In this document: positions 1-64,000 of the stretch, piece by piece
Layout of the letters: every line of letters starts with the position of its first letter
How positions within the stretch are numbered: position 1 is the first letter of the stretch
NCBI GenBank assembly: GCA_030645735.1
Contig: JAUSNP010000003.1
Coordinates: 167,411-231,410 of the forward strand
Direction of reading: 5' to 3'
DNA: 64,000 nucleotides
Source of the DNA: Candidatus Moraniibacteriota bacterium
GTDB taxonomy: Bacteria > Patescibacteriota > Minisyncoccia > Moranbacterales > UBA2206
Translations under genes and position numbers: made by a program
The notes under the pieces: generated by a model
Databases searched by the model: none
Seen by the model: only the letters and a program-made list of their open reading frames with translations
What the model was told of the DNA's origin: nothing

Positions 1-223
1 TGGCGATTTGCTCTGCAGAAACATCGTAGCCAGTGACCATGGCTCCTCTGTGCGCCAATTCCTGATCAAATAGACCGCTGCCACAGCCGACATCCAAGAC
101 TGTCTTTTGTGAGATGTCTCCCAACAGACGCAGGGCAGATGGATACTGCACAAACTGTTTAACCGGATCGGTTTTGACTAGGTCCGTATAGCTTTGGCTG
201 ATTGAGTCATAAGATGCTTTCAT
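1..223 (-). CDS. Class I SAM-dependent methyltransferase, partial (runs off window start; N-terminus at 223)
   Basis: Minus-strand ORF translating MKASYDSISQSYTDLVKTDP...KTVLDVGCGSGLFDQELAHRGAMVTGYDVS. The VLDVGCGSG motif is the glycine-rich SAM-binding motif I. Confidence 0.7.
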   Translation of the reverse strand, partial: MKASYDSISQSYTDLVKTDPVKQFVQYPSALRLLGDISQKTVLDVGCGSGLFDQELAHRGAMVTGYDVSAEQIA

Positions 224-343
224 ATCTATTCTCCATATAATTGTTAAAGAAATAAAGTTCAGTTGTATTAGCTAGCTTTCTAGCATAACGAGTTATTATA
301 CTCTTAAAAAGGCAGATAGTCAATAAGATGAATACAGTAAAAG

Positions 344-372
344 TTGACAAAGTACCTAATTAAAGCTAATAT
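344..372 (+). promoter_or_regulatory. sigma70-like promoter TTGACA-N17-TAATAT upstream of TrmB-like gene
   Basis: ttgaca at 344-349 and taatat at 367-372. A near-palindrome TGTAAATAATTTACA sits at about 393-407 as a possible operator. Confidence 0.5.
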
Positions 373-416
373 TGGTATATTGAATATATAGTGTTGTAAA
401 TAATTTACACAAAAAT

Positions 417-1136
417 ATGAAGGAAAAACAAGCATTATTGGAGTTTGGGTTGTCAGAATCAGAGGCGCAGACCTATTTGACGCTGTTTCGTTTGGGCGGA
501 GCTACGGCTTCAGTTTTGGCCAAGGAAACTGGTCTGCAAAGAACGACAGTCTATCCGATTCTCAAGTCGCTGGCTAAGAAAGGTTGCGTGTTGGTCTATT
601 TCCGCAAGAATCAGCATCACTATTATGCCCAAAAGCCAGACAAGCTGGCGAGTCTGTTTGAAAAGAAGCTGGAATTTTTCAATAGCGTGGTGCCCTTGTT
701 TGAATCGATGGACAGAAAGCAGGCGCAAGCAATCGGCGTGCGATTCATTGAAACAAAAGAGGAGTTGAGGAAATTCTATATGGACATTTTGGATGATCAC
801 AAAAGTTATCGCATCATTGGCAACGCACACACTTGGCAAAACATTGATCCGGAATTTTTTGAACAATATCGCGAGATGCGTGCAGACTTGAAAATCAAAA
901 CTCGATTGCTATTATCAGCTGATTCAAAACAAGACAATCCCACGGCCAAAGATTTGTTGCGTGAAGTTAGATTTTTGCCGGCCGAATATGAATTCAAAAG
1001 CACCATGAACATTTTCAATGACAAGGTCCTGATCATTAGTCCAGAAACATCCTCACTAGCTGTGGTCATTGCCGTGCCAGCGATGGTGGATATTTTCAAA
1101 TCAATGTTTGAGATTATTTGGAGTAATGAAAGTTAG
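417..1136 (+). CDS. TrmB-family HTH transcriptional regulator (paralog 1)
   Basis: N-terminal winged-HTH LSESEAQTYLTLFRLGGATASVLAKETGLQRTTVYPILKSLAKKG, typical of the TrmB family. Homologous to ORF 2919..3656. Confidence 0.7.
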   Translation: MKEKQALLEFGLSESEAQTYLTLFRLGGATASVLAKETGLQRTTVYPILKSLAKKGCVLVYFRKNQHHYYAQKPDKLASLFEKKLEFFNSVVPLFESMDRKQAQAIGVRFIETKEELRKFYMDILDDHKSYRIIGNAHTWQNIDPEFFEQYREMRADLKIKTRLLLSADSKQDNPTAKDLLREVRFLPAEYEFKSTMNIFNDKVLIISPETSSLAVVIAVPAMVDIFKSMFEIIWSNES

Positions 1137-1191
1137 TCATCGGTCATTAAATATGTGTCATCAGTCAACAGTAATTAGTCATCAATAGAAA

Positions 1192-1539
1192 ATGGAATAT
1201 TTAGAGTGGCTAAAAGAATTGGATCAGAAATCGCAGGGCAAGTATGTTGAGATTACTTGTCCTTTTTTTGAGGATGGGGCGTGCGCAATTTATGCTAAGC
1301 GATTTGCATGCTGTCGAAATTTTCCGCAGAGCACGGGATATTGTTCGCGTGACTTGGATTGCAAAATCATTCAAAACAAAATTGAAAACAATTCTCCAGC
1401 TTCGAGCGCGACATGTCGCGCCTGTCAAAAATCATGTTGTGAAAAAATTCTGGTGCCAGTGGGAGTTGAAATCACCAAAGAGTTCATTGAAAAATGGATG
1501 AACATTCCTTGTGAGGATTGTCGCAAGTTTTTCAAATAA
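1192..1539 (+). CDS. YkgJ/UPF0153-like cysteine-cluster (CxxCxxCC) putative Fe-S/zinc-binding protein
   Basis: 115 aa. Cys-rich motifs CPFFEDGAC, CRACQKSCC, CEDC. Confidence 0.5.
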   Translation: MEYLEWLKELDQKSQGKYVEITCPFFEDGACAIYAKRFACCRNFPQSTGYCSRDLDCKIIQNKIENNSPASSATCRACQKSCCEKILVPVGVEITKEFIEKWMNIPCEDCRKFFK

Positions 1540-1555
1540 TAATTTTTGGTAAAAT

Positions 1556-1592
1556 AAAAAGCCCCAAACTGAATGTTGTCAGTTCGGGGCTT
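1556..1592 (+). terminator. Rho-independent terminator (gccccaaactgaatgttgtcagttcggggc + T-rich)
   Basis: GC stem agccccaa/ttcggggct followed by ttt. Confidence 0.6.
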
Positions 1593-1596
1593 TGGC

Positions 1597-1645
1597 TTTT
1601 GGCAAGAAAGTTAGAATCAACTTTCTTGCCAATGTTTATCACCTC
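1597..1645. repeat. Hairpin repeat copy 1 (gcaagaaagtt-agaatcaa-ctttcttgcc + aatgtttatcacctca) at the 3' end of minus-strand gene
   Basis: Near-identical copy at 2073..2122. Both abut the stop codon of a minus-strand ORF. Confidence 0.7.
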
Positions 1646-1959
1646 ATTGCTAATCTTTTTTCAAGTAATGCCACAAATTTTTCAATGTCCTCATCGGACA
1701 TTGGGTCGATGGCGATTCTAATAAACCCCTTTGTTAATGCGAGTTCACTATTCTTGATGGAATACTCGTATGAACCAACACGTTTCATCTCGGTGAGGAC
1801 ACTTGCCGTGATTGCATCGTATGCGTATTCGGTATGGAGAGAATGCCGCAGAAAGCTATCTCCCGCAATCACTTGGTAGTGATTTCTGGGCATATGGCTC
1901 CCATCAGAAGTGATATGCATAACTTTTCCAACAAGAATCTCAACTTTTTTAGTGGTCAT
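1639..1959 (-). CDS. Hypothetical protein (cassette-like gene 1, begins MTTKK)
   Basis: 106 aa ORF with strong RBS aaaaggagaattacc-ATG. The 5' leader and 3' hairpin are shared with the neighbouring gene. Confidence 0.55.
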   Translation of the reverse strand: MTTKKVEILVGKVMHITSDGSHMPRNHYQVIAGDSFLRHSLHTEYAYDAITASVLTEMKRVGSYEYSIKNSELALTKGFIRIAIDPMSDEDIEKFVALLEKRLAMR

Positions 1960-2072
1960 GGTAATTCTCCTTTTGTAGGATTGTTGCCCGAGAGTGGGCT
2001 AAGTTTTGTGAGGTGATTGTAAAAGAACTTCTCCTATGAAACCACTAATCATTTAGTAATCTCAATGAGAGA

Positions 2073-2122
2073 GGCAAGAAAGTTAGATTCAACTTCCTTG
2101 CCAATGTTTATCACCTCACTCA
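2073..2122. repeat. Hairpin repeat copy 2
   Basis: gcaagaaagttagattcaacttccttgccaatgtttatcacctca; matches 1597..1645. Confidence 0.7.
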
Positions 2123-2542
2123 ATCTTTCTTCAGGATTGCGGCTTTACGGTCAGGGCTGATGCTAAGGTTGAGCCAGCGAAAACCATAATCCTGTTTGTC
2201 ATCAATCCAGTTCCAGTAGAGATAACGAACATGTAGGGCTTTGTCTGGGCTACAATAAATCGTGCCCCAGAAATAAACTGCCTTGTGCTTCCATTCTTCC
2301 GGAATAAACTCTGGGTGTGCCAATAAGTAATCCAGAACACAAGCGTTGAGATTAGACTGACTTTCAAGTTCTTTGCGAATCTCATTGCCCACGTCCATGC
2401 CATGCTTCTGGGCAGCTGACGTATATAATGAGATCTTTTCAATGTCCCACTGAAACTGTCCGCTCTTTTTGTGTTCCTCAATTTCCCAGCCTTTTGGGCA
2501 ATAGGGAATGGCATCACAATCGATAATATTTGTAGTGGTCAT
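2120..2542 (-). CDS. Hypothetical protein (cassette-like gene 2, begins MTTTN; ORF-track start at 2620 rejected in favour of the RBS-supported Met)
   Basis: RBS caaaggagaacaacc-ATGACCACT is nearly identical to that of gene 1639..1959. 140 aa, no recognisable domain. Confidence 0.5.
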   Translation of the reverse strand: MTTTNIIDCDAIPYCPKGWEIEEHKKSGQFQWDIEKISLYTSAAQKHGMDVGNEIRKELESQSNLNACVLDYLLAHPEFIPEEWKHKAVYFWGTIYCSPDKALHVRYLYWNWIDDKQDYGFRWLNLSISPDRKAAILKKD

Positions 2543-2837
2543 GGTTGTTCTCCTTTGCAGATGTTTGCTCAGTATTGAGCTGATTGTTTGTGAAGTGATT
2601 TTTAAAGTACTGGCTGTCATGACTCTTTTGCTGTTCTCATCATGACTACGCAGTATACCATCTTTTTGATGATTAGTCCATAGTTGATGACTGAGGCTGG
2701 TTTTTGCTCAAATCTTCGATGTTGATATTTGGCTTATTGCTTGCATTATTTGGCAGATAGTGCTATAATAATGTTGTCGTCATATTTGATGACAGTAAGT
2801 AGTGATAAGTAGGTTTTTAAGCATTTTGGCTAGGCAA

Positions 2838-2884
2838 AGGTTGAACCTTTGAGAAAGTCATGCCCGCTATAAGGTTCAACCTTG
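2838..2884. promoter_or_regulatory. Paired 13-bp palindromes AAGGTTGAACCTT ... AAGGTTCAACCTT (candidate operator) upstream of TrmB-like gene 2
   Basis: Two palindromic boxes about 34 bp apart, 35-80 bp upstream of the start at 2919. Confidence 0.45.
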
Positions 2885-2918
2885 GAATACTTGCAATGCT
2901 AAAAATTATTCAAAAAAT

Positions 2919-3656
2919 ATGCATTTAGATGAACTAATCAACGCGGGACTCTCAGAAAATGAGGCCAAAGTCTATTTGGCAGCTTTGGAATTGGGCGAAA
3001 CTAGTGTCTATCGTTTGGCCAAGAAATCAGGTGTGAAAAGAACTACCACCTATTTGGCGGTGGAGACTTTGAAAGAAAAAGGCCTGATGAGTGCCTATCA
3101 AAGCAATAGCGTCACAGTTTGCTATGCTGAAAACCCGAAAAAACTCACTTTGGTGCTGGAAGAAAAGAAAAAGGCTTTGGACAAGATCATGCCCGAGCTG
3201 TTGGCGTTCAACAATTTGATTGATAAAAAGCCCAAGATCAAATATTTTGAAGGGCGAGATTCATACAAAGAGGTTTTTATGGATATATTGAAATATTCAA
3301 ATAGTGAAACACTGATAACATTTAATGAGAACTTCTGGAATTTTGATGATTTCTTTGTGAGCTATTTTATTCCCAAGCGCAAAGAGAAAAAAATTTGGGC
3401 GCGAGCTCTTTTTCATGACAACGCTGTTTTTAGGGATCTCAAGAAAAGAGAGCAAGAACTTTTTTTGCAATGTAAACTTGTTCCAGGGGATAAATTCAAA
3501 GTCGGGATAGAGATGATTATTTATGGGAATAATAAGGTGGGATTTGTTTCATATGAAGAGGAGATGGCTATCATTATCGAAAGCCAAAAAATCCACGACA
3601 CACAAAAAAGCTTCTTTGAAACAATTTGGGGATTGTTGCCGGAAAGTAGGGTTTAG
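2919..3656 (+). CDS. TrmB-family HTH transcriptional regulator (paralog 2)
   Basis: LSENEAKVYLAALELGETSVYRLAKKSGVKRTTTYLAVETLKEKG. Same architecture as 417..1136. Confidence 0.7.
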   Translation: MHLDELINAGLSENEAKVYLAALELGETSVYRLAKKSGVKRTTTYLAVETLKEKGLMSAYQSNSVTVCYAENPKKLTLVLEEKKKALDKIMPELLAFNNLIDKKPKIKYFEGRDSYKEVFMDILKYSNSETLITFNENFWNFDDFFVSYFIPKRKEKKIWARALFHDNAVFRDLKKREQELFLQCKLVPGDKFKVGIEMIIYGNNKVGFVSYEEEMAIIIESQKIHDTQKSFFETIWGLLPESRV

Positions 3657-3721
3657 TCATCGGTCATCAGCAATCTGTCATCAAATGCGAGTGTGCTATA
3701 ATGTAGATAAGAATTATCATT

Positions 3722-4336
3722 ATGGCATCACAAATCGCGCATATTGTTTATGCGAAGAGATATTTGGAAAAGTTTCCCTCGAATGAAATTGATCGAGACG
3801 AGTTTTTGTTGGGTTGTGTTTTCCCGGACATCCGTCGCGTGGCCGAAAATCTGACGAGGAAAGACACGCACATGGCCTTTGAGCCGATTGATTTGAATTT
3901 CACAGGACTGACTTCTTTTCAAGCGGGTTGGAAGTTTCATTTATATTGCGACATGAAGCGTGAGGAAATTTTGAATCAATACGGTTTTTATAAACTGACA
4001 GCAGACAATGGCAAATTTTGGCAGTCGAGCAAAATGTTGGAAGATGAATTGTTGTATGATGTTTATAATAATTGGGAAAAGCTAGTTCATTATTTCAACA
4101 ATGCGCCAGTGGCGCAATCGCCGCAAGGAGTTTCCAAAGAATCATTTGCATTGTGGTATGCGATTGTAGCACGCTATATTGAAAAGAAGCCAGACAACAA
4201 AGCGATGCAACTTTTCATCAGTAAGCAAGCAATGTTTCAAAAAGATAGTTCGGTGATTATGAAAAAAGTTGATGAGTTGAGAAAAGATAGTCGATCGGTG
4301 GAGATATTAAAGAGAGTGGTAGAGGAAATTGTATAG
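3722..4336 (+). CDS. Hypothetical protein
   Basis: 204 aa ORF with no confident family assignment (weak resemblance to metal-dependent hydrolases). Confidence 0.45.
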   Translation: MASQIAHIVYAKRYLEKFPSNEIDRDEFLLGCVFPDIRRVAENLTRKDTHMAFEPIDLNFTGLTSFQAGWKFHLYCDMKREEILNQYGFYKLTADNGKFWQSSKMLEDELLYDVYNNWEKLVHYFNNAPVAQSPQGVSKESFALWYAIVARYIEKKPDNKAMQLFISKQAMFQKDSSVIMKKVDELRKDSRSVEILKRVVEEIV

Positions 4337-4385
4337 AAGTCCATAAAGTCAAAAGTCTATAAAGTTAAATGTTAATAAGAAATAT

Positions 4386-4679
4386 ATGCAATTAGAAGTT
4401 AAAAATATCAAGATGAGTCCGGTGATGCTTTTGAGGAGAGCGGGTTATACTTTTCAACGAAATGAAGGGCAAGAAATGAGTTTTGTGCGAGCTTTGGCTA
4501 GAGCGGGTTATCCAAGATTTCATATGTATGTATCAGTGGCGGGAGTGGATATGAAAATCAACATTCATTTGGATCAAAAGAAAGAGACCTATGGATCAGG
4601 CACTCGACATCATGGGGAATATGAGGATGATGGGGCCTTGAAAACAGAGGTTGAGAGAATCCGAGGTTTGTTGGTCTAG
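4386..4679 (+). CDS. Hypothetical protein
   Basis: 97 aa ORF in the same orientation as its neighbours. Confidence 0.35.
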   Translation: MQLEVKNIKMSPVMLLRRAGYTFQRNEGQEMSFVRALARAGYPRFHMYVSVAGVDMKINIHLDQKKETYGSGTRHHGEYEDDGALKTEVERIRGLLV

Positions 4680-4730
4680 CTATTGCCAAAGTCTGCGAAA
4701 GAGGCTAAACTAAGTTATGTATTTTGACAT

Positions 4731-4813
4731 GCCGCGGTGGTGAAATTGGTATACACGCCAGTCTTAGGAACTGGTAGGTTTATCCTGTGGGAGTTCGAGT
4801 CTCCCCCGCGGCA
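4731..4813 (+). tRNA. tRNA-Leu (anticodon TAG), long variable arm
   Basis: Acceptor gccgcgg/ccgcggc, anticodon loop cTTAGga, long variable arm, T-loop GTTCGAGTC. Confidence 0.85.
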
Positions 4814-4852
4814 CCTGACATAAAGTCCGAAGGACTACTAAATGTAAAAAGA

Positions 4853-5788
4853 ATGCAAAAAATAGTAATCGATGAAAATGGCGCTGGGGAGCGTATCGAT
4901 AAATTCCTGAAAGAGGAGTTTTTTTTGAATGTGGAAACAACGCGCGGGGATGTCATCCGCAGTATCAAGGAAGGACAAATTTTGTTGAATAATAAAAAAG
5001 TGAAACCAAGCTATATCTTGAAAGATCAAGATATAGTCATGATTGATATTCAAAAAGAAAAAGAAGAGGTGATTCCGAATAAGGATATTAAATTAGAAAT
5101 TATTTTTCAAGACAAAGATATTATTGTTATCAACAAGCCATCTGGTTTGCAAGTGCATCCAAGTGATACAGAAAAAGAAAACACCTTGGTAAATGCATTA
5201 ATAGTGGCTTTTCCTGAGATAAAGGATGTAAATGATGGATCAGAAGGCAGTTGGATGCGCCCAGGAATTGTGCATCGCTTAGACAAGGATACAAGTGGTG
5301 CAATGGTAGTGGCAAAAAATAAAAAAACTTTTGATGAATTGAAAAGACAATTTGCCGATCGAGAAATTGAAAAAAATTATGTCGCATTGGTGTATGGTCA
5401 TCTAGCGAAAAATGAAGGAGTGGTGGATCAACCAATCGCACGAGCGGCCAGTTTCAAAAAACAAAAAATAGCACGTGGCCGCACCAAGGGAATTGCTCGA
5501 CCAGCGTTGACGGAGTATAAACTGTTGAAAAGATTTGCCGAATTTGATTTTGTGGAGGCTGTGCCAAAAACTGGTCGTATGCATCAGATTCGTGTGCACA
5601 TGTCGTCCCTTGGAAATTCGATTGTGGGGGATGCAAAGTATAAGCGCCGAAACCTGATTTTGCCCGATGGTGTTTTGCGACAGTTGCTACATGCTCAAAA
5701 GCTGAAGTTCACCCTATTTGGCAAAGCTTATGCTTTTGAAGCTCCTTTGCCAGCTGATTTTGCCAAATTTATGCAAAGTCTTGACTAA
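4853..5788 (+). CDS. rluD: RluA-family 23S rRNA pseudouridine synthase (RluD-like, S4 domain + catalytic HRLDKDTSG)
   Basis: HRLDKDTSGAMVVAKN motif. ORF-track N-terminal extension (4787) overlaps the tRNA, so start was moved to MQKIV. Confidence 0.8.
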   Translation: MQKIVIDENGAGERIDKFLKEEFFLNVETTRGDVIRSIKEGQILLNNKKVKPSYILKDQDIVMIDIQKEKEEVIPNKDIKLEIIFQDKDIIVINKPSGLQVHPSDTEKENTLVNALIVAFPEIKDVNDGSEGSWMRPGIVHRLDKDTSGAMVVAKNKKTFDELKRQFADREIEKNYVALVYGHLAKNEGVVDQPIARAASFKKQKIARGRTKGIARPALTEYKLLKRFAEFDFVEAVPKTGRMHQIRVHMSSLGNSIVGDAKYKRRNLILPDGVLRQLLHAQKLKFTLFGKAYAFEAPLPADFAKFMQSLD

Positions 5789-5878
5789 AAACTAATATAA
5801 AGGTAAGATAAAAAGGCTAAAATCTCGGGTTTCGAGACTGTTTTAATTTAATAAAACTTCAGGTATAATAACAATCAT

Positions 5879-6325
5879 ATGCAAAAGAAAGTAATCGAAT
5901 TTAACAAGGAATTGAGAGGCAAGAATATGCCTGAGTTTTCAGCTGGGGATGTGGTGAAGGTGTATCGAAAGATTAAGGAAGGTGAAAAGGAGAGAATCCA
6001 AATGTTTGAAGGATTGATTATCGCTGTAAAAGGTGGTCAAAGCTCTTCTCCAACTATCACTGTGCGAAAAGTTTCCAATGGAATTGGAGTTGAATTGATT
6101 ATCCCAATTTCTTCACCAAGTATTGAAAAGATTGTGAAAGTGAAGACCGCCAAGGTTAGACGATCAAAATTGTATTATTTGCGAGGATTGACTGCGAAAA
6201 AGAGTCGTATGAAATATACTGACGCTGAAGCAGCTATCGTTCCACAGGAGACAATTGAGGCTCCAGTGGTAGCTGAGGTCGTTGAAGAAGCTCCAGTTGA
6301 GGCTGTTGCGGAAGAAGTTAAATAG
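5879..6325 (+). CDS. rplS: 50S ribosomal protein L19 with C-terminal extension
   Basis: GDVVKVYRKIKEGEKERIQMFEGLIIAVKGG...VRKVSNGIGVE...KLYYLR matches the L19 core. Confidence 0.9.
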   Translation: MQKKVIEFNKELRGKNMPEFSAGDVVKVYRKIKEGEKERIQMFEGLIIAVKGGQSSSPTITVRKVSNGIGVELIIPISSPSIEKIVKVKTAKVRRSKLYYLRGLTAKKSRMKYTDAEAAIVPQETIEAPVVAEVVEEAPVEAVAEEVK

Positions 6326-6386
6326 GGCTTCTGTAGCGAATTTGTCGTACAGGGGATTCATGTGGTATATTTAGAATAAGGTTAGC

Positions 6387-6451
6387 GTCTTCGTGGTGGA
6401 ATTCCTGCCTGCCGGCAGGCAGGGGTATACACACATGCTTGAGACGCATGG
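6387..6451 (+). pseudogene. Truncated duplicate of tRNA-Leu(GAG) 5' half (acceptor-D-anticodon arms only) carrying a 20-bp palindrome insertion in the D-loop
   Basis: gtcttcgtggtggaatt[CCTGCCTGCCGGCAGGCAGG]ggtatacacacatgcttgagacgcatgg aligns to the intact tRNA at 6480 but lacks the T-arm and 3' acceptor. Confidence 0.7.
6404..6423. repeat. GC-rich 20-bp palindrome CCTGCCTGCCGGCAGGCAGG (copy 1 of 4)
   Basis: Perfect palindrome. Other copies at 14115, 14919 and 63644. Confidence 0.85.
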
Positions 6452-6479
6452 AACCCAGACAGTATTGAAATTAAAAATT

Positions 6480-6565
6480 GTCTTCGTGGTGGAATTGGTA
6501 TACACACATGCTTGAGGTGCATGGATCGTAAGGTCGTGCGAGTTCGAGTCTCGCCGAAGGCACCA
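6480..6565 (+). tRNA. tRNA-Leu (anticodon GAG), CCA encoded
   Basis: Anticodon stem catgc/gcatg, loop tTGAGgt, long variable arm, T-loop GTTCGAGTC, 3' ...cgaaggcACCA. Confidence 0.85.
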
Positions 6566-6682
6566 CAATTGTTGGCCTGCCTGCCACATTTTCAAAACAT
6601 TATTAACTACTTCCAACAGTTAGTAATGTAATGTGGTAAAATACAGTTGAGACTAATATAATATGGTTGGAAAATGAGGCAG

Positions 6683-6754
6683 GCCTGGATAGCTCAGTGG
6701 TAGAGCAGAGGATTGAAAATCCTCGTGTCGTCAGTTCAATTCTGACTCTAGGCA
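6683..6754 (+). tRNA. tRNA-Phe (anticodon GAA)
   Basis: gcctgga acceptor, D-arm gctcagtggtagagc, anticodon loop tTGAAaa, T-loop ttcaatt. Confidence 0.85.
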
Positions 6755-6812
6755 CAAATGTGATAAAATAAAAAGAGTAAAAAAATTGGTTAGCCAACCT
6801 ACGAAAGATTAT

Positions 6813-6885
6813 GGGCAATTAGCTCAATGGCTAGAGCATCTCGATTACACCGAGAGGGTTATAGGTTCGAGTCCTATATTGCCCA
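6813..6885 (+). tRNA. tRNA-Val (anticodon TAC)
   Basis: gggcaat acceptor, anticodon loop atTACac, T-arm atagg-ttcgagt-cctat. Confidence 0.85.
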
Positions 6886-6923
6886 CACAAGACAAAATAT
6901 CGCTCTCGCCGCTTGGCGAGTAT

Positions 6924-6995
6924 GCGGGTATCGTATAGTGGTTCTTATACGTCCTTGCCAAGGATGAGATGGGGGTTCGATTCCCCCTACCCGCT
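6924..6995 (+). tRNA. tRNA-Gly (anticodon GCC)
   Basis: gcgggta acceptor, anticodon loop tTGCCaa, T-arm ggggg-ttcgatt-ccccc. Confidence 0.85.
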
Positions 6996-7008
6996 CAAAT
7001 AAACTAAA

Positions 7009-7036
7009 GAATTCTCCTAAATGGAGAATTTTTTAG
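7009..7036 (+). terminator. Rho-independent terminator after tRNA cluster
   Basis: gaattctcc-taaat-ggagaatt followed by tttttt. Confidence 0.6.
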
Positions 7037-7116
7037 TTTCATGGCTTATTTAAGCCAAAAGTACGGAGTGGCTTAATTCGCGATGGCTTATCTGAGCCAA
7101 AATTCGGTCTTTGTCT

Positions 7117-7145
7117 TTGACAGGCTGGACATTTTTTGCTATACT
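7117..7145 (+). promoter_or_regulatory. sigma70-like promoter TTGACA-N17-TATACT with extended -10 (TGC TATACT); preceded by two repeated hairpin boxes atggcttatYtRagccaaaa (7040-7100)
   Basis: Perfect -35 hexamer and tgctatact -10. The same extended -10 recurs upstream of nusA and gene 37118. Confidence 0.55.
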
Positions 7146-7210
7146 CGTTAGTCACGCTGAGATCTGGTAAAGATAGGCTTAGCATGACATTTAACAATTA
7201 AGATCAATTA

Positions 7211-7783
7211 ATGCGTATCATTAGTATGCTTGTAGCGCTACCGATGCTGTGGACAACACTTGTCCCGCAACATGCCTTGGCAGCAGAATTTGCAAACACT
7301 GATGAAACAAAAACAAATTTAGAAATACAAGTTGAAAATATCATAGCCAAAGGCATCGTTCTGGGAAATCAAGACTATTTAGGAAGAGTCCCATATAACT
7401 TTCCTGGCTATGAACCGGTCAAAACAGCTGATGAATTGAAAAGAGAGAAAGTTTTGGCTAGATATAAAGATAAGCTAGCTAAAACAATCTTTCCGAAAGG
7501 ACAATTCACAATCAACGCTTCAGCTTATACGGCCGCAGCGGATGAATGTGGCAAGTCTGACGGAATCACAGCTAGTGGTTTGAAAGTCAAAGAAAACCAC
7601 ACCATCGCTTGTCCGCCTCAGTTTCCTTTGGGAACTAAGATGAAAATTGAAGGTTATGGAACTTTTGTTTGTGAAGATCGTGGGGGTGCGATCAAAGGAA
7701 ATCACATTGATATCTACGTACAAACAAAAAAACAAGCTTTCGCGTTTGGTCGAAGAAATTTGACTGCAGAAATTGTTCTGTAA
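7211..7783 (+). CDS. Secreted 3D-domain protein (MltA/YocH-like cell-wall-binding, lytic-transglycosylase-like)
   Basis: N-terminal signal peptide. C-terminal YTAAADECGKSDGITASG...IACPPQFPLGTKMKIEG...CEDRGGAIKGNHIDIYV is the 3D (three conserved Asp) domain signature. Confidence 0.7.
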   Translation: MRIISMLVALPMLWTTLVPQHALAAEFANTDETKTNLEIQVENIIAKGIVLGNQDYLGRVPYNFPGYEPVKTADELKREKVLARYKDKLAKTIFPKGQFTINASAYTAAADECGKSDGITASGLKVKENHTIACPPQFPLGTKMKIEGYGTFVCEDRGGAIKGNHIDIYVQTKKQAFAFGRRNLTAEIVL

Positions 7784-7794
7784 GAGTAAAATAG

Positions 7795-7832
7795 CAAAAA
7801 ACACCTTGGCTCACGCTGAGGTGTTTTTTTGT
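7795..7832 (+). terminator. Rho-independent terminator
   Basis: aaaaaacaccttggctcacgctgaggtgttttttt. Confidence 0.7.
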
Positions 7833-7880
7833 TGACCGAGCAATCTATTTTTGATAAGCTGGACTAGTACCGTGATGAAT

Positions 7881-7954
7881 GGTCCGATGGCCGAGTGGTT
7901 AGGCAAGGGTCTGCAAAACCCTCTACAGCAGTTCAAATCTGCTTCGGACCTCCA
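7881..7954 (+). tRNA. tRNA-Cys (anticodon GCA), CCA encoded
   Basis: ggtccga acceptor, anticodon loop cTGCAaa, T-arm agcag-ttcaaat-ctgct, tcggacc-t-cca. Confidence 0.85.
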
Positions 7955-7965
7955 ATATTATTTAT

Positions 7966-8050
7966 GCCCGGATGGTGAAATTTGGTATACACTGGAGACT
8001 TAAAATCTCCCGGGAGCAATCCCTTGCGAGTTCGAGTCTCGCTCCGGGCA
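7966..8050 (+). tRNA. tRNA-Leu (anticodon TAA), long variable arm
   Basis: gcccgga acceptor, anticodon loop cTTAAaa, variable arm cgggagcaatcccttgc, T-loop gttcgagtc. Confidence 0.85.
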
Positions 8051-8091
8051 CCTAGTAACATAACTTTAGTCCAATTAAAAAAAGAATCATT

Positions 8092-8679
8092 CTAGTGATT
8101 CTTTTTTATTTTTTGCAAAACTTTGGGAATTTTTTGGAAATCCTTTTTGAGTGTTTCTCGCAAACTGCCATTGTAGAGTGCTGCTGCTGGATGATAGAGA
8201 GTGAAGATGTTTTGTGAACCAATTTGCGCAAGATTTATTTTTGTAACTTGGCCGTGGATTTCAGAAATCTTGGCCTTTGGCAGAAATCTTTCCATGCTGT
8301 GGCGGCCGAGAGTGATGATGAGTTTGGGCTGGATGATTTGGATTTGTTGCAAGAGCCATGGCCAGCAAGTGGCGATTTCTTCAGGCGACGGGTCGCGATT
8401 TTCGGGTGGGCGACATTTGCAGACATTGGCGATGTAGACGTCTTCCCTTTTCAATTTTATTTCGGCTAACATTTCATTCAAGAATTTTCCAGCCGCGCCG
8501 ACAAAGGGAGTCCCACTTGCATCTTCCTTTTTGCCTGGCGCCTCGCCGATAAACATAATCTCCGCTTCGGAATTGCCTGAACCGAAAACGACCTGAGTGC
8601 AACCCTCTCTGAGGGAGCATTTAGAGCATTGTTGCATTTGCTCGTTTAGCTTATTTAATTTTTGCAGTTTAGTTTGCAT
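8092..8679 (-). CDS. Uracil-DNA glycosylase, family 4
   Basis: CSKCSLREGCTQVVFGSGNSEAEIMFIGEAPGKKEDASGTPFVGAAGKFLNEML is the UDG family 4 signature. Confidence 0.85.
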   Translation of the reverse strand: MQTKLQKLNKLNEQMQQCSKCSLREGCTQVVFGSGNSEAEIMFIGEAPGKKEDASGTPFVGAAGKFLNEMLAEIKLKREDVYIANVCKCRPPENRDPSPEEIATCWPWLLQQIQIIQPKLIITLGRHSMERFLPKAKISEIHGQVTKINLAQIGSQNIFTLYHPAAALYNGSLRETLKKDFQKIPKVLQKIKKNH

Positions 8680-8805
8680 GATTGTTTGGTTGCAGGTAAA
8701 AAGTTATTGGCTGTAGGGCTGGTTGTAGGTCATGGGTCATAAGTTGTATTATTTATGACTTATGACCTTAGACCATTCCTATTTCTAATGACTTCTTGCT
8801 TATGA

Positions 8806-9336
8806 CTAAGATAGATCGTGGATTCTGTGTAATTCAAATTTTCCAGTTTCTGTGTTCCAAGTGGCGAAAGTGGGTGGGTAGAAATCGCCGGTGGCGTTGC
8901 CAGGATTGAGCAGGGTGCAGTTGCCGACAACTTCAGTCCAAGGTTTGTGAGTGTGCCCGAAGAAAACAAAATCATATTTGCCAGTCTCAGCTAACTCTTT
9001 GGCTTCGCGCGGAAAATGGATGAAGGCAATTTCTTTGTTGTCTAATTTTATTTCACCAAAATTTTCATAAACAAAAGCATTCTTATATCTGATTGCGCCG
9101 TCAGCTGATTTGCTAATATGTTCAAATGTTGACATGTTCATTTGATCTTTGTCCATATTGCCAAAAACATAGAAAATTTCGCCAGCAAAATTGTCGCAAA
9201 AAAAATCCAACGAATCTTTCGTGGCCAAATCGCCACAACAAATGATCCTCTCAATTTTTTCTTGCGCGCAAAAATCCAAAACTTTTTTCAAGTTGGTTTC
9301 GTTGTTGTGGATGTCGGAGATGATGGCTATTTGCAT
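8806..9336 (-). CDS. YfcE/MJ0936-family metallophosphoesterase
   Basis: MQIAIISDIHNN...GDL...GNMD...GHTH motifs of calcineurin-like phosphodiesterases. Confidence 0.75.
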   Translation of the reverse strand: MQIAIISDIHNNETNLKKVLDFCAQEKIERIICCGDLATKDSLDFFCDNFAGEIFYVFGNMDKDQMNMSTFEHISKSADGAIRYKNAFVYENFGEIKLDNKEIAFIHFPREAKELAETGKYDFVFFGHTHKPWTEVVGNCTLLNPGNATGDFYPPTFATWNTETGKFELHRIHDLS

Positions 9337-9349
9337 ATATTTTTTTGAT

Positions 9350-10174
9350 TTATTTTGTGCGAAAAGATTTTAGCAGTTTTATATCAATCACAACTTCATC
9401 ATGTTCAGTTTCCAAAATCATATCAATATTTTTTTCTTGGGCGAGGGCGACAATTTTTTTGAAAGCTTCGGTGCCGATGAGACCTTGGCCGATGTGGGCG
9501 TGGCGATCTTTGTGGGAGGCGCATTCAGTCAGAGAATCATTGGCGTGGATGAGTTTGATTTTGGAAAGACCTATTTCTGAGTCAATTTGTTGCAAAGTTT
9601 TTTCGAAGTCGCGCCAATCATAACCGGATGCAAATGAGTGTTGGGTGTCTATGCAAATGCCATTCAACTTGGGATGGTTCACGTTTTTGATAATCTCGGC
9701 AATTTGTGAAAAAGTTGAGCCGATTATTTTTCCCGAGCCAGCGCTGTTTTCAATGAGAAGTTCGGCGGAGCCAGTGTAACCATCCAAAACTTTTGTGAGC
9801 ATCTCGGAAGTTTTTTTGGTTGCGTCTTCTTCAGAAAGTTCGCCAGCGCTGCCAAGGTGGGTCATGACAAATTGAGCGCCCAAAAGACTGGCGCGTTCCA
9901 ATTCATCGCGCGCCACGCTGATGGAGCCATAGCGGATGCGATTGTTGGCGGAAGCAAAATTGATATAATACGGCGTGTGAATGACAAAATTTGTGATTTT
10001 GTTTTTTTGCATTTCAGCTGAGAAGTTTTCCAAAAGTTCTCGAGTCAATTCTGGGGCTTTGCCGCCTTGAGGAGAGCGGGTGAAAATCTGAAAACATTCC
10101 GCGCCCAAATCAGCGGCTCGTTGTGGGGCATTGAAGATTCCGCCTGCAATTGAAACGTGACAGCCGATATTCAT
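9350..10174 (-). CDS. nfo: Endonuclease IV (AP endonuclease family 2)
   Basis: MNIGCHVSIAGG...FQIFTRSPQGG... TIM-barrel Nfo pattern over 274 aa. Confidence 0.85.
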   Translation of the reverse strand: MNIGCHVSIAGGIFNAPQRAADLGAECFQIFTRSPQGGKAPELTRELLENFSAEMQKNKITNFVIHTPYYINFASANNRIRYGSISVARDELERASLLGAQFVMTHLGSAGELSEEDATKKTSEMLTKVLDGYTGSAELLIENSAGSGKIIGSTFSQIAEIIKNVNHPKLNGICIDTQHSFASGYDWRDFEKTLQQIDSEIGLSKIKLIHANDSLTECASHKDRHAHIGQGLIGTEAFKKIVALAQEKNIDMILETEHDEVVIDIKLLKSFRTK

Positions 10175-10235
10175 AAGAGTGGATTAACTGCTTATGACTA
10201 TATTCTAGCATATAATAACAATGTGTACTTCGTAC

Positions 10236-10455
10236 GGTTCGCCACTTTCTTTAGACATGTTCTTGCCCTTACTTTTTCTTTCCGCAAGAAAAAGTAACAA
10301 AAAGAACTCTCCGCCGGCTCGTACAAAAATAAATTTTCAACTTATTCGCGAAAAAATACTGGTTGCCCCGCGCCGGACCAGTATTTTTTAGCGCTCATAA
10401 GTTTCAATTTATAGTTTTGTACTACGCAAGGCGGAAGGGTTTTTAAAACAAAAAA
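10236..10455 (+). repeat. Modular intergenic repeat, copy A (diverged; carries an internal GC hairpin bidirectional terminator)
   Basis: Starts ggttcgccactttcttt like copy C. Shares ccggctcgt, ttattcgc, cgctcataa...aattta...acgccaagg with the other copies. Its reverse complement matches 59245..59410. Confidence 0.65.
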
Positions 10456-10469
10456 AACTAGAAAAACCA

Positions 10470-10645
10470 ATTCGCCCATAACGAAGTGCGTTTCTAAATT
10501 TCAGCGCATGAGCGTTAAGAAATTTTTTGCTACTCCTTTTAGCGGAAAGTCGTCCCTAAAATTTTAGCGAATAAGCTAGAAATTTAGACAGCACGAGTCT
10601 GGGCAGCAGTTTCTTTTCGTCCACTTTCTTTGCTGCCAAAGAAAA
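10470..10645 (-). repeat. Modular intergenic repeat, copy E (near-exact reverse complement of copy D at 58997..59200)
   Basis: gtgcgtttctaaatttcagcgca...ctttctttgctgccaaagaaaatggacac is the reverse complement of the 59 kb copy with few mismatches. Confidence 0.8.
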
Positions 10646-10677
10646 TGGACACTCTGTTCTTTGGTAAAAGAAGAATA

Positions 10678-11637
10678 TTAAATGATTTCCCATCCATCCT
10701 TAGTTTCTCGGATAGTGCCTTTGATTTCAAAGCCAGAAGCGAGTTTGTGACCACCACCACCAAATTGGGCGGCGATTTTGGAGACATCTACGCCTTTGTA
10801 TTCTTCAGAGCGCAGGCTGCCCTTGATGACGCCTTCTCCGCGTTCAGAGAGGATGAGGGCGAATTTGGTGCCTGGCACAGTGTTGAGGATGCCGGAAACT
10901 TGAGCAATGTCTTCGGAGCCTGCACCACATTCTTCCAAATCTTTTTGAGTCAGTACTGAAATGATCATGCCGTTAGTTGGATTGATCTTGGCTTTTTCAA
11001 AAGCTTTGCCCCAGAGTTTCAAAGTCGAAATATTTTTATTAGAAAAAGTTGATTCGACTATTTTAGCCAAAGGTGCTCCGCGTTTCATAAGTTGGGAAGC
11101 AATTTCCATGACTTTTGGCGTGGTGTTGGAATGTTGAAATGAACCAGTATCAGACATGATGCCGAGCAATAGAAAGGTTGCCATCTTGCGATTGATTTCA
11201 ACTTTATTGAAAATAAAAAAGTCATAGATAAGCTCACAAACAGAAGAATATTTAGCATCCAGAATGGTGATGTCAGCTTTGACAGTGATGTCTGGATGAT
11301 GATCAATGATAGCGGTGATTTGATTGTCGGCAACGGTATCAATGATTTTGTGAAAGCCACGCTCCACGCTGTCAGCGCCAATGATTAGATTATACTTTTT
11401 CAAATCAAGATTCTCTGGATTGATGAATTTTTCTTCAGAAAAAGAGCGCAAATATTCAGGGAAGGCGTCATAGCAAGTAATGTCAGCTTTTTTGCCAAGG
11501 GTGCGAGCATATTCTTTGAGCGCCAAGACGGAACCAGTTGTGTCTCCATCTGGTCTGGAATGCGCAAAAAGCAGAATCTGTTCAGATTCCTTGATAACAA
11601 AGTTGAGGGTATTAAATTCTTTGGAAAACTTAGCCAT
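10678..11637 (-). CDS. nrnA: DHH-family phosphoesterase NrnA (oligoribonuclease / pAp phosphatase)
   Basis: HSRPDGDTTGSVLAL...DHH...GGGGHKLASG motifs (DHH + DHHA1). Confidence 0.8.
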   Translation of the reverse strand: MAKFSKEFNTLNFVIKESEQILLFAHSRPDGDTTGSVLALKEYARTLGKKADITCYDAFPEYLRSFSEEKFINPENLDLKKYNLIIGADSVERGFHKIIDTVADNQITAIIDHHPDITVKADITILDAKYSSVCELIYDFFIFNKVEINRKMATFLLLGIMSDTGSFQHSNTTPKVMEIASQLMKRGAPLAKIVESTFSNKNISTLKLWGKAFEKAKINPTNGMIISVLTQKDLEECGAGSEDIAQVSGILNTVPGTKFALILSERGEGVIKGSLRSEEYKGVDVSKIAAQFGGGGHKLASGFEIKGTIRETKDGWEII

Positions 11638-11698
11638 AACTCTTTAATTTACAAAGCCATAATAAAATGCGACTCTTGTCGCATTTTAAGTTGTGTAT

Positions 11699-12028
11699 TT
11701 ATATTTCTCGCAGCAGCCTTTCGATTTCATCAGCTTTGGACTCAGTCCGGTCGGTGATGAATTGAATTTTTGGCAACGGGCGCATATGCAATTTTTTGTT
11801 GAGCGCGCCCTGGATGCGATAGAGTTCTTTCGTGAGAGTCTTTTGCGTATAGTCCATTTCCTTCTCAGGGAAGACACTCACGAATATACGAGTATAGCGA
11901 AGATCAGGCGTAGTGTCAACCTTGGCGATGGTGGCAAAAACACCCTCCTTTAGGGACAGATCTTTAAGGATTATTTCATTAACATGCTGTTTGATCAGCT
12001 CGTTGATTTTTTGAGTTCTTTCGGACAT
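11699..12028 (-). CDS. rbfA: Ribosome-binding factor A
   Basis: 109 aa; RbfA KH-like pattern ...TRIFVSV...; sits next to infB. Confidence 0.8.
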   Translation of the reverse strand: MSERTQKINELIKQHVNEIILKDLSLKEGVFATIAKVDTTPDLRYTRIFVSVFPEKEMDYTQKTLTKELYRIQGALNKKLHMRPLPKIQFITDRTESKADEIERLLREI

Positions 12029-12035
12029 AATATTG

Positions 12036-12235
12036 TTCTAACTTTTCTTTGGCAGCAAAGAAAAGTTACAAAAGAAACTGCCGACGCCGGCTCGTGCTGT
12101 CTAAATTTCTAGCTTACTCGCTAAAATTCCAATAAGTGTTAGAAAAGCTTTCTAGTATGTAATTTTTTAACGCTCGTGCGCTGAAATTTAGAAACGCACT
12201 TCGCAAGGCGCGGACATTTTTTTAAAATTATTAAA
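12036..12235 (+). repeat. Modular intergenic repeat, copy B
   Basis: taacttttctttggcagcaaagaaaagtta hairpin; ccggctcgtgctgtctaaatttctagcttactcgctaaaatt; ttttttaacgctcgtgcgctgaaatttagaaacgcac. Confidence 0.8.
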
Positions 12236-12236
12236 A

Positions 12237-14018
12237 TTACAGGGTTTTCTTTTTGACTTCCTCGGTGTAGCAGACGATGGTATCGCCTTCTTTGATTTTG
12301 GTTTCGCCGTCAAAGGTGATGCCACATTCGTTGTTCTTAGTTACTTCGTCTACATCAACTTTGTTTTGTTGCAAATTTATCAGCTTGCCTTTGCCGATGA
12401 TGGCATCGTTGCGCATAACTTCAATCAAGCAATTTTTGGCAATCTTGCCAGAAACAACTTTTCCACCAACGATCATATCTTTCTTGCCAGTTTTGAAAAG
12501 GGCCAAAACTGTCATCTTACCAAAATCAGTTCGCTCAATAGTTGGTGGTAGCATTTCAGTTAATCTATTTTTAATGTCAGACACTAATTCATAAATGATT
12601 TTGTAGTTTTTGACTTCAACCTTGCTAGACTCAGCCATTCTCTTAGCCACTGGAGTAGTTTCAATGTTGAAACCAAAGATAACTGCGTTAGCGCTTTGCG
12701 CTAGGCGTACATCAGACTCAGTAGTGTTCCCAACTCCGATACCAATATAGTTGACTGCTACTTCATCAGATTTGATTTCGCTTAGAATTTGTTGAATGGC
12801 TTCAAGTGAGCCTTGCACATCTGATTTGAGAATCACATTTAGTTTTTGAATTTTTTCATCACCGATAGCTTTGTAAATTTTTTGCGCATTGAGTTCGCCT
12901 GGTCGGCCAATTGGACCACTGTTACTAGCGCGAAGCGCTTCAGCGCGGGCAATGGACTTTCCGCTCACGACTTGCAAGATGTCGTTGGTGTTGGAAGTTG
13001 TATTGAGCCCAATCAAACTGATTGGAGTTGAAGGGCCAGCTTCGAGCAGTTTCTTGCCAGCAAAATCTTCAATTCTTCGTACGCGACCGTGAGCTGATCC
13101 AGCAATGATATCCTGACCTTCTTTGAGAGTTCCAGTTTTGATAAGAATTGTAGCTACTGGCCCTTTTTGTGGATCAAGATGTGATTCCAGAACAACACCC
13201 AAGGCATCTCTTTTTGCGTCAGATTTGAAATCTTCCACTTCAGCCACAAGCAAGATATTTTCCAAAAGATTATCAATCCCAATATTTTGTTTGGCGCTAA
13301 CTTCACAGCACAAAGTTTGCCCACCCCATTCTTCGACCATAATCCCATTCTCACCCAATTCTTGTTTAACTCTTTGGATATTCGCCTCAGGCTTATCAAC
13401 TTTATTGATAGCGACAATGGTTGGAATTTTTTTAGCTAGGAGATATTCAATAACTTCTTTAGTTTGCGGACGCACGCCGTCATCAGCAGCGACCACTAAA
13501 ACTGCAATGTCAGCGATAGAAACACCTCGTTCGCGCATAGCGCTAAAGGCTTCATGCCCCGGAGTGTCGACAAAAGTGATGAGTTGACCTTTGCGTTTGG
13601 CTTGGTAGGCGCTGATGTGCTGAGTGATGCCACCAGATTCTTTGGCAGCCACACTGGCTTTGCGGATTGTGTCGAGCAAGGTAGTTTTTCCGTGGTCAAC
13701 ATGTCCTAAAATAGTTACGATTGGAGGTCTAGACTGCAGATTTTCTCCAGCTTCATTTTCTTTCTTGAGCATTTCAATCATTTTTTCCAATGTCATTGAT
13801 TCATCAGCCACAATGATATCTTCCTGAACTTCAAAACCAAGATCCTGCGCAATGATGGAGGCAGTTTCAAAATCTATTTTCTCATTGATGGTGGCAAGGA
13901 TGCCATTTTTCATGAGTTCTGTAATAACTGTGCCTAGTGACAACTCTAAAAGTTCACTGAATTTTTTGACAGTGACAGTGGCTGGCAATTTGACAATTTT
14001 TTTGATATCTTCGGACAT
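12237..14018 (-). CDS. infB: Translation initiation factor IF-2
   Basis: GTP-binding G-domain VTILGHVDHGKTTLLD...DTPGHEAF...NKVDK and the IF-2 C-terminal domains. Start set at MSEDIKK (ORF track 14060 is a 14-aa extension). Confidence 0.93.
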   Translation of the reverse strand: MSEDIKKIVKLPATVTVKKFSELLELSLGTVITELMKNGILATINEKIDFETASIIAQDLGFEVQEDIIVADESMTLEKMIEMLKKENEAGENLQSRPPIVTILGHVDHGKTTLLDTIRKASVAAKESGGITQHISAYQAKRKGQLITFVDTPGHEAFSAMRERGVSIADIAVLVVAADDGVRPQTKEVIEYLLAKKIPTIVAINKVDKPEANIQRVKQELGENGIMVEEWGGQTLCCEVSAKQNIGIDNLLENILLVAEVEDFKSDAKRDALGVVLESHLDPQKGPVATILIKTGTLKEGQDIIAGSAHGRVRRIEDFAGKKLLEAGPSTPISLIGLNTTSNTNDILQVVSGKSIARAEALRASNSGPIGRPGELNAQKIYKAIGDEKIQKLNVILKSDVQGSLEAIQQILSEIKSDEVAVNYIGIGVGNTTESDVRLAQSANAVIFGFNIETTPVAKRMAESSKVEVKNYKIIYELVSDIKNRLTEMLPPTIERTDFGKMTVLALFKTGKKDMIVGGKVVSGKIAKNCLIEVMRNDAIIGKGKLINLQQNKVDVDEVTKNNECGITFDGETKIKEGDTIVCYTEEVKKKTL

Positions 14019-14114
14019 TTTTTTTAAATAATCAATAACCAAGAAACAAATAACAAACAATATTCAATTATCAAATTTCAATATACAAACTGTTGGTTAT
14101 TGGAATTTGAGATT

Positions 14115-14134
14115 CCTGCCTGCCAGCAGGCAGG
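14115..14134. repeat. GC-rich palindrome CCTGCCTGCCAGCAGGCAGG (copy 2), with flanking 10-bp direct repeat TTGGTTATTG at 14093-14102 and 14138-14147
   Basis: Read directly from the sequence. Confidence 0.8.
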
Positions 14135-14189
14135 TGTTTGGTTATTGTATCTTGTTTCTTGTATCTTGCGTAGTGATTATTTTTAAAAC

Positions 14190-14705
14190 TTATATTTTCT
14201 TAGTATCAGCCACTTTAGCCAGCTTGATGGCTTGCTTTTCCTCTTCAGTGAGGGGATATTTTTCTGATTCTCCGGCAGTTATGGCTTTGGCATAAACACG
14301 AGTTCCTTCGCGGGTATATAAGGAGGAGATGGTTAGGCCATTATTTTTGCCATTCAGCATAGCAATGGCAAAGCTTTGATCGCCACCCACATCTTTGAAT
14401 GGGTTATATCGAATTACGGCAACCTTGTGTAGTCCTTTGTAGGCCTGCATATTTATCTGATTGGAAATGTTGTATAGCTCCTGAATATCCTTGTCCAGAG
14501 CCTTAATCGACTTGGAATGACCAATAATAATGTCTTCAACATTTTTAACATTATTACCAGCAAAGAACTCAAGATTCTTTTTGTTGATCTTTCTGATGCT
14601 TATTTGAAGCAAAAAAATCCAAATAAGCATAGCAAGAATTATCATAAATAGGGTTATGATAATTATTGGCTCGTAATTACGCAATAAATTTAGGATAGGT
14701 TGCAT
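14190..14705 (-). CDS. Membrane-anchored hypothetical protein (DUF4446-like)
   Basis: N-terminal TM helix. C-terminal VIRYNPFKDVGGDQSFAIAMLNGKNNGLTISSLYTREGTRVYAK resembles the DUF4446 family. Confidence 0.5.
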   Translation of the reverse strand: MQPILNLLRNYEPIIIITLFMIILAMLIWIFLLQISIRKINKKNLEFFAGNNVKNVEDIIIGHSKSIKALDKDIQELYNISNQINMQAYKGLHKVAVIRYNPFKDVGGDQSFAIAMLNGKNNGLTISSLYTREGTRVYAKAITAGESEKYPLTEEEKQAIKLAKVADTKKI

Positions 14706-14804
14706 AAAAATGGCTTATTTGTATATTAAAGCTAGCATTTATAGGGCGTTATGTAAAGGTCGCCTACGTAAATCATCTGAATGATTTGCTTCAGCGAACT
14801 AAAG

Positions 14805-14891
14805 CGGAGAGTACAGGAGTTGAACCTGTGAGGAGATTGCTCCCCAACCGCATTTCGAGTGCGGCGCGTTAGACCACTCTGCCAACTCTCC
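14805..14891 (-). tRNA. tRNA-Ser (anticodon CGA), long variable arm
   Basis: Reverse complement ggagagt-tg-gcagagtggtctaacgc...cTCGAaa...tggggagcaatctcctc...acagg-ttcaact-cctgt-actctcc-G. Confidence 0.85.
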
Positions 14892-14918
14892 GTATTTTTT
14901 TAGTGACAACTTAGTGCC

Positions 14919-14938
14919 CCTGCCTGCCGGCAGGCAGG
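14919..14938. repeat. GC-rich palindrome CCTGCCTGCCGGCAGGCAGG (copy 3)
   Basis: Identical to copy 1; lies immediately adjacent to the tRNA-Ser gene. Confidence 0.85.
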
Positions 14939-15078
14939 TTCAACCAACTCGGCCACTCTTCCATATCACAGGTTGTTTATTAAAGTTACCTTATTTTGTG
15001 AATGTTATCAACAGCAACCAAGATTATTCTGGTTGTTGAAATGTTATTTTTGTTGTAGAATAAAATTAATAAAATAAT

Positions 15079-15663
15079 ATGTCTTCGGAAAATATGACCA
15101 ATGAAATTGAGTCTAGCAAAGTTCAGTCTTTCACGGTTAAGTTTATTAATCCGGAAGCGGTGATTGAAAAAATTGATATACCCAATGGAAGTGTGGTAGC
15201 TGATTTTGGTTGTGGCAGTGGTTATTTTTCTTTGCCAATTGCGAAAAAAATTGGCGAGCAGGGCGTAGTGTATTCTTTAGATATTCTTCCGCAGAGTCTC
15301 GAGACTGTGGCTAGCCAAGCCAAGACTGCTGGGCTCACTAATATTGTAACTAAGCGAGTCAACTTGGAAAAAGCTGGGGGATCACGATTGCCAGATGCAA
15401 GCTGCGATTGGGTGATTATGAAAGATATGCTTTTTCAGAATACAAATAAAAAAGTTATATTAGAAGAAGGCAGGAGGGTTCTCAAGGATGGAGGCAGAAT
15501 TCTGTTGATTGAATGGAATCTAGAGGATGCTTCAATTGGGCCAAACAAAAGTTTGCGAATTTCCAAGGAGGCTTTGACTGAACTGATTCAACAAACCAAT
15601 TTGAGTGTTTTGCAAGAAGTCCCCGTTAGCAATTTTCATTATGGCCTGATATTGGTTAAATAA
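15079..15663 (+). CDS. Class I SAM-dependent methyltransferase
   Basis: VADFGCGSGYFSLPIAK motif I, followed by the downstream methyltransferase fold. Confidence 0.7.
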   Translation: MSSENMTNEIESSKVQSFTVKFINPEAVIEKIDIPNGSVVADFGCGSGYFSLPIAKKIGEQGVVYSLDILPQSLETVASQAKTAGLTNIVTKRVNLEKAGGSRLPDASCDWVIMKDMLFQNTNKKVILEEGRRVLKDGGRILLIEWNLEDASIGPNKSLRISKEALTELIQQTNLSVLQEVPVSNFHYGLILVK

Positions 15664-15706
15664 AATATTTTGCGGAGGCTTAGTTTAGATTAAAAATAAA
15701 AAAAAG

Positions 15707-17119
15707 ATGAAACTAAAAAGTAGAATTTTTTTATCAATGTTTATCATAGCCAGTTTGGTTGTGGTTTCTGGTTTTGGTTGCAAGCAAACAAATCCGAAGA
15801 AATATCTAATTAATTTAGAGGTTTGGGGCTTGTTTGATGATCAAGATACTTTTGCGGAAATAATTGATAATTACAAAAAAACTAATCCGAATATTGGGAA
15901 GATTACCTACAAAAAGTTAATGCCGGACACATATAAGCAAGAAGTTATGGACGCGTTGGCAGCAGGAAATGGCCCAGATATTTTCTTGATTCAAAATAAT
16001 TGGTTAGCCCCATTTGCTAATAAGATTTATCCTGCGCCCCTAACTTTTCTGACGGAAAAAAGATTCAAGGATAATTTTGTAGATGTGGTGGCACAAGATT
16101 TTTTGAACACTGATGGTGCCTATGCGGTTCCACTGAGCGTGGATTCTTTGGGTCTCTATTATAACAAGGATCTTTTCAATGCCGCTGGTATAACTAATCC
16201 GCCGAAAGATTGGAATGAATTTGTGGAAACTTCTAGAAAATTAACCAAGCTTGATGCTAGTAATCAAATTGTTATTTCAGGCGCAGCTATGGGTACAGCT
16301 TATAATATTAATCGGTCAACTGACATTTTGAATCTGTTGATGTTGCAAAATCAAACGGAGATGATTGACGCGACTGGCGGACGAGCAATGTTCGATCAAA
16401 TTGCTAAGAAAGAGGGTCGAAGTTCGATTCCGGGGCAAGAGGCTTTGGATTTTTACACTCAATTTGCCAACAGCAGTTCATCACAATATTCATGGAATTC
16501 AAAAATGCATTATTCAACGGACGCTTTCAGTGAAGGCACATTGGGAATGATGGTGAATTATTCTTGGCAAATGGATACAATCGCTAAAAAATCTCCGAAA
16601 TTGAATTTTGCGGTGGCTCCAGTGCCACAACTGCCTGAGAGCGTGCCCGTAAATTATGCCAACTATTGGGCGTTTGCAGTGGCAAAAAACAAAACACCTG
16701 ATACGGCGGGCATTCCACCAGCGCAAGCGGCCTTGGTGACCAATGATATCCGTGTGGCAGAAGCTTGGGGATTTTTGCTCTATCTGACAACCAAACCAGA
16801 ACAATCGGTGGCGACTTCCACTGGTGTGTCTGGCGCAGGCCAAACAGTGAATTTGAATTTTGATCCAGCCAAAAATTATTTAGAAAAAACCCACAAGGTC
16901 GCAGCTCGACGGGACTTGATTGAACAACAAAAAACGGATGCCAAGCTTGGACCATTCGCAGAGGGGAATTTGATTGCAAAAAATTGGTATCAAATAAATT
17001 CAGAAGCCATTGAATATTTATTTGCTGATATGATCAATCAAGTTAACCGTGGGCAGTCTTCGGTGGCCGATGCTCTCAAAACAGCGGCAGTGGCCGTGAG
17101 CCAAATGATGAGTAAGTAA
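15707..17119 (+). CDS. Extracellular solute-binding lipoprotein (ABC-transporter SBP family 1, sugar-type)
   Basis: Signal peptide with lipobox-like VVSGFGC. 470 aa periplasmic-binding-protein pattern. No permease or ATPase genes adjacent. Confidence 0.6.
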   Translation: MKLKSRIFLSMFIIASLVVVSGFGCKQTNPKKYLINLEVWGLFDDQDTFAEIIDNYKKTNPNIGKITYKKLMPDTYKQEVMDALAAGNGPDIFLIQNNWLAPFANKIYPAPLTFLTEKRFKDNFVDVVAQDFLNTDGAYAVPLSVDSLGLYYNKDLFNAAGITNPPKDWNEFVETSRKLTKLDASNQIVISGAAMGTAYNINRSTDILNLLMLQNQTEMIDATGGRAMFDQIAKKEGRSSIPGQEALDFYTQFANSSSSQYSWNSKMHYSTDAFSEGTLGMMVNYSWQMDTIAKKSPKLNFAVAPVPQLPESVPVNYANYWAFAVAKNKTPDTAGIPPAQAALVTNDIRVAEAWGFLLYLTTKPEQSVATSTGVSGAGQTVNLNFDPAKNYLEKTHKVAARRDLIEQQKTDAKLGPFAEGNLIAKNWYQINSEAIEYLFADMINQVNRGQSSVADALKTAAVAVSQMMSK

Positions 17120-17146
17120 GTTTGTTTAAATTAAATTTGTATAAAA

Positions 17147-18421
17147 ATGAAAATTAAATTAGTCATAGGTTTATTCTTGTTGTCGATATTTTTGTTGGTT
17201 CCAACAATTAGTCTGGCTGTTGATGGGGATTATGGCAGTGTTAATTTGGCGCCAGCCAACAATGCTGCTGGCGGACTGGTGCCATGTGGAAATGGTGGCG
17301 TGGAAACTGCTTGTACGCTGTGTCACTTCGTGATTGGTTTTCAAAATCTGGTGAATTTTATGCTGAAGCTGGTGATTACGATGGGGTTTGTGGGGATTTT
17401 TGCGGCGGGTGTGATGTATATCATTTCGGCGGGTGATGACAAAATGATGGGCAGCGCCAAGAGCGCCTTGACTGCTAGTCTAATTGGATTTGGTATCGTG
17501 ATGGGGGCATGGCTGATTGTGAATGTGACCATCTGGGCTCTGGGCGCCAACATTGGTGTGGCCACAGGACAAAATTGGTATGATTTTAATTGTTCGACAA
17601 GAAGTTCGACAGTTCCAAATTCAGCACCGGTGGTGACAGCAGAAAATTGTTGTGTTGTTGGACCTGGTCGTTGCTCTCATGTGAAAGATTCTAGTGAATG
17701 TTCATCTGGAACATATAAAACTGGATCCTGTGCAGACATAGCAGATTGTCTAAATGGCGGTACAGAATGTGGAATAGGTGGAATTGGACAATGTAAATCG
17801 GGCGTACTTCCGGGAACTTGTCCAGATGGTTGGAGTGCTACGATGGGAAATCTTTCCAACCCGTGTGTCAGTGGTACAAAATGCTGTGCAAAAAATGGTG
17901 AGGCCCCTGAAACATGTGCAGGTGGTTCTGGAAAGTGTTTTTATGGTTCACTTGTTTGTCCATTAGGATATGGTAATAGTCTTGGATTATGTTCAGCGTC
18001 AACATCCGCCTGTTGTGCAAAGAATGGTGAATCAACTGAAGTCTGTGCAGGTGGTGCAGGTAAATGTTTCAACGGCACAAGTGTTTGTCCGACAGGGTAT
18101 ACTAGTAATGTTGGTACTTGTTCAACAGCACAGTCCGTATGTTGCACATCTCCCGCAACTGTTGCCCCTGGAATTGTATGTGGCATAAATAGTTTAGGAG
18201 AATGTAAGGCCGGAATTTGTCCAGATAACTATAGTGTGATATTGGGGAGTCCAACTAACCCTTGTCCAAATGGAACAAATTGTTGCGCGAAGAGTGGTGA
18301 ATCAACTGAGACTTGTGCTGGTGGTGCAGGTAAATGTTTTTATGGCACTAGCTCATGTCCTCCTAATCGCACACGTACTGTTGGTATATGTTCGGCGTTG
18401 CAATCGGCTTGTTGTAAATAA
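17147..18421 (+). CDS. T4SS-pilin-like (VirB2/TrbC-like) secreted membrane protein with 4 C-terminal Cys-rich ~45-aa tandem repeats
   Basis: Signal peptide; LVPCGNGG...CTLCHFVIGFQNLVNFMLKLVITMGFVGIFAAGVMYIISAGDDKMMGSAKSALTASLIGFGIV; then 4x CCAKNGE..E.CAGG.GKCF.G...CP.GY.....CS....CC. Confidence 0.65.
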   Translation: MKIKLVIGLFLLSIFLLVPTISLAVDGDYGSVNLAPANNAAGGLVPCGNGGVETACTLCHFVIGFQNLVNFMLKLVITMGFVGIFAAGVMYIISAGDDKMMGSAKSALTASLIGFGIVMGAWLIVNVTIWALGANIGVATGQNWYDFNCSTRSSTVPNSAPVVTAENCCVVGPGRCSHVKDSSECSSGTYKTGSCADIADCLNGGTECGIGGIGQCKSGVLPGTCPDGWSATMGNLSNPCVSGTKCCAKNGEAPETCAGGSGKCFYGSLVCPLGYGNSLGLCSASTSACCAKNGESTEVCAGGAGKCFNGTSVCPTGYTSNVGTCSTAQSVCCTSPATVAPGIVCGINSLGECKAGICPDNYSVILGSPTNPCPNGTNCCAKSGESTETCAGGAGKCFYGTSSCPPNRTRTVGICSALQSACCK

Positions 18422-18435
18422 TTTTAAATAAAAAA

Positions 18436-19257
18436 ATGAAAATCAAAATAATCACGATTTTATTTCTGCTGGGATTTTTTACTGCAAATGTTACAAGTGC
18501 AGCCGGCATAATAGAAGATATGGCAAATAGCGCTACGCAAAATGCAACAACCTATGTTGAAAACGCAGCAGCTGACAAAGTAAATGATCTAAAAGCTCAG
18601 GCAACGGGACAGGTTATGGAGCAAATTAACAAATATGCCCCATCAACAACCGCAACAACCTCAACGCCAGTGGCGCAACCAGTTGCTAGTTCTGGTACAG
18701 TATCGAGTACAGGTGCATGTGGCGCAAATCAATTTTGCAATCCATTGGGCAACGTGAACACTGTGTCGGGTGTGTTGAGCAACATCCTCAGCAATTTGAA
18801 AGGCGTCATCGCCAGCATCGCCATTGTATTTATTGTGGTGGGTGGCTTTATGTATATTCTTTCAGCTGGTGACGAGAAGATGATCACCAAAGCCAAAGCT
18901 ACAATTGGTGGCGCTTTGATTGGTTTGGCTATCGCTTTGGCGGCGCCAACATTCCTAAAAGAAATTGTGGCGATTCTGTCCACGGGCGATGGTGCTAGTG
19001 CTGATGCTGCCGTGGCTGCCGCGCCAACAATCAAGCAAATCGCGACCAGAGTTTTGAATTTACTGTTGTCGCTTGTCGGAATTATTGCTATGATTGGTTT
19101 AGTGATTGGTGGTTCATTTTATCTCACTGCCTATGGAGATGAAAAGAAAATTGAAACTGGTAAAAAGATTATTACCAATTCAATGATTGGAATTGCCGTA
19201 GCAATGATAGCCTTGGTGCTGGTGAGACAAATCGCTGGATTGCTAGGAGTTCAATAA
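18436..19257 (+). CDS. Pilin-like protein with two tandem VirB2/TrbC-like two-TM modules
   Basis: Signal peptide. Two copies of L..L.G.I..I..V.GG..Y....GDEK.I..AK....G.LIG.AIA motif. Confidence 0.6.
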   Translation: MKIKIITILFLLGFFTANVTSAAGIIEDMANSATQNATTYVENAAADKVNDLKAQATGQVMEQINKYAPSTTATTSTPVAQPVASSGTVSSTGACGANQFCNPLGNVNTVSGVLSNILSNLKGVIASIAIVFIVVGGFMYILSAGDEKMITKAKATIGGALIGLAIALAAPTFLKEIVAILSTGDGASADAAVAAAPTIKQIATRVLNLLLSLVGIIAMIGLVIGGSFYLTAYGDEKKIETGKKIITNSMIGIAVAMIALVLVRQIAGLLGVQ

Positions 19258-19279
19258 ATTTGAAAAAATAAAAAAACAA

Positions 19280-19368
19280 GCCGATGCGAATCTACGAAAG
19301 TACACGAATCTACGAACCATTTTCGTATATTTCGTAGATTCGCATTGAATTCGTAGTTTCGAATCGGC
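19280..19368. promoter_or_regulatory. ~90-bp imperfect palindrome built from four copies of a 12-mer (CGAATCTACGAA x2 direct, TTCGTAGATTCG x2 inverted) upstream of pilin-like gene 19393
   Basis: gccgatgcgaatctacgaaagtacacgaatctacgaa...ttcgtagattcgc...ttcgtagtttcgaatcggc. Confidence 0.5.
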
Positions 19369-19392
19369 ATAATCTAGAAAGGTGGGTGTAAT

Positions 19393-19755
19393 ATGAAAAA
19401 TAAAATTAAAGCATTAGCTTCTGCTTCAGCATTGACGATGATGGCTTTGCCAGCTTTGGTTTCTGCAGCGCCAGCATTTCAAGCGCCTGCTGGAACCGGT
19501 TTGCCAGAAGGATCAATCACCGGAATCATCACTAACATTATGAACTGGCTTTTGATGCTAGTTGGAATCATCGGTGTGATTGGTTTCGCAATCTCTGGTA
19601 TTCTATATATGACAGCGGCTGGAGATGAAGGACGAATTGAACAAGCCAAATCTGCCATGATGTATTCCATTATTGGAGTTATCGTAGCAATTATTGGAGT
19701 TGTTGTTATCAAAGCGGCTCAAGGATTGTTGGGTGGATCAAACTCATCATTCTAA
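19393..19755 (+). CDS. Pilin-like VirB2/TrbC-like small secreted membrane protein
   Basis: Signal peptide ...ALVSAAPA; GIITNIMNWLLMLVGIIGVIGFAISGILYMTAAGDEGRIEQAKSAMMYSIIGVIVAIIGVVVIKA. Confidence 0.6.
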   Translation: MKNKIKALASASALTMMALPALVSAAPAFQAPAGTGLPEGSITGIITNIMNWLLMLVGIIGVIGFAISGILYMTAAGDEGRIEQAKSAMMYSIIGVIVAIIGVVVIKAAQGLLGGSNSSF

Positions 19756-19882
19756 CCGACATTTCTATACTAAAAAACGACCTGTGGATAACTGGTCGTT
19801 TTTTAATTTTTTAGACTAGAATTTTTTTTGAAAAGTGGTATAATATAAATAGTAAAATAAATTTTTAAATAAACAAAAAACA

Positions 19883-20332
19883 ATGATTAAAAAAATAAAA
19901 GTAGCGTTGTTGTTGGTGGCAGTATATTTTGTGGTGTCTCCCGTGAGTGCGTCTGCATATTCTTGCTTCCCAATCCCGCTCCCTGGTTGCACAACTCCTG
20001 GTTTGCCCGGCGTAGATTTCGGTGGTTCTGGTGGTGGAATAAATGGTGGATGGTCGACAGGCAATGTTTCTGGCTATGGCCTGCCAGAAGGCTCAATCAC
20101 AGGTATCATTGAAAACATTTTAGTGTGGCTGTTGATGATGTTTGGAATCATCGGCATAATTGGGTTTGTAATCTCAGGACTCATGTATGTTTTAGCAGCT
20201 GGTGATGAAAAAACGATTGAGAAAGCTAAATCAGCTATGAAAAATTCAGCCATCGGTGTGATTGTTGGAATTTCCGGTTTTGTGATTATCAAAGCAGTCG
20301 ACACCATTCTCAACGCTTATAGCGGAGTTTAA
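19883..20332 (+). CDS. Pilin-like VirB2/TrbC-like small secreted membrane protein
   Basis: Very similar to the 19393 product: GIIENILVWLLMMFGIIGIIGFVISGLMYVLAAGDEKTIEKAKSAMKNSAIGVIVGISGFVIIKA. Confidence 0.6.
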   Translation: MIKKIKVALLLVAVYFVVSPVSASAYSCFPIPLPGCTTPGLPGVDFGGSGGGINGGWSTGNVSGYGLPEGSITGIIENILVWLLMMFGIIGIIGFVISGLMYVLAAGDEKTIEKAKSAMKNSAIGVIVGISGFVIIKAVDTILNAYSGV

Positions 20333-20351
20333 TATTTTTTTAAATAAAAAA

Positions 20352-21314
20352 GTGAAAATAAAAATCATTATTTTTTTAGCAGTAATTGCCATTGTATTTT
20401 TTGGTAAGCCTGATAGTACTCACGCCTCGAATTGTTCAGGTAGATGCGGGTTGATGTGTACAGTAAATGAAAATGTGTCATCGGATGCTTTTGAATATTG
20501 TGACGCTGCTGGAGAGCAGTGTTGCAAACCCAAACCAGAATGTGATCCAACAATGCCTGGTTGTGGTGGCACAACATCAGCTAAAGCGCCAGCGACCGTG
20601 GGCAACGCTTGTGGAGGAACGCCAGATTCTTTTTGCGAAGCTGGATCATTTTTTTGCTCAACTGGCAGAACGCGTGATTTTACAAAAGGAAGTGTATCTT
20701 GCGTGAGCGGATCTATATGTTGTAAGAACGATGTGAAGACAGGAACATCATCAACATATTCAACAACGGCCAACTCAAGTGCTAATTATCTTAATGAAGG
20801 TGATGCATGTGGAGCATCTGCCACTAGTTCTAAGATATGTAATACAACATTAAGGTTGTCTTGCGTATGTGGCACAGACGCCTCAGTCGCAGCCGCTTGT
20901 CGTTGTCAAAAAAGTTCTGGAGGCGGAACATCTGGTTTGACTTCTGAAAACAAATCTGGTGGCGGAACATCTGGTTTAACTCCTGAGGCTAATCAATATG
21001 ACTCTCCCGCGCTAACTCAGGCAGATTTTGATACAATCGCTGGACAAACTGGCTTGCCTGCTCCAGTTGGTGGTATTAAAAGTATCTTGAAAAATTTATT
21101 GATTTGGTTATTGGAAATTGTGGGTGTAGTTGCTTTGATTGGCTTTGTGATTGCTGGCACTCAATATATTTTGGCTTCGGGCGATGAAAAATTAGCCGAA
21201 GCAGGCAAAAAGAATATGACTTATGCAATTATCGGGATGGTGGTGGTGTTGTCATCGTTTGTGGTTATTAAAGCGATTGATTATGCTCTGCGAGCTAGCT
21301 CCTCGGCATTTTAG
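20352..21314 (+). CDS. Cys-rich secreted protein with C-terminal VirB2/TrbC-like pilin module
   Basis: Signal peptide; Cys-rich N-terminal region; SGGGTSGLT direct repeat; C-terminal IKSILKNLLIWLLEIVGVVALIGFVIAGTQYILASGDEKLAEAGKKNMTYAIIGMVVVLSSFVVIKA. Confidence 0.6.
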   Translation: MKIKIIIFLAVIAIVFFGKPDSTHASNCSGRCGLMCTVNENVSSDAFEYCDAAGEQCCKPKPECDPTMPGCGGTTSAKAPATVGNACGGTPDSFCEAGSFFCSTGRTRDFTKGSVSCVSGSICCKNDVKTGTSSTYSTTANSSANYLNEGDACGASATSSKICNTTLRLSCVCGTDASVAAACRCQKSSGGGTSGLTSENKSGGGTSGLTPEANQYDSPALTQADFDTIAGQTGLPAPVGGIKSILKNLLIWLLEIVGVVALIGFVIAGTQYILASGDEKLAEAGKKNMTYAIIGMVVVLSSFVVIKAIDYALRASSSAF

Positions 21315-21334
21315 ATATTTTTAGAAAATTAAAA

Positions 21335-21368
21335 AAGGCGCCTCCCATGAATCTGGGTTGCGCCTTTT
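21335..21368. terminator. Bidirectional rho-independent terminator
   Basis: aaaaaaggcgcctcccatgaatctgggttgcgcctttttt. Confidence 0.7.
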
Positions 21369-21384
21369 TTGAAGCCATCGGATC

Positions 21385-22638
21385 TCAACCGATAAACTTC
21401 ATGCGGAAAGCTATGGTGTTAGCATTTCCGTTTAAATTCCATGATCCAGTGGCCTCACGGTCTGAAAGAGGCTGAACTGAAACAACGCCTTTGCCATTAA
21501 ACGGATCGGACAATGTGCCCTCGTAGTGATTGTTTACTACGGATCCATCGAATGTTGTTCCAGTTTTTTTGCCTACGATGTGAATGGTTGTATCGGCTTT
21601 CTGCACAACCATGTCTTCACCCACTGCCTCGTCATCGACTATACAGCTGAGATGCCAAAGTCCTAAGCGCATGGTAGGCAGGGCTGCTACTTCCACTGGC
21701 TTTTCAGCTGGCGGAATGGCTTGCACATAGGTCGTGTTGTACACGATCGTTTGCGCGGGGGCAGGAGTGACCACGTCAGGCGCAGCTTTCGCTTCGACCT
21801 GTTTGGTCTCGGGAATCAGGCTCACGATGGTGTTGGAAACTTCCGTGAGCTTCACCGCAGCTTTCGCTGGTAAAGTCTGACTGTCGCGCTCAGCCCGGGC
21901 GGCTTTCAGAAAAGCCAGTTCCTTGGGAGTGAGTTCCTCGCCAGCTTCAACCTTGTCTTGGAGTTTCGCGATGATTTCTGCATTCTTCTTGTCGCGAGTA
22001 TCAGCCTGAGCTTTATCCAGATTGAGAATGGCCTTTTCAGTCCGTCTAATCTGGAAGCTCATTTCCTTGCCAGTCAACCAATAGTACATCGGCTGGCTAA
22101 CCAGAGAGAGAAGATTGATACTTAGCAGGATAACTGCCGAGCAGGTCACAACTTTCCGCCAGATACTTCTTTCACTGATGGCGGAGAAAATTGTGATGGT
22201 GGAGATGATGGCAAATACTGCCATCGGATTGACTCCCGCAGGAACACCCCCGAGATACATGAAGGGGATGTTGATCCAAGCAACTATCAGCCAGACATTT
22301 TTCTTGTACTGTGACCAGATCGTATGTTGGGGGTCAGTTGGTGGAAGGTAGCGCGCTTGCGCTATGTTGGAAATTCCCGTGATTGCCAGTACTTCTGGTG
22401 AAAATGCGATTACCAAGAAAACCATTGTGAGCAGTAGCCCGAATACATACGGGACATAGCCGAGCCAGGAGCTCCAATCCCATCGGCTAACGCCGATGTT
22501 CAGGAGATAGCTGATAAGCAATGCCGGAAGCATTACAATCAGCATGAATCTGACGAGACGATCGTAGGCAATCCGTATTTGACTAACGGTTGCACCAGTA
22601 AAACCAATTGAAGCAATGATAAAACGGAAAATGTTCAT
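21385..22638 (-). CDS. Hypothetical integral membrane protein (N-terminal multi-TM, C-terminal soluble domain)
   Basis: 417 aa. Hydrophobic N-terminal half. Local GC is clearly higher than the window average. Confidence 0.5.
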   Translation of the reverse strand: MNIFRFIIASIGFTGATVSQIRIAYDRLVRFMLIVMLPALLISYLLNIGVSRWDWSSWLGYVPYVFGLLLTMVFLVIAFSPEVLAITGISNIAQARYLPPTDPQHTIWSQYKKNVWLIVAWINIPFMYLGGVPAGVNPMAVFAIISTITIFSAISERSIWRKVVTCSAVILLSINLLSLVSQPMYYWLTGKEMSFQIRRTEKAILNLDKAQADTRDKKNAEIIAKLQDKVEAGEELTPKELAFLKAARAERDSQTLPAKAAVKLTEVSNTIVSLIPETKQVEAKAAPDVVTPAPAQTIVYNTTYVQAIPPAEKPVEVAALPTMRLGLWHLSCIVDDEAVGEDMVVQKADTTIHIVGKKTGTTFDGSVVNNHYEGTLSDPFNGKGVVSVQPLSDREATGSWNLNGNANTIAFRMKFIG

Positions 22639-22649
22639 GCGACTGCCTC

Positions 22650-23333
22650 CTAGCAGAAGATTTTTTCGAGAATTCCACCAAGCCAGTTGCCGAAGATACC
22701 TCGGAGGTGGCCCTGATGTTTTGGCATTGAAGTTGTTGTAGTATTAATTTCATCAGCCCATACGCCAAGTTTTGCATCGAAAAGCAAGCACTTTTCTTTG
22801 GCAAAATCAATAACTTCTTGCTGATGATTTTGCAACCACTCCAAACCTTCATGCCATTTCTGAGCCATCTTTGCGGATATTGCATCCGCATTGATGAGAT
22901 TGCCCATGATGCATTGACGCTTGGCTTCATCGATACCGACAGTGGTGATTGTGCCAGAAAGGCACTTCAAGAAAGCAACTGCACGAGACTCAGTCTCGAT
23001 GGTTGTTGTATCCTTGCCACCTTTTCCACTGCCAGGAACAGTTTTTTTCACTTCGCGTTTGGGCATGCCAATGATGACATAGCGAAAGCTGTTTCTTTCG
23101 TGTTTTGCGATAGACCCAAGAAAATCCGTAATGTTTTTTTGTTCGACCGCGTCCAATGCCGGCCAAATGTCTGCCCAGACTCTTTCATCTTCATAGGACA
23201 GTCCAAGAAACATTGGCAGCTTTTCTTTGAGACTCGGCGGTGCCTTGTCAAGCAACGAATGAGCCGTGTTGTAGGCCATAAGTAGCCATTCAATAGCTTC
23301 AGTAATGCCTTTAAACGCAGTCATGCTAACCAT
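22650..23333 (-). CDS. Hypothetical cytoplasmic protein (co-operonic with 21385..22638)
   Basis: 227 aa. 12-bp gap to the downstream gene. Elevated GC. Confidence 0.5.
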   Translation of the reverse strand: MVSMTAFKGITEAIEWLLMAYNTAHSLLDKAPPSLKEKLPMFLGLSYEDERVWADIWPALDAVEQKNITDFLGSIAKHERNSFRYVIIGMPKREVKKTVPGSGKGGKDTTTIETESRAVAFLKCLSGTITTVGIDEAKRQCIMGNLINADAISAKMAQKWHEGLEWLQNHQQEVIDFAKEKCLLFDAKLGVWADEINTTTTSMPKHQGHLRGIFGNWLGGILEKIFC

Positions 23334-23575
23334 AGGGTTATCTCCTTGCAGTGTTTGTGATATTAAATTTTCAAGGTGCTAGCCACGACGGCCAGTCACC
23401 AGTTCTTTACTGATAACTATAAATCTTAGCATAAATTGGGGTGGAAGTCAAGAGTAGGGAGGTTTTTGGCTCAAGAAAGCCTTGTTTTGGGAGAAGGATT
23501 TTTGATTGTTAAACAATAAGACGGATAGGACAAATAGGACTGATGGAAATGGCAAACCCTCCGATTCTGGTTAGA

Positions 23576-23603
23576 TTGACAAGTCGGGAAATTCTGCTAT
23601 ACT
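23576..23603 (+). promoter_or_regulatory. sigma70-like promoter TTGACA-N16-TATACT (tgctatact) in nusA leader
   Basis: ttgacaagtcgggaaattctgctatact. Confidence 0.55.
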
Positions 23604-23629
23604 GAGAAAGTACTGAGTGAAGAGTGATT

Positions 23630-23657
23630 GGTCCGCGAGAGCGGGTCATTTTTTTTA
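23630..23657 (+). terminator. Leader hairpin + U-tract (ggtccgcgagagcgggtc-atttttttt) between promoter and nusA start; candidate attenuator
   Basis: GC stem with two G-U pairs followed by T8, about 60 bp upstream of the nusA ATG. Confidence 0.45.
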
Positions 23658-23719
23658 AGAAACTAACTAAACAAGAGGACCATTAGGACAAATAGGACTG
23701 ATGGAAATCGTAAAAAAAC

Positions 23720-24961
23720 ATGGCTAAGAAAAAAGTAGCAAAAGAGGAAGAAGCGGAGTCAGGACGATTGGGAGACTTCGGCAGTGCAATTTCTGCATTG
23801 TGTGAAGAAAAAGGAATTTCTAAAGAAAAAGTTGTCGAGACAATTGAAGCAGCTTTGGCTGCAGCGTACAAAAAAGACTATGGCAAAAAAGGTCAGAACA
23901 TCAAAGCAGTTTTCAACGACAAGACTGGTGGAGCTGATTTCTTTTTGGTGAAAGAAGTTGTCGATGAGACAAATCGTGAATTTGTGGAAGAAGTGGAGGG
24001 CGGCGCTGAAGAGGAGGTCAAGGGGGTGAAGGAGGAAAAGGTAGCGGAAGATGGGGAAGAAAGATTGCCAAGATACAATTCTGAGCGTGATTTGACAGTG
24101 GAAGAAGCCAAGGCAATCAAGAAAGGTGCTAAAGTCGGTGATGTAATTGAAATTGAATTGGAGAAACATCAAGACTATGGACGAGTAGCGGCACAAACTG
24201 CTAAACAAGTGATCATTCAAAGAATTCGGGAAGCGGAAAGAGATTCAATGTTTGAAGAATATAAGAATCGCGAAGGTGAAATCATTGGTGGTGTGGTGCA
24301 ACGGGTGGAAGGTCGCAATGTTTTCATTGATCTTGGAAAATCAGTGGGCGTTCTTTTCCCATCTGAACAAGCACCAAATGAAAATTATCGCATTGGACAA
24401 AGACTGAAAGTATATTTGGCAAAAGTTGAGGCTGGCTCAAAAGGACCTGGCATCACTTTGAGTCGTATTCATGGTGAAATGGTGCGTCGCTTGTTTGAAT
24501 TGGAAGTGCCAGAAATTTTTGCGGGCACAGTTGAAATCAAATCAATTGCGCGAGAAGCAGGAGAGCGAACTAAGCTTGCCGTGTTCTCAAGTGAAGATGG
24601 TATTGATCCAATTGGGTCTTGCGTCGGACAAAAGGGAACTCGTGTACAAGCAGTGATCGATGAATTGGGTGGAGAAAAAATTGACATCATTTTGTGGAAT
24701 GAGGATATCGCTAAATTTATTGCTGCAGCCTTGTCACCAGCTAAGGTTTTGAAAGTTGAAGTTAATGAAGAAACAAAAGAAGCTTCAGTGTCTGTGCCAG
24801 ATGATCAATTGTCATTGGCAATTGGCAAGCGTGGGCAGAATGTGCGTTTGGCTGCCAAATTGACTGGTTGGAAAATTGATATTGTGGGTATCAAGCCAGC
24901 TGGAGAAGTTGTGGCGGAAGAAGCGGAAGTTGCAACAACTGAAGAAGTTTCTGCGGAATAA
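23720..24961 (+). CDS. nusA: Transcription termination/antitermination factor NusA
   Basis: N-terminal domain, S1 domain, two KH domains (GQKGTRVQAVIDELGGEKIDII; IGKRGQNVRLAAKLTGWKIDI). Confidence 0.9.
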   Translation: MAKKKVAKEEEAESGRLGDFGSAISALCEEKGISKEKVVETIEAALAAAYKKDYGKKGQNIKAVFNDKTGGADFFLVKEVVDETNREFVEEVEGGAEEEVKGVKEEKVAEDGEERLPRYNSERDLTVEEAKAIKKGAKVGDVIEIELEKHQDYGRVAAQTAKQVIIQRIREAERDSMFEEYKNREGEIIGGVVQRVEGRNVFIDLGKSVGVLFPSEQAPNENYRIGQRLKVYLAKVEAGSKGPGITLSRIHGEMVRRLFELEVPEIFAGTVEIKSIAREAGERTKLAVFSSEDGIDPIGSCVGQKGTRVQAVIDELGGEKIDIILWNEDIAKFIAAALSPAKVLKVEVNEETKEASVSVPDDQLSLAIGKRGQNVRLAAKLTGWKIDIVGIKPAGEVVAEEAEVATTEEVSAE

Positions 24962-24987
24962 TAACTACTTTTATTTTAAAATAAAAT

Positions 24988-25914
24988 ATGAGCAAAATAA
25001 TTATTGTTGGACACAAAAATCCAGATACGGATTCAATTATCTCAGCCATTGCAGCACAAGAATTGTTTTCTAAACTTGGCTTTGAAGCTCAAGCGCGACG
25101 AGCAGGTGAGGCGAACAATGAAACGAAGTTTATTTTAGAAAAACTGGGAGTTGCAATGCCAGAATTGGCCAGTTCACTAAACGATGATGAAGCAGTCGTG
25201 CTAGTTGATCACAATGAAGAGTCACAATCATTTGATCAGATTGATTATACTAAAGTGCGTTATGTGATAGATCATCACAAGATGTCTATTAAAACCGATG
25301 GACCAATTTTTTGTCGCATCGAACCGATTGGCAGTACTTCTTCTTTGATTGCCAAAATGTTTTTTGAGAAAAAAATAGAAATCTCGGAAATAGTTGCGCA
25401 AATGTTGATGGCTGGAATTTTGTCTGACACCTTGAATCTGACTTCACCAACGACAACTACTGATGACAAGATTTTGTTAGAAGAGTTGAATGCGGTAGCT
25501 AAGATTGATGCGGAAAATTTTGTGGCAGAAATGTTCAAGGCCAAATCAAGTCTGGAGGGAATTTCAGTTGAAGACATCATCCGTATTGATTATAAGACTT
25601 TTGAGATGGGCAGTAATAATGTGGGCGTAGGAACTTGGGAAACAACAATGCCAGAAAGCGTGAATGAAAAAAAGTCAGAAATTATCCAGGCGCTTATAAA
25701 TGAGAAGATAGCCGCTAAATTGGATTACATCTTCTTTATGGTAGTGGATATTTTGAAACAGAATTGCCAATTATATTTGGTAGGAGAAAAAGAGATTGAA
25801 TTAGCTGCGCGAGTTTTTGGTGGAGAACTAGGTGAACAGGAAATGTTGTTGCCTGGCGTAGTTTCCCGCAAAAAACAAATTGTGCCACAGTTGACTGAAG
25901 CGCTGAGTAAATAA
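24988..25914 (+). CDS. ppaC: Manganese-dependent inorganic pyrophosphatase (family II, DHH-DHHA2)
   Basis: IIVGHKNPDTDSIISAIA...VDHNE...DHH pattern, 308 aa. Confidence 0.8.
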   Translation: MSKIIIVGHKNPDTDSIISAIAAQELFSKLGFEAQARRAGEANNETKFILEKLGVAMPELASSLNDDEAVVLVDHNEESQSFDQIDYTKVRYVIDHHKMSIKTDGPIFCRIEPIGSTSSLIAKMFFEKKIEISEIVAQMLMAGILSDTLNLTSPTTTTDDKILLEELNAVAKIDAENFVAEMFKAKSSLEGISVEDIIRIDYKTFEMGSNNVGVGTWETTMPESVNEKKSEIIQALINEKIAAKLDYIFFMVVDILKQNCQLYLVGEKEIELAARVFGGELGEQEMLLPGVVSRKKQIVPQLTEALSK

Positions 25915-26086
25915 TTTAAATTTTTTTAGACGAAGCATTTATTAATTTTTTTCGGAATAAACTCGGAAGTTTGTTTTGTAGCTAAAATTTTTCCTCTATA
26001 TTGTGCTGATGAAAATTTTAGACAAAAGAAACGTCCTCAAACAGGAATTCCTCAAAAATCAATAAAAGCTTCGTTGCATAATAACA

Positions 26087-27370
26087 ATGATAAAAAAACT
26101 ACCAAAATCTCAAGTTGAATTTGAAGTGACCATCGCTTGGTCGGATTGGGAAAAATATTTAGACAAAGCAGCGGCCGAAGTGTCAGAGGAAATTAAGATT
26201 GCCGGCTTTCGTCCCGGCAAAGCTCCAAGAAAAATAGTAGAACAAAAAGTTGGCGTTGGCGTGTTGTTGAACAATGCCGCTGAAAAAGCCGTGCAAAAAA
26301 GCTATGTTGATTTCATCGTGAAAGAAAAGCTGGATGTAATTGGTGCTCCAGCTGTTGAAATCGAAGAAATTGCAACTGGTAAAGATTTGGTTTTCAAAGT
26401 GAAGGTGGCCGTGGTGCCAACAGCTGAGCTCAAAGAAGACTATAAAAAAGCCATCAAAAAAATCAACGCTGAATTTGCTGAGAAAAAAACTGATGCTACC
26501 GAAGAAGAAATTGCCAAAGAGCTTGAGCATATTGCCAATAGTCGAGTGAAGTTGGTGACGGTGGCGCGAGAAATTGCCAAGGATGATAGCACGGAAATCG
26601 ATTTCACGGTTTTGGTGGATGGCGTGCCGATTGAAGGTGGAACTAGCAAGAAACATCCATTGGTAATTGGCAAGGGAGTTTTCATTCCTGGTTTTGAAGA
26701 AAACTTGATCGGCATGAAAGAGGGCGAGGAGAAAGAATTTGAATTGAAATTTCCAGCTGAATATCACAAAAAAGATTTGGCTGGCAAGATGGCAACTTTC
26801 AAAGTGAAAGTTGGCATAGTGCAAGCAAGACAGACCCCAGAAATTAATGATGAGTTTGCAAAATCATTGGGAGATTTTGAAAATCTAGATGCTTTGAAGA
26901 AAAATTTGAAAGAAGGCATTGAAGAGGAAAACGCTCACAAGACGAGTGAAGAAAAAAGAACTCAATTTTTAGAAAAAATTGTGGATAGTCTGAAAGTTGA
27001 ATTGCCAGAAATCATGATTCAAGAGGAGACACAAAAAATGTTGCTTGAATTTGATCAACAAACTCAGTCCATGGGCATGAACATTGATCAATATTTGGCG
27101 CAACTTAAAAAGGAAAAGAAAGACCTGGAAAAAGATTGGGCGCCACAAGCGGAAAAAAGAGTGAAATCTGCTTTGGCCTTGCGAGAGATTGTGAAGATGG
27201 AGGAAATCAAGGTTGATGCAGCTGAAATTGAAGTAGAAATGAATAAGACCGTACAATACTATAAGAATGTGAAAGACTTCGATAAAAATATTGATATGGA
27301 AAGACTATATTCATACACTAAAGGTATTTTAGAAAATGAAGAAGTTTTCAAGATGCTAGAGAAAATTTAA
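26087..27370 (+). CDS. tig: Trigger factor
   Basis: N-terminal ribosome-binding GFRPGKAPRKIVEQK, a central PPIase-like domain and the C-terminal arm; 427 aa. Confidence 0.9.
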   Translation: MIKKLPKSQVEFEVTIAWSDWEKYLDKAAAEVSEEIKIAGFRPGKAPRKIVEQKVGVGVLLNNAAEKAVQKSYVDFIVKEKLDVIGAPAVEIEEIATGKDLVFKVKVAVVPTAELKEDYKKAIKKINAEFAEKKTDATEEEIAKELEHIANSRVKLVTVAREIAKDDSTEIDFTVLVDGVPIEGGTSKKHPLVIGKGVFIPGFEENLIGMKEGEEKEFELKFPAEYHKKDLAGKMATFKVKVGIVQARQTPEINDEFAKSLGDFENLDALKKNLKEGIEEENAHKTSEEKRTQFLEKIVDSLKVELPEIMIQEETQKMLLEFDQQTQSMGMNIDQYLAQLKKEKKDLEKDWAPQAEKRVKSALALREIVKMEEIKVDAAEIEVEMNKTVQYYKNVKDFDKNIDMERLYSYTKGILENEEVFKMLEKI

Positions 27371-27391
27371 TCTCACTTTGCAGAAACAAAA

Positions 27392-27420
27392 AGCTCACTG
27401 TGTCCCAGTGAGCTTTTTAA
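27392..27420. terminator. Bidirectional terminator between tig and gpmI
   Basis: aaaaagctcactgtgtcccagtgagcttttt. Confidence 0.7.
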
Positions 27421-27429
27421 ATTTCTAAT

Positions 27430-28986
27430 TTATTTAAGTAATGATAGGAGGCTTTCTCCCGTCATCTCTTCTGGCTTTGCAATTTCCATCAGATCCAAGA
27501 CTGTTGGCGCAATGTCACTCAAAAGTCCTTGCGGGTCACTTTCTTTTTTGTTAGCTTGCGTGTGATGATTTTCGCTGGTGATAAACCAAAGCGGAACGGG
27601 GTTGGTTGAATGTTCTGTATTGATTTCTCCAGTCAGACTGCTAGTGATTTCCTCAGCATTGCCATGGTCGGCGGTGATGAGAATAGCGCCTTTTTTCAGG
27701 AGCACTGCAGGAATCAATCTTTCCAAACATTTGTCGATGGCTTCAACGGCTTTGATGGCGGCTGCTTCTTTGCCAGTGTGGCCAACAATGTCTGCATTGG
27801 CATAGTTAATTAGGATGAAATCATATTTTTCTTTTTCAACAACATCAATAACTTTGTCAGTTATTTCTTCGGCGCTCATTTCTGGTGCCAAATCAAAGCT
27901 GGCGACATTTTTGGAGGGAATGATGAGTCGATCTTCTTTTGGAAAAGCGTCTTCCTGTCCGCCATTGAAGAAATAGGTTACATGGGCGAATTTTTCTGTT
28001 TCCGAAATGCGCAGTTGGGATTTATTTTTTTGGCTAATTAGTTTGCCAAGGCAATTAGTTATTTTGATCGGTTCAAAAGCCACACTCACTGGCAAGCCAT
28101 CTTCATATTGGGTCATGGTGACAAAATCAATATTTTTCAAAGCTGTTTTTTTGAATTTCATAAAGCCAGGCAGAACAAACGCTTTGGTAATTTGTCTGGC
28201 GCGATCTTCGCGGAAGTTGAAAAAAATTATGGAATCGTTATCTTTGATATTTCCAACGGGCACTCCTTTTTCAGTGACAACTGCGGGTTCAATATATTCA
28301 TCAAAAACATCTTTGGCATAGGAAGCTTTGAGATATTTAACTGGGTCAGCGATTTGCTCGCCTTTTCCAAGCACCATGGCTTCATAGGCTTTTTGAATGC
28401 GATCCCAATTATTATTTCTATCCATGCCGAAATAGCGACCGCCGATAGTCGCAATTTTGCCAACGCCATAGCTGTCCAATTTTTTCTGAAGTTCACCCAT
28501 CGATTGTGCAGCAGAATCTGGCGCGCAATCCCGACCATCTGTGAAGATATGCAAGAATACATTCTTAACTTGTTGGTCGCGAGCCAATTCTAGAAGTGCA
28601 TAGAGATGATCAGTGTGTGAATGCACAGCGCCCTTGCCAACTAAGCCCATCAAATGCAAAGCGCCATTGTTGGCGTTGGCATTGCTCATGGCTTTCAAAA
28701 AACTTTTGTGTTTGTAAAACTCGCCATTTTGGATTTCCATGGCGATGCGTGGCAAACTCTGGTAAATTATTTTGCCAGTGCCGATGGTTGTGTGTCCAAC
28801 TTCCGAGTTGCCAGGCTCTCCCCAAGGCAGTCCAACTGAAATGCCTGAAGCTTGCAGACTAGTACGGGGATAGAAATCATTTAATTTGTTTATTGTTGGC
28901 AAGGTAGCGGCAGCGATAGCGTTGCCTTTGTCAGTCTTACCAATGCCCCAACCATCGAGAATTATAAGAATTACTGGTTTGTACAT
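27430..28986 (-). CDS. gpmI: 2,3-bisphosphoglycerate-independent phosphoglycerate mutase
   Basis: MYKPVILIILDGWG N-terminus typical of iPGM; 518 aa. Confidence 0.9.
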   Translation of the reverse strand: MYKPVILIILDGWGIGKTDKGNAIAAATLPTINKLNDFYPRTSLQASGISVGLPWGEPGNSEVGHTTIGTGKIIYQSLPRIAMEIQNGEFYKHKSFLKAMSNANANNGALHLMGLVGKGAVHSHTDHLYALLELARDQQVKNVFLHIFTDGRDCAPDSAAQSMGELQKKLDSYGVGKIATIGGRYFGMDRNNNWDRIQKAYEAMVLGKGEQIADPVKYLKASYAKDVFDEYIEPAVVTEKGVPVGNIKDNDSIIFFNFREDRARQITKAFVLPGFMKFKKTALKNIDFVTMTQYEDGLPVSVAFEPIKITNCLGKLISQKNKSQLRISETEKFAHVTYFFNGGQEDAFPKEDRLIIPSKNVASFDLAPEMSAEEITDKVIDVVEKEKYDFILINYANADIVGHTGKEAAAIKAVEAIDKCLERLIPAVLLKKGAILITADHGNAEEITSSLTGEINTEHSTNPVPLWFITSENHHTQANKKESDPQGLLSDIAPTVLDLMEIAKPEEMTGESLLSLLK

Positions 28987-29294
28987 ATTTTTTTGTTTAT
29001 TTTGTATTTATATATAAGAATAATATCATTTTAGATTGTCTTTGACAAAAAGTCTTATTTGTAATAAGATTTTACTTGTATCCTCACATTTTTTATTCCG
29101 AGTTAAAAAGAGATATTTGGGCGAAATTCGCACAATTTATCTAGGGATAATGGCTTAGGAGGCGCAAATATAATAAATTGTTTAAAATGATTTATTTGCT
29201 TGATAAATTAAGTATAATAAGTAAGTATCGCTTTACTAACATATAAAAATGATCGTTACTAACACTATTTATCAACTGAATAGAGGAAAATACC

Positions 29295-30812
29295 ATGGAA
29301 ATCGTAATTGGGGTTTTGAGCTTGGTAATCGGCACTGGAGCGGGTTACTTCGTTAGACAATCAATTGCCAAAAAGCAATTGAACACTGCAGAAGGTCGAG
29401 CTTCTAAGATTGTAGAAGAAGCTGAAAAAAAGTCACAAGAGCTTGTGATTGAAGCAAAAGGTAAGGCAGTGGACATCTTAGAGGAGGCAAAAAAGAAAGA
29501 GGCGGAGAAAGAAAGACAAATCATCCGCACCGAAGAGCGACTTGAAAAGAGAGAAATCACCCTCGATACTAAAATGGAGGAAATTGAACGTGGGCGAACA
29601 ATGTTAGAGAAGAAGGCTGAGGAAATTCGCCAAATCAAAAAAGAAGTTGAAGAAACTCGCGCTCAAGAACTCAAGAGACTTGAAAAAATCGCTGGTCTTT
29701 CCAAAGAAGATGCCAAAGCGGTTCTTTTGCAATTGACTGAAGAAGAGAGTCGCGACATTCTAGCTAAAAGAATCAAAGACTTGGAAGCTAATGGTATTGA
29801 AGAATTGAACAAGAAGGCCAAGGACATTATGACTTCAGCTATTCAAAAATATGCTGGTTCTCATTCAGCTGATGTGACCACAAGCACGGTGAGCATCCCA
29901 TCTGATGAAGTGAAGGGTCGCATCATTGGTCGCGAAGGACGAAACATCAAAGCTCTGGAAAGGTTGACTGGCATTGAAATTATCGTAGATGACACGCCGG
30001 AAGCTATTGTGATTTCTGGTTTTGATCCAATTCGCAGGGAGACTGCCAAAATTGCTATTGAAAAATTGGTGGGTGATGGACGCATCCATCCGACTAAGAT
30101 TGAGGAAGCGGTGGAATTTGCTAAATCTGAAGTGAACAACAAGATTCGAGAAGCTGGCGAAGCGGCCGCGTATGACTGTGGTGTGGCAGGACTTGATCCA
30201 AAACTTATTCAAATTTTGGGAAGACTACGTTATCGAACTAGTTATGGACAAAATGCGCTTTTGCATTCATTGGAAGTTGCTCATTTGTCAGGCGCTTTGG
30301 CTTCAGAACTGGGAGCAGACGTGGCGATTGCCAAGAAGGCTGGACTTTTGCATGATATTGGAAAAGCTATTGACCATGAAGTTGAAGGAACTCACGTTGA
30401 AATCGGAATCAAGATTTTGCAGAAATTCAACATTGGCAAAGAAATCATTGATGCTATGCGCTCACATCATGAAGACTATCCATTTGAAAGTCCTGAATCA
30501 ATGATCATCGCTGCAGCTGATGCAATCTCAGCTAGTCGTCCAGGAGCTCGAAAAGATACTTTGGAAAATTATTTGAAGAGATTAGGTGAATTGGAAGATG
30601 TGGTGAACTCATTTGAAGAAGTGGAAAAGAGTTATGCTATTCAAGCCGGGAGAGAAATTCGTGTGTTTGTTCGACCCGACAAAACAGATGATCTTGGTGC
30701 TATCAAATTGGCTCGCGCTATTGCGGACAAGATTGAAACAGAATTGAAATATCCAGGTGAAGTCAAAGTGAATGTTATTCGCGAAACCAGAGCCACTGAG
30801 ATTGCCAGATAA
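29295..30812 (+). CDS. rny: Ribonuclease Y
   Basis: N-terminal TM helix, coiled coil, KH domain (GRIIGREGRNIKALE) and HD domain (LHDIGKAIDHE). Confidence 0.9.
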   Translation: MEIVIGVLSLVIGTGAGYFVRQSIAKKQLNTAEGRASKIVEEAEKKSQELVIEAKGKAVDILEEAKKKEAEKERQIIRTEERLEKREITLDTKMEEIERGRTMLEKKAEEIRQIKKEVEETRAQELKRLEKIAGLSKEDAKAVLLQLTEEESRDILAKRIKDLEANGIEELNKKAKDIMTSAIQKYAGSHSADVTTSTVSIPSDEVKGRIIGREGRNIKALERLTGIEIIVDDTPEAIVISGFDPIRRETAKIAIEKLVGDGRIHPTKIEEAVEFAKSEVNNKIREAGEAAAYDCGVAGLDPKLIQILGRLRYRTSYGQNALLHSLEVAHLSGALASELGADVAIAKKAGLLHDIGKAIDHEVEGTHVEIGIKILQKFNIGKEIIDAMRSHHEDYPFESPESMIIAAADAISASRPGARKDTLENYLKRLGELEDVVNSFEEVEKSYAIQAGREIRVFVRPDKTDDLGAIKLARAIADKIETELKYPGEVKVNVIRETRATEIAR

Positions 30813-30995
30813 TTATTATTATCCTATTTTCGTTATATGTTTCGCGTTGCGCGATATGCGATAGGGGTTGTGGATAACTAGATTTGCCTTATTTAAAACA
30901 AAAAGAGTACAATAGACTAAGAGGGAAAACAAATATAAATAGATAAGTCCTGTTCGCTCTATTTATGATAGGCACAGGATAAACTAGAAAGGCGG

Positions 30996-31286
30996 GTGAC
31001 AACTATGATAAATGTAAACAAAGATGCGTTGGTATCAGCAATCGCAACAAAGACAGATCAATCCAAGAAAGATGTTGAGATGGTAATTGATACTATGATT
31101 GAAGAAGTGACTAAATCTTTGCAAGCTGGAAACAAAGTTACCCTAACAGGTTTCGGAACTTTCAAAGTTTCAGCCCGAGCTGCAAGAGTTGGAATCAATC
31201 CTCAAACTAAGGCTTCAATCCAAATCCCTGCAATGACAGTGCCAAAATTTACTGCTGGAAAAGCATTAAAAGAAGCTGTTAAATAA
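30996..31286 (+). CDS. hup: DNA-binding protein HU (start may be 31005, MINVNKD)
   Basis: GFGTFKVSARAARVGINPQTKASIQIPAMTVPKFTAGKALK is the HU/IHF signature. Confidence 0.9.
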   Translation: MTTMINVNKDALVSAIATKTDQSKKDVEMVIDTMIEEVTKSLQAGNKVTLTGFGTFKVSARAARVGINPQTKASIQIPAMTVPKFTAGKALKEAVK

Positions 31287-31321
31287 ATTTCTTCTCTGTT
31301 ATAATAAACATCAGAAGATAG

Positions 31322-31349
31322 TGATAAAATCCCGAGTGATCGGGATTTT
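31322..31349 (+). terminator. Rho-independent terminator after hup
   Basis: aaatcccgagtgatcgggattttatt. Confidence 0.7.
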
Positions 31350-31358
31350 ATTATAGGC

Positions 31359-31560
31359 GGTTCGCCACTTTCTTTGGCAGCAAAGAACGTGGCAGAAAGA
31401 AACTGCCACACCGGCTTGTGCTGTCTAAATTCTCAGATTATTCGCTAAAATTCCAATAAGTGTTAGAAAGGCTCTCTAGTATGTAATTTTTTAACGCTCA
31501 TAATCTGGAATTTAGAAACGCACTAACGCCAAGGTGTGGATTTTTTTTAAAATTAAACAA
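31359..31560 (+). repeat. Modular intergenic repeat, copy C
   Basis: ggttcgccactttctttggcagcaaagaacgtggc...ccggcttgtgctgtctaaattctcag...aacgctcataatctggaatttagaaacgcac; shows compensatory changes relative to copies B and D. Confidence 0.8.
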
Positions 31561-31599
31561 ACAAAAAAAGCTATCCTTGCGGATAACTTTTTTTGAATG

Positions 31600-31671
31600 A
31601 GCGGGTAGGGGGAATCGAACCCCCCTCCTCAGCTTGGAAGGCTGATATAATAGCCACTATACGACACCCGC
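31600..31671 (-). tRNA. tRNA-Gly (anticodon TCC)
   Basis: Reverse complement gcgggtg...tcagc-cTTCCaa-gctga...ggggg-ttcgatt-ccccc-tacccgc-t. Confidence 0.8.
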
Positions 31672-31694
31672 TTATATTCTATTTTCAAACCTAC

Positions 31695-31768
31695 TGGTCG
31701 GGGCGCCGAGACTCGAACTCGGACTACTTGGTCCCAAACCAAGCGCGCTACCATTACACAACGCCCCG
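31695..31768 (-). tRNA. tRNA-Pro (anticodon TGG), CCA encoded
   Basis: Reverse complement cggggcg...cttgg-tTTGGGa-ccaag-tagt-ccgag-ttcgagt-ctcgg-cgccccg-a-cca. G37 is typical for Pro. Confidence 0.8.
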
Positions 31769-31897
31769 TAAACATTTTTAAATCAATATATCCATAGTAG
31801 CGGTTATTTGATGGGAAGTCAATAATGCGCCAAGGACAGGCTTAATCTGTCTAGGTATATTTTATTAAAATCTAGCTTTGATTTAAATGTCATTTGC

Positions 31898-33157
31898 GTG
31901 TATACTAGAGTCGAGAAAAATTTGAAATTTATGGAAAATTATTCAAACAATCAGGAGAAAAATTCATGGATGCATATCCAGATTCATTTTGGCGTGGCGC
32001 TTTTGACTGTGTTGGTTTTGACGGGCGGAGTTTTGAAGATTTTGTATGATGGGTTGAGAGAATTTCCAGCGCAAGAGATGGACAATTCTGTTTATGCTAG
32101 ACTAGCTGAATCTAGAAAACAAAAATTGGCAGCTGTGTCAGCAGATGGTCCAGCGCGACATTTTTCACCTGGGCCAATCTCGATGAAACTAATCAAAAGC
32201 AATGGCTGTGTAGCAGATGGTTTGTTGTCAGGTTATGGTGAGAAGACAAAAGAAATTATCAATACTATTAATCGCTCAGAATGTGTGTATTTGCATAGAT
32301 CATTGGAGACCTGGCTCAAGGTTCCAGATTTCAGCCAGGCCTTTGATATTATGGAGCGAATTGAAAATCGACCAATTGTTTATGGCATGTTTTTGGCAGA
32401 GGCGATTTCAACTAGAAAAAAATATGAAGATCCAAATTCTGGAGAAACTTTTCAATATGACGAGATGTGCCGCGAAGGGACGGAAGGCCGTTGGGGAAAA
32501 GATACTTGTATTCCGACCATTCAAAATGTAGAGTATCGTCGATATTTGAAAGCTGTGACTCGTCGGGCAATGGATGTTGGCATTCAAAGCTTTCTTTTCG
32601 GTCAAATCATGCTTCAAGACGAAAATTCCAATTTTGAACAAACAGAGATGAAAAAAATCTTGGCGGACATGCGTCAATATGCCAAAGAACGTGGCATGCA
32701 AATCATTGTCGGAGCGCAGACTGATGAAATAACGGATGAAAGATATTTGCGGATGTTTGATTATATTGAAGGCGGAGTGGGCATAGATGACGCGGGCAAT
32801 GTGGAGAATCAAGCGTGTTTCAGCGGCCACTCCAATTGTTGGGCGCTACTTTGGAATGAAAAATATAGTTCCAAAGCGAATAACGTTTTGTTGCACTTAG
32901 ATTGGAGCGGCTTGGTTTGGGATGATATGGGCGTGTTTGCTCGAATGACCAAGGAAAAAAGAATTGAAACACTGGCTAATCTATATCAAAAATTCACTTC
33001 GCAAAATATGGGCTTCATGATGCCATATCTAGCCGTGCTCAATCATGACAACGATGGCTGTTATGGACCCAACAAACATTTCTATGTGCCAAGCAAGAAA
33101 TATAAATGCAAAGATGAAGATCAGATAAAAGAAATTATGCGAGACATAGTGCTATAA
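31898..33157 (+). CDS. Hypothetical membrane-anchored protein (possible glycoside-hydrolase-like fold, unassigned)
   Basis: 419 aa. One N-terminal TM segment. No confident motif. Confidence 0.5.
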   Translation: MYTRVEKNLKFMENYSNNQEKNSWMHIQIHFGVALLTVLVLTGGVLKILYDGLREFPAQEMDNSVYARLAESRKQKLAAVSADGPARHFSPGPISMKLIKSNGCVADGLLSGYGEKTKEIINTINRSECVYLHRSLETWLKVPDFSQAFDIMERIENRPIVYGMFLAEAISTRKKYEDPNSGETFQYDEMCREGTEGRWGKDTCIPTIQNVEYRRYLKAVTRRAMDVGIQSFLFGQIMLQDENSNFEQTEMKKILADMRQYAKERGMQIIVGAQTDEITDERYLRMFDYIEGGVGIDDAGNVENQACFSGHSNCWALLWNEKYSSKANNVLLHLDWSGLVWDDMGVFARMTKEKRIETLANLYQKFTSQNMGFMMPYLAVLNHDNDGCYGPNKHFYVPSKKYKCKDEDQIKEIMRDIVL

Positions 33158-33160
33158 TGA

Positions 33161-33895
33161 ATGTGTATGAATAGAAAAATAAAACTAACAATAATTTTTT
33201 TACTGGCGGGGTGTCTTTTTTGGGCAAGTTGGTATTTTCTGCGAGACTCACAAGTTAAGAAAGTTGAGATCGTAGGCAGTGAACAACAGCCAATAGAAGA
33301 AAATATTGAAACTGGCGACAAGTCAATTACAGACACGCCCATTGCCTCGGTGGGTTCAAGCTTTGAGAAAGAGCCAGTTGTGGTGATTGAGGATAAGAAT
33401 GAAGACAACGTGGAACCTAGTGCAAATAGCAGTAAATTAAAAATTGTGAATAAATTAGTGGATTCTGGTTTTCAGGCGGCTAACGGTCGGAAAATTGACA
33501 CCATTATCATTCATTCATCCTATGATGCCCTAGGCGACGACCCATTCAGCATAAATGGTATTATCAAGGAATATCGTGATTATGGCGTCTCAGCGCATTA
33601 TTTGATTGGCAGAGATGGCACAATCTATCGTTTAGTTCAGGAAAAGAATATTGCCTATCATGCCGGTGTGAGTTCGGTGCCAGATGGCCGAACAGGCGTA
33701 AATGCTTTTTCTTTGGGAATTGAGATGGTCAACACCAAAACAGGCCAGATGACAGCTCAGCAATACGGGGCGCTAAAAAGCCTTATTATAGACATTAAAA
33801 GTCGATATGGGATTAAGTATGTCCTAGGGCATAATCAAATTGCTCCTGGTCGAAAAGATGATCCATGGAACTTCAACTGGAATAAGTTGAAATAA
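33161..33895 (+). CDS. N-acetylmuramoyl-L-alanine amidase (Amidase_2/PGRP domain), membrane-anchored
   Basis: N-terminal TM. IDTIIIHSS...AHYLIGRDGTIY...AYHAG...NAFSLGIEM...GHNQIAPGRKDDP matches the Amidase_2 zinc-amidase pattern. Confidence 0.75.
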   Translation: MCMNRKIKLTIIFLLAGCLFWASWYFLRDSQVKKVEIVGSEQQPIEENIETGDKSITDTPIASVGSSFEKEPVVVIEDKNEDNVEPSANSSKLKIVNKLVDSGFQAANGRKIDTIIIHSSYDALGDDPFSINGIIKEYRDYGVSAHYLIGRDGTIYRLVQEKNIAYHAGVSSVPDGRTGVNAFSLGIEMVNTKTGQMTAQQYGALKSLIIDIKSRYGIKYVLGHNQIAPGRKDDPWNFNWNKLK

Positions 33896-34014
33896 GGCTT
33901 CATTTCAGCCACAATCTTTTCTTGATAAAACTCTCAGCATTTGGCATTGGACGGATTTTGTGGTTGTTGATATAATGATAACTGCTTTAAATCAAAAGTA
34001 TAAGAAATAATTTT

Positions 34015-34347
34015 ATGGAAATGAAAAATAAATTTGAAAAATTTCTGATGACAATCTCGAGTGTTTTTTTGTTGGCGATTATTGTCTTGGGTTTCAAGGT
34101 TGAAAATGACAATAAAAAAATTACTCAGATTTTGGAAAGTTTGAACACCGACCCAGGTAATGGCAACGCAGTCATTAGCCAAACGCGTGAACAAATTTTG
34201 GCGCAAGCGGCTCAGGCTCCATCTCAGGATGTCACGCAGAATGTAGTTAAAAAAACTATTATTCCAGGAAAAGTTATTAAGCAAACTGTGCCAGTGGCTT
34301 CCACGGCTAAAACAACGACAACCAAGAAAACAACTAAAACATCTTAA
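34015..34347 (+). CDS. Small membrane-anchored hypothetical protein (Thr/Lys-rich C-terminus)
   Basis: 110 aa, N-terminal TM helix. Confidence 0.4.
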   Translation: MEMKNKFEKFLMTISSVFLLAIIVLGFKVENDNKKITQILESLNTDPGNGNAVISQTREQILAQAAQAPSQDVTQNVVKKTIIPGKVIKQTVPVASTAKTTTTKKTTKTS

Positions 34348-34358
34348 TTTAAAACAAA

Positions 34359-34745
34359 ATGTTGATAAATAATTACAAAAAAATAATTGGATTGCTTGGG
34401 GTTGTAATGATAGCAGTGTTTGTTTTTAATATTCCAGCAATTCAAAATAAAATTGCAGACAATGTTAACACCGCTTGGGCGGATGATGACGAAGAAGAAT
34501 ATGATGATGAGGATAACAGAGTTATTAATACCGCGCCTGAGAGTAACGTTGTGCAAAAAACAGAAACCAAAACGATTTATACAAAACTTAGTGACACAGT
34601 TAGCACAACTACTACCACAATAACCAAGCATGACTCAGATGGCGATGGCATGTATGACGAAGAGGATCCACATCCCACTATCAATGAGAGTTTCATTGTG
34701 AAGGATGATAATCTAAATGGCATTGATGATCGCTATGAACAATAG
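34359..34745 (+). CDS. Small membrane-anchored acidic protein with DxDxDG calcium-binding-like motif
   Basis: N-terminal TM. DDDEEEYDDED tract. DSDGDGMYDEEDPHPT. Confidence 0.4.
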   Translation: MLINNYKKIIGLLGVVMIAVFVFNIPAIQNKIADNVNTAWADDDEEEYDDEDNRVINTAPESNVVQKTETKTIYTKLSDTVSTTTTTITKHDSDGDGMYDEEDPHPTINESFIVKDDNLNGIDDRYEQ

Positions 34746-35667
34746 AATCGTGTTTGATAATTTTCGGGCCATGGGTACTGATATTTCAGTTGAAATTGTT
34801 GTTAGTCAAGAGCAGGAAAAACAAGCGCATGAAGCATTGCAAAGAGTCAAAGAAATTTTTGCAGAGAATGAAAAAATATTTAGTCGCTTTGACGACGGGA
34901 GTGAACTTTCAAAAATAAACGCTAGTCTGAACAAAGAAATTGCTGTGTCCGACAAAATGTTTGAAGTGTTGGAATTATGTGTGAAATTCAATACAATTTC
35001 TGATGGCTATTTTGATCCACGGGTAATTGGTGTTCTGGAAAAAATCGGTTATGACAAAGATTTCAAAAGTAATGACTTGAATACAAAAGAGGCAAAGGAG
35101 ATTGAGGCGGAAAAATTTGAAGCTGATTTGCTAGAAGATTTGATTCTGGATGCGGAGAGAAAAACAGTCTTGATTCACAAACGAATTGATACGACTGGCA
35201 TTGCTAAGGGCTATACGGTGGACGAGGTAGCGCAATATTTGAAAAAAGAGGGATGGGAAAATTTTGTAGTTGACGCAGGTGGTGATATGTTTGCGCAAGG
35301 TTTGAATGAAGATTCCAAGAACTGGACAATCGGCGTGGAGGGTGCGCCAGATGACAAAGTTGTGCTAAAATTGCAACAAGAAGGCATTGCCACTTCAGGC
35401 ATCTCGCGCAAGCGTTGGACGATTGGCGACAAGAAGGTGCATCATTTGATCAATCCGAAGGATCCAGAAAATTTTTCCTATGATATTAAGACGGTGACGG
35501 TGATTGATATAAAAACAGTTGAAGCTGACGGGCGTGCCAAAACATTGGTGTTGATGGGGAAAGAAAAAGGCTTGGAGTTTGCCAATAAAAATAATATAAA
35601 GGCCTTGTTTCTCGATTATCGAGGCAATGTCTATTTATCAGATGAAATCAAAAATAATATCTTATAG
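34717..35667 (+). CDS. apbE: FAD:protein FMN transferase (ApbE/Ftp family)
   Basis: N-terminal FRAMGT motif, ApbE fold over ~300 aa, TSGISRKRW region. Confidence 0.75.
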   Translation: MALMIAMNNRIVFDNFRAMGTDISVEIVVSQEQEKQAHEALQRVKEIFAENEKIFSRFDDGSELSKINASLNKEIAVSDKMFEVLELCVKFNTISDGYFDPRVIGVLEKIGYDKDFKSNDLNTKEAKEIEAEKFEADLLEDLILDAERKTVLIHKRIDTTGIAKGYTVDEVAQYLKKEGWENFVVDAGGDMFAQGLNEDSKNWTIGVEGAPDDKVVLKLQQEGIATSGISRKRWTIGDKKVHHLINPKDPENFSYDIKTVTVIDIKTVEADGRAKTLVLMGKEKGLEFANKNNIKALFLDYRGNVYLSDEIKNNIL

Positions 35668-36529
35668 TTTCATAGTTGTAGCAACATTCAGCTTGCTGAC
35701 TTTTTCGTTTGCACGAGCTGAAGAAGATGAAATCAAAAAGGTTGATTATAACAAAGAAGTCATTGTTGACAGTGACTTGGATGGCCTGACTGACAAAGGC
35801 GAACAGCAAATCTATAATACTAATCCGGCCAGTATTGATTCTGATGGTGACAGCTATTTGGATGGCGCCGAAGTTTTGGCTGACACTGATCCGATGGATG
35901 CTCAAGACTATCCCGGCCATCGCGCACTTGATATTGCGAAAATCACGGATGCAGTGAATCAAGAAATTCCGTGGGCGTGGTATGTTTCGCGTGCAGCTGG
36001 AATTTTGGGTTTCATTTTTTTGTGGATAACAATTTTCTTGGGGCTGTCTATTCGCAATCCATTGTTGAAAAGATTCATTGAACCGATTTATAGTTTTGAC
36101 TTTCATTGTTTCACGGCGGCCGTGGCAGTTTTTTGGGCCTTAGTGCATGGCACTAGTTTTCTATTTGATTCAATGATCGGTTTTGGCATCAAGGATGTAG
36201 CCATTCCTTTTTATACTCAATCAGAATTGATACATGGCAATGCTTTGGCGCTAGGCATCATGGCTTTCTATGCCATGGTTGTTATGACCATCACTTCATA
36301 TCTGCGAGCTCACATGAGTCACTGGCTGTGGCGAGCTTTGCATTTTCTGAACCCCTTGGCATTTATTTTTGTAGTCATACATGGCTATGTAATTGGCACA
36401 GATATGAAAAACTTCTATATTGGCAGCGCCTTCCTCTTCTCGTCATTTCTGTTGGCCTTGATTTATCTTTCAAGTTTGGTGTTTGTGATAGTGAATAAAT
36501 TCAAGAGAAAAGATGAACATTCAAATTAA
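35627..36529 (+). CDS. Membrane protein: N-terminal secreted DxDxDG (thrombospondin-type-3-like) Ca-binding repeats + C-terminal ferric-reductase-like (YedZ/MsrQ-like) multi-His transmembrane domain
   Basis: DSDLDGLTDKGEQQ...DSDGDSYLDGAE...DTDPMD, then 5-6 TM helices with conserved His (HCFTAAVAVFWALVHG; HGNALALG; HMSHWLWRALHFLNP; VVIHGYVIG). Confidence 0.5.
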   Translation: MSIYQMKSKIISYSFIVVATFSLLTFSFARAEEDEIKKVDYNKEVIVDSDLDGLTDKGEQQIYNTNPASIDSDGDSYLDGAEVLADTDPMDAQDYPGHRALDIAKITDAVNQEIPWAWYVSRAAGILGFIFLWITIFLGLSIRNPLLKRFIEPIYSFDFHCFTAAVAVFWALVHGTSFLFDSMIGFGIKDVAIPFYTQSELIHGNALALGIMAFYAMVVMTITSYLRAHMSHWLWRALHFLNPLAFIFVVIHGYVIGTDMKNFYIGSAFLFSSFLLALIYLSSLVFVIVNKFKRKDEHSN

Positions 36530-36779
36530 CATCGAAAACAAAATAGTCACTATCAATCTCTTGGACAAAAAGAAGATTTTGGATAGCGTGACTATTTCAG
36601 AAGAGCATCGTTTGTCGGAAGATTTGTTGCCGACCATTGTAGAATTGTTGCAAAAAAACAAACTGACCGTGACGGACGTCAAAAAGATGACCTTGAAATC
36701 CGACATGGGCGACAACTTCACCACTCACCGCATCGCCGCCTCAGTCACCAACGCCTTCAACTGGGCGATTGCACGTTAG
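36513..36779 (+). CDS. Hypothetical small protein
   Basis: 88 aa ORF overlapping the upstream gene end by 17 bp. Confidence 0.35.
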   Translation: MNIQINIENKIVTINLLDKKKILDSVTISEEHRLSEDLLPTIVELLQKNKLTVTDVKKMTLKSDMGDNFTTHRIAASVTNAFNWAIAR

Positions 36780-36939
36780 CACTTTAGCATATTAACATAT
36801 CAGCAAAATCCCCGTTTGGAGCTGAGCTCTTATGGAGTTATGGCTTTGCAAGAGCTCAGCTCCCGAGTTGTTAACTTTGTATTTTGCTCAGCAATTTCGC
36901 AAGTTTGACACTGAAATTTGGAAGCAGTATAATCATATT

Positions 36940-37128
36940 ATGCAAATAAATAAATGTGACATCTGTCGCAAAACAATCAAGAAAAATCCAGGAGGCGTGC
37001 ATATCGGATTGGGTAGTACATGCTTTTTTAATCATGTTGAAATCTGCCCTGAATGTGGCAAGTTAGTTTTGAAATTATTAAGAGATAATAAGTTGATAAA
37101 AGACGAAAATTTTAAAGATGGAAAATAA
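36940..37128 (+). CDS. Small zinc-ribbon protein (start moved downstream of hairpin 36817-36865)
   Basis: MQINKCDICRKTIKKNPGGVHIGLGSTCFFNHVEICPECGKLVLKLL has two CxxC pairs. The annotated ORF start at 36832 lies inside a perfect 13-bp-stem hairpin. Confidence 0.35.
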   Translation: MQINKCDICRKTIKKNPGGVHIGLGSTCFFNHVEICPECGKLVLKLLRDNKLIKDENFKDGK

Positions 37129-37489
37129 TAACAAAAAAGAAATAACACTTGAGGCTATCGCAGAGCTTATTAAGGCTGGTAATAATGAGACTGTAAAAGT
37201 TTTGGAAGCGAAGATTGAGTCTGCTGTTGATAATCTTGCAATAATTACAAACAATAACTTTGTGAAATTGGAGGCGGATATTAAGGCGGTAAAGTCTGAG
37301 TTAGATATAGTAAAATCTGATTTGGGTGTGGTAAAAAATGATTTAGATGTGGTAAAGTCCGATGTTGAAGAAATTAAAACTAATATAAATAAAAAAGTTG
37401 ATGTCTTCACACACAAGGATTTGGAATTTCGTGTAGAAAAAGTTGAAGAAAAAACTGGCATTGCTAAATTAAAGGCCGCAATAGTTTGA
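37118..37489 (+). CDS. Small coiled-coil protein with 21-bp (heptad) tandem repeats
   Basis: VKSELDI VKSDLGV VKNDLDV VKSDVEE repeat units. Confidence 0.45.
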   Translation: MENNNKKEITLEAIAELIKAGNNETVKVLEAKIESAVDNLAIITNNNFVKLEADIKAVKSELDIVKSDLGVVKNDLDVVKSDVEEIKTNINKKVDVFTHKDLEFRVEKVEEKTGIAKLKAAIV

Positions 37490-37523
37490 CTTTAGCCAAA
37501 AAACCTGCTATACTGGACATAAT

Positions 37524-37560
37524 AAGTTAAAAAGATGGGTGAAAACGCCGTCTTTTTATT
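37524..37560 (+). terminator. Rho-independent terminator
   Basis: aaaagatgggtgaaaacgccgtcttttt + T-run. Confidence 0.6.
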
Positions 37561-37586
37561 TTTTCTAAATTAATAAAAACAAAAAT

Positions 37587-37973
37587 ATGTTTGAATCTCC
37601 ATCTAGTGCCCCAGTAGAAAAACCAAAACCAATTTTAAATGAAGAAGGACGAGTTGACGATATGGGTCTTGCAATGGACCTTGCAGAGCAAGCGGAAGGT
37701 TTGAGAAATAGTGAGCACGGTGAAATTGAAGCTAAAAGAGCTGGAGTGGATATACAAACCTTTGTTAATAAAGACACTGATCGTGCAATAAAGGAGGAAC
37801 AGGAGTCCCGAGAAGCCTTGTATGAAAAACAGAAATTTAGTGAGTTAATTGGGAAAATGGCCAGTTCGCTTTCAGAAGAAGAAAAGGGATTTATGAAAAA
37901 AATGCTTCAACCAAGATATGAAGGATTTTCTAATACAAGCGAACTTGAAAGAATTTTTAAAAAATTACTGTAA
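37587..37973 (+). CDS. Hypothetical protein
   Basis: 128 aa ORF, acidic. Confidence 0.4.
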   Translation: MFESPSSAPVEKPKPILNEEGRVDDMGLAMDLAEQAEGLRNSEHGEIEAKRAGVDIQTFVNKDTDRAIKEEQESREALYEKQKFSELIGKMASSLSEEEKGFMKKMLQPRYEGFSNTSELERIFKKLL

Positions 37974-38090
37974 CCTGTGGATAACTAGTGTATTAAGCGA
38001 CTAGATAAAAATTGAATATTAGACAAAATGGCTTCATTGAGCCATTTTTGTTTTGTGGGTAAAAATTTGACAAATAAAGAGATTTTGTTC

Positions 38091-38118
38091 TTGACAAGGT
38101 TCAAAAAACCTTTATAAT
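38091..38118 (+). promoter_or_regulatory. sigma70-like promoter TTGACA-N16-TATAAT with ~210-nt leader before rpoB
   Basis: cttgacaaggttcaaaaaacctttataat. Confidence 0.5.
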
Positions 38119-38331
38119 TAGCAATACGTTTGTCAAGCCTGCTTTTCGAAGCTAGGTGAGACTAAAAAACCTTCTTCATGAACTAGGTCCGGGGGTGAGA
38201 AAAGTTCAAATAATGGCTTATTGTAGCCACAATATCTTGCAGAACACAACCAAATAATTTAATAACACAGTTAAAATCTCATTATTACAACTTGTCTAAA
38301 AAGCAAGGGGTAGCGCAATGAGAGTATTTTT

Positions 38332-41300
38332 ATGCTTAAAACGGACAAAGCACTAAAGGTAAAGGATTCTTTCGGCGCAGGGTCATCTCTGGCGAAAAGA
38401 AAATTCTTCAAGAAAATGTCAGTGGTTTCACTGCCAAACTTGATTGAAGCGCAACTAAATTCTTATGACTGGTTATTGGAGAAGGGCGTGAAAGAGCTTT
38501 TGTCTGAAGTGAATCCGATCGTGGATTTCACTGGCAAGGACTTGGAACTGTCTTTCGAAGACTATTATTTGGACGAACCGAAATATGATGAGGTGACTGC
38601 CAAGAACAAGAACATCTCATATGAGGCACCGATTCGTTGCAAAGTTAAATTGATTATCAAGAAAACCGGAGAGATTAAGGAACAAGAAATCTACTTGGGA
38701 GACTTCCCAATCATGACTGACCGTGGAACTTTCATCATCAATGGAGTTGAAAGAGTCGTGGTGAGTCAGTTGATTCGCAGCCCTGGTGTTTTCTTCACGA
38801 TGGACTACCAAAAAGGTCGTCGTTTGTTTGGTGCTAAAATTATCCCAAACCGAGGTGCTTGGTTGGAAATTGAAACTGATTTCGATGGTGTGATGTATGT
38901 AAAGATCGACAGAAAAAGAAAAGTTTCTTTGACATCTCTTCTTCGAGCTTTCGGATATGCAACTGATAAAGAATTGCATGACATGTTTACTGATGTAGAC
39001 AAGGGTGACATTAGCTATATCTCAGAATCAATCAGAAAAGATGCTGCTAAGGATCAAGCTGAAGGATATAAAGAAGTTTATAAGAGAATCAGACCAGGTG
39101 ATTTGGCGACGGCTGAAAATGCGCGACAAATGATTGACTCAATGTTCTTCAACTTTGAAAAGTATGACTTCGGTAGCGTGGGAAGATATCGCTTGAACCA
39201 AAGATTGGAAACTGACTTGCCAAACACTGAAGAAAATCGAGTGTTGCTTCGTGATGACTTGGTGGCAATCGTGAAAGAAATTATCAAATTGAACAATGAC
39301 CCATCAGCCCAAGCTGATGATATCGATCATCTTGGAAATAGACGAGTTCGAGGAGTTGGTGAGTTGGTACAAAACAAATTGCGTGTTGGTTTTGCTCGTA
39401 TGAGTCGAAACATCAAAGACCGTATGAGTACTTGCGACATTGAAACTGTGGTGCCGGGGCAACTTGTGAATTCTCGACCAATCGCTGCCGCGATCAAAGA
39501 ATTTTTTGCTAGTTCTCAGTTGTCACAATTCATGGACCAAGTAAATCCATTGGCTGAGTTGGAACATAAACGAAGACTTTCTGCGATGGGACCAGGTGGT
39601 TTGACTCGAGAACGTGCAGGCTTTGAAGTTCGCGATGTTCATCATTCACATTACGGCCGAATTTGTCCAGTAGAAACTCCAGAAGGTCCAAATATTGGTT
39701 TGGTTGGACATTTAGCAACTTATGCTAAGATCAATGAATATGGTTTCCTAGAAACTCCATACTTGAAAGTGTATACCGAAGTTGAAAATTCAGTGGAAAG
39801 ACTTTTGAATAGAATTTTGCGAGAAGACGTGGCTGGTGGAAAGATTGGAGATTTGATTGATGAAAAATTGGCGGCGGAAATTGCAAAAAACAAGCAACTC
39901 AAAACTGTGAAGATTTTGCCATGGGCTAGTCAAGAAATTGAATATGTGAATGCCACAGTTGAGGATCGCAAAAACATTGCGCACGCCAACATTACGATGG
40001 ACGCACATAACAATATTTTAGACAGAATGGTTGGCGCTCGTGTGAAGGGTCATGCGACAGAAATTGAAGCAGAAAAACTTGACCATATCGATGTGTCAGC
40101 TAAACAAATGATCTCTGTGGCTACATCACTCATTCCATTCTTGGAACATGATGATGCCAACCGTGCTTTGATGGGTTCAAATATGCAACGACAAGCTGTG
40201 TCTTGTGTGAAGCCACAAGCGCCATTGGTGGGAACTGGAATTGAAGACAAAGCGGCGGCTGATTCAGGACAAGTTGTGATTGCTAAACAAGCTGGAGAAG
40301 TTGTAGAGGTTGATGCAGAACACATCATTGTGAAAGAAGAAGCGCCGGTGGCTGCCAAGAAACCTTTCATCAAGAGAGAATATCGCTTGCAAAGCTTTGT
40401 GAAATCAAATGCTTTCACTTCTATGAATCAGGTGCCACGCGTAGAGAAAGGGCAAATAGTGAAGAAAGGCGAAATGCTAGCTGATGGTGCTTCAACTGAT
40501 CATGGTGAATTGGCACTTGGACAAAACATTGTGATTGCTTTCGTTCCATGGGAAGGATCAAACTATGAAGATGCGATCATCATTTCTGAAAAATTAGTTC
40601 AAGACGATAGATATAGCTCCATTCATATTGAGGATTTCTCAATTGATGTGCGAGACACAAAGCTGGGGCCCGAAGTGATCACTCGAGATATTCCAAATAT
40701 CGGTGAAGAAAGATTGAAGAATTTGGACGAAACTGGAATCATCAGAATTGGAGCAGAAGTTTCTTCTGGTGACATTCTATGTGGAAAGATTTCTCCAAAG
40801 GGTGAAGGTGACTTGACCTCAGAAGAAAGATTGTTGCGAGCCATCTTCGGAGAAAAATCTCGAGACGTGAAAGACAGCTCACTCTATTTGCCACATGGTG
40901 AATATGGAAAAGTTGTAGACATCACTATTTTCTCACGAGAACAAGGTGATAAGCTTCCAACTGGAGTTATTCAACAAATTCAAGTTTCAGTAGCCCAGTT
41001 GAAGAAAATCTCTGTTGGAGACAAGTTGGCTGGACGCCATGGAAACAAAGGTGTAATTTCCCGAGTGGCGCCAGTTGAAGATATGCCATATCTACCAGAT
41101 GGAACTCCAGTTGATATGATTTTGAATCCATTGGGTATCGCTTCTCGTATGAATATCGGACAGATCTTGGAAACCTCTCTAGGATGGGCTGCTTTGAAAC
41201 TTGGTTACAAAGTTGCAACTCCCGCCTTGGAAGGAATCACTGAAGAACAAATCCGTGGTGAATTGGAGAAAGCTGAATTGCCAGTAACTGGAAAAGTTAA

Positions 41301-41745
41301 ATTGGTGAACGGCCGAACCGGAGAAAAATTTGAAAACGAATCAACCGTGGGTGTTCAGTATATTATGAAACTGCATCATTTAGTTGATGACAAGATTCAT
41401 ATGCGTTCAATCGGACCATACTCCTTGATTACTCAACAACCATTGGGTGGAAAGGCACAGTTCGGTGGACAGAGATTTGGAGAAATGGAAGTGTGGGCGC
41501 TGGAAGGTTATGGCGCAGCTTACACTCTGCAAGAAATGCTAACCATCAAGTCAGATGATGTTATGGGTAGAAGCAAGGCTTACGAATCCATTATTAAAGG
41601 TGAAATGATAAAAAGTCCTAATCTTCCAACTTCTTTCAATGTATTGGTAAATGAATTGAAAGGTTTGGCTCTAAATGTAGAACTTATCGGAGTTAAGAAA
41701 GAGGAAGATGATGAAGAAGATGAAACTTACTCATCACGGGAATAG
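38332..41745 (+). CDS. rpoB: DNA-directed RNA polymerase subunit beta
   Basis: 1137 aa; rifampicin-cluster and catalytic regions (…GDKLAGRHGNKGVISRV…, …NMQRQAV…). Confidence 0.98.
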   Translation: MLKTDKALKVKDSFGAGSSLAKRKFFKKMSVVSLPNLIEAQLNSYDWLLEKGVKELLSEVNPIVDFTGKDLELSFEDYYLDEPKYDEVTAKNKNISYEAPIRCKVKLIIKKTGEIKEQEIYLGDFPIMTDRGTFIINGVERVVVSQLIRSPGVFFTMDYQKGRRLFGAKIIPNRGAWLEIETDFDGVMYVKIDRKRKVSLTSLLRAFGYATDKELHDMFTDVDKGDISYISESIRKDAAKDQAEGYKEVYKRIRPGDLATAENARQMIDSMFFNFEKYDFGSVGRYRLNQRLETDLPNTEENRVLLRDDLVAIVKEIIKLNNDPSAQADDIDHLGNRRVRGVGELVQNKLRVGFARMSRNIKDRMSTCDIETVVPGQLVNSRPIAAAIKEFFASSQLSQFMDQVNPLAELEHKRRLSAMGPGGLTRERAGFEVRDVHHSHYGRICPVETPEGPNIGLVGHLATYAKINEYGFLETPYLKVYTEVENSVERLLNRILREDVAGGKIGDLIDEKLAAEIAKNKQLKTVKILPWASQEIEYVNATVEDRKNIAHANITMDAHNNILDRMVGARVKGHATEIEAEKLDHIDVSAKQMISVATSLIPFLEHDDANRALMGSNMQRQAVSCVKPQAPLVGTGIEDKAAADSGQVVIAKQAGEVVEVDAEHIIVKEEAPVAAKKPFIKREYRLQSFVKSNAFTSMNQVPRVEKGQIVKKGEMLADGASTDHGELALGQNIVIAFVPWEGSNYEDAIIISEKLVQDDRYSSIHIEDFSIDVRDTKLGPEVITRDIPNIGEERLKNLDETGIIRIGAEVSSGDILCGKISPKGEGDLTSEERLLRAIFGEKSRDVKDSSLYLPHGEYGKVVDITIFSREQGDKLPTGVIQQIQVSVAQLKKISVGDKLAGRHGNKGVISRVAPVEDMPYLPDGTPVDMILNPLGIASRMNIGQILETSLGWAALKLGYKVATPALEGITEEQIRGELEKAELPVTGKVKLVNGRTGEKFENESTVGVQYIMKLHHLVDDKIHMRSIGPYSLITQQPLGGKAQFGGQRFGEMEVWALEGYGAAYTLQEMLTIKSDDVMGRSKAYESIIKGEMIKSPNLPTSFNVLVNELKGLALNVELIGVKKEEDDEEDETYSSRE

Positions 41746-41836
41746 TTTATAAATTTTAAAATACTTCTAATTTTATAAATAACATATTTAGTTTCCTGGG
41801 CGCTCCGGCGAATGCGAAACTAGAAATTCACAAATT

Positions 41837-44800
41837 ATGGATCCTATAACTAAAGTAAGTGACTTCAATAGCGTCAGACTCAAGCTGGCTGGACCAAATC
41901 AAATTTTGGAATGGTCTCATGGTGAGATCACCAAGCCAGAAACAATCAATTACCGAACCCAACGATATGAGAAAGATGGTCTTTTTTGTGAAAAGATTTT
42001 CGGACCATCTCGTGACTGGGAATGTTATTGTGGAAAGTATAAGAGAATCAGATATAAGGGCATCGTTTGCGACAAGTGCGGCGTGGAAGTTACTCGTTCC
42101 AGCGTGCGTCGTGACAGAATGGGACACATTCAGTTGTCTGTGCCAGTTTCTCACATTTGGTTTTTGCGAGGTGTGCCTTCTAAGATTGGTTTGGCTTTGG
42201 GCATGAGTCCACAAGAGTTGGAGAAAGTTATCTATTTCTCAAACTACATAATTCTCAGCGTGGATGATTCTGCTCGAGAAAAAGCTTTGGCCCAATTGGA
42301 ACAAGAATTCAAGACTAAGCAAAAAGAAATTGCTAAGTTGGAAGGCAATGCCAAAGAAAACAAAACTGAAGAATTGAAAGGCATTTACCGAACTGCGAAA
42401 GAAGAATTGAAAGGTTTGCAAAGATTTCAAATCATTACTGAAGTGGAATATTTCAATCTTTCAACTCGTTATGGTCAGGTTTTTTCAGCTGGAATTGGAG
42501 CCGAAGCTATTCGCAGGATTCTAGAGAATCTTGATATGAAAGCGGAAATCGAATTGTTGAAAAAAGATTTGGCTAACGAAGAAATCATTGATAAGAAAAA
42601 AATTCTGAAAAGAATTAAATTGTTCCAAGGATTTATCAATGCTGAGCTAAGATTGGAGTGGATGTTGCCGACCGTGATCCCAGTGATCCCACCAGACTTG
42701 CGACCAATGGTTGCTCTTGATGGAGGACGCTTTGCAACTTCTGATTTGAACGATCTATATCGTCGCATCATCAACCGAAACAATCGTTTGCGAAAATTGA
42801 TTGAAATTGGTGCGCCAGAAGTGATCACCCGAAACGAAAAGAGAATGTTGCAAGAGGCAGTCGATGCTTTGTTTGACAACAGTGCTCGTCGCGGACAAGT
42901 TAGTGTGACGGCTTCAACTGGACAACGAAGAGCATTGCGTTCTTTGGCTGACACATTGAAGGGAAAGCAAGGTCGTTTCCGACAGAACTTGCTGGGAAAA
43001 CGTGTAGATTATTCAGGACGATCAGTAATTGTGGTTGGACCAAAATTGAAACTACATCAATGTGGATTGCCAAAGAAAATGGCTTTGGAACTTTTCAAAC
43101 CATTTATCATCAACAAGTTGATTGAAAGAGAATTGGCCTACAACGTGCGAAGCGCTGGCAAGATGGTAGAAAGTGAAACTGAAGAAGCTTATGAAATTTT
43201 GGACGAAATCATTTCACATCACTATGTAATGCTAAACCGCGCTCCGACCTTGCATAGACTTTCAATCCAGGCTTTCCAACCAGTATTGATCGAAGGTAAG
43301 GCTATCCAATTGCATCCAATGGTTTGTTCAGCTTTCAACGCAGATTTTGATGGTGACCAGATGGCGGTGCATGTTCCATTGACTGACAAAGCTCGATGGG
43401 AAAGTGAAAACTTGATGCTTTCAAAGAGAAATCTTTTGAAACCAGCTTCTGGTGAACCGATCATCTCTCCAACTTTGGATATGGTTTTGGGTTGTTACTA
43501 CCTAACTCATATTTTGAAGGGTGCCAATGGTGAAGGAAAGATTTTCTCAAATTTTGACGAAGCTGTTATGGCCTATGAATTGGGTGCAGTGGATGTGCGA
43601 GCTGAAGTGAAAGTTCAACACGAGGGTGTGGTGCTGACAACTTCAGTTGGACGAGTCAAGTTGAATGAAATCATCCCCTCTGGTATTGAATATCTCAACT
43701 ACGAAATGACCAAGAAAGAATTGAAACTTTTGGTAGCCAAAGTCTTGGAAGTTTGTGGTGCTGAGGAAACTGCCTTGTTTGCTGATAAAATCAAAGACCT
43801 TGGTTTTGCAGCGGTGACTAAGGCTGGACTTTCTTGGGGAATGGCCGACCTAAATGTTCCTGCCGAAAAGAAAGATATCATGAATGATGCAGAAACGAAA
43901 GTTGGTGTGATCAAACAACAATTCAACATGGGACTTTTGACAGAAGGTGAAAGAAAAAGTCAGGTTATTGAAATTTGGAACAATGCAAAGAACAAAATTA
44001 CTGACGCAGTGCGCGCCGGTTTGGACAAAGAAGGTCCAGTTTATTCCATGGTTTATTCCAAAGCTCGAGGTTCTGAATCAGTTGTGGTTCAGATGGCTGG
44101 TATGAAAGGTTTGATGGCAGGCCCTACTGGAGAAACCATCGAATTGCCGATTAAGAGTTGTTTCAAGGAAGGTTTGAATGTATTGGAATATTTCATTTCT
44201 ACTCATGGAGCTAGAAAAGGTATGGCCGATACTGCTCTTCGAACAGCGACTGCCGGTTACTTAACTCGAAGATTGGTTGACGTTTCACAGGATATCATTG
44301 TGCGTGAAGAAGATTGTAAAGATAAGGATGGTTCATATCTATATAAATCTGATTCAGACCGCATTGGACAAAGCTTTGCAACTCGCGTGATTGGACGCGT
44401 GGCTATGGACAACATTGCCCACCCAATCTCTGGCGAAGTTATTGTTGGCAAGGGAGAATTGATTAGCAAAGAACAAGGTGAAGCGATTGAAAAGGCCAAT
44501 CTTGATAAAATAAAAATCCGCTCTATTGTTTCTTGTAAAACTCCACGTGGAGTGTGTCAGAAATGTTATGGATTGGATCTTGGACGCGGTCACTTGGTAC
44601 AAAAGGGACAAGCGGTTGGAATCGTAGCGGCGCAAGCCATTGGTGAGCCAGGAACACAGTTGACTATGCGTACCTTCCATATTGGAGGTGTGGCGGGAAC
44701 TGACATCACTCAAGGTTTGCCTCGTGTGGAAGAAATTTTTGAAGCTCGACCTCCGAAAGGTGAATCAGTTATTTCTGAAGTTGATGGAAAAGTTGTGGAA

Positions 44801-45412
44801 GTTTCCGCTGGAGACAAAACAACCACTGTCAAAATCGAAATGGCAGGCAAAACTGCGACTGTCAAAGAATATGAAATTCCAATGGGAAGCACAGTCAAAG
44901 TGGCGCAAGGTGATTTGGTTGGCAAAGGCTCAAAACTTTCTGAAGGAAACATTGATCTCAAAAAGCTTTACAAAATCATGGGATGGGAAGCAGTACATAG
45001 ATATATCGTACAAGAAATTCAAGAAATCTATGCTTCTCAAGGTGAAGGAATCAATGACAAGCATATCGAAGTTATCATCAAGCAGATGTTTAGTCGATTG
45101 CAAATCACTGAGTCTGGAGCTACAACCTTGATGGGTGGCGATATCATTGAAAAAGAACAATTCAGAGAAGCCAATGAAAAAGCCAAAGCTGATGGTGGAG
45201 AGCTGGCAACTGGAGAAGAATTGTTGATGGGAATCACGAAAGTGGCTCTTTCAACTGAAAGTTTCCTATCCGCTGCTTCTTTCCAAGAAACCGCTCGAGT
45301 GCTCATCAACGCTGCTGTTGAAGGCAAGGTTGATCACTTGAGAGGACTCAAAGAAAACGTAATCATCGGAAAATTGATTCCAGCTGGAACTGGATATCGA
45401 TCAGATAAGTAA
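41837..45412 (+). CDS. rpoC: DNA-directed RNA polymerase subunit beta'
   Basis: 1191 aa; zinc finger CYCGKYKRIRYKGIVCDKCGVEV; catalytic NADFDGDQM. Confidence 0.98.
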   Translation: MDPITKVSDFNSVRLKLAGPNQILEWSHGEITKPETINYRTQRYEKDGLFCEKIFGPSRDWECYCGKYKRIRYKGIVCDKCGVEVTRSSVRRDRMGHIQLSVPVSHIWFLRGVPSKIGLALGMSPQELEKVIYFSNYIILSVDDSAREKALAQLEQEFKTKQKEIAKLEGNAKENKTEELKGIYRTAKEELKGLQRFQIITEVEYFNLSTRYGQVFSAGIGAEAIRRILENLDMKAEIELLKKDLANEEIIDKKKILKRIKLFQGFINAELRLEWMLPTVIPVIPPDLRPMVALDGGRFATSDLNDLYRRIINRNNRLRKLIEIGAPEVITRNEKRMLQEAVDALFDNSARRGQVSVTASTGQRRALRSLADTLKGKQGRFRQNLLGKRVDYSGRSVIVVGPKLKLHQCGLPKKMALELFKPFIINKLIERELAYNVRSAGKMVESETEEAYEILDEIISHHYVMLNRAPTLHRLSIQAFQPVLIEGKAIQLHPMVCSAFNADFDGDQMAVHVPLTDKARWESENLMLSKRNLLKPASGEPIISPTLDMVLGCYYLTHILKGANGEGKIFSNFDEAVMAYELGAVDVRAEVKVQHEGVVLTTSVGRVKLNEIIPSGIEYLNYEMTKKELKLLVAKVLEVCGAEETALFADKIKDLGFAAVTKAGLSWGMADLNVPAEKKDIMNDAETKVGVIKQQFNMGLLTEGERKSQVIEIWNNAKNKITDAVRAGLDKEGPVYSMVYSKARGSESVVVQMAGMKGLMAGPTGETIELPIKSCFKEGLNVLEYFISTHGARKGMADTALRTATAGYLTRRLVDVSQDIIVREEDCKDKDGSYLYKSDSDRIGQSFATRVIGRVAMDNIAHPISGEVIVGKGELISKEQGEAIEKANLDKIKIRSIVSCKTPRGVCQKCYGLDLGRGHLVQKGQAVGIVAAQAIGEPGTQLTMRTFHIGGVAGTDITQGLPRVEEIFEARPPKGESVISEVDGKVVEVSAGDKTTTVKIEMAGKTATVKEYEIPMGSTVKVAQGDLVGKGSKLSEGNIDLKKLYKIMGWEAVHRYIVQEIQEIYASQGEGINDKHIEVIIKQMFSRLQITESGATTLMGGDIIEKEQFREANEKAKADGGELATGEELLMGITKVALSTESFLSAASFQETARVLINAAVEGKVDHLRGLKENVIIGKLIPAGTGYRSDK

Positions 45413-45436
45413 AGACGCAAGATATTGCGTCTCTAC
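45409..45436. repeat. REP-like hairpin 1 (GTAAAGACGC-aagatatt-GCGTCTCTAC), overlaps rpoC stop codon
   Basis: One stem mismatch relative to the GTAGAGACG...CGTCTCTAC family. Confidence 0.6.
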
Positions 45437-45483
45437 GAAAAAAGAAAAACCGCTCAGGAATGGGCGGTTTTTTTGTTGGAAAA

Positions 45484-45512
45484 TTGACATGAAATATATT
45501 GGTGGTATTATA
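45484..45512 (+). promoter_or_regulatory. sigma70-like promoter TTGACA-N17-ATTATA upstream of RAYT gene
   Basis: ttgacatgaaatatattggtggtattata. Confidence 0.45.
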
Positions 45513-45542
45513 TCATCGAATGTGTGTGCATATGAAACAATG

Positions 45543-45570
45543 GTAGAGACGGATTGCAATCCGTCTCTAC
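45543..45570. repeat. REP-like hairpin 2 (GTAGAGACGGATTGCAATCCGTCTCTAC), perfect palindrome
   Basis: Read directly from the sequence. Confidence 0.8.
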
Positions 45571-45592
45571 AGGCAAAATAAAAATCACAACC

Positions 45593-46171
45593 ATGTCTAA
45601 CAAATACAAAAGCCAATATAAAATCGAATCATCGCGATTGGCTGGATATGATTATTCCCAGAATGGAATGTATTTCGTGACGATTTGTACAAAAGGTCGG
45701 GAAGAATTTTTTGGTAGGATAGAGGAGGGGGAAATGGTGTTGTCGGGGATTGGGGAAATTGCCAATCAATTTTGGCAGGAAATTCCGAAACATTTTCCAA
45801 AGGTTATTTTAGATGAATATGTAATAATGCCAAATCATTTACATGGGATTGTGGAAATTAACAACGATAGATTGAATGTGGATGCCCGTAGAGACGAGGC
45901 AATGCCTCGTCTCTACACCGGCCAACACCTCGAGATGTCTGAAATATCACCAAAACCAGGTTCATTATCGGTTATTCTGGGATCATTTAAATCAATTGTT
46001 TCAAAAACCACTAGAAAACAATTAAATCCTGTCACCTTCGCCTGGCAACCTCGTTTCTACGACCACATCATCCGCAACGACGTTTCTCTCAACAAAATCC
46101 GTGAATATATTCAGACCAATCCGGCGATGTGGGAACGGGATCGGAATAATGTCGAAAATTTGTGGATGTAG
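45593..46171 (+). CDS. REP-associated tyrosine transposase (RAYT; IS200/IS605-like Y1 HUH transposase)
   Basis: SSRLAGYDYSQNGMYFVTICTKGRE N-terminus; HUH motif MPNHLHGIV; conserved Tyr region WQPRFYDHIIR; flanked by cognate REP hairpins. Confidence 0.75.
   Translation: MSNKYKSQYKIESSRLAGYDYSQNGMYFVTICTKGREEFFGRIEEGEMVLSGIGEIANQFWQEIPKHFPKVILDEYVIMPNHLHGIVEINNDRLNVDARRDEAMPRLYTGQHLEMSEISPKPGSLSVILGSFKSIVSKTTRKQLNPVTFAWQPRFYDHIIRNDVSLNKIREYIQTNPAMWERDRNNVENLWM
45888..45916. repeat. REP-like hairpin 3 (GTAGAGACGAGGCAATGCCTCGTCTCTAC) located in-frame inside the RAYT CDS
   Basis: Encodes ...RRDEAMPRLY... between the HUH and Tyr motifs. Confidence 0.8.
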
Positions 46172-46182
46172 GCGTTTGCCAG

Positions 46183-46211
46183 GTAGAGACGCCCCGCCGG
46201 GGCGTCTCTAC
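46183..46211. repeat. REP-like hairpin 4 (GTAGAGACGCCCCGCCGGGGCGTCTCTAC) just 3' of RAYT
   Basis: Read directly from the sequence. Confidence 0.8.
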
Positions 46212-46298
46212 CTCCCCTAGCTCATAATGGCTGGTTTTCGGTTTAGCTAGATTTGTGTTAAAATAAAGTAAATAAACAATCTTCTAATATCTTTTAAT

Positions 46299-48635
46299 AT
46301 GGGGCGAAAAAAGAAAGTTGATAAGTTGGCAGAGGAGCTGGAGCAGGAGAAAAGCAATTTTGAATTTGATATTGCGGGCGATGCTAAGCGGAGTGTGGCG
46401 GCCGTGTTTTTGTTCGCTTTGGCAGTGGTGATTCTGTTGGGCTTTTTTGGCAAGGCTGGTGTGGTGGGACAATCTTTGGATAGCGCGACTGGTTTGACGA
46501 CGGGCTGGGCCAAATGGATTTTCCCAGTCTTTTTAGTGATGGGTGGCATCGTGTTGCTTTTGCGCAAAGAGACAGCTTTCTATGTGACCAAGATTATTGG
46601 TTTAATCTTGACCTTTGTTAGTTTGACAGGATTTTTTCATTGGTTTTTTGATGTGAAAAAAATGGCTGAAGTGGCTGGGGCTGGTTCGGGCGGAGGTTAT
46701 GTCGGCTATGGCGTAGCCTATTTTGCGACAACATTTTTTGGAGTGGCCGGAGGCATGGTGATGATTATGGCGTTGTTTTTGATTGGCATCATCGTAGCTT
46801 TCAATTTTTCTATTTTTCATTTCATCCAAAAATTATTTACAAAATCTGAAGTTGCGTCAGAGGTTGAGTTTGTTGAAGAAAATGAAGATGAATCAGAAGA
46901 GGATGAAATCATCGGCAGTGAGATGGAGGAAGTTGTGGAAACCAAACAAGAAAAGAAAAGCAAAGAAGATGAAAATATTGGCAAGATTGAATTTGTGGAA
47001 GGACCAGATCGCTTTGTAGATGAAAAACTTTTTGACAAATTGTCTGATGGAGTGGCCAAGGTGAAAAAATCTTTGACGCGCAAGAAAAAAGAAGATGCAG
47101 ATGATGATTGGCAATTGCCCCCAATGGATTTGTTGGAAAAAAATTCCAGTGTAGCCAAGGGCGGAGACATCGAGAAGAATGCGGAAATCATTGAAAAAAC
47201 TTTGCATCAATTTGGTATTGAAGTTGAACGAGGCGCCATTCAAACTGGGCCATCGGTGACTCAGTTCAGTTTCCGTCCAGCGGTGGGTGTGAAAATTTCT
47301 AGGATTCTAGCCTTGCAAGACGACCTGGCTTTGGCCTTGGCCAAGCATCCAATTAGAATCGAAGCGCCGATTCCTGGCAAGTCTTTGATTGGGATTGAAG
47401 TGCCCAACAAAGATTCAGCCATTGTGCGCATGCGAAATGTTTTGGAGAGCGAACAATTTGTGAATAGAAAAAACAATCTGATGATTGCTTTGGGCGAAGA
47501 TGTGAGTGGCCAATATATTTTTGGCGACCTAGCTAAGATGCCGCATCTTTTGGTGGCTGGTGCAACTGGAACTGGAAAATCAGTTGGAATCAATTCCATC
47601 ATCACGGCATTGCTGTATCAAAATTCACCCAAAGATTTGAAGATGATTATGGTAGATCCAAAGCGCGTGGAATTGTCATTGTATAATGGCATTCCGCACT
47701 TGTTGAGTGAAGTGATTGTGGAAAATGGCAAAGTTATCAATGCTTTGAAATGGGCGGTGGGAGAAATGGAACGACGTTATCGTCAATTGCAAGACACGGG
47801 TTCCCGCGACATTGTTTCATATAATGAAAAAGCGGTTAGTGAAAAAACTCGAAAAATAACTGACCCAGAAACTGGTGAAGTTTTTGAACAGGAGATGGAC
47901 AAATTGCCATATATTGTGATTGTGATTGATGAGTTGGCAGATTTGATGGGAACACATGGCAAGGAAGTGGAAGGCGCTATCATCCGTTTGGCGCAAATGG
48001 CGCGAGCCGTGGGTATTCATTTGATTTTGAGCACGCAAAAACCAATCGTGACCGTCATCACTAGTTTGATCAAATCAAACATCTCAACCCGCATTGCTTT
48101 CCGCGTGCCGTCGCTGATGGACTCACGTACAATTTTGGATGCCAGTGGGGCGGAAAAACTTTTGGGCAATGGTGATATGTTGTATTTGTCAGCCAATTCT
48201 CCAAAACCAAAACGTATTCAAGGCGTCTTCATTAGTGAAGCGGAGGTGAAGAAGATTGTGAAATTTGTGAAGGATCAAAAAATAGAAACAGCTGAGCAAG
48301 AGATTGGCGAAGACATTACAAAAATTGCAATGCATGGTGAAACAAATTTGGATTTCAAAAATTCAGATGACAATAATGGCGCGCAAGATGATGATTTATA
48401 TGAAGCGGCCAAATCAGAAGTGGAAAAAGCTGGCAAAGCTTCAGCCTCACTTTTGCAACGCAGATTGCGCGTGGGTTATGCACGAGCCGCCAGGTTGCTT
48501 GATATTCTAGAAGACAAGGGAATCGTTGGGCCATCTGACGGCGCCAAACCGCGCGAAGTCTACACCGCTGAAAACAAACCGCAATATGATGATGTGATGA
48601 CGGATCAGGGCGAGAGAGATAAATGGCAGATTTAA
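46299..48635 (+). CDS. ftsK: DNA translocase FtsK/SpoIIIE
   Basis: N-terminal TM helices, acidic linker, motor domain with Walker A LLVAGATGTGKSV, C-terminal gamma winged-helix. Confidence 0.93.
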   Translation: MGRKKKVDKLAEELEQEKSNFEFDIAGDAKRSVAAVFLFALAVVILLGFFGKAGVVGQSLDSATGLTTGWAKWIFPVFLVMGGIVLLLRKETAFYVTKIIGLILTFVSLTGFFHWFFDVKKMAEVAGAGSGGGYVGYGVAYFATTFFGVAGGMVMIMALFLIGIIVAFNFSIFHFIQKLFTKSEVASEVEFVEENEDESEEDEIIGSEMEEVVETKQEKKSKEDENIGKIEFVEGPDRFVDEKLFDKLSDGVAKVKKSLTRKKKEDADDDWQLPPMDLLEKNSSVAKGGDIEKNAEIIEKTLHQFGIEVERGAIQTGPSVTQFSFRPAVGVKISRILALQDDLALALAKHPIRIEAPIPGKSLIGIEVPNKDSAIVRMRNVLESEQFVNRKNNLMIALGEDVSGQYIFGDLAKMPHLLVAGATGTGKSVGINSIITALLYQNSPKDLKMIMVDPKRVELSLYNGIPHLLSEVIVENGKVINALKWAVGEMERRYRQLQDTGSRDIVSYNEKAVSEKTRKITDPETGEVFEQEMDKLPYIVIVIDELADLMGTHGKEVEGAIIRLAQMARAVGIHLILSTQKPIVTVITSLIKSNISTRIAFRVPSLMDSRTILDASGAEKLLGNGDMLYLSANSPKPKRIQGVFISEAEVKKIVKFVKDQKIETAEQEIGEDITKIAMHGETNLDFKNSDDNNGAQDDDLYEAAKSEVEKAGKASASLLQRRLRVGYARAARLLDILEDKGIVGPSDGAKPREVYTAENKPQYDDVMTDQGERDKWQI

Positions 48636-48639
48636 AAAA

Positions 48640-48750
48640 GTCTAAAGTCTAAAGTTTAAAGACTAAACAAAGTTAAAAGTCTAAAGTCTAAATTTGTGAA
48701 TTTCAAATCACAACTTAGTCTTTAGTAATTAGTCTTTAGACTTTAATATG
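48640..48750. promoter_or_regulatory. Iteron-like array: >=4 direct and >=3 inverted copies of GTCTAAAG around a central near-palindrome TTGTGAATTTCAAATCACAA
   Basis: aagtctaaagtctaaagtttaaagactaaa...agtctaaagtctaaatttgtgaatttcaaatcacaacttagtctttagtaattagtctttagacttt. Confidence 0.55.
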
Positions 48751-48751
48751 T

Positions 48752-49744
48752 ATGGTAGGTTTCACTAAAAAAAGTGTGCGCACATTGACGCTGGGGGAGA
48801 AACTCAGCAATCTTCGCAGTGAAAGAAGAATCAGTTTGAATGAGGTTTCACGCAGTACCAAGATTCAATTGAAATATTTGGAATATCTGGAAGCTGGGGA
48901 TTATAAAAAATTGCCAGTGGATGTGTATGTCAAAGGCTTTTTGCGTAGTTATGCCGAATTCCTCGGTGTGGATGAAAACATTCTGATTAGACTCTATGAA
49001 AAAGAAAAAGGCATCAAGAAAAATTTGGAAAAAGCCAATGGCGACACTGACAGTAAAAAAGAGGCTATTAATATGTCACCATTTTTGATTACACCTAAAA
49101 TCATTGCGGTGGTTTTTGGAATTCTGTTTGCTTTCGGACCATTGATTTATTTATATCGAGAAATTGGCGCTTTTGCTAACACGCCTAAGTTAGTTATTTT
49201 GAGTCCAGTGCAAAATGAAATTGAAAATAGCAACTCAGTTTTGGTCACAGGTGTTTCTGACAAAGATGCTAGAATTTTTATCAATGACCAACCAATTTTG
49301 ATTTCAGACGAAGGCCGGTTTAGCGAGAGCTTGGCCTTGCAAGCTGGTACAAATTCAATTTCAGTGAAAGCTGTGAATCGCTTTGACAAAGAAACTATTG
49401 AGAATATTATTGTGCAATCTAATTATGAAGAAAAGGAGCAGAACACAACCAATGAAGAAATTAGCAATGATGTATCAGGAGCGAAACAAGATAAAATCAG
49501 CATGGAGCTGAGTGTCAATCCTGGTCCAGTTTGGGTGAGTGTGGAAGCGGATGGTAATTTAGTTTTCAGTGGTACCATGCTTATGGGCGCCATTCAATCT
49601 TTCTCAGCTTCCGAAAAAATTAGTATTAGTGCAGACAAAGCTAATGCAACCCTAGTTAAATTCAATGGCAAGGATATCGGCGCATTAGGCACGAAGCCTG
49701 AAGCTATCAAGAATGTTATTTTTACTAAGGACACTTCATATTAA
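48752..49744 (+). CDS. RodZ-like protein (XRE-type HTH + TM + C-terminal DUF4115-like domain)
   Basis: LGEKLSNLRSERRISLNEVSRSTKIQLKYLEYLEAGDYKKLPVDVYVKGFLRSYAEFLGVD is the RodZ HTH pattern, followed by a TM helix. Confidence 0.65.
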   Translation: MVGFTKKSVRTLTLGEKLSNLRSERRISLNEVSRSTKIQLKYLEYLEAGDYKKLPVDVYVKGFLRSYAEFLGVDENILIRLYEKEKGIKKNLEKANGDTDSKKEAINMSPFLITPKIIAVVFGILFAFGPLIYLYREIGAFANTPKLVILSPVQNEIENSNSVLVTGVSDKDARIFINDQPILISDEGRFSESLALQAGTNSISVKAVNRFDKETIENIIVQSNYEEKEQNTTNEEISNDVSGAKQDKISMELSVNPGPVWVSVEADGNLVFSGTMLMGAIQSFSASEKISISADKANATLVKFNGKDIGALGTKPEAIKNVIFTKDTSY

Positions 49745-49805
49745 CACGTTAGCAGATTAGCACGTCAGCACCGTGTTAACGTGTTAAAATGCTAACGTGT
49801 TAACG
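49735..49805. promoter_or_regulatory. Motif array TAACACGTTA / TAACGTGTTA including a 14-bp inverted repeat (TTAACACGTTAGCA ... TGCTAACGTGTTAA) upstream of recA
   Basis: At least four ACGTG-centred boxes within 70 bp; a DnaA-box-like TTATCCACA follows at 49818. Confidence 0.45.
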
Positions 49806-49914
49806 TGGCTAAGGAGTTATCCACACCTATGAATTTGACAGTGATGGTATCAGTGATATAATATCATTGTGGAGTTAAATCTTCCAAAAATTAACTAGTA
49901 AAATAAAAAACAAT

Positions 49915-50934
49915 ATGAAAGAGGAAAGCACCAAGATGAGTGAGAATGACAAAAAAGTGGAAACCGTAGTTGACTCGATCAAGGAAAAATTCGGTGACGG
50001 AATTATTATGAAGTTGGGTGACGTGAAAAGAGTGGATGTAGAATCAATTCCAACTGGCGCAGTTTCTCTAGACATCGCTTTGGGCATAGGCGGCATTCCA
50101 AGGGGTCGTGTGATTGAAATCTATGGGCCAGAATCTTCCGGAAAAACAACTCTGACTTTACATATCATTGCCAATGCACAAAAAGCTGGCGGGACTGCCG
50201 CTTTCATTGACGCCGAACATGCGCTTGATCCAGAATATGCCAAGAAGATTGGTGTGAACATCAATGACCTCTTGATTTCGCAACCAGACAATGGCGAACA
50301 AGCTTTGGACATCGTGGACGCCCTGGTAGTTTCTGGAGCCATCAGCGTGATTGTGGTTGACTCAGTGGCGGCCTTGGTGCCAAGAGCAGAGATTGAAGGC
50401 GACATGGGCGATCAACATATGGGACGTCAAGCTAGACTTATGTCACAAGCTTTGCGCAAGTTGACTTCAATCGTAGCCAAATCAAATTGCACCGTCATCT
50501 TCATCAATCAAATCAGAATGAAAATTGGCGTGGTCTTTGGCAATCCAGAAACAACCACTGGAGGCAATGCTTTGAAATTCTATTCATCAGTTCGCATTGA
50601 AGTGCGCAAAGCGGCGCAAATCAAAAAAGGTGAAGACATTGTTGGCAATCGTGTGAAAGTGAAGATTGTGAAAAACAAAGTGGCCCCACCTTTCAAAACA
50701 ACTGAGTTTGACATCATGTATAACGAAGGAATTTCTGCCTCAGGTGATGCGCTCGACACAGGCGTGAAATATGAAGTCATTGCTAAGAAAGGTAATTCAT
50801 ATTCTTTCGGCGAAGTGAAACTTGGAGTTGGTCGTGAAGCCGCCAAACAAATCATCAAAGATGATCCGAAACTCATCAAAGAAATTACTAAAGAAATTAA
50901 CAAAAAAATAAAAGAGATAGAGTTAGCGGCATAA
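49915..50934 (+). CDS. recA: Recombinase RecA (start possibly 49936, MSENDKK)
   Basis: Walker [12 protein letters not shown]1/L2 loops, [28 protein letters not shown]. Confidence 0.97.
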
Positions 50935-51304
50935 AATATTTTTTGCAAAATAAATAGAACATAAAAATTATACAACCTTGACTTTTCCATTTAGAAGGTG
51001 TATAATAAGTCTATAAGAGTAAAAAGACGGGTGAATTCCCGCCTTTTTCTTTTGTTTAAAAATAGTTAATTAATAAATTTTTCCATCGGGGGATGGAACA
51101 AAAACAAAAATATGGAAGCACCAAAAAAATGCGATTGTCCGCATTGTGATGCGAGAGCAAAAGAGCATGCGAGGAATGAAGAGACTGGTCTCGCCATTCT
51201 AATCATGTTGATGCCAGTAATGACATTGACTCTTTTGTCCAACGCAGGCTTGTTTTAAAAAATACGCAGAATAAAGAAGTAAAGTTAAAATTAAATACAA
51301 AAAC

Positions 51305-51330
51305 AAAAAACACCTCGCGGTGTTTTTTGT
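51305..51330 (+). terminator. Rho-independent terminator after recA
   Basis: aaaaaaacacctcgcggtgttttttg. Confidence 0.7.
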
Positions 51331-51345
51331 TTTGTGATTTGTGTT

Positions 51346-51443
51346 GTCATTCCGGCCTTGAGCCGGAATCTACACACCGTATCATGAATTTAAATTTGTT
51401 TCAGTAGAATGCAAAGTAGATCCCGGGTCAAGCCCGGGATGAC
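51346..51443. repeat. MITE-like element copy 1 with terminal inverted repeats GTCATTCCGG...CCCGGGATGAC and two internal hairpins
   Basis: gtcattccggccttgagccggaatcta...gatcccgggtcaagcccgggatgac; related copy at 60516..60591. Confidence 0.55.
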
Positions 51444-51446
51444 AGG

Positions 51447-52004
51447 CTATGCGCGTCCAACATATTCCCCGCGTTCAGTGTTGACGATGATTTTGTCACC
51501 TTCATTAACGAAAAGTGGAGCAGATACGCGTAGGCCAGTTTCCAGTTTGACGACCTTGCCGCCAGTGGAAACAGTGTTACCTTTGATTCCCGGTGGAGCT
51601 TCGACAACTGTCAAAGTCACCTTGACTGGAATTTCGATGTTGATGGGTGTGTCATTGAAATTGAGAACGATAACTTCGGTGCCCTCGAGAAGATAGTCAG
51701 TGGCTGAACCCAAAACTTGCTTGGATAGGGTGAACTGTTCATAGGACTCATTGTCCATAAAAGCAAAGTCATCCCCTTCTTTGTAGAGATATTGCGCTTT
51801 GGATTTTCGGATGTCAGCTTCTTCGAGCTTATCAGCACCTTGGAAGGTCTTTTCTAGAACTGCGCCTGTGATCAAATTCTTGAGCTTGGTGCGTAGAACT
51901 GAGCCAGCACGTCCAGTCTTTGATTGTTCATGAAAGAGGACCGCATAGGGCGCTTTTTCATGCACAATGTTCTTGCCTGATTTGATATCGCTAATATTAA
52001 GCAT
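51447..52004 (-). CDS. efp: Elongation factor P (ORF-track extension to 52169 rejected; MPM variant start at 52010 possible)
   Basis: MLNISDIKSGKNIVHEKAPYAVLFHE...KTGRAGSVLRTKLKNLITGAVLEKTF...; KOW-like N-domain and two OB domains. Confidence 0.88.
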   Translation of the reverse strand: MLNISDIKSGKNIVHEKAPYAVLFHEQSKTGRAGSVLRTKLKNLITGAVLEKTFQGADKLEEADIRKSKAQYLYKEGDDFAFMDNESYEQFTLSKQVLGSATDYLLEGTEVIVLNFNDTPINIEIPVKVTLTVVEAPPGIKGNTVSTGGKVVKLETGLRVSAPLFVNEGDKIIVNTERGEYVGRA

Positions 52005-52005
52005 A

Positions 52006-52087
52006 GGCATGAAACATGAAACATATAACATGTAACAATTTTTTAGAAAGTTGCTACATGTTTCATGCTGTATGTTATATGATTTAT
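52006..52087. repeat. Duplicated leader/promoter element, copy 1 (immediately 5' of efp start codon)
   Basis: gcatgaaacat(gaaacat)ataacatgtaacaattttttagaaagttgctacatgtttcatgctgtatgttatatgat; 72 bp identical to 52343..52417. Confidence 0.8.
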
Positions 52088-52348
52088 TTATTTGACTACG
52101 AAAGGAACCAAGGCCATCACGCGAGCTTTCTTGATAGCAGAAGCCAAAGCGCGTTGGTGCTTGGCGCAAGTTCCATGTCTCTTTGGAGGATAGATCTTGC
52201 CTTGAGAGTTGGTAAATCTTTTGATCAAGTAGACATCCTTGAAGTCAATTTGATCCATTTTGATATCACAGAAATGACAGATTTTCTTTTCTGTCTTCGT
52301 GCTATCGTTATTGTTGTTATTGTATATTTTCACTAGTTTATGAAGCAT
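52088..52348 (-). CDS. rpsR: 30S ribosomal protein S18
   Basis: KKICHFCD...DFKDVYLIKRFTNSQGKIYPPKRHGTCAKHQRALASAIKKARVMALVP. The ORF-track TTG start at 52369 was replaced by the ATG at 52348. Confidence 0.85.
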   Translation of the reverse strand: MLHKLVKIYNNNNNDSTKTEKKICHFCDIKMDQIDFKDVYLIKRFTNSQGKIYPPKRHGTCAKHQRALASAIKKARVMALVPFVVK

Positions 52349-52417
52349 GAAACATATAACATGTAACAATTTTTTAGAAAGTTGCTACATGTTTCATGCT
52401 GTATGTTACATGATATT
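52343..52417. repeat. Duplicated leader/promoter element, copy 2 (fills the ssb-rpsR intergenic region, begins at rpsR start codon)
   Basis: Identical 72-bp core to 52006..52087. Confidence 0.8.
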
Positions 52418-52898
52418 AAAAGGGCACATCTTCCAATCGAACCTCGTCTTGTTCTTCGTCGAGGTTGATAGTTGGAATTTCTTCTTCCATGCGTGGTGCG
52501 TTGTTTTGCGCAGATTGTTGTGGAGCGCTCACTGGTTTGTTGAATGAGCCTGGTGCGCTAGAAGTTCCAGCGGCTCGAGAACCAAGTTGCATATTTTCAG
52601 CTACAACCTCAGTTGTTCGTCGTTCAATACCATCTTTGCCGGTGTATTTGCGAGTTTCCATTCGACCTTCGATGAAAGCTTCTTGTCCCTTGGTCAAATA
52701 TTGGCCAGCAATTTCAGCTAGGCGTCCCCAAAGAACAACATTGTGAAATTCAGTTTTGTCTTGGCGTTGCCCGCTTTTGTCTTTCCAAAAACGATTAGTA
52801 GCTAGACTCAAGGTGGCTACTGATTGTCCACCTGGGGTGTTTCTGATTTCTGGATCGCGAGTTAGGCGACCAACTAACATTACTTTGTTAAGATTCAT
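52416..52898 (-). CDS. ssb: Single-stranded DNA-binding protein
   Basis: OB-fold MNLNKVMLVGRLTRDPEIR...; disordered Gly/Gln/Ala tail ending in acidic EDVPF tip. Confidence 0.92.
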   Translation of the reverse strand: MNLNKVMLVGRLTRDPEIRNTPGGQSVATLSLATNRFWKDKSGQRQDKTEFHNVVLWGRLAEIAGQYLTKGQEAFIEGRMETRKYTGKDGIERRTTEVVAENMQLGSRAAGTSSAPGSFNKPVSAPQQSAQNNAPRMEEEIPTINLDEEQDEVRLEDVPF

Positions 52899-52989
52899 TT
52901 ATTTTTATGGTAACTAGTAACTCGTAACTTGTGACTAGAAATATTTTTTCAAAAACTAGTGACTGATTACGGATGACTGATTACTAAAA

Positions 52990-53493
52990 TTAGATATTTA
53001 ATATTTCTTCTAATTTTTTGTCGATGTCTTCGGTGGCTTTCTTTTCTTCTACTGCAGTCACTACTTCTTCCTTAACTTCTTCTTTCTTTTCAGCAACTGG
53101 AGCCACTTTGGCAGCTACAACAGGCGCTTTTTCTTCTTTTGGTTTTCTCTCTGGTTTTGCAGAAGCAGCAGCAATTCTTTCTTCCTTAGTTTTTAGTTCT
53201 GGAAGTTCGTCAGCGCGACTCACAACTGAGCGCAAGATGTTGGTGCAAAGATTCAATTTGCGTGTGATTGCTTGAAGTTTTTCAGTTTCTTCAATGTTGA
53301 ATCGACGAGCCACATAAACTCCGTGAGTTTCATGTTTGATTTGGTAGGCCAACTTTCGCTTTTCAGCTACTTCTTTTTCCTCGAAAACTCCACCTTCAGA
53401 GGTGACAATTTCCTCAGCTTCCTTCTTGATTGCTTCCAGTTCAGTCTCTTTTGAGGCTGCAACTAGATAGAACAGTTCGTACTTCATAAGCAT
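52990..53493 (-). CDS. rpsF: 30S ribosomal protein S6 with acidic/Lys-rich C-terminal extension
   Basis: MKYELFYLVAASKETELEAIKKEAEEIV...HGVYVARRFN...; classic rpsF-ssb-rpsR gene order. Confidence 0.85.
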   Translation of the reverse strand: MLMKYELFYLVAASKETELEAIKKEAEEIVTSEGGVFEEKEVAEKRKLAYQIKHETHGVYVARRFNIEETEKLQAITRKLNLCTNILRSVVSRADELPELKTKEERIAAASAKPERKPKEEKAPVVAAKVAPVAEKKEEVKEEVVTAVEEKKATEDIDKKLEEILNI

Positions 53494-53833
53494 ACTCGCG
53501 AATTGAGAGCGAATTGTCAGCTAATGAAAGCTAATATTATTCGTTCCAATTTGCTTTGAATTAGTTAATAATTAGTGAGTTAAAAACACAAAATCCCCCA
53601 GAAAAGCCAAAATCCTGACGGAATGTTGACCTTCTTATCCCTGAATGCTCAGGGCGAGAAGCTCGTTGGACTTTCTAAGTTGTTTATAGTGTACTGGAAC
53701 TCTGGGCTTAGGTCAATATTGACAAAATATCAAATAAGTGTATAATATGGAGTTAGTTCTTTTCAGGCAAATCTGGGGCTTTGGCATTGGGTCAGAGTGA
53801 GGGATAAGCCAAATAAAAGGAGTAGGTGGTGTT

Positions 53834-54457
53834 ATGGCTAAGAATAAAAATGTTTCGTTGTTAGTCAGCGCAGCGGGCTGGATTGCTGGATTGGTAGAAT
53901 TTCTCGTCAGAGCCTTGCGTGAGCGAGGAGTCACAGATGATGAGATTCATGCCCTCGTCACGGAAAAAGGCGAAGCATTGATGGCCAAGATTGCTGATGT
54001 AATCGCTGAGTTTGTGAAGGCGACGAAAAAAATCGTCTACACAATCACCGTGGATTATGCGACAAGTGTGGATGAGCTGGTAAAACTTGGAAAGTATGAT
54101 TGGGCAAATGATAATATTACCCAAAAAAACTTTCCAACTACGCGCACTGGCAAGGCGGATATTGAGATTGAACTCATCCACTTTGACCGTAGCATTTCCA
54201 GTGAGAAGGCACTTGAGGAAATGGACAGGATGGGTTATCGAGCAGCTGAAGTTCACGAGTTGTTGGCTTTCGGTGTAAAATACCCAGATGTCCAGCGTGA
54301 ATTTCCGGTCGTGGCTCTAGGCTCGGTTTGGCAGGACCCCGATGGCCTTCGCGATGTTGCGTGTCTCCGTCGCGATGCTTCGGATCGCTTCCTCAGCCTC
54401 CGTGCTTTCGGCCGTGACTGGACTGGCGCCTGCCGTTTCGCGGCCGTTCGCAAGTAG
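53834..54457 (+). CDS. DGR target protein (variable repeat at C-terminus; GSVWQ motif reminiscent of C-type-lectin/FGE-fold DGR targets)
   Basis: The 3' ~135 bp are homologous to the template repeat at 54801-54934, with substitutions only at template adenines. Higher GC than the surroundings. Confidence 0.75.
   Translation: MAKNKNVSLLVSAAGWIAGLVEFLVRALRERGVTDDEIHALVTEKGEALMAKIADVIAEFVKATKKIVYTITVDYATSVDELVKLGKYDWANDNITQKNFPTTRTGKADIEIELIHFDRSISSEKALEEMDRMGYRAAEVHELLAFGVKYPDVQREFPVVALGSVWQDPDGLRDVACLRRDASDRFLSLRAFGRDWTGACRFAAVRK
54318..54451 (+). repeat. DGR variable repeat (VR)
   Basis: Aligns to TR over ~134 bp. About 23 mismatches, all at positions where TR has A. The 3' 20 bp GC-rich block tgccgtttcgcggccgttcg is identical (IMH-like). 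Confidence 0.85.
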
Positions 54458-54483
54458 TCTGCCGATAGGCGGACAGCCCCTTG

Positions 54484-54530
54484 GGACCTTGGATTTCTTA
54501 TAACTTTTGAAATCCTTGGTCCCTTTTTGT
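54484..54530 (+). other. 15-bp-stem hairpin immediately downstream of VR (gggaccttggatttc-ttataactttt-gaaatccttggtccc) + T-run
   Basis: Two central mismatches. DGR-associated hairpin/cruciform position, also terminator-like. Confidence 0.6.
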
Positions 54531-54800
54531 TTTTTTCAAAAATTTTTAATTTTTGAAAAAGGTGATAAAATTAAAAAAGATAGTAGACTCAAAATAAGTT
54601 TTTGGTTAAGACTGAAAACGGTCAAATTCTGGAATTATTAAATAGAGAATAGTGCTGGGTATGCTTAGTGCTAGAGTTGTTTTATAGTTTCTAAAAAATA
54701 AAGATACTTGGTGCAAGATATTATGGAATTAAAAGATTCCGGATTAGATTCAATCTCAAAAGAATTTTAGAGATGGTGGTGCGGGAGATATTTTGCACAA

Positions 54801-54934
54801 TAGGCTCGGTTTGGCAGAACCCCGATGACAATCGCAATGTTGCGTATCTCAATCGCAATGATTCGAATCGCAACCTCAACCTCAATGATTTCGACAATGA
54901 CTGGAATGACACCTGCCGTTTCGCGGCCGTTCGA
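54801..54934 (+). repeat. DGR template repeat (TR), adenine-rich AAY codons
   Basis: taggctcggtttggcagaaccccgatgacaatcgcaatgttgcgtatctcaatcgcaatgattcgaatcgcaacctcaacctcaatgatttcgacaatgactggaatgacacctgccgtttcgcggccgttcg. Confidence 0.85.
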
Positions 54935-54970
54935 AACTCTCTTTATTTCCCGCCTCTTTTTTGGCGGGTT

Positions 54971-55267
54971 TTATTTTATTAATTGTTTTTGCCAGCCACC
55001 AAGCATTTTGCCGATTTCTTCTAGATGTTCAGAAAGAATAAGATATTTTTTGTTGTCTATCGATTTGATTTCCCAAGACATTTGAAGAAAAAATTTGAGA
55101 AGATCTAGTTTGGCATTGGCTTTTTGAACAAATGGAACTTTCTGTTCTTTGTTTAGTCGACTGGCTATGAAAATGTATTCAGTTGTTTCAATGAATAGGT
55201 TATCAATTTTTATTCCTAATGTGTAACGAGATGTTTTTGAAAAATGTGGCAAAAAATCATGCCACAA
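54971..55267 (-). CDS. avd: Avd-like accessory variability determinant (four-helix-bundle / 23S rRNA IVS protein family)
   Basis: ...KLDLLKFFLQMSWEIKSIDNKKYLILSEHLEEIGKMLGGWQKQLIK matches the C-terminal pattern of the four-helix-bundle family commonly encoded with DGR reverse transcriptases. Confidence 0.7.
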   Translation of the reverse strand: MWHDFLPHFSKTSRYTLGIKIDNLFIETTEYIFIASRLNKEQKVPFVQKANAKLDLLKFFLQMSWEIKSIDNKKYLILSEHLEEIGKMLGGWQKQLIK

Positions 55268-55350
55268 CTTGTATGTCGTAAGTAATTTTTGAATTAAAGA
55301 TATATTTGTCCGGGGGGGGGGGTCTTAAAAGTAGAAGAATTATTGAAATT

Positions 55351-56331
55351 ATGAAGATTCAACTGACTCATACATTTGCAGATATTATTTGTTTAGAAAA
55401 CTTGTTAGAAGCTTGGAAAGAATTTGTCAGAGGCAAAAGAAATAAAAAAGATGTCCAAGAATTTTCTTTGCATCTGATGGACAACATCTTTGCGCTTCAC
55501 CACGACTTAGTTAATCATACCTACAAACACGGTGGTTATCAAGCTTTCAAAATAAATGACCCCAAACCCAGAGACATTCACAAAGCCACGGTAGGTGACC
55601 GACTTTTGCATCATGCAATTTATCGAAAACTCTATCCATTTTTTGACAAGACTTTCATTGCTGATTCATATTCCTGCCGGATCAACAAAGGCACGCACAA
55701 GGCTATCAAAAAATTTAAAGCTTATTCTTTAATAGTAAGTAAAAACAACACCACAACTTGCTGGATTCTCAAATGCGACATCCGCAAATTCTTTGCCAAC
55801 ATTGACCACACAATTCTGATCAAAATTCTAGCTGAATATATTCCAGACAAAAACATTCTCGAACTGCTGGAAAATATTATTGAAAGCTTTGCAACTAAGC
55901 CTAATGTTGGCCTGCCACTTGGCAATCTCACTAGTCAATTGCTAGTTAATATTTATATGAACAAGTTTGATCAATTTGTGAAACATCAAATGAAAGCCAA
56001 ATACTATATCCGCTATGCTGATGACTTTGTGTTTTTAGCAGAAAGTAAAAGTGAACTAGAAGAAAAACTTTCAATTGTTGAAAAATTCTTAGCTACTAAG
56101 CTGAAACTAGAGATGCACCCAGACAAAGTTTTTATCAAAACGCTGGCAAGTGGTGTGGATTTTTTAGGTTGGGTAAATTTCTCAGATCATCGAGTCTTGC
56201 GAACAGCGACTAAAAAGAGAATGATGCGAAGAATTGAAGAAAATTCAAAAGAGGAGGTGATAAATTCGTATTTGGGTATGCTAAGACACGGGAATGGGAG
56301 AAAATTAATAACGAAGATTTCTAGATTTTGA
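55351..56331 (+). CDS. DGR reverse transcriptase (ORF-track start 55306 is inside a G10 tract; start set at MKIQL)
   Basis: RT motifs incl. RYADDFVFL (YADD box) and GLPLGNLTSQLLVNIYMN (LGxxxSQ, the DGR-type variant of the QGxxxSP motif of group II/retron RTs). Confidence 0.8.
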   Translation: MKIQLTHTFADIICLENLLEAWKEFVRGKRNKKDVQEFSLHLMDNIFALHHDLVNHTYKHGGYQAFKINDPKPRDIHKATVGDRLLHHAIYRKLYPFFDKTFIADSYSCRINKGTHKAIKKFKAYSLIVSKNNTTTCWILKCDIRKFFANIDHTILIKILAEYIPDKNILELLENIIESFATKPNVGLPLGNLTSQLLVNIYMNKFDQFVKHQMKAKYYIRYADDFVFLAESKSELEEKLSIVEKFLATKLKLEMHPDKVFIKTLASGVDFLGWVNFSDHRVLRTATKKRMMRRIEENSKEEVINSYLGMLRHGNGRKLITKISRF

Positions 56332-57367
56332 ATTCTACTACATCTCCATCTTGCATAATATAATCCTTGCCTTCAGTGCGCAGAGTGCCGAGTTCACGGG
56401 CTTTGCTCCAGCTTCCGGCTTCGAGAAGCTTGTCCCATTGAATGATTTCGGCGCGAATGAATTTGTCTTTGAAATCATTGTGAATGGCGGTGCCAGCCAT
56501 GGGCGCGGACCAACCCTTTTGAATGGTCCAAGCGCGAGTTTCTTCCACGCCGGTGGTCAAATAGGTGATGAGTCCCAGCAGGGAATAGGCGGTCACAATC
56601 AGTTCATCAATGTTGGAAGTGACGCCAAGTTCTTGCGCCTCTTCTTTAGTCATCTCAATCAATTCTTCCTCAATCTTGATGTCCAGTTTCACGTGGTTTC
56701 TTTTTTCCAAATTGTCAGACAATTTTTGGTTGATGTCGGCCACATTGTAGATATACAAGAATGGCTTCATGGTCAACAATGACATTTCTCGCACAATGAT
56801 TTTGGTGCTTTCATCTTCCATGTTCAGTTCAGTTTCATTGGCTAGTTTGCCCGCTTCCAAATTGGCATTGATTTTGTTGAGGATTTCCAATTGTTCAGCG
56901 GCGCCTTTTTTGTTGCCCCGCACATCTTTTTCTAAACGGATTTTGGTTTTTTGCACAGTTTCTAGATCAGCCAAAATGAGTTCTGTGTTGATGATTTCAA
57001 TGTCACTTTCTGGATCAATTTTGTTGTTGACATGAATGATTTGCGAATTGTCGAAAACCCGCACCACTTGGGCGATGGCATCCACTTCACGAATGTTGGC
57101 CAAGAATTTGTTGCCCAAACCTTCGCCCTCAGAAGCCCCTTTGACGATGCCAGCAATGTCCACAAATTCCACAATAGCTGGAATGATCTTCTTGGTTTGG
57201 CTCATAGCTGACAATTTGTCCAAACGCTCATCCGGCACTTTCACAATGCCAATGTTGGGTTCAATGGTGCAAAAGGGATAGTTGTTGATATCTACTTGAG
57301 TGCGGGTCAAAGCCTTGAAAAGGGTTGATTTTCCAACGTTTGGGAGGCCGACGATTCCAATTTTCAT
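56321..57367 (-). CDS. ychF: Redox-regulated ATPase YchF
   Basis: [21 protein letters not shown]... G-domain with a TGS C-terminal domain. Confidence 0.92.
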
Positions 57368-57556
57368 TTTTTCTACAAATTACGAATTAGTTGTGAATGT
57401 ACGAATTCTATACTAATATCTAGAAAGAATCAATGTTTTTGAAATTTAATCATTTGGATTTGATTTGACATTTGAAATTTTAAATTGGAAATTGGAGGGC
57501 ATAATATGGTATTATGGATATGTAAATTAATACAATTAACTGGTTAAATAAAAACT

Positions 57557-58915
57557 ATGAAAGAGTCCATTTTTAAGGCCTATGACATTCGGGGGATTTA
57601 TCCGAGTGAAATCAATGAATTGGATGTGTATAAAATTGCCACAGCGTTTTGTGAATTTGTGAAACCAAGTGAGGTGGTGATTGGAGCGGATGTGCGCCTG
57701 TCTTCACCATCTTTGAAAAAAGTGGCCATCAAGGCTGTGACAGATGCAGGCATTCGGGTGATTGATGTGGGAGAAATTTCGACTGATATGCTATATTTCT
57801 CGGTGGCGCACTATGGTTATGCGAGTGGTTTTTCCTTAACGGCGTCACATAATCCGAAAGAATACAATGGAATGAAGTGCGTGCGTGAGGAATCGATTCC
57901 CATCTCATCCGATAGTGGTCTATTCGAAATTCGCGATAGAGCCTTTGCCATGGAACTGAGCGAAGATGTTTTGCAAGGTGAAATCAACGAATCCTTGGTT
58001 GAGAAAAAAGATATTCTGGAAGACTATGCAGTCAAGATGCGATCGTTTGCGGACTTTTCTAAATTCAAGAATTTCAAAATTGCCGCTAATCCAAATTTTG
58101 GTGTGGCTGGACGCGCGCTGACAAAGGTTTTGGAAGGGACTCAGATTTCTGTAGAAAAATTGAACTATGAACCAGATGGCAATTTTCCCAAGGGTCGTCC
58201 AGATCCATTGATTCCAGAAAACCGTGATGAGCTTTCCAAATTGGTTGTGTCCACTGGCTCAGACTTTGGCGTGGCGTGGGATGCTGATGCGGATCGATGT
58301 TTTTTCTTCACCGAAAAAGGCGAATTTATTGAGGGTTATTTCATCACAGCTCTTTTGGCGAAAATATTTTTGCAAAGACAATCTGGGCAAAAGATTATTC
58401 ATGATACGCGCTTGACTTGGGCAATTGAGGATATCGTGAAAGAAAATGGTGGTGTGGATATTGCCACTAAGGCTGGGCATTCATTCATCAAGGAAAGAAT
58501 GCGCAAGGAAGATGCGGTGTTTGGTGGTGAGATGAGCGCTCATTATTATTTCCGCGACTACTGGTTCTGTGATAATGGCATGGTGCCGTTGGTGATGATG
58601 ATGGAATTTTTGTCGACTCAGGAAAAGACTTTGTCAGAGATTATGCATGAGATGTTTTGGCAGAAATATTTTGTCAGTGGTGAAATCAACACGCCAGTGG
58701 CGGATGTGAAAGCTGTTATTGAAAATGCCAAGCGAATTTATTCAGATGGCGCTGTGAAGATTGATGAGACTGATGGTATCTCAATTGATCATGCTGATTG
58801 GCGGTTCAATTTTCGTGGATCAAATACCGAGCCACTTATTCGCTTGAATGTTGAAGCGAAATCGCAATCGTTGATGGAGGAAAAGACCAAAGAAATGCTA
58901 GCGCTGGCTAAATAG
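57557..58915 (+). CDS. Phosphomannomutase/phosphoglucomutase (alpha-D-phosphohexomutase)
   Basis: Active-site loop TASHNPKEYNGMK; GVAWDADADR metal-binding loop. Confidence 0.88.
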   Translation: MKESIFKAYDIRGIYPSEINELDVYKIATAFCEFVKPSEVVIGADVRLSSPSLKKVAIKAVTDAGIRVIDVGEISTDMLYFSVAHYGYASGFSLTASHNPKEYNGMKCVREESIPISSDSGLFEIRDRAFAMELSEDVLQGEINESLVEKKDILEDYAVKMRSFADFSKFKNFKIAANPNFGVAGRALTKVLEGTQISVEKLNYEPDGNFPKGRPDPLIPENRDELSKLVVSTGSDFGVAWDADADRCFFFTEKGEFIEGYFITALLAKIFLQRQSGQKIIHDTRLTWAIEDIVKENGGVDIATKAGHSFIKERMRKEDAVFGGEMSAHYYFRDYWFCDNGMVPLVMMMEFLSTQEKTLSEIMHEMFWQKYFVSGEINTPVADVKAVIENAKRIYSDGAVKIDETDGISIDHADWRFNFRGSNTEPLIRLNVEAKSQSLMEEKTKEMLALAK

Positions 58916-58935
58916 TCTATCTAGTCTATATTCAA

Positions 58936-58966
58936 AAAACTCATCCGAAAGGGTGAGTTTTTACTT
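58936..58966 (+). terminator. Rho-independent terminator
   Basis: aaaaaactcatccgaaagggtgagttttt. Confidence 0.7.
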
Positions 58967-58996
58967 ACACGTCATTTTTATTTTATAAAAATTACA

Positions 58997-59200
58997 GAGT
59001 GTCCATTTTCTTTGGCAGCAAAGAAAGTGGACGAAAAGAAACTGCTGCCCAGACTCGTGCTGTCTAAATTTCTAGCTTATTCGCTAAAATTTTAGGGACG
59101 ACTTTCCGCTAAAAGGAGTAGCGAAAAATTTCTTAACGCTCGTGCGCTGAAATTTAGAAACGCACTTCGTTATGGGCGAATCGGATTTTTAAAATTTTTA
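58997..59200 (+). repeat. Modular intergenic repeat, copy D
   Basis: gtccattttctttggcagcaaagaaagtggac hairpin; ...ctcgtgctgtctaaatttctagcttattcgctaaaatt...aacgctcgtgcgctgaaatttagaaacgcac. Its reverse complement is copy E at 10470..10645. Confidence 0.8.
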
Positions 59201-59244
59201 ACTTTTATTTTTTGTTTAAAAACCATCACGCACTCGCGGAATAC

Positions 59245-59410
59245 CAAGATACAAATTGAAACTTACGAGCACTAAAAAATGCTGGTCCGGCGCGGGGCAA
59301 CCAGCATTTTTTTGCGAGAAAGTTGAAAATTTGTCTTGGTATGTAGCTGTGCGGCCTTTTTCTTTTTTGCCACTTTTCTTTTGGGAAAAGAAAAATGGCG
59401 AACAGTTTTA
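59245..59410 (-). repeat. Modular intergenic repeat, copy F (reverse complement of copy A; contains bidirectional GC hairpin terminator aaaaaatgctggtccggcgcggggcaaccagcattttttt)
   Basis: Matches the reverse complement of 10236..10400 at about 85-90% identity. Confidence 0.7.
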
Positions 59411-59482
59411 TTTTGTAAAAAATAAAACAGCTGAACAATCAAAAAAGCTACTTGCGTAGCTTCCCAGTATTTTGTAGAGAGA

Positions 59483-60508
59483 TTAGATTACAAATCCCAC
59501 TCGCTTTTTGACTTCTGTTAGTTTTTGCTGGGCGATGGGACGGACTTTGTCGGCGCCATCTTTTAAAATTTGTAGAACTTCATCATCGCTGATAGCTTCA
59601 ATCTTAGCTTGCAAAGGTTGCAAGAAATTGACGACTACGTCGGCTAGATCATTTTTGAAATCACCATAACCACGGCCGACATACATTTTTTCAATGTCAC
59701 CAGTTGATTTGTTAGACAGCAAAGAATAGATATTGATCAAATTTTTCAAAGCGGGTTTGCCCGCCTCGACTCGCGGAGACGCATCGTCGACGCGAGGCGG
59801 GTCATCACGATAGACAATCTCAGAGCCAGAGTCGGTCACGGCTTTTTTGATTTTCTTGCGGATGATTTCTTCGCTATCAGTCAACGCAATATAATTATAT
59901 TCAGACTTGGCAGACTTGCTCATTTTCTTGGAAGCATCGTCCAAGCCCATGATGCGCATGCCTTCTTTTTTCACAAAGTGTTCTGGGATGATGAAGGTGT
60001 CGCCGAATTTTTTGTTGAAACGATTAGCTAGCGTGCGAGTGATTTCAATGTGTTGCAATTGATCTTCACCAACCGGCACAACTTCAGTATTGTAGAGAAG
60101 AATATCAGCAGCCATCAACACTGGATAATCAAAGAGTCCGACGCTGGCACTTTCTTTGCCTTCTTTTTGTGATTTGTCTTTGAACTGAGTCATTTTTTCC
60201 AATTCAGGCATTTTGGCAATGGTGTTCAAAATCCAAGCCAATTCAGAATGTTCGGCCACATGTGATTGCACGAAAATTGAAGATTTTTTTGGATCAATGC
60301 CAGAGGCCAAATAAATCTTGGCAATTTCAATAGTCTTTCGGCGCAATTCGGCCGGATCTTGGGGGACAGTGATGGCATGCAAATCCACTACGCAAAAAAT
60401 GGATTCAAATTCATCTTGCAATTTGACCCAGTTTTGAATGGCGCCCAGATAGTTGCCGAGATGTAAGTTGCCAGATGGCTGGATGCCGGAAAAGATTCGT
60501 TGTTTCAT
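59483..60508 (-). CDS. trpS: Tryptophan--tRNA ligase
   Basis: IFSGIQPSGNLHLGNYLG (HIGH-type) and KMSKS motifs. Confidence 0.93.
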   Translation of the reverse strand: MKQRIFSGIQPSGNLHLGNYLGAIQNWVKLQDEFESIFCVVDLHAITVPQDPAELRRKTIEIAKIYLASGIDPKKSSIFVQSHVAEHSELAWILNTIAKMPELEKMTQFKDKSQKEGKESASVGLFDYPVLMAADILLYNTEVVPVGEDQLQHIEITRTLANRFNKKFGDTFIIPEHFVKKEGMRIMGLDDASKKMSKSAKSEYNYIALTDSEEIIRKKIKKAVTDSGSEIVYRDDPPRVDDASPRVEAGKPALKNLINIYSLLSNKSTGDIEKMYVGRGYGDFKNDLADVVVNFLQPLQAKIEAISDDEVLQILKDGADKVRPIAQQKLTEVKKRVGFVI

Positions 60509-60515
60509 TTTTTTA

Positions 60516-60591
60516 TTATTCCGGACTTAAGCCGGAATCTAATCAATTAAAATTAGTTTCGCGACTAGATTCCCGTTTCCACGGGAATGAC
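60516..60591. repeat. MITE-like element copy 2 (TATTCCGGACTTAAGCCGGAATCTA ... GATTCCCGTTTCCACGGGAATGAC)
   Basis: Same TIR-like ends and two-hairpin organisation as 51346..51443. Lies in the trpS upstream region. Confidence 0.55.
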
Positions 60592-60749
60592 AATCGCAAG
60601 TCTAATACTAAAATATCATTAAAATAGGCCTGTTGGCAACCCAGCACTAACTTTGTACAATATCACCTACGGTGACGTGCAAAGTTAATGCTGGGCGAGT
60701 CAAACAAAAAATCACCCTCGCGGGTGATTTATGTTTTTATTAGACGAGA

Positions 60750-61052
60750 TTATTTTATCTCGCCATCCATCTTGCGAAGCATTGAGCGCATCTCGAGGAT
60801 GCCAGCCAAAAAGAAGACAATGAAAATTATTTTGGCTGTGACGACGGTAGCTTGAGCCAGATCATTTCCTTCGAGTGTGAAGATTGGAATAATTTCTGAA
60901 ACAGTGAAAGCAATGATGGCAACTAGTAATAATTTAAATGAAATATCTAATTTTTTCTCAACTCGCCAGACTACGCCGAAAGTATAAGCAATCGAAAAAA
61001 AGGCAATGATAACAATGAAAAGATGGGAAAGAATTATTATTGAATCGTTCAT
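60750..61052 (-). CDS. Small integral membrane protein (3 predicted TM helices)
   Basis: 100 aa hydrophobic ORF; 4-bp overlap with the upstream gene. Confidence 0.45.
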   Translation of the reverse strand: MNDSIIILSHLFIVIIAFFSIAYTFGVVWRVEKKLDISFKLLLVAIIAFTVSEIIPIFTLEGNDLAQATVVTAKIIFIVFFLAGILEMRSMLRKMDGEIK

Positions 61053-62494
61053 CTACCCACCCCCTTTCTTTTAGTGACAAAGCCATGTCTGCGCAAATAA
61101 TTTTCCGTAATTTGAAAAAGTGCATGCCGGCTTTGATAATATTCAATGCTGAGTAGAATGATGAAAAATAGGAAAAATAGCAGGCTTAGCCAGCCCAAGC
61201 TTTGCATCAGCTGAGTGAGGGAAACAGTCGTTGTTCCAGCGCTGAAAAGTGGCAATTCTTTGATTTGAAAAAAGGCTTCACCTGAAATGAAATCACTCCC
61301 ATCAGAAGTTTGGACGATGACTCGATATTTGCCAGCTTTAGCTAAAATTGGAATGGCCAAATTTTTAGTGAGAGAGTTGATTTGGGTTGGATTGATTTTT
61401 TCAGAGTTTTCAAAAATAATCTGTCCATCAGTGCTGAGCACAGTATAAGTAAAGTCAAATTCTTTATCAGGGAAAGGTAGTGTTTTTTTGAGAAGATCTA
61501 TATTGATAGATAAATCACTGCCAGCATAAACAGCATGCTCAGGATTCTTTACAGAAACCTCAATGGAAAAAGGTGTAGAGGGGATGGCATTTAGCGATAC
61601 ATCAGATGGAAAGCTAGATTGTTTTTTTTCTTGGGTTTTCTTCTTGTCTTTGTTATCGTGCGTATCTTTTTGCGGACTCACTGCAGTTATTTCAGAAATA
61701 AGTTCAAATTGAAAAGAATCCGAAGCCGTGATTGTTGAGTCATTCGGGTCTGTAGCAATGGTATATAGAGTGTGATTCCCAAGGGCTAGTGTCACAGGAC
61801 ATTCCCATGACCAGTAGCCATTGTTGTTGGCGTAAGTGGTCGCGGTGATGGCAGGGCCACTGTGTAAGATGATGGATATTTTAGCATTAGGGATGTTAGT
61901 CAGACCAGAAAAAGATGGTTGATTGTTGGTTGTTTGTGGATTGCCAGCATAAGCTTCGATGCTTTGCAATTGAAAGGTTGTTATTTTCTGAATTGGAAGC
62001 AGATTTGAAATTCCGCATTCGGAAGGTGTCGCAATGGTGATGGGTTGAGAAATTGCAAAGCCAGGACCCATTGGCCCGTGTGCCGTGACAACATAAGAGT
62101 AGGCGGTGTTTATGCTGACCTGATTGTCTATATATATTGGCCCATTCGTGCCAGTTATCAAAATATCCCCATCCCTACTGATATCAAAGTTTTCCGAATT
62201 TTCATCGTTTGGCCAATTAAGCATAATGCCTAAATTGTCATTACTGCAAATGGCCTCGCCAGAAACAACTGGTTCAATTGGAGAATCAAGAACCTTGCCT
62301 ACCAGCGTAATTGTTTCATCAGCTAAGGCTTTGGATTTAGTTTGCATATCAGCAAGCATAAAAGCCGGAGTGAAAATTGCTGACAAAGCGACATAGAGCC
62401 CAAACGAAATCAGAAAAAAAACAGAATGCATTCGCGCAACTCGTCTTAGTTTACTAATTTTTTTGACACCTTTTTTCATAACTACATTATACAC
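61049..62494 (-). CDS. Large secreted/surface protein with N- and C-terminal TM anchors (Ig-like beta-rich middle)
   Basis: 481 aa. N-terminal TM anchor. Ser/Thr/Asn-rich beta-type segments. Lys-rich linker. C-terminal TM + basic tail. Confidence 0.5.
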   Translation of the reverse strand: MYNVVMKKGVKKISKLRRVARMHSVFFLISFGLYVALSAIFTPAFMLADMQTKSKALADETITLVGKVLDSPIEPVVSGEAICSNDNLGIMLNWPNDENSENFDISRDGDILITGTNGPIYIDNQVSINTAYSYVVTAHGPMGPGFAISQPITIATPSECGISNLLPIQKITTFQLQSIEAYAGNPQTTNNQPSFSGLTNIPNAKISIILHSGPAITATTYANNNGYWSWECPVTLALGNHTLYTIATDPNDSTITASDSFQFELISEITAVSPQKDTHDNKDKKKTQEKKQSSFPSDVSLNAIPSTPFSIEVSVKNPEHAVYAGSDLSINIDLLKKTLPFPDKEFDFTYTVLSTDGQIIFENSEKINPTQINSLTKNLAIPILAKAGKYRVIVQTSDGSDFISGEAFFQIKELPLFSAGTTTVSLTQLMQSLGWLSLLFFLFFIILLSIEYYQSRHALFQITENYLRRHGFVTKRKGVGR

Positions 62495-62518
62495 TAAAAA
62501 ATGTGATATAATAAGACT

Positions 62519-63613
62519 ATGAAAAATATCTTCAAAGAAATCAAAACAAAACTAAAATTTTTGAAAACAATTTTGCCACACGCAACTTTTGTTTTTTTGT
62601 TGGTGATGCCAGCCAGTACCAATTATAAATTGAAAGATTATGGCTTCGGCAATGGTGGCGCGAGCAATGCTACCTCAACCAACTATGCCATGGAGGTGAT
62701 TGCCGGTGAGCAAAGTGCGGGCAAACTGACAGGTGTCGCCTATAACGCTGGAACCGGTCTGTCTTTCACTAATCAAGCCAATGTGCCAAGCGCACCAACT
62801 TTCAGCAATCCGAGCAATTATTATAACAAACTACAAATCATTCTCAACACTTCTGGCAATCCAACTGATACCAAGTATGCCATCGCCATCAGCACGGACA
62901 ACTTTGTGACGACCAATTATGTCAAAAGCGACAACACTGTTGGCGCAACCCTGATCCTTGCAGATTATCAAACATATGCAACGTGGGGAGGTGGCAGTGG
63001 TTTCTATGTAATTGGTTTGACTGCCGGCACAACATATAAAGTGAAAGTCAAGGCGATGCAAGGTAAATTCACCGAAACTGGCTATGGTCCAATTGCAACA
63101 GCAGCGACAGTGAATCCAACCTTGTCTTTTGATATTGATGTTTCATCCACGGATTCAAAGACGGCTCCACCATTCACAATCAACTTTGGTAGTTTGCCAG
63201 TGAACACTGTGACTGATAGTCCGCAAAAAATTTGGGTAGATTTTGCGACCAATGGTGAATTGGGCGGAAAGGTGTATGTGGCTGGACAAAATGCTGGTCT
63301 CACGAGCGCGACAAAGAGTTACACAATTTCCGCGATGACGGGGAATCTAGCAGGAGCCTCAGAAGGTTTTGGTGCACAAGGCTCATCTGTAGCGCAAAGC
63401 TCAGGCGGACCGCTGACAGTAGCAACTTTGTATGATCAAATTGGCAGCACAGTTGGTATTGTGGATTCTGCAATGCGAGAAATGTTTTCTTCAACTGGAC
63501 CAATCGTTGGTGGTCGCGGATCTTTTTTATTGAAAGCCAAAACATCGACTATTACGCCGTCAGCCACTGATTATAGCGAAATATTTACTGTAATTGCTTC
63601 AGGAAATTTTTGA
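62519..63613 (+). CDS. Secreted hypothetical protein (signal peptide, Thr/Gly/Ser-rich beta-rich)
   Basis: 364 aa; N-terminal hydrophobic signal ...FVFLLVMPAST. Confidence 0.5.
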   Translation: MKNIFKEIKTKLKFLKTILPHATFVFLLVMPASTNYKLKDYGFGNGGASNATSTNYAMEVIAGEQSAGKLTGVAYNAGTGLSFTNQANVPSAPTFSNPSNYYNKLQIILNTSGNPTDTKYAIAISTDNFVTTNYVKSDNTVGATLILADYQTYATWGGGSGFYVIGLTAGTTYKVKVKAMQGKFTETGYGPIATAATVNPTLSFDIDVSSTDSKTAPPFTINFGSLPVNTVTDSPQKIWVDFATNGELGGKVYVAGQNAGLTSATKSYTISAMTGNLAGASEGFGAQGSSVAQSSGGPLTVATLYDQIGSTVGIVDSAMREMFSSTGPIVGGRGSFLLKAKTSTITPSATDYSEIFTVIASGNF

Positions 63614-63643
63614 AAATACAGCATAGGATATTGTTAAATAATC

Positions 63644-63664
63644 CTTGCCTGCCGACAGGCAGGT
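63644..63664. repeat. GC-rich palindrome CCTTGCCTGCCGACAGGCAGG (copy 4, variant)
   Basis: Same arms as copies 1-3, with one extra T and a GAC centre. Confidence 0.75.
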
Positions 63665-63822
63665 GCCTAGAAAAGAATTTGACTGAGTAAAGTTATCCAC
63701 ATATAGGAGTAGCGCATATTTTTTTGACACGGCCTGTCAAAAATGCTATAATTGAGTAAATTGAAATAAAAATAATAAAAATAATTCTTCCTAATACTTT
63801 TTGGGGGAGCAAAAACAAAAGT

Positions 63823-64000
63823 ATGAGCAAAAAAATGCTTAGAAAGCTAAAAGTCATAAACAACATTGCCTTGATTGTCGCCATGATGGTTGCGATGGTT
63901 CCATTTAGTGGAACAGCTGAGGCGGCAAATCTTAGTTTTGCAATGGTGCGACTGGACCGTCTCAAGACTGGAGAAACAACTGGTGGAACAGTTTGTGCTA
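63823..64000 (+). CDS. Secreted hypothetical protein, partial (runs off window end)
   Basis: MSKKMLRKLKVINNIALIVAMMVAMVPFSGTAEAANLSF... signal peptide with AEA cleavage-like site. Confidence 0.45.
   Translation, partial: MSKKMLRKLKVINNIALIVAMMVAMVPFSGTAEAANLSFAMVRLDRLKTGETTGGTVCA

Follow-up and report, generated by a model that had tools for sequence, protein, structure and literature searches.

Known systems and comparison with PAL

REP and REPIN elements are dispersed, short, non-autonomous palindromes that insert without target duplication (PMC3116915), and in their partnership with RAYT a small dedicated nuclease gene is accompanied by copies of its own palindrome. The 20-bp palindrome described here, which we call PAL, resembles them in both respects. 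It differs in that its partner is a GIY-YIG nuclease rather than an HUH tyrosine transposase, and in that it is a perfect 20-mer that has no GTAG head, is identical across phyla rather than species-specific, and targets the stem–loop junctions of tRNAs. PAL also resembles the palindrome-associated elements derived from IS200/IS605, which show hairpin-dependent, single-stranded insertion and leave no target duplication. Those elements, however, require a pair of different subterminal hairpins together with a conserved 5' target of 4–5 nt, whereas PAL has a single hairpin and, at position −1, a weak bias towards A.

SegB, a free-standing GIY-YIG nuclease encoded in the tRNA cluster of T4-like phage, spreads through the repair of breaks, which co-converts the neighbouring tRNA sequence (PMC2330249). 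It is also capable of driving segmental amplification (PMC13096335), a behaviour reminiscent of the tandem arrays formed by the PAL-associated cassette. The GIY-YIG gene of that cassette is likewise lodged among or at tRNA genes. Seg proteins are larger and possess a separate DNA-binding domain, whereas the cassette proteins consist of the catalytic domain only (~77–90 aa) and have their nearest structures in UPF0213 and SLX1 rather than I-TevI. Unlike the PAL cassette, Seg genes are not known to be accompanied by a palindrome or by a duplicated piece of a tRNA.

By sequence, the cassette proteins belong to the same domain family as the stand-alone SLX1-like/UPF0213 GIY-YIG proteins BH0048 and EF2693. 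SLX1 cuts branched DNA near the branch point (PMC6902002), an activity that fits the insertion of PAL at stem–loop junctions. In 2006, HsdR was noted to have recently acquired an SLX1-like/UPF0213 GIY-YIG domain by insertion (PMC1564403), and one of our loci, L068, resembles this case. SLX1-like/UPF0213 proteins have been predicted to be repair enzymes, unlike the role proposed here for the cassette, and the literature searched reports no tie between them and tRNA genes, palindromes or mobility.

The GC clusters of yeast mitochondria are very short, GC-rich hairpin insertions with presence/absence polymorphism (PMC4478555). PAL is similarly tiny, GC-rich, palindromic and polymorphic, a likeness that extends to two bacterial groups. 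Ogata reportedly described, in 2000, Rickettsia palindromic elements that insert in frame into proteins, and Elhai is said to have described, in 2008, cyanobacterial small dispersed repeats of 21–27 nt, often within heptamer repeats. All of these families are lineage-specific, mostly longer, and without an identified enzyme partner, whereas PAL is one invariant cross-phylum sequence with a recurrent nuclease-gene partner. No published description of PAL was found in the literature searched. We regard PAL as probably a mobile, non-autonomous palindrome that is the cis-companion of a small, selfish, tRNA-invading GIY-YIG cassette; the manner in which it moves is inferred.

PAL copies in the window

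The window, meaning the whole stretch of 64,000 nucleotides analysed, is Moranbacteria-like (Patescibacteria) chromosomal DNA and contains four PAL matches and one half copy (Table 1), while none of 100 dinucleotide-preserving shuffles gave any match. The four palindromes and the half copy form one family, which is not specific to this genome. A sequence-only reading had described four perfect palindromes; just two deserve the term, because copies 2 and 4 carry mismatches. Its background estimate of about 35–40% GC agrees with the measured window GC of ~0.40, every copy is intergenic as it stated, and its half-site exists, with the start at 6576 rather than 6575.

Table 1. PAL copies and associated tRNA features in the window
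Feature	Coordinates	Strand	Remarks
tRNA-Leu(gag) 5' fragment, positions 1–17, left of PAL copy 1	6387..6403	+	Identical to 6480–6496 of the intact gene
PAL copy 1, exact CCTGCCTGCCGGCAGGCAGG (20 bp), D-loop of tRNA-Leu fragment	6404..6423	.	0 mismatches
tRNA-Leu(gag) fragment, positions 18–46, right of PAL	6424..6452	+	27/29 positions match 6497–6525
Intact tRNA-Leu(gag), functional copy downstream of PAL-bearing fragment	6480..6565	+	ARAGORN, Rfam
Half PAL CCTGCCTGCC, 10 nt past tRNA-Leu 3' end	6576..6585	+	Absent in closest relative L246
PAL copy 2, 1 mismatch (G11>A), solo, DUF4446–infB spacer	14115..14134	.	
Intact tRNA-Ser(cga), downstream of PAL-bearing fragment	14804..14891	-	ARAGORN, Rfam
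GGCAC, D-stem 3' strand, tRNA-Ser-like fragment resuming after PAL	14914..14918	-	GGCGC in orthologous L243
PAL copy 3, exact, D-loop/3'-stem junction of tRNA-Ser-like 5' fragment	14919..14938	.	
tRNA-Ser-like 5' fragment, positions 1–24, GGAAGAGTGGCCGAGTTGGTTGAA	14939..14962	-	24/24 identical in L243 despite diverged spacer
PAL copy 4, 2 mismatches (C2>T, G12>A), solo, decaying	63644..63663	.	

Copies 1–3 are recovered at 100% identity in independent Logan contigs of run SRR13727526. Because PAL is a short perfect palindrome and comes mostly from metagenome-assembled genomes, a sequencing, adapter or assembly artefact might be suspected, a concern that can practically be dismissed. PAL is present in the output of several assemblers, in cultured isolates and in the record of a complete chromosome; a second assembly of SRR13727526 reproduces it; and it has diverged copies, copies that conserved proteins read through in frame, and a stereotyped genetic context.

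Copy 1 had been read as a clean 20-bp insertion, and the alignment bears this out: the fragment comprises tRNA-Leu positions 1–46 plus exactly 20 extra bases, with no duplication. It stops after the anticodon arm, is followed by an unrelated 27-nt spacer (6453–6479), and has a promoter-like site upstream (6342–6371). The same arrangement of fragment and PAL is present in the relative L246 and absent in L251. The half PAL beyond the intact gene is probably a truncated copy.

Two copies had been placed next to tRNA genes. The tRNA-Leu and tRNA-Ser sites are both real, but copy 3 actually lies inside a tRNA-Ser-like 5' fragment, in the minus-strand order GGAAGAGTGGCCGAGTTGGTTGAA, PAL, GGCAC, 27 nt upstream of tRNA-Ser(cga). 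The fragment at 14939–14962 is not derived from this neighbouring gene. Fragment and exact PAL recur in L243, and the site is empty in L241 and in L239/L240.

Copies 2 and 4 and the half copy are solo copies undergoing decay. Copy 2 was found in the window only, the spacers of relatives not being alignable, and it sits between the arms of an imperfect 37-nt inverted repeat. Copy 4 starts 30 nt past the stop codon of ORF 62519–63613. A host regulatory motif at fixed positions, either a terminator or the operator of a dimeric protein, would account for the perfect dyad and stable hairpin, and two copies do fit a loose terminator pattern. This explanation is nevertheless extremely unlikely. The T-rich tails lie on the strand opposite the neighbouring genes (that of copy 4 is terminator-like on the wrong strand only), PAL positions vary among relatives, and copies occur inside tRNA fragments, in protein-coding frames and in unrelated phyla. 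The same tails, together with the copies in tRNA fragments and coding sequences, speak against the nucleoid-protein site suggested earlier.

Insertion without duplication at stem–loop junctions

Two identical 10-mers, TTGGTTATTG, around copy 2 had been taken for a target-site duplication. Both exist, but the duplication is not supported, and the 10-mer also occurs inverted at 14033–14042, within a T/G-rich repetitive spacer. Across loci, 41 tRNA modules show exactly 20 bp inserted, in register with the intact tRNA. Abutting direct repeats flank 5 of 133 PAL sites and are always 7 bp long; in the cases examined, they fall inside heptamer tandem repeats. Two further loci (L005 and L082), judged against adjacent uninterrupted repeats, also show a 20-bp PAL insertion without duplication.

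Of the 41 insertions in cassette fragments, 38 (~90%) fall on a stem–loop junction or no more than 2 nt from one, and none of the 41 is in non-tRNA spacer. The junctions are those between D-loop and 3' stem, just past the 5' strand of the D-stem, and at the boundary between anticodon stem and loop; mirrored cassettes and phage tRNAs also have sites in the T-loop and the variable loop. No conserved 4–5-nt target precedes PAL. As DNA, its perfect dyad forms a hairpin of about −7 to −9 kcal/mol.

PAL also interrupts proteins. Read in frame, it encodes LPAGRQ (six residues) inside real proteins: ribosomal protein S6 has a 6-residue insertion (net gain 18 nt) relative to its closest homologues, and Pfam matches span the PAL insertion in FtsK, ScpB, a sugar dehydratase and an HhH protein. 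Solo PALs with no cassette trace also occur in the loops of hairpins, among heptamer repeats and within other PALs.

Distribution across genomes

The exact 20-mer occurs in at least 120 stretches of a species-representative genome set, against a calculated expectation of ~0.5 (596 Gb). Hosts among the matches listed include Patescibacteria, Bacteroidota (including cultured isolates), Omnitrophota, Planctomycetota and Proteobacteria. Exact PAL is also present in 35 phage-like viral-contig stretches, to which the 18-mer core adds just two, indicating that the ends (CC...GG) are fixed. One viral contig carries six copies, and the ~28 kb of it that were read contain no GIY-YIG gene.

At tRNA loci of related Moranbacteria, some orthologous sites are empty, some are filled, and some have the insertion at a different position. 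PAL positions are thus polymorphic among relatives rather than conserved, and the proposal of a minimal insertion-element family stands.

A GIY-YIG cassette at tRNA genes

The cassette encodes a nuclease of ~77–90 aa with a single GIY-YIG domain of the UPF0213/SLX1-like type. It immediately adjoins a tRNA gene on the latter's 5' (sometimes 3') side and bears on its own far side a partial copy of the same tRNA; PAL lies inside the partial copy, and the intact tRNA comes right after the ORF. The ORFs match Pfam GIY-YIG, with closest solved structures in UPF0213 (1zg2, 1ywl) and next in SLX1, and match I-TevI at E = 0.01 only. The link to a homing-type nuclease raised by the sequence-only reading is supported, although the family is GIY-YIG and not HNH.

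A GIY-YIG alignment scan found 519 relatives, and the 80 best (77 distinct ORFs) were retained. PAL with at most two mismatches is present at 59 of these 80 loci and exact at 45, in a set that may over-represent a PAL-associated subfamily because it was ranked by similarity to a PAL-locus query. Among the best 80, PAL precedes the ATG by 10–78 nt (median 26) at 52 loci and lies past the stop at 12, a tRNA adjoins 65, and nearly all loci without PAL carry PAL variants or other GC-rich palindromes in the same place. Starting from PAL, 5 of 155 listed loci have a GIY-YIG ORF or its remnant no farther than ~150 nt from PAL, and another 3 have one at a greater distance in the locus. No other protein family recurs among the neighbours of PAL at the 120 loci listed.

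The nucleases have a median pairwise identity of 51%, while PAL is near-invariant, with a mismatch rate of 1.7% against 6.4% for the flanking tRNA fragment. PAL is scattered over the whole protein tree. Within one clade, L201 has a different palindrome at a different position from L160, L163 and L191, which argues against strict co-evolution of protein and palindrome. Tandem arrays and mirrored cassettes both occur, the former produced by the re-insertion of cassettes.

In the window, copies 1 and 3 have the cassette architecture minus the ORF, at tRNA-Leu(gag) and tRNA-Ser(cga). Neither a GIY-YIG gene nor a remnant lies within the window, so the tie of its four copies to the nuclease is drawn from this architecture and from relatives.

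PAL could instead be an independent selfish hairpin that uses other machinery and prefers tRNA-like stem–loop junctions, a possibility, if an unlikely one. It would gather beside cassettes because tRNA fragments are the main interruptible tRNA-like DNA. The large share of PAL sites with no nuclease gene within ~150 nt (~95% in the genome and viral scans) agrees with such independence, as do ORF-less PAL fragments, which are at least as common (the window, L001, L018, L034, L243, L246, L249), the other palindrome families at the same positions, and a PAL type that follows the protein tree only loosely. Yet essentially every cassette-side tRNA fragment carries a GC-rich palindrome, PAL itself in 59 of the best 80 loci, so neutral accumulation would need extreme efficiency. 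PAL also remains exact while fragment and protein diverge, and no alternative enzyme recurs near it at the 120 loci listed.

It is quite unlikely that PAL is immobile alone, being a selected cassette part that spreads with the cassette by gene conversion and leaves solo copies behind. Proposed roles are a stable hairpin that shields the end of the nuclease mRNA, a repeat-breaking spacer that prevents deletion of the ORF, and a plug that keeps the disabled copy from being cut. It is indeed always the disabled tRNA copy that holds PAL, on either side (5' or 3') of the ORF; any GC-rich palindrome can seemingly replace it; it splits a 30–46-bp repeat into two short blocks; and the fragment is placed between a promoter-like site and the tRNA. 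A structural role alone, however, would not hold 20 of 20 bases identical across phyla, and precise solo PALs occur in unrelated protein genes, hairpin loops, heptamer repeats and other PALs. Immunity by disruption is by itself incomplete, since the cassette retains an intact, presumably cleavable tRNA copy.

Under the preferred reading of PAL as companion of the GIY-YIG cassette, the SLX1-like nuclease would cut at the stem–loop junctions of tRNA genes when these are extruded as hairpins or exposed in single-stranded form. The cassette would then spread by break repair, its homology arms being tRNA sequence that is universally conserved, and PAL would be what is placed at the cleavage site in the disabled copy of the tRNA. 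Solo PALs may come from short conversion tracts or nuclease-dependent transfer. Against this reading stand the many sites without a nuclease gene and the presence of the constant 20-mer where no homology is shared, as in protein genes. GIY-YIG enzymes cleave by hydrolysis and are not known to carry out strand transfer. As far as the host is concerned, PAL is most probably neutral or selfish DNA.

The RAYT-like gene of the window

The window encodes a RAYT-like Y1 transposase (45593–46171), and REP elements share with PAL their short palindromic form and duplication-free insertion (PMC3116915). That PAL is a REP-type element moved by RAYT or an IS200-like Y1 (HUH) transposase, as had been suggested, is still very unlikely. 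The RAYT-like gene is flanked, and interrupted in frame, by another palindrome family, GTAGAGACG...CGTCTCTAC; PAL lacks both the GTAG head and a conserved preceding target; and no Y1 transposase recurs near it at the 120 loci listed. At 45411–46213, the window contains a textbook unit of RAYT and palindrome.

Palindrome copies in the window

The 20-bp palindrome (PAL), CCTGCCTGCCGGCAGGCAGG, is a perfect dyad with arms CCTGCCTGCC and GGCAGGCAGG. It lies in a bacterial chromosome segment of about 40% GC that carries rplS, infB, rpoB, rpoC, ftsK and ten tRNA genes, and whose DUF4446 protein is 88% identical to a Candidatus Moranbacteria protein. The sequence-only reading described four perfect palindromes; copies 1 and 3 are indeed exact, and copies 2 and 4 each depart from the dyad (see table). 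No PAL match appears in 100 shuffles of the window sequence, and copies 1-3 are recovered exactly in Logan contigs of run SRR13727526.

Copy 1 is exactly 20 bp long and follows position 17 of a duplicated tRNA-Leu(gag) segment (positions 1-46), after which come a 27-nt spacer and the intact tRNA-Leu(gag). Copy 3, read on the minus strand, sits in a tRNA-Ser-like 5' fragment (24 nt, PAL, GGCAC) located 27 nt upstream of tRNA-Ser(cga), from which the fragment was not copied. Copies 2 and 4 are solitary, mutated and located in spacers. The half copy was considered as the far end of a unit bounded by terminal inverted repeats and rejected, since the closest relative lacks it; half copies elsewhere are mostly degenerate or centre-expanded PALs. 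Among the Rfam 15 curated covariance models, only tRNA models match window positions 6300-6700 and six cassette loci. A role as intrinsic terminator is rejected on grounds of strand and tail. The pattern of a GC-rich hairpin followed by a sense-strand T-run 3' of a gene has no match at copies 1 and 3; at copies 2 and 4 it fits the strand opposite to the neighbouring genes only.

Coordinates of PAL copies and associated features in the window and in loci (L-numbers) from the PAL, GIY-YIG and relative searches
Sequence	Position	Feature	PAL mismatches
Window	6404	PAL copy 1	0
Window	6576	Half PAL copy	
Window	7001-7039	17-bp inverted repeat 3' of tRNA-Gly	
Window	7041 and 7083 (region 7001-7102)	ATGGCTTAT(T/C)T(A/G)AGCCAAAA, twice, after the 17-bp inverted repeat	
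Window	14115	PAL copy 2	1
Window	14919	PAL copy 3	0
Window	45411-45437	Left-truncated GTAGAGACG/CGTCTCTAC copy adjoining the rpoC stop codon	
Window	45543-45570 and 46181-46213	GTAGAGACG-loop-CGTCTCTAC palindromes flanking the Y1 gene	
Window	45593-46171	RAYT-like IS200-type Y1 transposase gene (Pfam Y1_Tnp, 26.2 bits)	
Window	45888-45916	In-frame GTAGAGACG/CGTCTCTAC copy inside the Y1 gene, read RRDEAMPRLY	
Window	63644	PAL copy 4	2
Window	63724-63752	Perfect sigma-70-type promoter match (TTGACA, 17 nt, TATAAT) with TG extension, upstream of an ORF that starts at 63824 and leaves the window	
L001, L018, L034, L042, L097, L115		PAL in tRNA D-arm	
L044		PAL in T-arm fragment	
L124, L147		PAL in variable loop	
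L044	790-830	Other palindrome family sharing a tRNA-fragment position or lying near PAL	
L201, L224, L227	Upstream of ORF	As for L044:790-830	
L012, L019, L080, L098, L192, L200		As for L044:790-830	
L068	2751-4892	714-codon open frame with PAL and GIY-YIG domain in frame	
L107	4758-5042	Same-family GIY-YIG ORF inside a 23S rRNA gene	
L154	830-1000	Phage tRNA-Lys interrupted after GGTTGGCT	
L156	3916-4125	At least 10 tandem 21-bp units CATGCCTACCGGCAGGCAGGC (viral contig)	
L184, L204, L206, L230	1501 or 942	GIY-YIG ORF of a separate clade of the same family	
L244	1-541	Larger insertion replacing the tRNA-Ser locus	
L245	1-245	Larger insertion replacing the tRNA-Ser locus	
L251	~2400-2700 (after rplS)	tRNA-Phe(gaa) with ~300-nt insertion in the anticodon loop	

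Distribution of PAL

A count across genomes shows that PAL is not specific to the window genome. When one genome per species is scanned, it turns up in at least 120 genome stretches, nearly all with the exact 20-mer, for which our own calculation gives a chance expectation of about 0.5 in 596 Gb. Hosts among the matches listed include Patescibacteria, Bacteroidota, Omnitrophota, Planctomycetota, Gamma- and Deltaproteobacteria, Thermodesulfovibrio and Chloroflexi, with the genera Winogradskyella, Flagellimonas, Longitalea and Flavivirga representing cultured Bacteroidota. Winogradskyella echinorum KCTC 22026, Flagellimonas yonaguniensis and Longitalea luteola are among these cultured carriers. 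IMG/VR viral contigs add 35 stretches, with up to six copies on one 29.5-kb contig. Searching with the 18-bp core adds two stretches only, indicating that the ends are fixed at CC...GG and ruling out the core as the true unit.

Insertion mode and targets

As an insertion element, PAL has a fixed sequence and length, and it enters without target duplication. In 41 tRNA modules, the sequence on both sides of PAL keeps the register of the intact tRNA. Of 133 sites, five have direct repeats abutting PAL, each 7 bp long and, in the cases examined, situated inside heptamer tandem repeats. Two loci (L005 and L082) display clean 20-bp insertions against neighbouring uninterrupted repeat copies. The identical 10-mers at 14093 and 14138 had been taken for a target-site duplication around copy 2. 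The repeat is real, but duplication is absent family-wide; the 10-mer belongs to a repetitive spacer in which an inverted copy also occurs. The lack of a fixed-length target duplication also rejects a classical DDE-type MITE. MITEs carry terminal inverted repeats around internal sequence and span roughly 50-500 bp, whereas PAL is a 20-bp unit of two abutting 10-bp arms with zero internal sequence.

IS200/IS605-type single-strand elements insert without duplication and 3' of a conserved 4-5-nt target. PAL fits the first part of that description; beside it no conserved flanking word or tetranucleotide was found, only an excess of A at -1 and -3 and a depletion of T at -1. Flanking inverted repeats are about threefold enriched around PAL relative to a control that includes coding DNA. 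In L021 and L047, one PAL is nested near the middle of another.

PAL strongly favours the stem-loop junctions of tRNAs: 38 of the 41 insertions lie at such a junction or within 2 nt of one. The insertion point falls at tRNA positions 20-24 in 26 modules, 14-15 in seven and 31-32 in five. A tRNA intron would lie in a sole, otherwise complete gene and be removed from its RNA. Apart from PAL, the tRNA is complete or nearly so in L097 (D-loop), L147 (variable loop) and L170 (position 9); nearly all other PALs in tRNAs lie in truncated copies.

Orthologous loci in Moranbacteria relatives

Comparison of empty and filled sites reveals that the tRNA-Ser and tRNA-Leu loci differ among Moranbacteria relatives. 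At the tRNA-Ser locus, the window and L243 (DUF4446 72% identical) carry the same fragment and an exact PAL within diverged spacers; L241 is empty, the closest relatives L239 and L240 have one PAL-free tRNA-Ser(cga) that belongs to a different sequence type, and the locus has been rearranged in L244 and L245. At the tRNA-Leu locus, L246 is organized as in the window, with about 8 of the 45 bases after PAL changed and PAL itself unchanged, and the site in L251 is empty. L249 and L250 carry a resident gene broken in two around a foreign tRNA-Leu(gag), with a PAL variant at position 12 of the 5' piece and an exact PAL in the T-loop of the 3' piece. These empty, filled and differently filled loci indicate that the sites are polymorphic and that insertion has struck one and the same locus more than once. 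None of the relatives compared has an equivalent of copy 2.

The tRNA-Ser locus is a rearrangement hotspot. The insertions in L244 and L245 have long inverted repeats and truncate the tRNA, in genomes whose DUF4446 protein is identical to that of L243. Separately, the interrupted tRNA-Phe of L251 and tRNA-Lys of L154 look intron-like.

Association with a GIY-YIG gene

In the complete WWE3 genome MEWB01000001, represented by L042, a PAL-bearing tRNA-Lys 5' fragment is followed by a 79-aa ORF and an intact tRNA-Lys, and Pfam assigns the ORF to the GIY-YIG domain. GIY-YIG ORFs or remnants are present in 8 of 155 PAL-search loci, five of them within ~150 nt of PAL. When all ORFs lying up to 1.5 kb from PAL in 120 loci are compared with one another, GIY-YIG is the only family that recurs. 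The window contains no GIY-YIG gene or remnant detectable by jackhmmer or by a profile built from 80 sequences.

The reverse test is decisive for the link. Metagenomes were scanned with an alignment of five GIY-YIG sequences, and the best 80 of 519 relatives were kept. PAL with at most two mismatches occurs at 59 of these 80 loci and in exact form at 45. It lies 10-78 nt before the ATG (median 26) in 52 and shortly after the stop codon in 12, and a tRNA gene is adjacent in 65, usually 0-25 nt after the stop. At almost all PAL-less loci, the same place is taken by PAL variants or by other palindromes rich in GC; variants among the GIY-YIG loci include a 19-mer and centre-expanded and nested forms. 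PAL is thus tightly associated with a tRNA-embedded GIY-YIG cassette.

The cassette reads tRNA(1..x), PAL, tRNA(x+1..y), short spacer, ORF and intact tRNA, where x is the tRNA position of insertion. The duplication begins at tRNA position 1, and the upstream flank is unduplicated in single cassettes. Mirrored cassettes run from intact tRNA through the ORF to a 3' fragment whose anticodon loop or T-loop holds PAL, and tandem arrays also occur. Some fragments are unlike the adjacent intact tRNA, which indicates import of one or the other.

The proteins are ~77-90 aa long, consist of the catalytic domain only and have no NCBIfam model. Their closest solved structures are UPF0213 and SLX1, the latter a structure-specific nuclease; I-TevI is a marginal match. 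Identity among the 80 ranges from 40 to 67% (median 51%), and mismatches amount to 1.7% in PAL versus 6.4% in the flanking fragment. PAL occurs throughout the protein tree, in which clades go by tRNA type, and strict protein-palindrome co-evolution finds no support in that tree.

The same GIY-YIG family has other settings, including the 23S rRNA gene of L107 and a separate clade (L184, L204, L206 and L230) in which the ORF occupies the loop of a non-tRNA hairpin, CCGGGTAGTGAAA...TTCTACTACCCGG, that lacks PAL. Other GC-rich palindrome families, CCCGCCCG...CGGGCGGG and TCCGCC-N4-GGCGGA, share tRNA-fragment positions with PAL or lie near it; among several families of this kind, PAL seems to be the most frequent. 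The tandem unit of L156 is a PAL variant amplified as a minisatellite.

PAL inside proteins

In-frame PAL, always read as LPAGRQ, is present in FtsK, ScpB, a sugar dehydratase, an HhH protein and ribosomal protein S6, and Pfam matches span the insertion. The S6 protein reads SDG-LPAGRQ-GEI versus SDG-GKI in its closest homologues, which are six residues shorter exactly there, corresponding to a net gain of 18 nt. Frameshifting or bypass at coding-region PALs is ruled out by the frame of the copies and by this net gain, in the one case compared.

By our reading of its sequence, the open frame of L068 appears to resemble a type I restriction specificity subunit. It recalls the recent GIY-YIG insertion into HsdR mentioned, along with prokaryotic SLX1-like proteins, in a 2006 survey of GIY-YIG nucleases that mentions neither tRNA genes nor palindromes (PMC1564403). 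Our literature search, across 8 million papers, found no description of the PAL sequence, the LPAGRQ peptide or the GIY-YIG/tRNA gene context.

Possible mechanisms and significance

The SLX1-like nuclease probably cuts tRNA stem-loop junctions, and the cassette probably spreads by break repair with tRNA sequence as homology arms. PAL would then mark the cut in the disabled tRNA copy, and solo PALs would derive from short conversion tracts or nuclease-dependent transfer. Most PALs lie far from any nuclease gene, which counts against this cassette model. It is also resisted by the chemistry, as we know of no hydrolytic GIY-YIG enzyme that delivers a constant 20-mer to sites without homology. Less probably, PAL is an independent hairpin element favouring tRNA-like DNA, a reading that sits well with the distant copies and less well with the reverse scan. 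Another less probable alternative is that PAL is a purely functional part of the cassette.

There is a substantial chance that PAL represents a new class of hairpin element. In the most far-reaching reading, which we consider less likely than not, PAL and the mini GIY-YIG gene together would form a new mobile-element class, with an SLX1-like structure-specific nuclease mobilising a 20-nt hairpin. Such a nuclease would cut the base of the PAL hairpin and the stem-loop junctions of tRNA genes, other hairpins and PAL itself, and the hairpin could then be moved or copied without target duplication. The host range, many bacterial phyla and phages, would follow from the universality of the preferred targets (tRNA genes) and of the homology arms. 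No smaller mobile DNA than PAL would then be known.

Should the coupling hold, PAL, whose 20 bp are shared without change by Patescibacteria, Bacteroidota, Planctomycetota and phage contigs, would rank among the smallest and most widespread mobile DNA known, and the large, uncharacterised UPF0213/SLX1-like family of bacterial mini-nucleases would gain a biological role. It would also account for recurrent pseudo-tRNA fragments, tandem tRNA-linked arrays and tRNA allele replacement in small genomes, and for six-residue LPAGRQ insertions in conserved proteins (S6, FtsK, ScpB). PAL offers annotators a simple marker of such events, and a tiny nuclease with a defined hairpin or stem-loop junction as its recognition site could serve as an experimental tool. 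Since PAL is present in cultured Bacteroidota isolates, the question can be put to a direct test.

Relation to known systems

Family members resemble free-standing GIY-YIG homing cassettes in that the ORF adjoins a tRNA gene, its presumed target, although the window copies lack the ORF, and in their presence/absence polymorphism at orthologous tRNA-Ser and tRNA-Leu sites. Like T4 Seg endonucleases, PAL lives among tRNA genes. I-TevI and Seg proteins have a separate DNA-binding domain, which the cassette proteins lack. As a tiny GC-rich insertion, PAL is comparable to yeast mitochondrial GC clusters, Rickettsia palindromic elements and cyanobacterial small dispersed repeats, with which it shares tolerance in RNA and protein genes.

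With REP/RAYT systems, PAL shares the pairing of a palindrome with a small nuclease gene. REP/RAYT elements have a GTAG-type head and an imperfect palindrome, whereas PAL is a perfect dyad whose flanks hold no conserved tetranucleotide. The suggestion of an IS200-type REP does not hold, since PAL lacks a conserved head, no Y1 family recurs near it in 120 loci, and the Y1 gene of the window is flanked by other hairpins, among which PAL is not found. That Y1 gene and its GTAGAGACG/CGTCTCTAC palindromes (45411-46213) form a classical REP/RAYT arrangement unrelated to PAL.

Follow-up and report, generated by a model that had tools for sequence, protein, structure and literature searches.

Six intergenic modules in a 64-kb stretch of a Candidatus Moraniibacteriota genome (the window) are genuine copies of one hairpin-forming repeat of about 190 bases. 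The family is previously undescribed and is specific to Candidatus Moranbacteria (Patescibacteria/CPR). We propose, with a probability of roughly one half, that it is a new family of non-autonomous palindromic repeats (similar to MITEs, REPINs, or Correia elements) that also affects transcription termination. An earlier sequence-only reading of this DNA had called the family apparently novel, and our searches agree: with Rfam release 15 at the gathering threshold, the whole window yielded 10 tRNAs only and nothing at the copies; relaxed Rfam searches (E up to 10 for 10150-12300, and E up to 1 for a pair from another genome, L035) gave at best 22 bits, versus cut-offs of 48-128; and a literature search found no description of the repeat.

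The same reading had claimed six modules, always intergenic, and this count held up. A profile of the six copies, searched against the window with nhmmer, gave exactly six full matches (E = 2e-45 to 3e-59), the remainder being hairpin echoes, and a covariance model run over the whole window with filters off also gave exactly six. A degenerate 24-nt core pattern had 6 matches in the window, versus 0.00 expected in shuffled sequences. All six copies, A to F, are intergenic.

The copies form two tail-to-tail pairs (A/E and D/F) and two singles (B and C). Copy A (10265..10444, + strand, subtype II; 75 bits and E = 3e-16 with covariance model R1) has a 5' hairpin at 10269-10298 and an A-rich linker, then a long hairpin that is near-perfect and has a GC-rich tip, and finally a T-run; its own fold was predicted. 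The start originally given for copy A, 10236, is wrong: it takes in the left half of a 5' hairpin (GGTTCGCCACTTTCTTT, 10237..10253, + strand) that is the relic of an older broken copy just upstream, while A's own hairpin begins at 10269. The first 17 nt of copy C are identical to this relic, which also precedes the orthologous copy in genome L039. Copy E (10462..10653, - strand, subtype I; 185.5 bits), the partner of A, starts 25 nt past the stop codon of a DHH-family gene. Copy B (12035..12223, + strand, subtype I; 204 bits; 5' hairpin at 12039-12068) occupies the infB-rbfA spacer up to 14 nt and 7 nt from the flanking genes and runs antisense to their operon. Copy C (31360..31549, + strand, subtype I; 195 bits) sits between the terminator hairpin of an HU gene and the terminator of a convergent tRNA-Gly/Pro unit. 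Copy D (58998..59189, + strand, subtype I; 181 bits), which forms an inverted repeat with E, is downstream of the glmM terminator, and its partner, copy F (59218..59403, - strand, subtype II; 56 bits, E = 1e-11; 76.9% identical to A), is downstream of the trpS terminator.

In each unit of about 190 nt, a 13-bp polypyrimidine/polypurine 5' hairpin is followed by an A-rich linker (AAAAGAAA) and then by an interrupted hairpin of about 60 bp. The long hairpin has conserved boxes (GCTC, AAATT/AATTT, GCTAAAWTT/AATTTYTTAACGC, and TTCGCAAGG) and an exchangeable apical mini-hairpin, and single-sequence folds of about 50 copies show the same architecture. Sequence boxes are kept across all subtypes, most strongly TTAACGC and AATTTA. 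No copy lacks the A-rich linker. Each of the six window copies is also followed by a T-run, but CATAG-type copies in other genomes have no such 3' run. (Other mini-palindromes are nested within copies.)

The stems are maintained by compensatory change. As the sequence-only reading described, the distal stems of the 5' hairpin differ between copies yet stay complementary: TAAC/GTTA in B, GCCAC/GTGGC in C, GTCCA/TGGAC in D and E, and TTACTTTTT/AAAAAGTAA in A. The long-range helix that it proposed between two conserved blocks (ii and iv) is also predicted separately in each copy (the fold of copy B has a z-score of -4.3), but the 1-nt deletions that it reported on both sides of this helix in copy C do not exist, as C's arms have the same length as B's. 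Instead, C differs from B by a compensatory U-A to C-G change adjoining a C-G to U-G wobble (columns 75/154 and 76/153). Among the genome copies, 93.8% of cells were paired, versus 75.6% in shuffled alignments and 38-53% in slid controls, and 36 of the 47 pairs had changes on both sides. In an independent set of copies from metagenomes, 90.7% of cells were paired, versus 65.9% when shuffled, with both-side changes in 42/47 pairs. The covariation persists in a MAFFT-only alignment, and the support for compensatory change now comes from about 100 copies from other genomes. At the consensus pairs, G-U and A-C mismatches are about equally frequent (114 and 98), which favors no single RNA strand and suits an element that works as DNA or on both strands. 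Similarly, neither strand folds consistently better (the reverse strand is slightly better in 40 of 50 copies). So although the covariation is strong, a structured noncoding RNA that is read from one strand does not fit: singles are found in both orientations relative to the flanking genes (see below), pairs contain both orientations, and copies C, D, and F lie beyond terminators. The suggestion of a structured RNA family is not favored.

More than 100 further copies were recovered from the small genomes of Candidatus Moranbacteria and from metagenomes, including 57 in GenBank Moranbacteria genome bins. The covariance model, whose use against related genomes had been proposed as a check, matched 70 copies in genome loci and 62 in metagenome loci; copies are abundant outside the window and their covariation holds. 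We found no match to the element in the phage and viral collections that we searched. The commonest higher-order unit is a tail-to-tail pair, of about 420 bp, of two different subtypes. The tail-to-tail arrangement holds for all 20 pairs. Among 18 complete pairs that were measured, the partners are 53-69% identical to each other, while each has relatives elsewhere at 71-99%. Such pairs occupy many unrelated sites in other genomes.

The two pairs in the window had been described as reverse complements that could mediate inversion of the intervening ~48 kb. They are indeed mutually reverse-complementary: 10444-10662 and 58989-59207 are 94% complementary over 219 nt, and 10322-10466 and 59197-59341 are 79% complementary over 145 nt. 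The longest identical run is 129 bp (10529..10657), shared in inverted orientation with copy D at about 59.0-59.1 kb. Because the arms share this run, inversion is mechanistically possible; the run is a possible substrate for homologous recombination, or else a trace of recent gene conversion. However, skew and gene order show that no inversion has taken place: GC skew is positive over both junctions and all of the 48 kb, inside as well as outside the segment, and the adjacencies at the junctions (AP endonuclease-DHH and glmM-trpS) are ancestral, as they are also seen in relatives. Furthermore, the segment contains rpoB/rpoC-sized and other core genes on the leading strand, so that inversion would turn them head-on to replication, and the same sort of pair occurs at many unrelated sites. 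It is therefore very unlikely that the two pairs are the arms of a recombination switch.

Copies are found mostly between co-directional or convergent genes. For 49 units, the genes on both sides could be identified: 35% of these units are flanked by convergent genes, versus 14% in the background, and 4% by divergent genes, versus 12%. The singles between co-directional genes include 16 in the sense orientation and 9 antisense, and the 5' hairpin often begins 2-25 nt past a stop codon. The orientation of singles agrees with the sign of the local skew in 18 of 24 cases; in the window, both B and C occupy the G-rich strand.

Occupancy of orthologous sites varies, and some copying is recent. The A/E pair is present at the orthologous site in L039 and absent in L033. 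Copy B has a 94% identical ortholog in L033, and is kept in the infB-rbfA spacer of four genomes (the window, L033, L065, and L115), while the same site is empty in L039. Conversely, the orf8806-orf8092 spacer is occupied in L046, L003, and L045 and is empty in the window. Among the loci compared, there was no clean pair of filled and empty alleles at high identity. D and E are 97.9% identical, whereas E is only 81.9% identical to its ortholog in L039, and the copies in L032 and L040 are 99.5% identical. Thus the family combines presence and absence at orthologous sites with near-identical paralogs, as MITEs and other mobile repeats do. At least seven GenBank contigs terminate inside a copy (L003, L018, L029, L031, L032, L045, and L053), as do two Logan contigs from the window's own sample (L001 and L177). 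An interspersed repeat of the BOX/RUP/ERIC kind, which the sequence-only reading had suggested, fits the distribution, the variable occupancy, and these assembly breaks.

Resident copies evolve slowly. Copy B is 94.2% identical to its ortholog, versus 74.5% identity at third codon positions, and for copy E the values are 78.5% versus 54-56%. Together with the conserved boxes, these sequence comparisons point to a host-level or protein-binding function and away from purely selfish decay. The same picture could arise from gene conversion among copies.

We propose that the repeat is a non-autonomous element that moves, or converts other copies, as DNA. An enzyme supplied in trans would recognize its hairpins, in the fashion of REPIN/RAYT or Correia elements, and copies would survive at sites where they are nearly harmless: on the downstream side of genes, above all where two genes converge. 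As a side effect, to judge from their sequences, copies may act on transcription as terminator-like hairpins. Because the long hairpin is bracketed by an A-tract and, in this genome, by a T-tract, a copy resembles an oversized bidirectional intrinsic terminator; this design may be the reason for the orientation bias in operons and for the conservation of resident copies. Copies are noncoding, with no ORF of their own. Among the loci that carry the element, no protein family recurs beside copies except for syntenic housekeeping genes, and an approximate IS608 TnpA query gave no Y1 transposase match beside any copy in 1.27 Mb of loci. The ends of pairs and singles have no terminal inverted repeats and no consistent target-site duplication, and no copy or pair encloses a transposase gene, so we rejected a transposase-dependent MITE in the strict sense. 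Published repeats of this sort measure ~20-130 bp (PMC3116915), less than this unit.

We also considered that the copies might be cis-acting transcript elements kept by the host (oversized terminators or insulators, or RNase III or stability hairpins at gene ends) whose spread is due to duplication and recombination instead of transposition. This seems unlikely to us. An A-tract always precedes the long hairpin, so the reverse strand has a U-rich tract after the hairpin in every copy; the forward strand has one in 6/6 window copies; and this A-tract/hairpin/T-tract layout matches the ordinary terminators of the genome. A simple terminator scanner flagged the basal stems of B and C only. The excess of sense singles, the 5' hairpins just past stop codons, the conservation relative to third codon positions, and the retention of copy B in four genomes would also be explained. 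However, C, D, and F are beyond bona fide terminators, where little transcript should arrive. A terminator would not need a separate 5' hairpin, conserved boxes, or heterotypic pairing, and should not have G-U and A-C mismatches at about 1:1. Nor would fixed regulatory sites be expected to give rise to high-identity copies that break assemblies or to vary in presence at orthologous sites. Finally, the CATAG-type copies do without the 3' T-run.

A quite improbable idea is that each pair is a small-RNA locus, in which one partner's 3' arm contains a promoter for a ~200-nt RNA antisense to the other partner; this RNA would end at the U-tract from the reverse complement of the A-rich linker. Partner ("Y") copies in other genomes do carry TTAACG-16-TATAAT (10 of 12 positions match) in a constant place and directed into the X copy, and this idea would account for the two most conserved boxes, for the slightly better folding of the reverse strand, and for the strict tail-to-tail arrangement. 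But in the window these boxes are degenerate (TTAGCG-16-TATAGT in A and TTAGTG-16-TGTATC in F) and a promoter scan reports none there. X-type and subtype I copies lack a -10 box bearing the final T, singles have no partner, wobble pairs show no strand bias, and there is no conserved promoter upstream of the 5' hairpin. Somewhat more broadly, but still improbably, the heterotypic pair could be a self-contained functional module peculiar to Moranbacteria and not decaying selfish DNA. It might be a promoter-plus-terminator cassette in which one partner fires a ~200-nt structured antisense RNA across the other, and a lineage-specific protein might bind that RNA, or cruciform-prone DNA, through the conserved boxes; such a module might, for example, copy itself via a hairpin intermediate using a class of enzyme not yet linked to such repeats. 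Boxes kept in all subtypes, slower change than at synonymous sites, the strict pairing rule, and the lack of a known transposase are compatible with such a module. We give almost no weight to type I toxin-antitoxin loci (like LDR or QUAD/Sib of E. coli), in which a small toxin ORF faces a convergent antisense RNA. The repeats do form multi-copy intergenic loci of ~400 bp with convergent halves and strong long-range pairing, but 88 of 102 copies on the sense strand, and 87 of 102 on the antisense strand, have no ATG ORF of at least 20 codons. The rare ORFs are not conserved in position or sequence, and the alignment has indels whose lengths are not divisible by three, so we rejected membership in these families.

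The repeat behaves neither as a single-strand RNA gene nor as an inversion switch, but like an interspersed palindromic element of the Correia or REP type. In Neisseria, Correia elements (CREE/NEMIS) are intergenic hairpin repeats that make up about 2% of a small genome, with no known transposase. They have internal promoter-like and terminator-like features and are present or absent at orthologous sites. The Moranbacteria repeat resembles them in these traits. Correia elements measure 100-155 bp, end in 26-bp terminal inverted repeats, and duplicate a TA target; our repeat has neither of these end features and no sequence similarity to them. ERIC (or IRU) elements are imperfect palindromes in transcribed intergenic DNA, BOX elements are modular with exchangeable middle modules in tandem, and RUP has IS630-like ends and a TA duplication. 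Our repeat is likewise an imperfect intergenic palindrome (as in ERIC) with a swappable middle module (as in BOX), but it differs from all three in size, sequence, and host phylum, its hairpins are nested instead of tandem, and it had no match in Rfam or the literature. In IS200/IS605 elements and the PATEs derived from them, hairpins at the left and right ends bind one TnpA. Like PATEs, our repeat is likely to be recognized by its hairpins, has no target duplication, and may have a leading-strand bias of singles. However, its 5' hairpin and 3' structure are dissimilar, no conserved target tetranucleotide was established at the element ends, the loci examined have no TnpA or TnpB near copies, and pairs put half of the copies on the other strand.

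REP, BIME, and REPIN sequences are extragenic, palindromic, and high-copy, with compensated stems; their inverted doublets form hairpins in single-stranded DNA or mRNA, and the doublet is the evolving unit (PMC3116915). The Moranbacteria repeat is also extragenic, palindromic, multi-copy, inverted, and stem-compensated, and its long hairpin is formed by inverted boxes, as in REPINs. Nevertheless, at ~190 nt per unit and ~420 nt per pair, it is outside the described range of sizes (20-60 nt for REP and ~100 nt for REPIN) and of modules, as it adds a separate 5' hairpin and an A-rich linker. Its paired partners are different subtypes of 53-69% identity, and no RAYT gene is near any copy among the loci examined. 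In the same genomes, a 20-nt GC palindrome behaves like a classical REP.

Six copies of a ~190-nt element occur in the window. They are genuine members of a family of interspersed palindromic repeats that spans the lineage and had not been described before. The sequence-only reading had described six intergenic modules with shared blocks, and these can be seen directly on reading four regions. Searching the window with a profile built from the six copies gave six full matches and no more (E = 2e-45 to 3e-59). A covariance model (CM) of the element, run with filters off, also gave six matches, the remainder being only opposite-strand hairpin echoes, and a 24-nt degenerate core pattern matched six times (0.00 expected). 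All six are indeed intergenic: A (10265-10444, + strand) and E (10462-10653, - strand) share the spacer between an AP-endonuclease-family gene and a DHH-family gene; B (12035-12223, +) lies between rbfA and infB; C (31360-31549, +) lies between the HU gene and tRNA-Gly; and D (58998-59189, +) and F (59218-59403, -) lie between a phosphoglucosamine-mutase-type gene and trpS. Together, element sequence makes up ~1.8% of this 64-kb core-gene window. B, C, D, and E are of subtype I; A and F are of subtype II.

The family extends beyond the window: with one genome scanned per species, we found 54 loci, mostly in bins of Candidatus Moranbacteria or Moraniibacteriota, with up to eight loci per bin. 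We identified 57 copies within those 54 loci with nhmmer, and the CM had 70 matches in the genome loci, including 49 full-length ones. When metagenomes were scanned with a second pattern, at least 120 stretches were found, and the CM confirmed 62 copies in the 80 metagenome loci listed. (Loci from these other genomes and metagenomes are named by L-numbers.) The window's nearest relative in these data is LBXA01 (Moranbacteria GW2011_GWA2_39_41), with 84–91% nucleotide identity across syntenic genes. We found no true copy in a phage database or in viral contigs, no match in Rfam at either gathering or permissive thresholds, and nothing comparable in the literature that we searched. The element is nearest in kind to REPIN/BIME, Correia, and ERIC/BOX repeats, yet it is not a clear member of any of them when judged by the features specific to each.

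Each unit begins with a hairpin of ~13 bp, whose 5' strand is pyrimidine-rich (TTTTCTTT) and whose 3' strand is purine-rich. As had been noticed, its outer 4–5 bp vary among copies and remain complementary. Next comes an A-rich linker (AAAAGAAA), present in every copy examined, and then a long interrupted hairpin (~60 bp). The long hairpin is GC-rich at its base and has small conserved internal loops around GCTC and TTCGCAAGG. It also has an AAATT/AATTT helix, likewise conserved, an asymmetric loop (GCTAAAWTT opposite AATTTYTTAACGC), and, at its apex, a mini-hairpin with a small number of exchangeable forms. A T-run directly follows the basal stem in 6/6 window copies. The two-hairpin architecture is common to the ~50 copies that we folded singly.

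The hairpins are real and are maintained. In CM-fitted alignments, which favor pairing, 93.8% of cells in the genome copies and 90.7% in the metagenome copies are standard pairs, as compared to 75.6% and 65.9% after shuffling columns, or 38–53% and 39–53% if the 3' partners are slid. In these same alignments, 36/47 pairs (genome) and 42/47 pairs (metagenome) changed on both sides, with 498 and 660 compensated cells (168 and 198 if shuffled). Covarying pairs are already visible with MAFFT alone, with no model (for instance, AU:14 UG:12 CG:5 GC:2 UA:1). Given the covariation in both sets and in the plain alignment, the stems of the earlier reading hold up in a larger alignment. MAFFT with RNAalifold across all subtypes recovered the inner helices only, since the subtypes differ in the register of the 5' hairpin; a CM built from subtype I solved this problem. 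Two details of the earlier reading need correction. The 1-nt deletion in each arm of copy C is instead a compensatory substitution (U-A to C-G) with an adjacent wobble. And copy A does not start at 10236: 10237-10253 (17 nt) is a relic half hairpin from a different copy.

This relic, stranded immediately upstream of copy A, is the left half of a 5' hairpin of subtype I. It is also found at the orthologous place in L039 (~3856-3872), so it is seen in two genomes. A copy was apparently broken within its hairpin loop, either by the insertion of the next copy or by recombination with it.

A structured RNA was one of the interpretations first offered for the compensated changes. In an RNA that functions from a single strand, G-U pairs would normally be far commoner than A-C. 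Among consensus pairs, we counted 64 G-U versus 37 A-C in the genome set and 50 versus 61 in the metagenome set, or 114 versus 98 overall. Folding energies slightly favor the reverse strand in 40/50 copies and the forward strand in 4/6 window copies, so wobble pairs and folding energies give no consistent winner. A single RNA acting from one strand does not fit these data. Our conclusion is instead that what is constrained is a hairpin able to form from either strand, whether as single-stranded DNA, as a cruciform, or in transcripts of both strands. Local GC skew does not separate the orientation of replication from that of transcription, as gene strand is a confounder. The copy alignment has no conserved promoter upstream of the 5' hairpin, because it breaks down just outside that hairpin. 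We also considered a type I toxin or other small protein, but this is very unlikely, as there is no conserved ORF among the copies.

Adjacent copies follow a strict rule: 20/20 pairs are tail-to-tail, with none head-to-head and none in tandem. In the 18 complete pairs, the partners are just 53–69% identical to each other, and each has relatives elsewhere with 71–99% identity. Therefore, the ~420-bp heterotypic pair is a unit in its own right, of which A/E and D/F are two typical instances, with no special local arrangement.

Repeat detection recovered these two composites as inverted repeats, with 94% complementarity over 219 nt (arms 10444-10662 and 58989-59207) and 79% over 145 nt (arms 10322-10466 and 59197-59341). 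The sequence-only reading proposed that they could mediate inversion of the intervening 48 kb. RecA-type recombination is feasible, as the arms share an identical run of 129 bp. However, we see no sign that the inversion took place or that the pairs exist for it. GC skew is positive in all 2-kb bins but one, both inside and outside the segment; both junctions have the same gene neighbors as in related genomes; and similar pairs occur at many unrelated sites.

At orthologous sites, copies are found in some genomes and missing from others. The A/E pair is absent between the same two genes in L033 and is present in the more distant L039. Copy B is present in L033, L065, and L115 and absent in L039. 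The spacer between homologs of the window genes at 8806-9336 and 8092-8679 has a pair in two other genomes and none in the window. D and E are 97.9% identical, which is more than the 81.9% between E and its positional ortholog in L039; this points to copying or gene conversion in the recent past. Contig ends fall within a copy in at least seven contigs in GenBank and in the two short Logan contigs obtained from the sample of the window itself (SRR13727526), and exact-protein look-ups for strain variants returned only short Logan contigs from one sample that terminate in the repeats. High-identity multi-copy repeats break short-read assemblies, which explains these contig ends.

The element is best explained as a non-autonomous repeat, but whether it is purely selfish is contested by two kinds of evidence. 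One is that no means of transposition was found. When we clustered all ORFs within 2.5 kb of copies, neither a transposase nor any other neighbor gene recurred, apart from syntenic housekeeping genes. We also sought an autonomous version as inverted copies around a gene; the sole case (L095) encloses a 115-aa membrane-like ORF and no transposase. A tblastn search with an IS608 TnpA sequence gave one weak match, in L133, an unrelated contig without a CM match. The flanks of 12 pairs show no consistent signal of target-site duplications or terminal repeats; the ends of pairs are blurred because the flanks often carry further small A/T hairpins. The other is conservation. Copies B and E are 94.2% and 78.5% identical to their orthologs, versus 74.5% and 54–56% at third codon positions of the flanking genes; changes between orthologous copies concentrate in the apical module; and every subtype shares several conserved sequence boxes. 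Part of this high conservation could come from gene conversion between copies. A host-level role, or a specific binding protein, is plausible for this repeat family.

The ordinary terminators of this genome consist of an A-tract, a hairpin, and a T-tract. On the reverse strand of every copy, the long hairpin is followed by the U-rich complement of the linker. The element thus resembles the ordinary terminator design on a large scale, from which we infer effects on transcription. Among 49 units with both flanks known, 61% lie between co-directional genes (74% of background spacers), 35% between convergent genes (14%), and 4% between divergent genes (12%). Singles between co-directional genes are sense in 16 cases and antisense in 9. 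A terminator-like design could explain why the reverse orientation is rarer within operons and why pairs are tolerated between convergent genes. In other Moranbacteria, a sigma-70-like promoter sequence (TTAACG-16-TATAAT, a 10/12 match) is found at a constant position within the second partner's 3' arm and points into the antisense of the first (L035 2830-2803 and L006 4556-4529, both on the - strand). The window copies have only degenerate versions, none of which were reported by a promoter scan. Between the start of the AP-endonuclease-family gene and copy A is an extended -10-like box (TGCTAGAAT; 10205-10213, - strand), which would be consistent with a separate promoter for this gene, downstream of the A/E pair.

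CPR bacteria (Patescibacteria) have genomes of ~1 Mb, which are usually called streamlined and poor in mobile DNA. What is notable about this element is that its hosts have such minimal genomes and that its architecture is unusually large and rule-bound. It occurs in many Moranbacteria species, where it splits short-read assemblies and is thus a practical reason why genome bins from this lineage are fragmented. With over 100 copies and 42/47 pairs covarying, it is a clean natural data set of compensatory evolution. Copies can be annotated with the CM; if they act as terminators or insulators, they bear on how operons are annotated in these bacteria. The family also raises the questions of what copies a 190-nt double-hairpin unit with no transposase seen nearby, and why the pairs are always tail-to-tail and made of two subtypes.

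Other repeats are present as well. One of them resembles a REP: this second repeat is a GC-rich palindrome of 20 nt (CCTGCCTGCCGGCAGGCAGG), at 6401-6426, 14112-14137, 14916-14941, and 63641-63666. It is also found nested in copies of the 190-nt element in L052, L049, L023, L051, L007, and L054. It always lies between A and GAA, without duplication, which suggests site-specific insertion of a hairpin. Other mini-palindromes are nested in some element copies too. In two copies (L017 7212-7495 and L012 2657-2926), the long hairpin has an insertion in its 5' arm, a third small GC hairpin of ~45 nt (CCGTCTCGACTCGTGGAGAC...CCGAGGCGGA). Several further intergenic spacers are built of short repeated "words" (AAAGTCTAAAG, TTAACACGTTAGC, ATGAAACATGAAACATATAACATGTAAC, or GTTCTAA/TTAGAAC), arranged as palindromes or direct repeats: 48637-48744, 49741-49803, 52009-52083 with 52340-52414, and 1601-1646 with 2073-2118 in the window, and 3610-3713 in L033. 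One 75-nt repeat of this type (97% identical) lies on both sides of a small minus-strand gene. Finally, the coding regions at 17147-18421 and 19393-20332 have internal direct repeats of 80–214 nt with 70–80% identity, including a cysteine-rich repeat (TGTTGTGC...TGTGCAGGTGG...TGTCC) that occurs at least three times.
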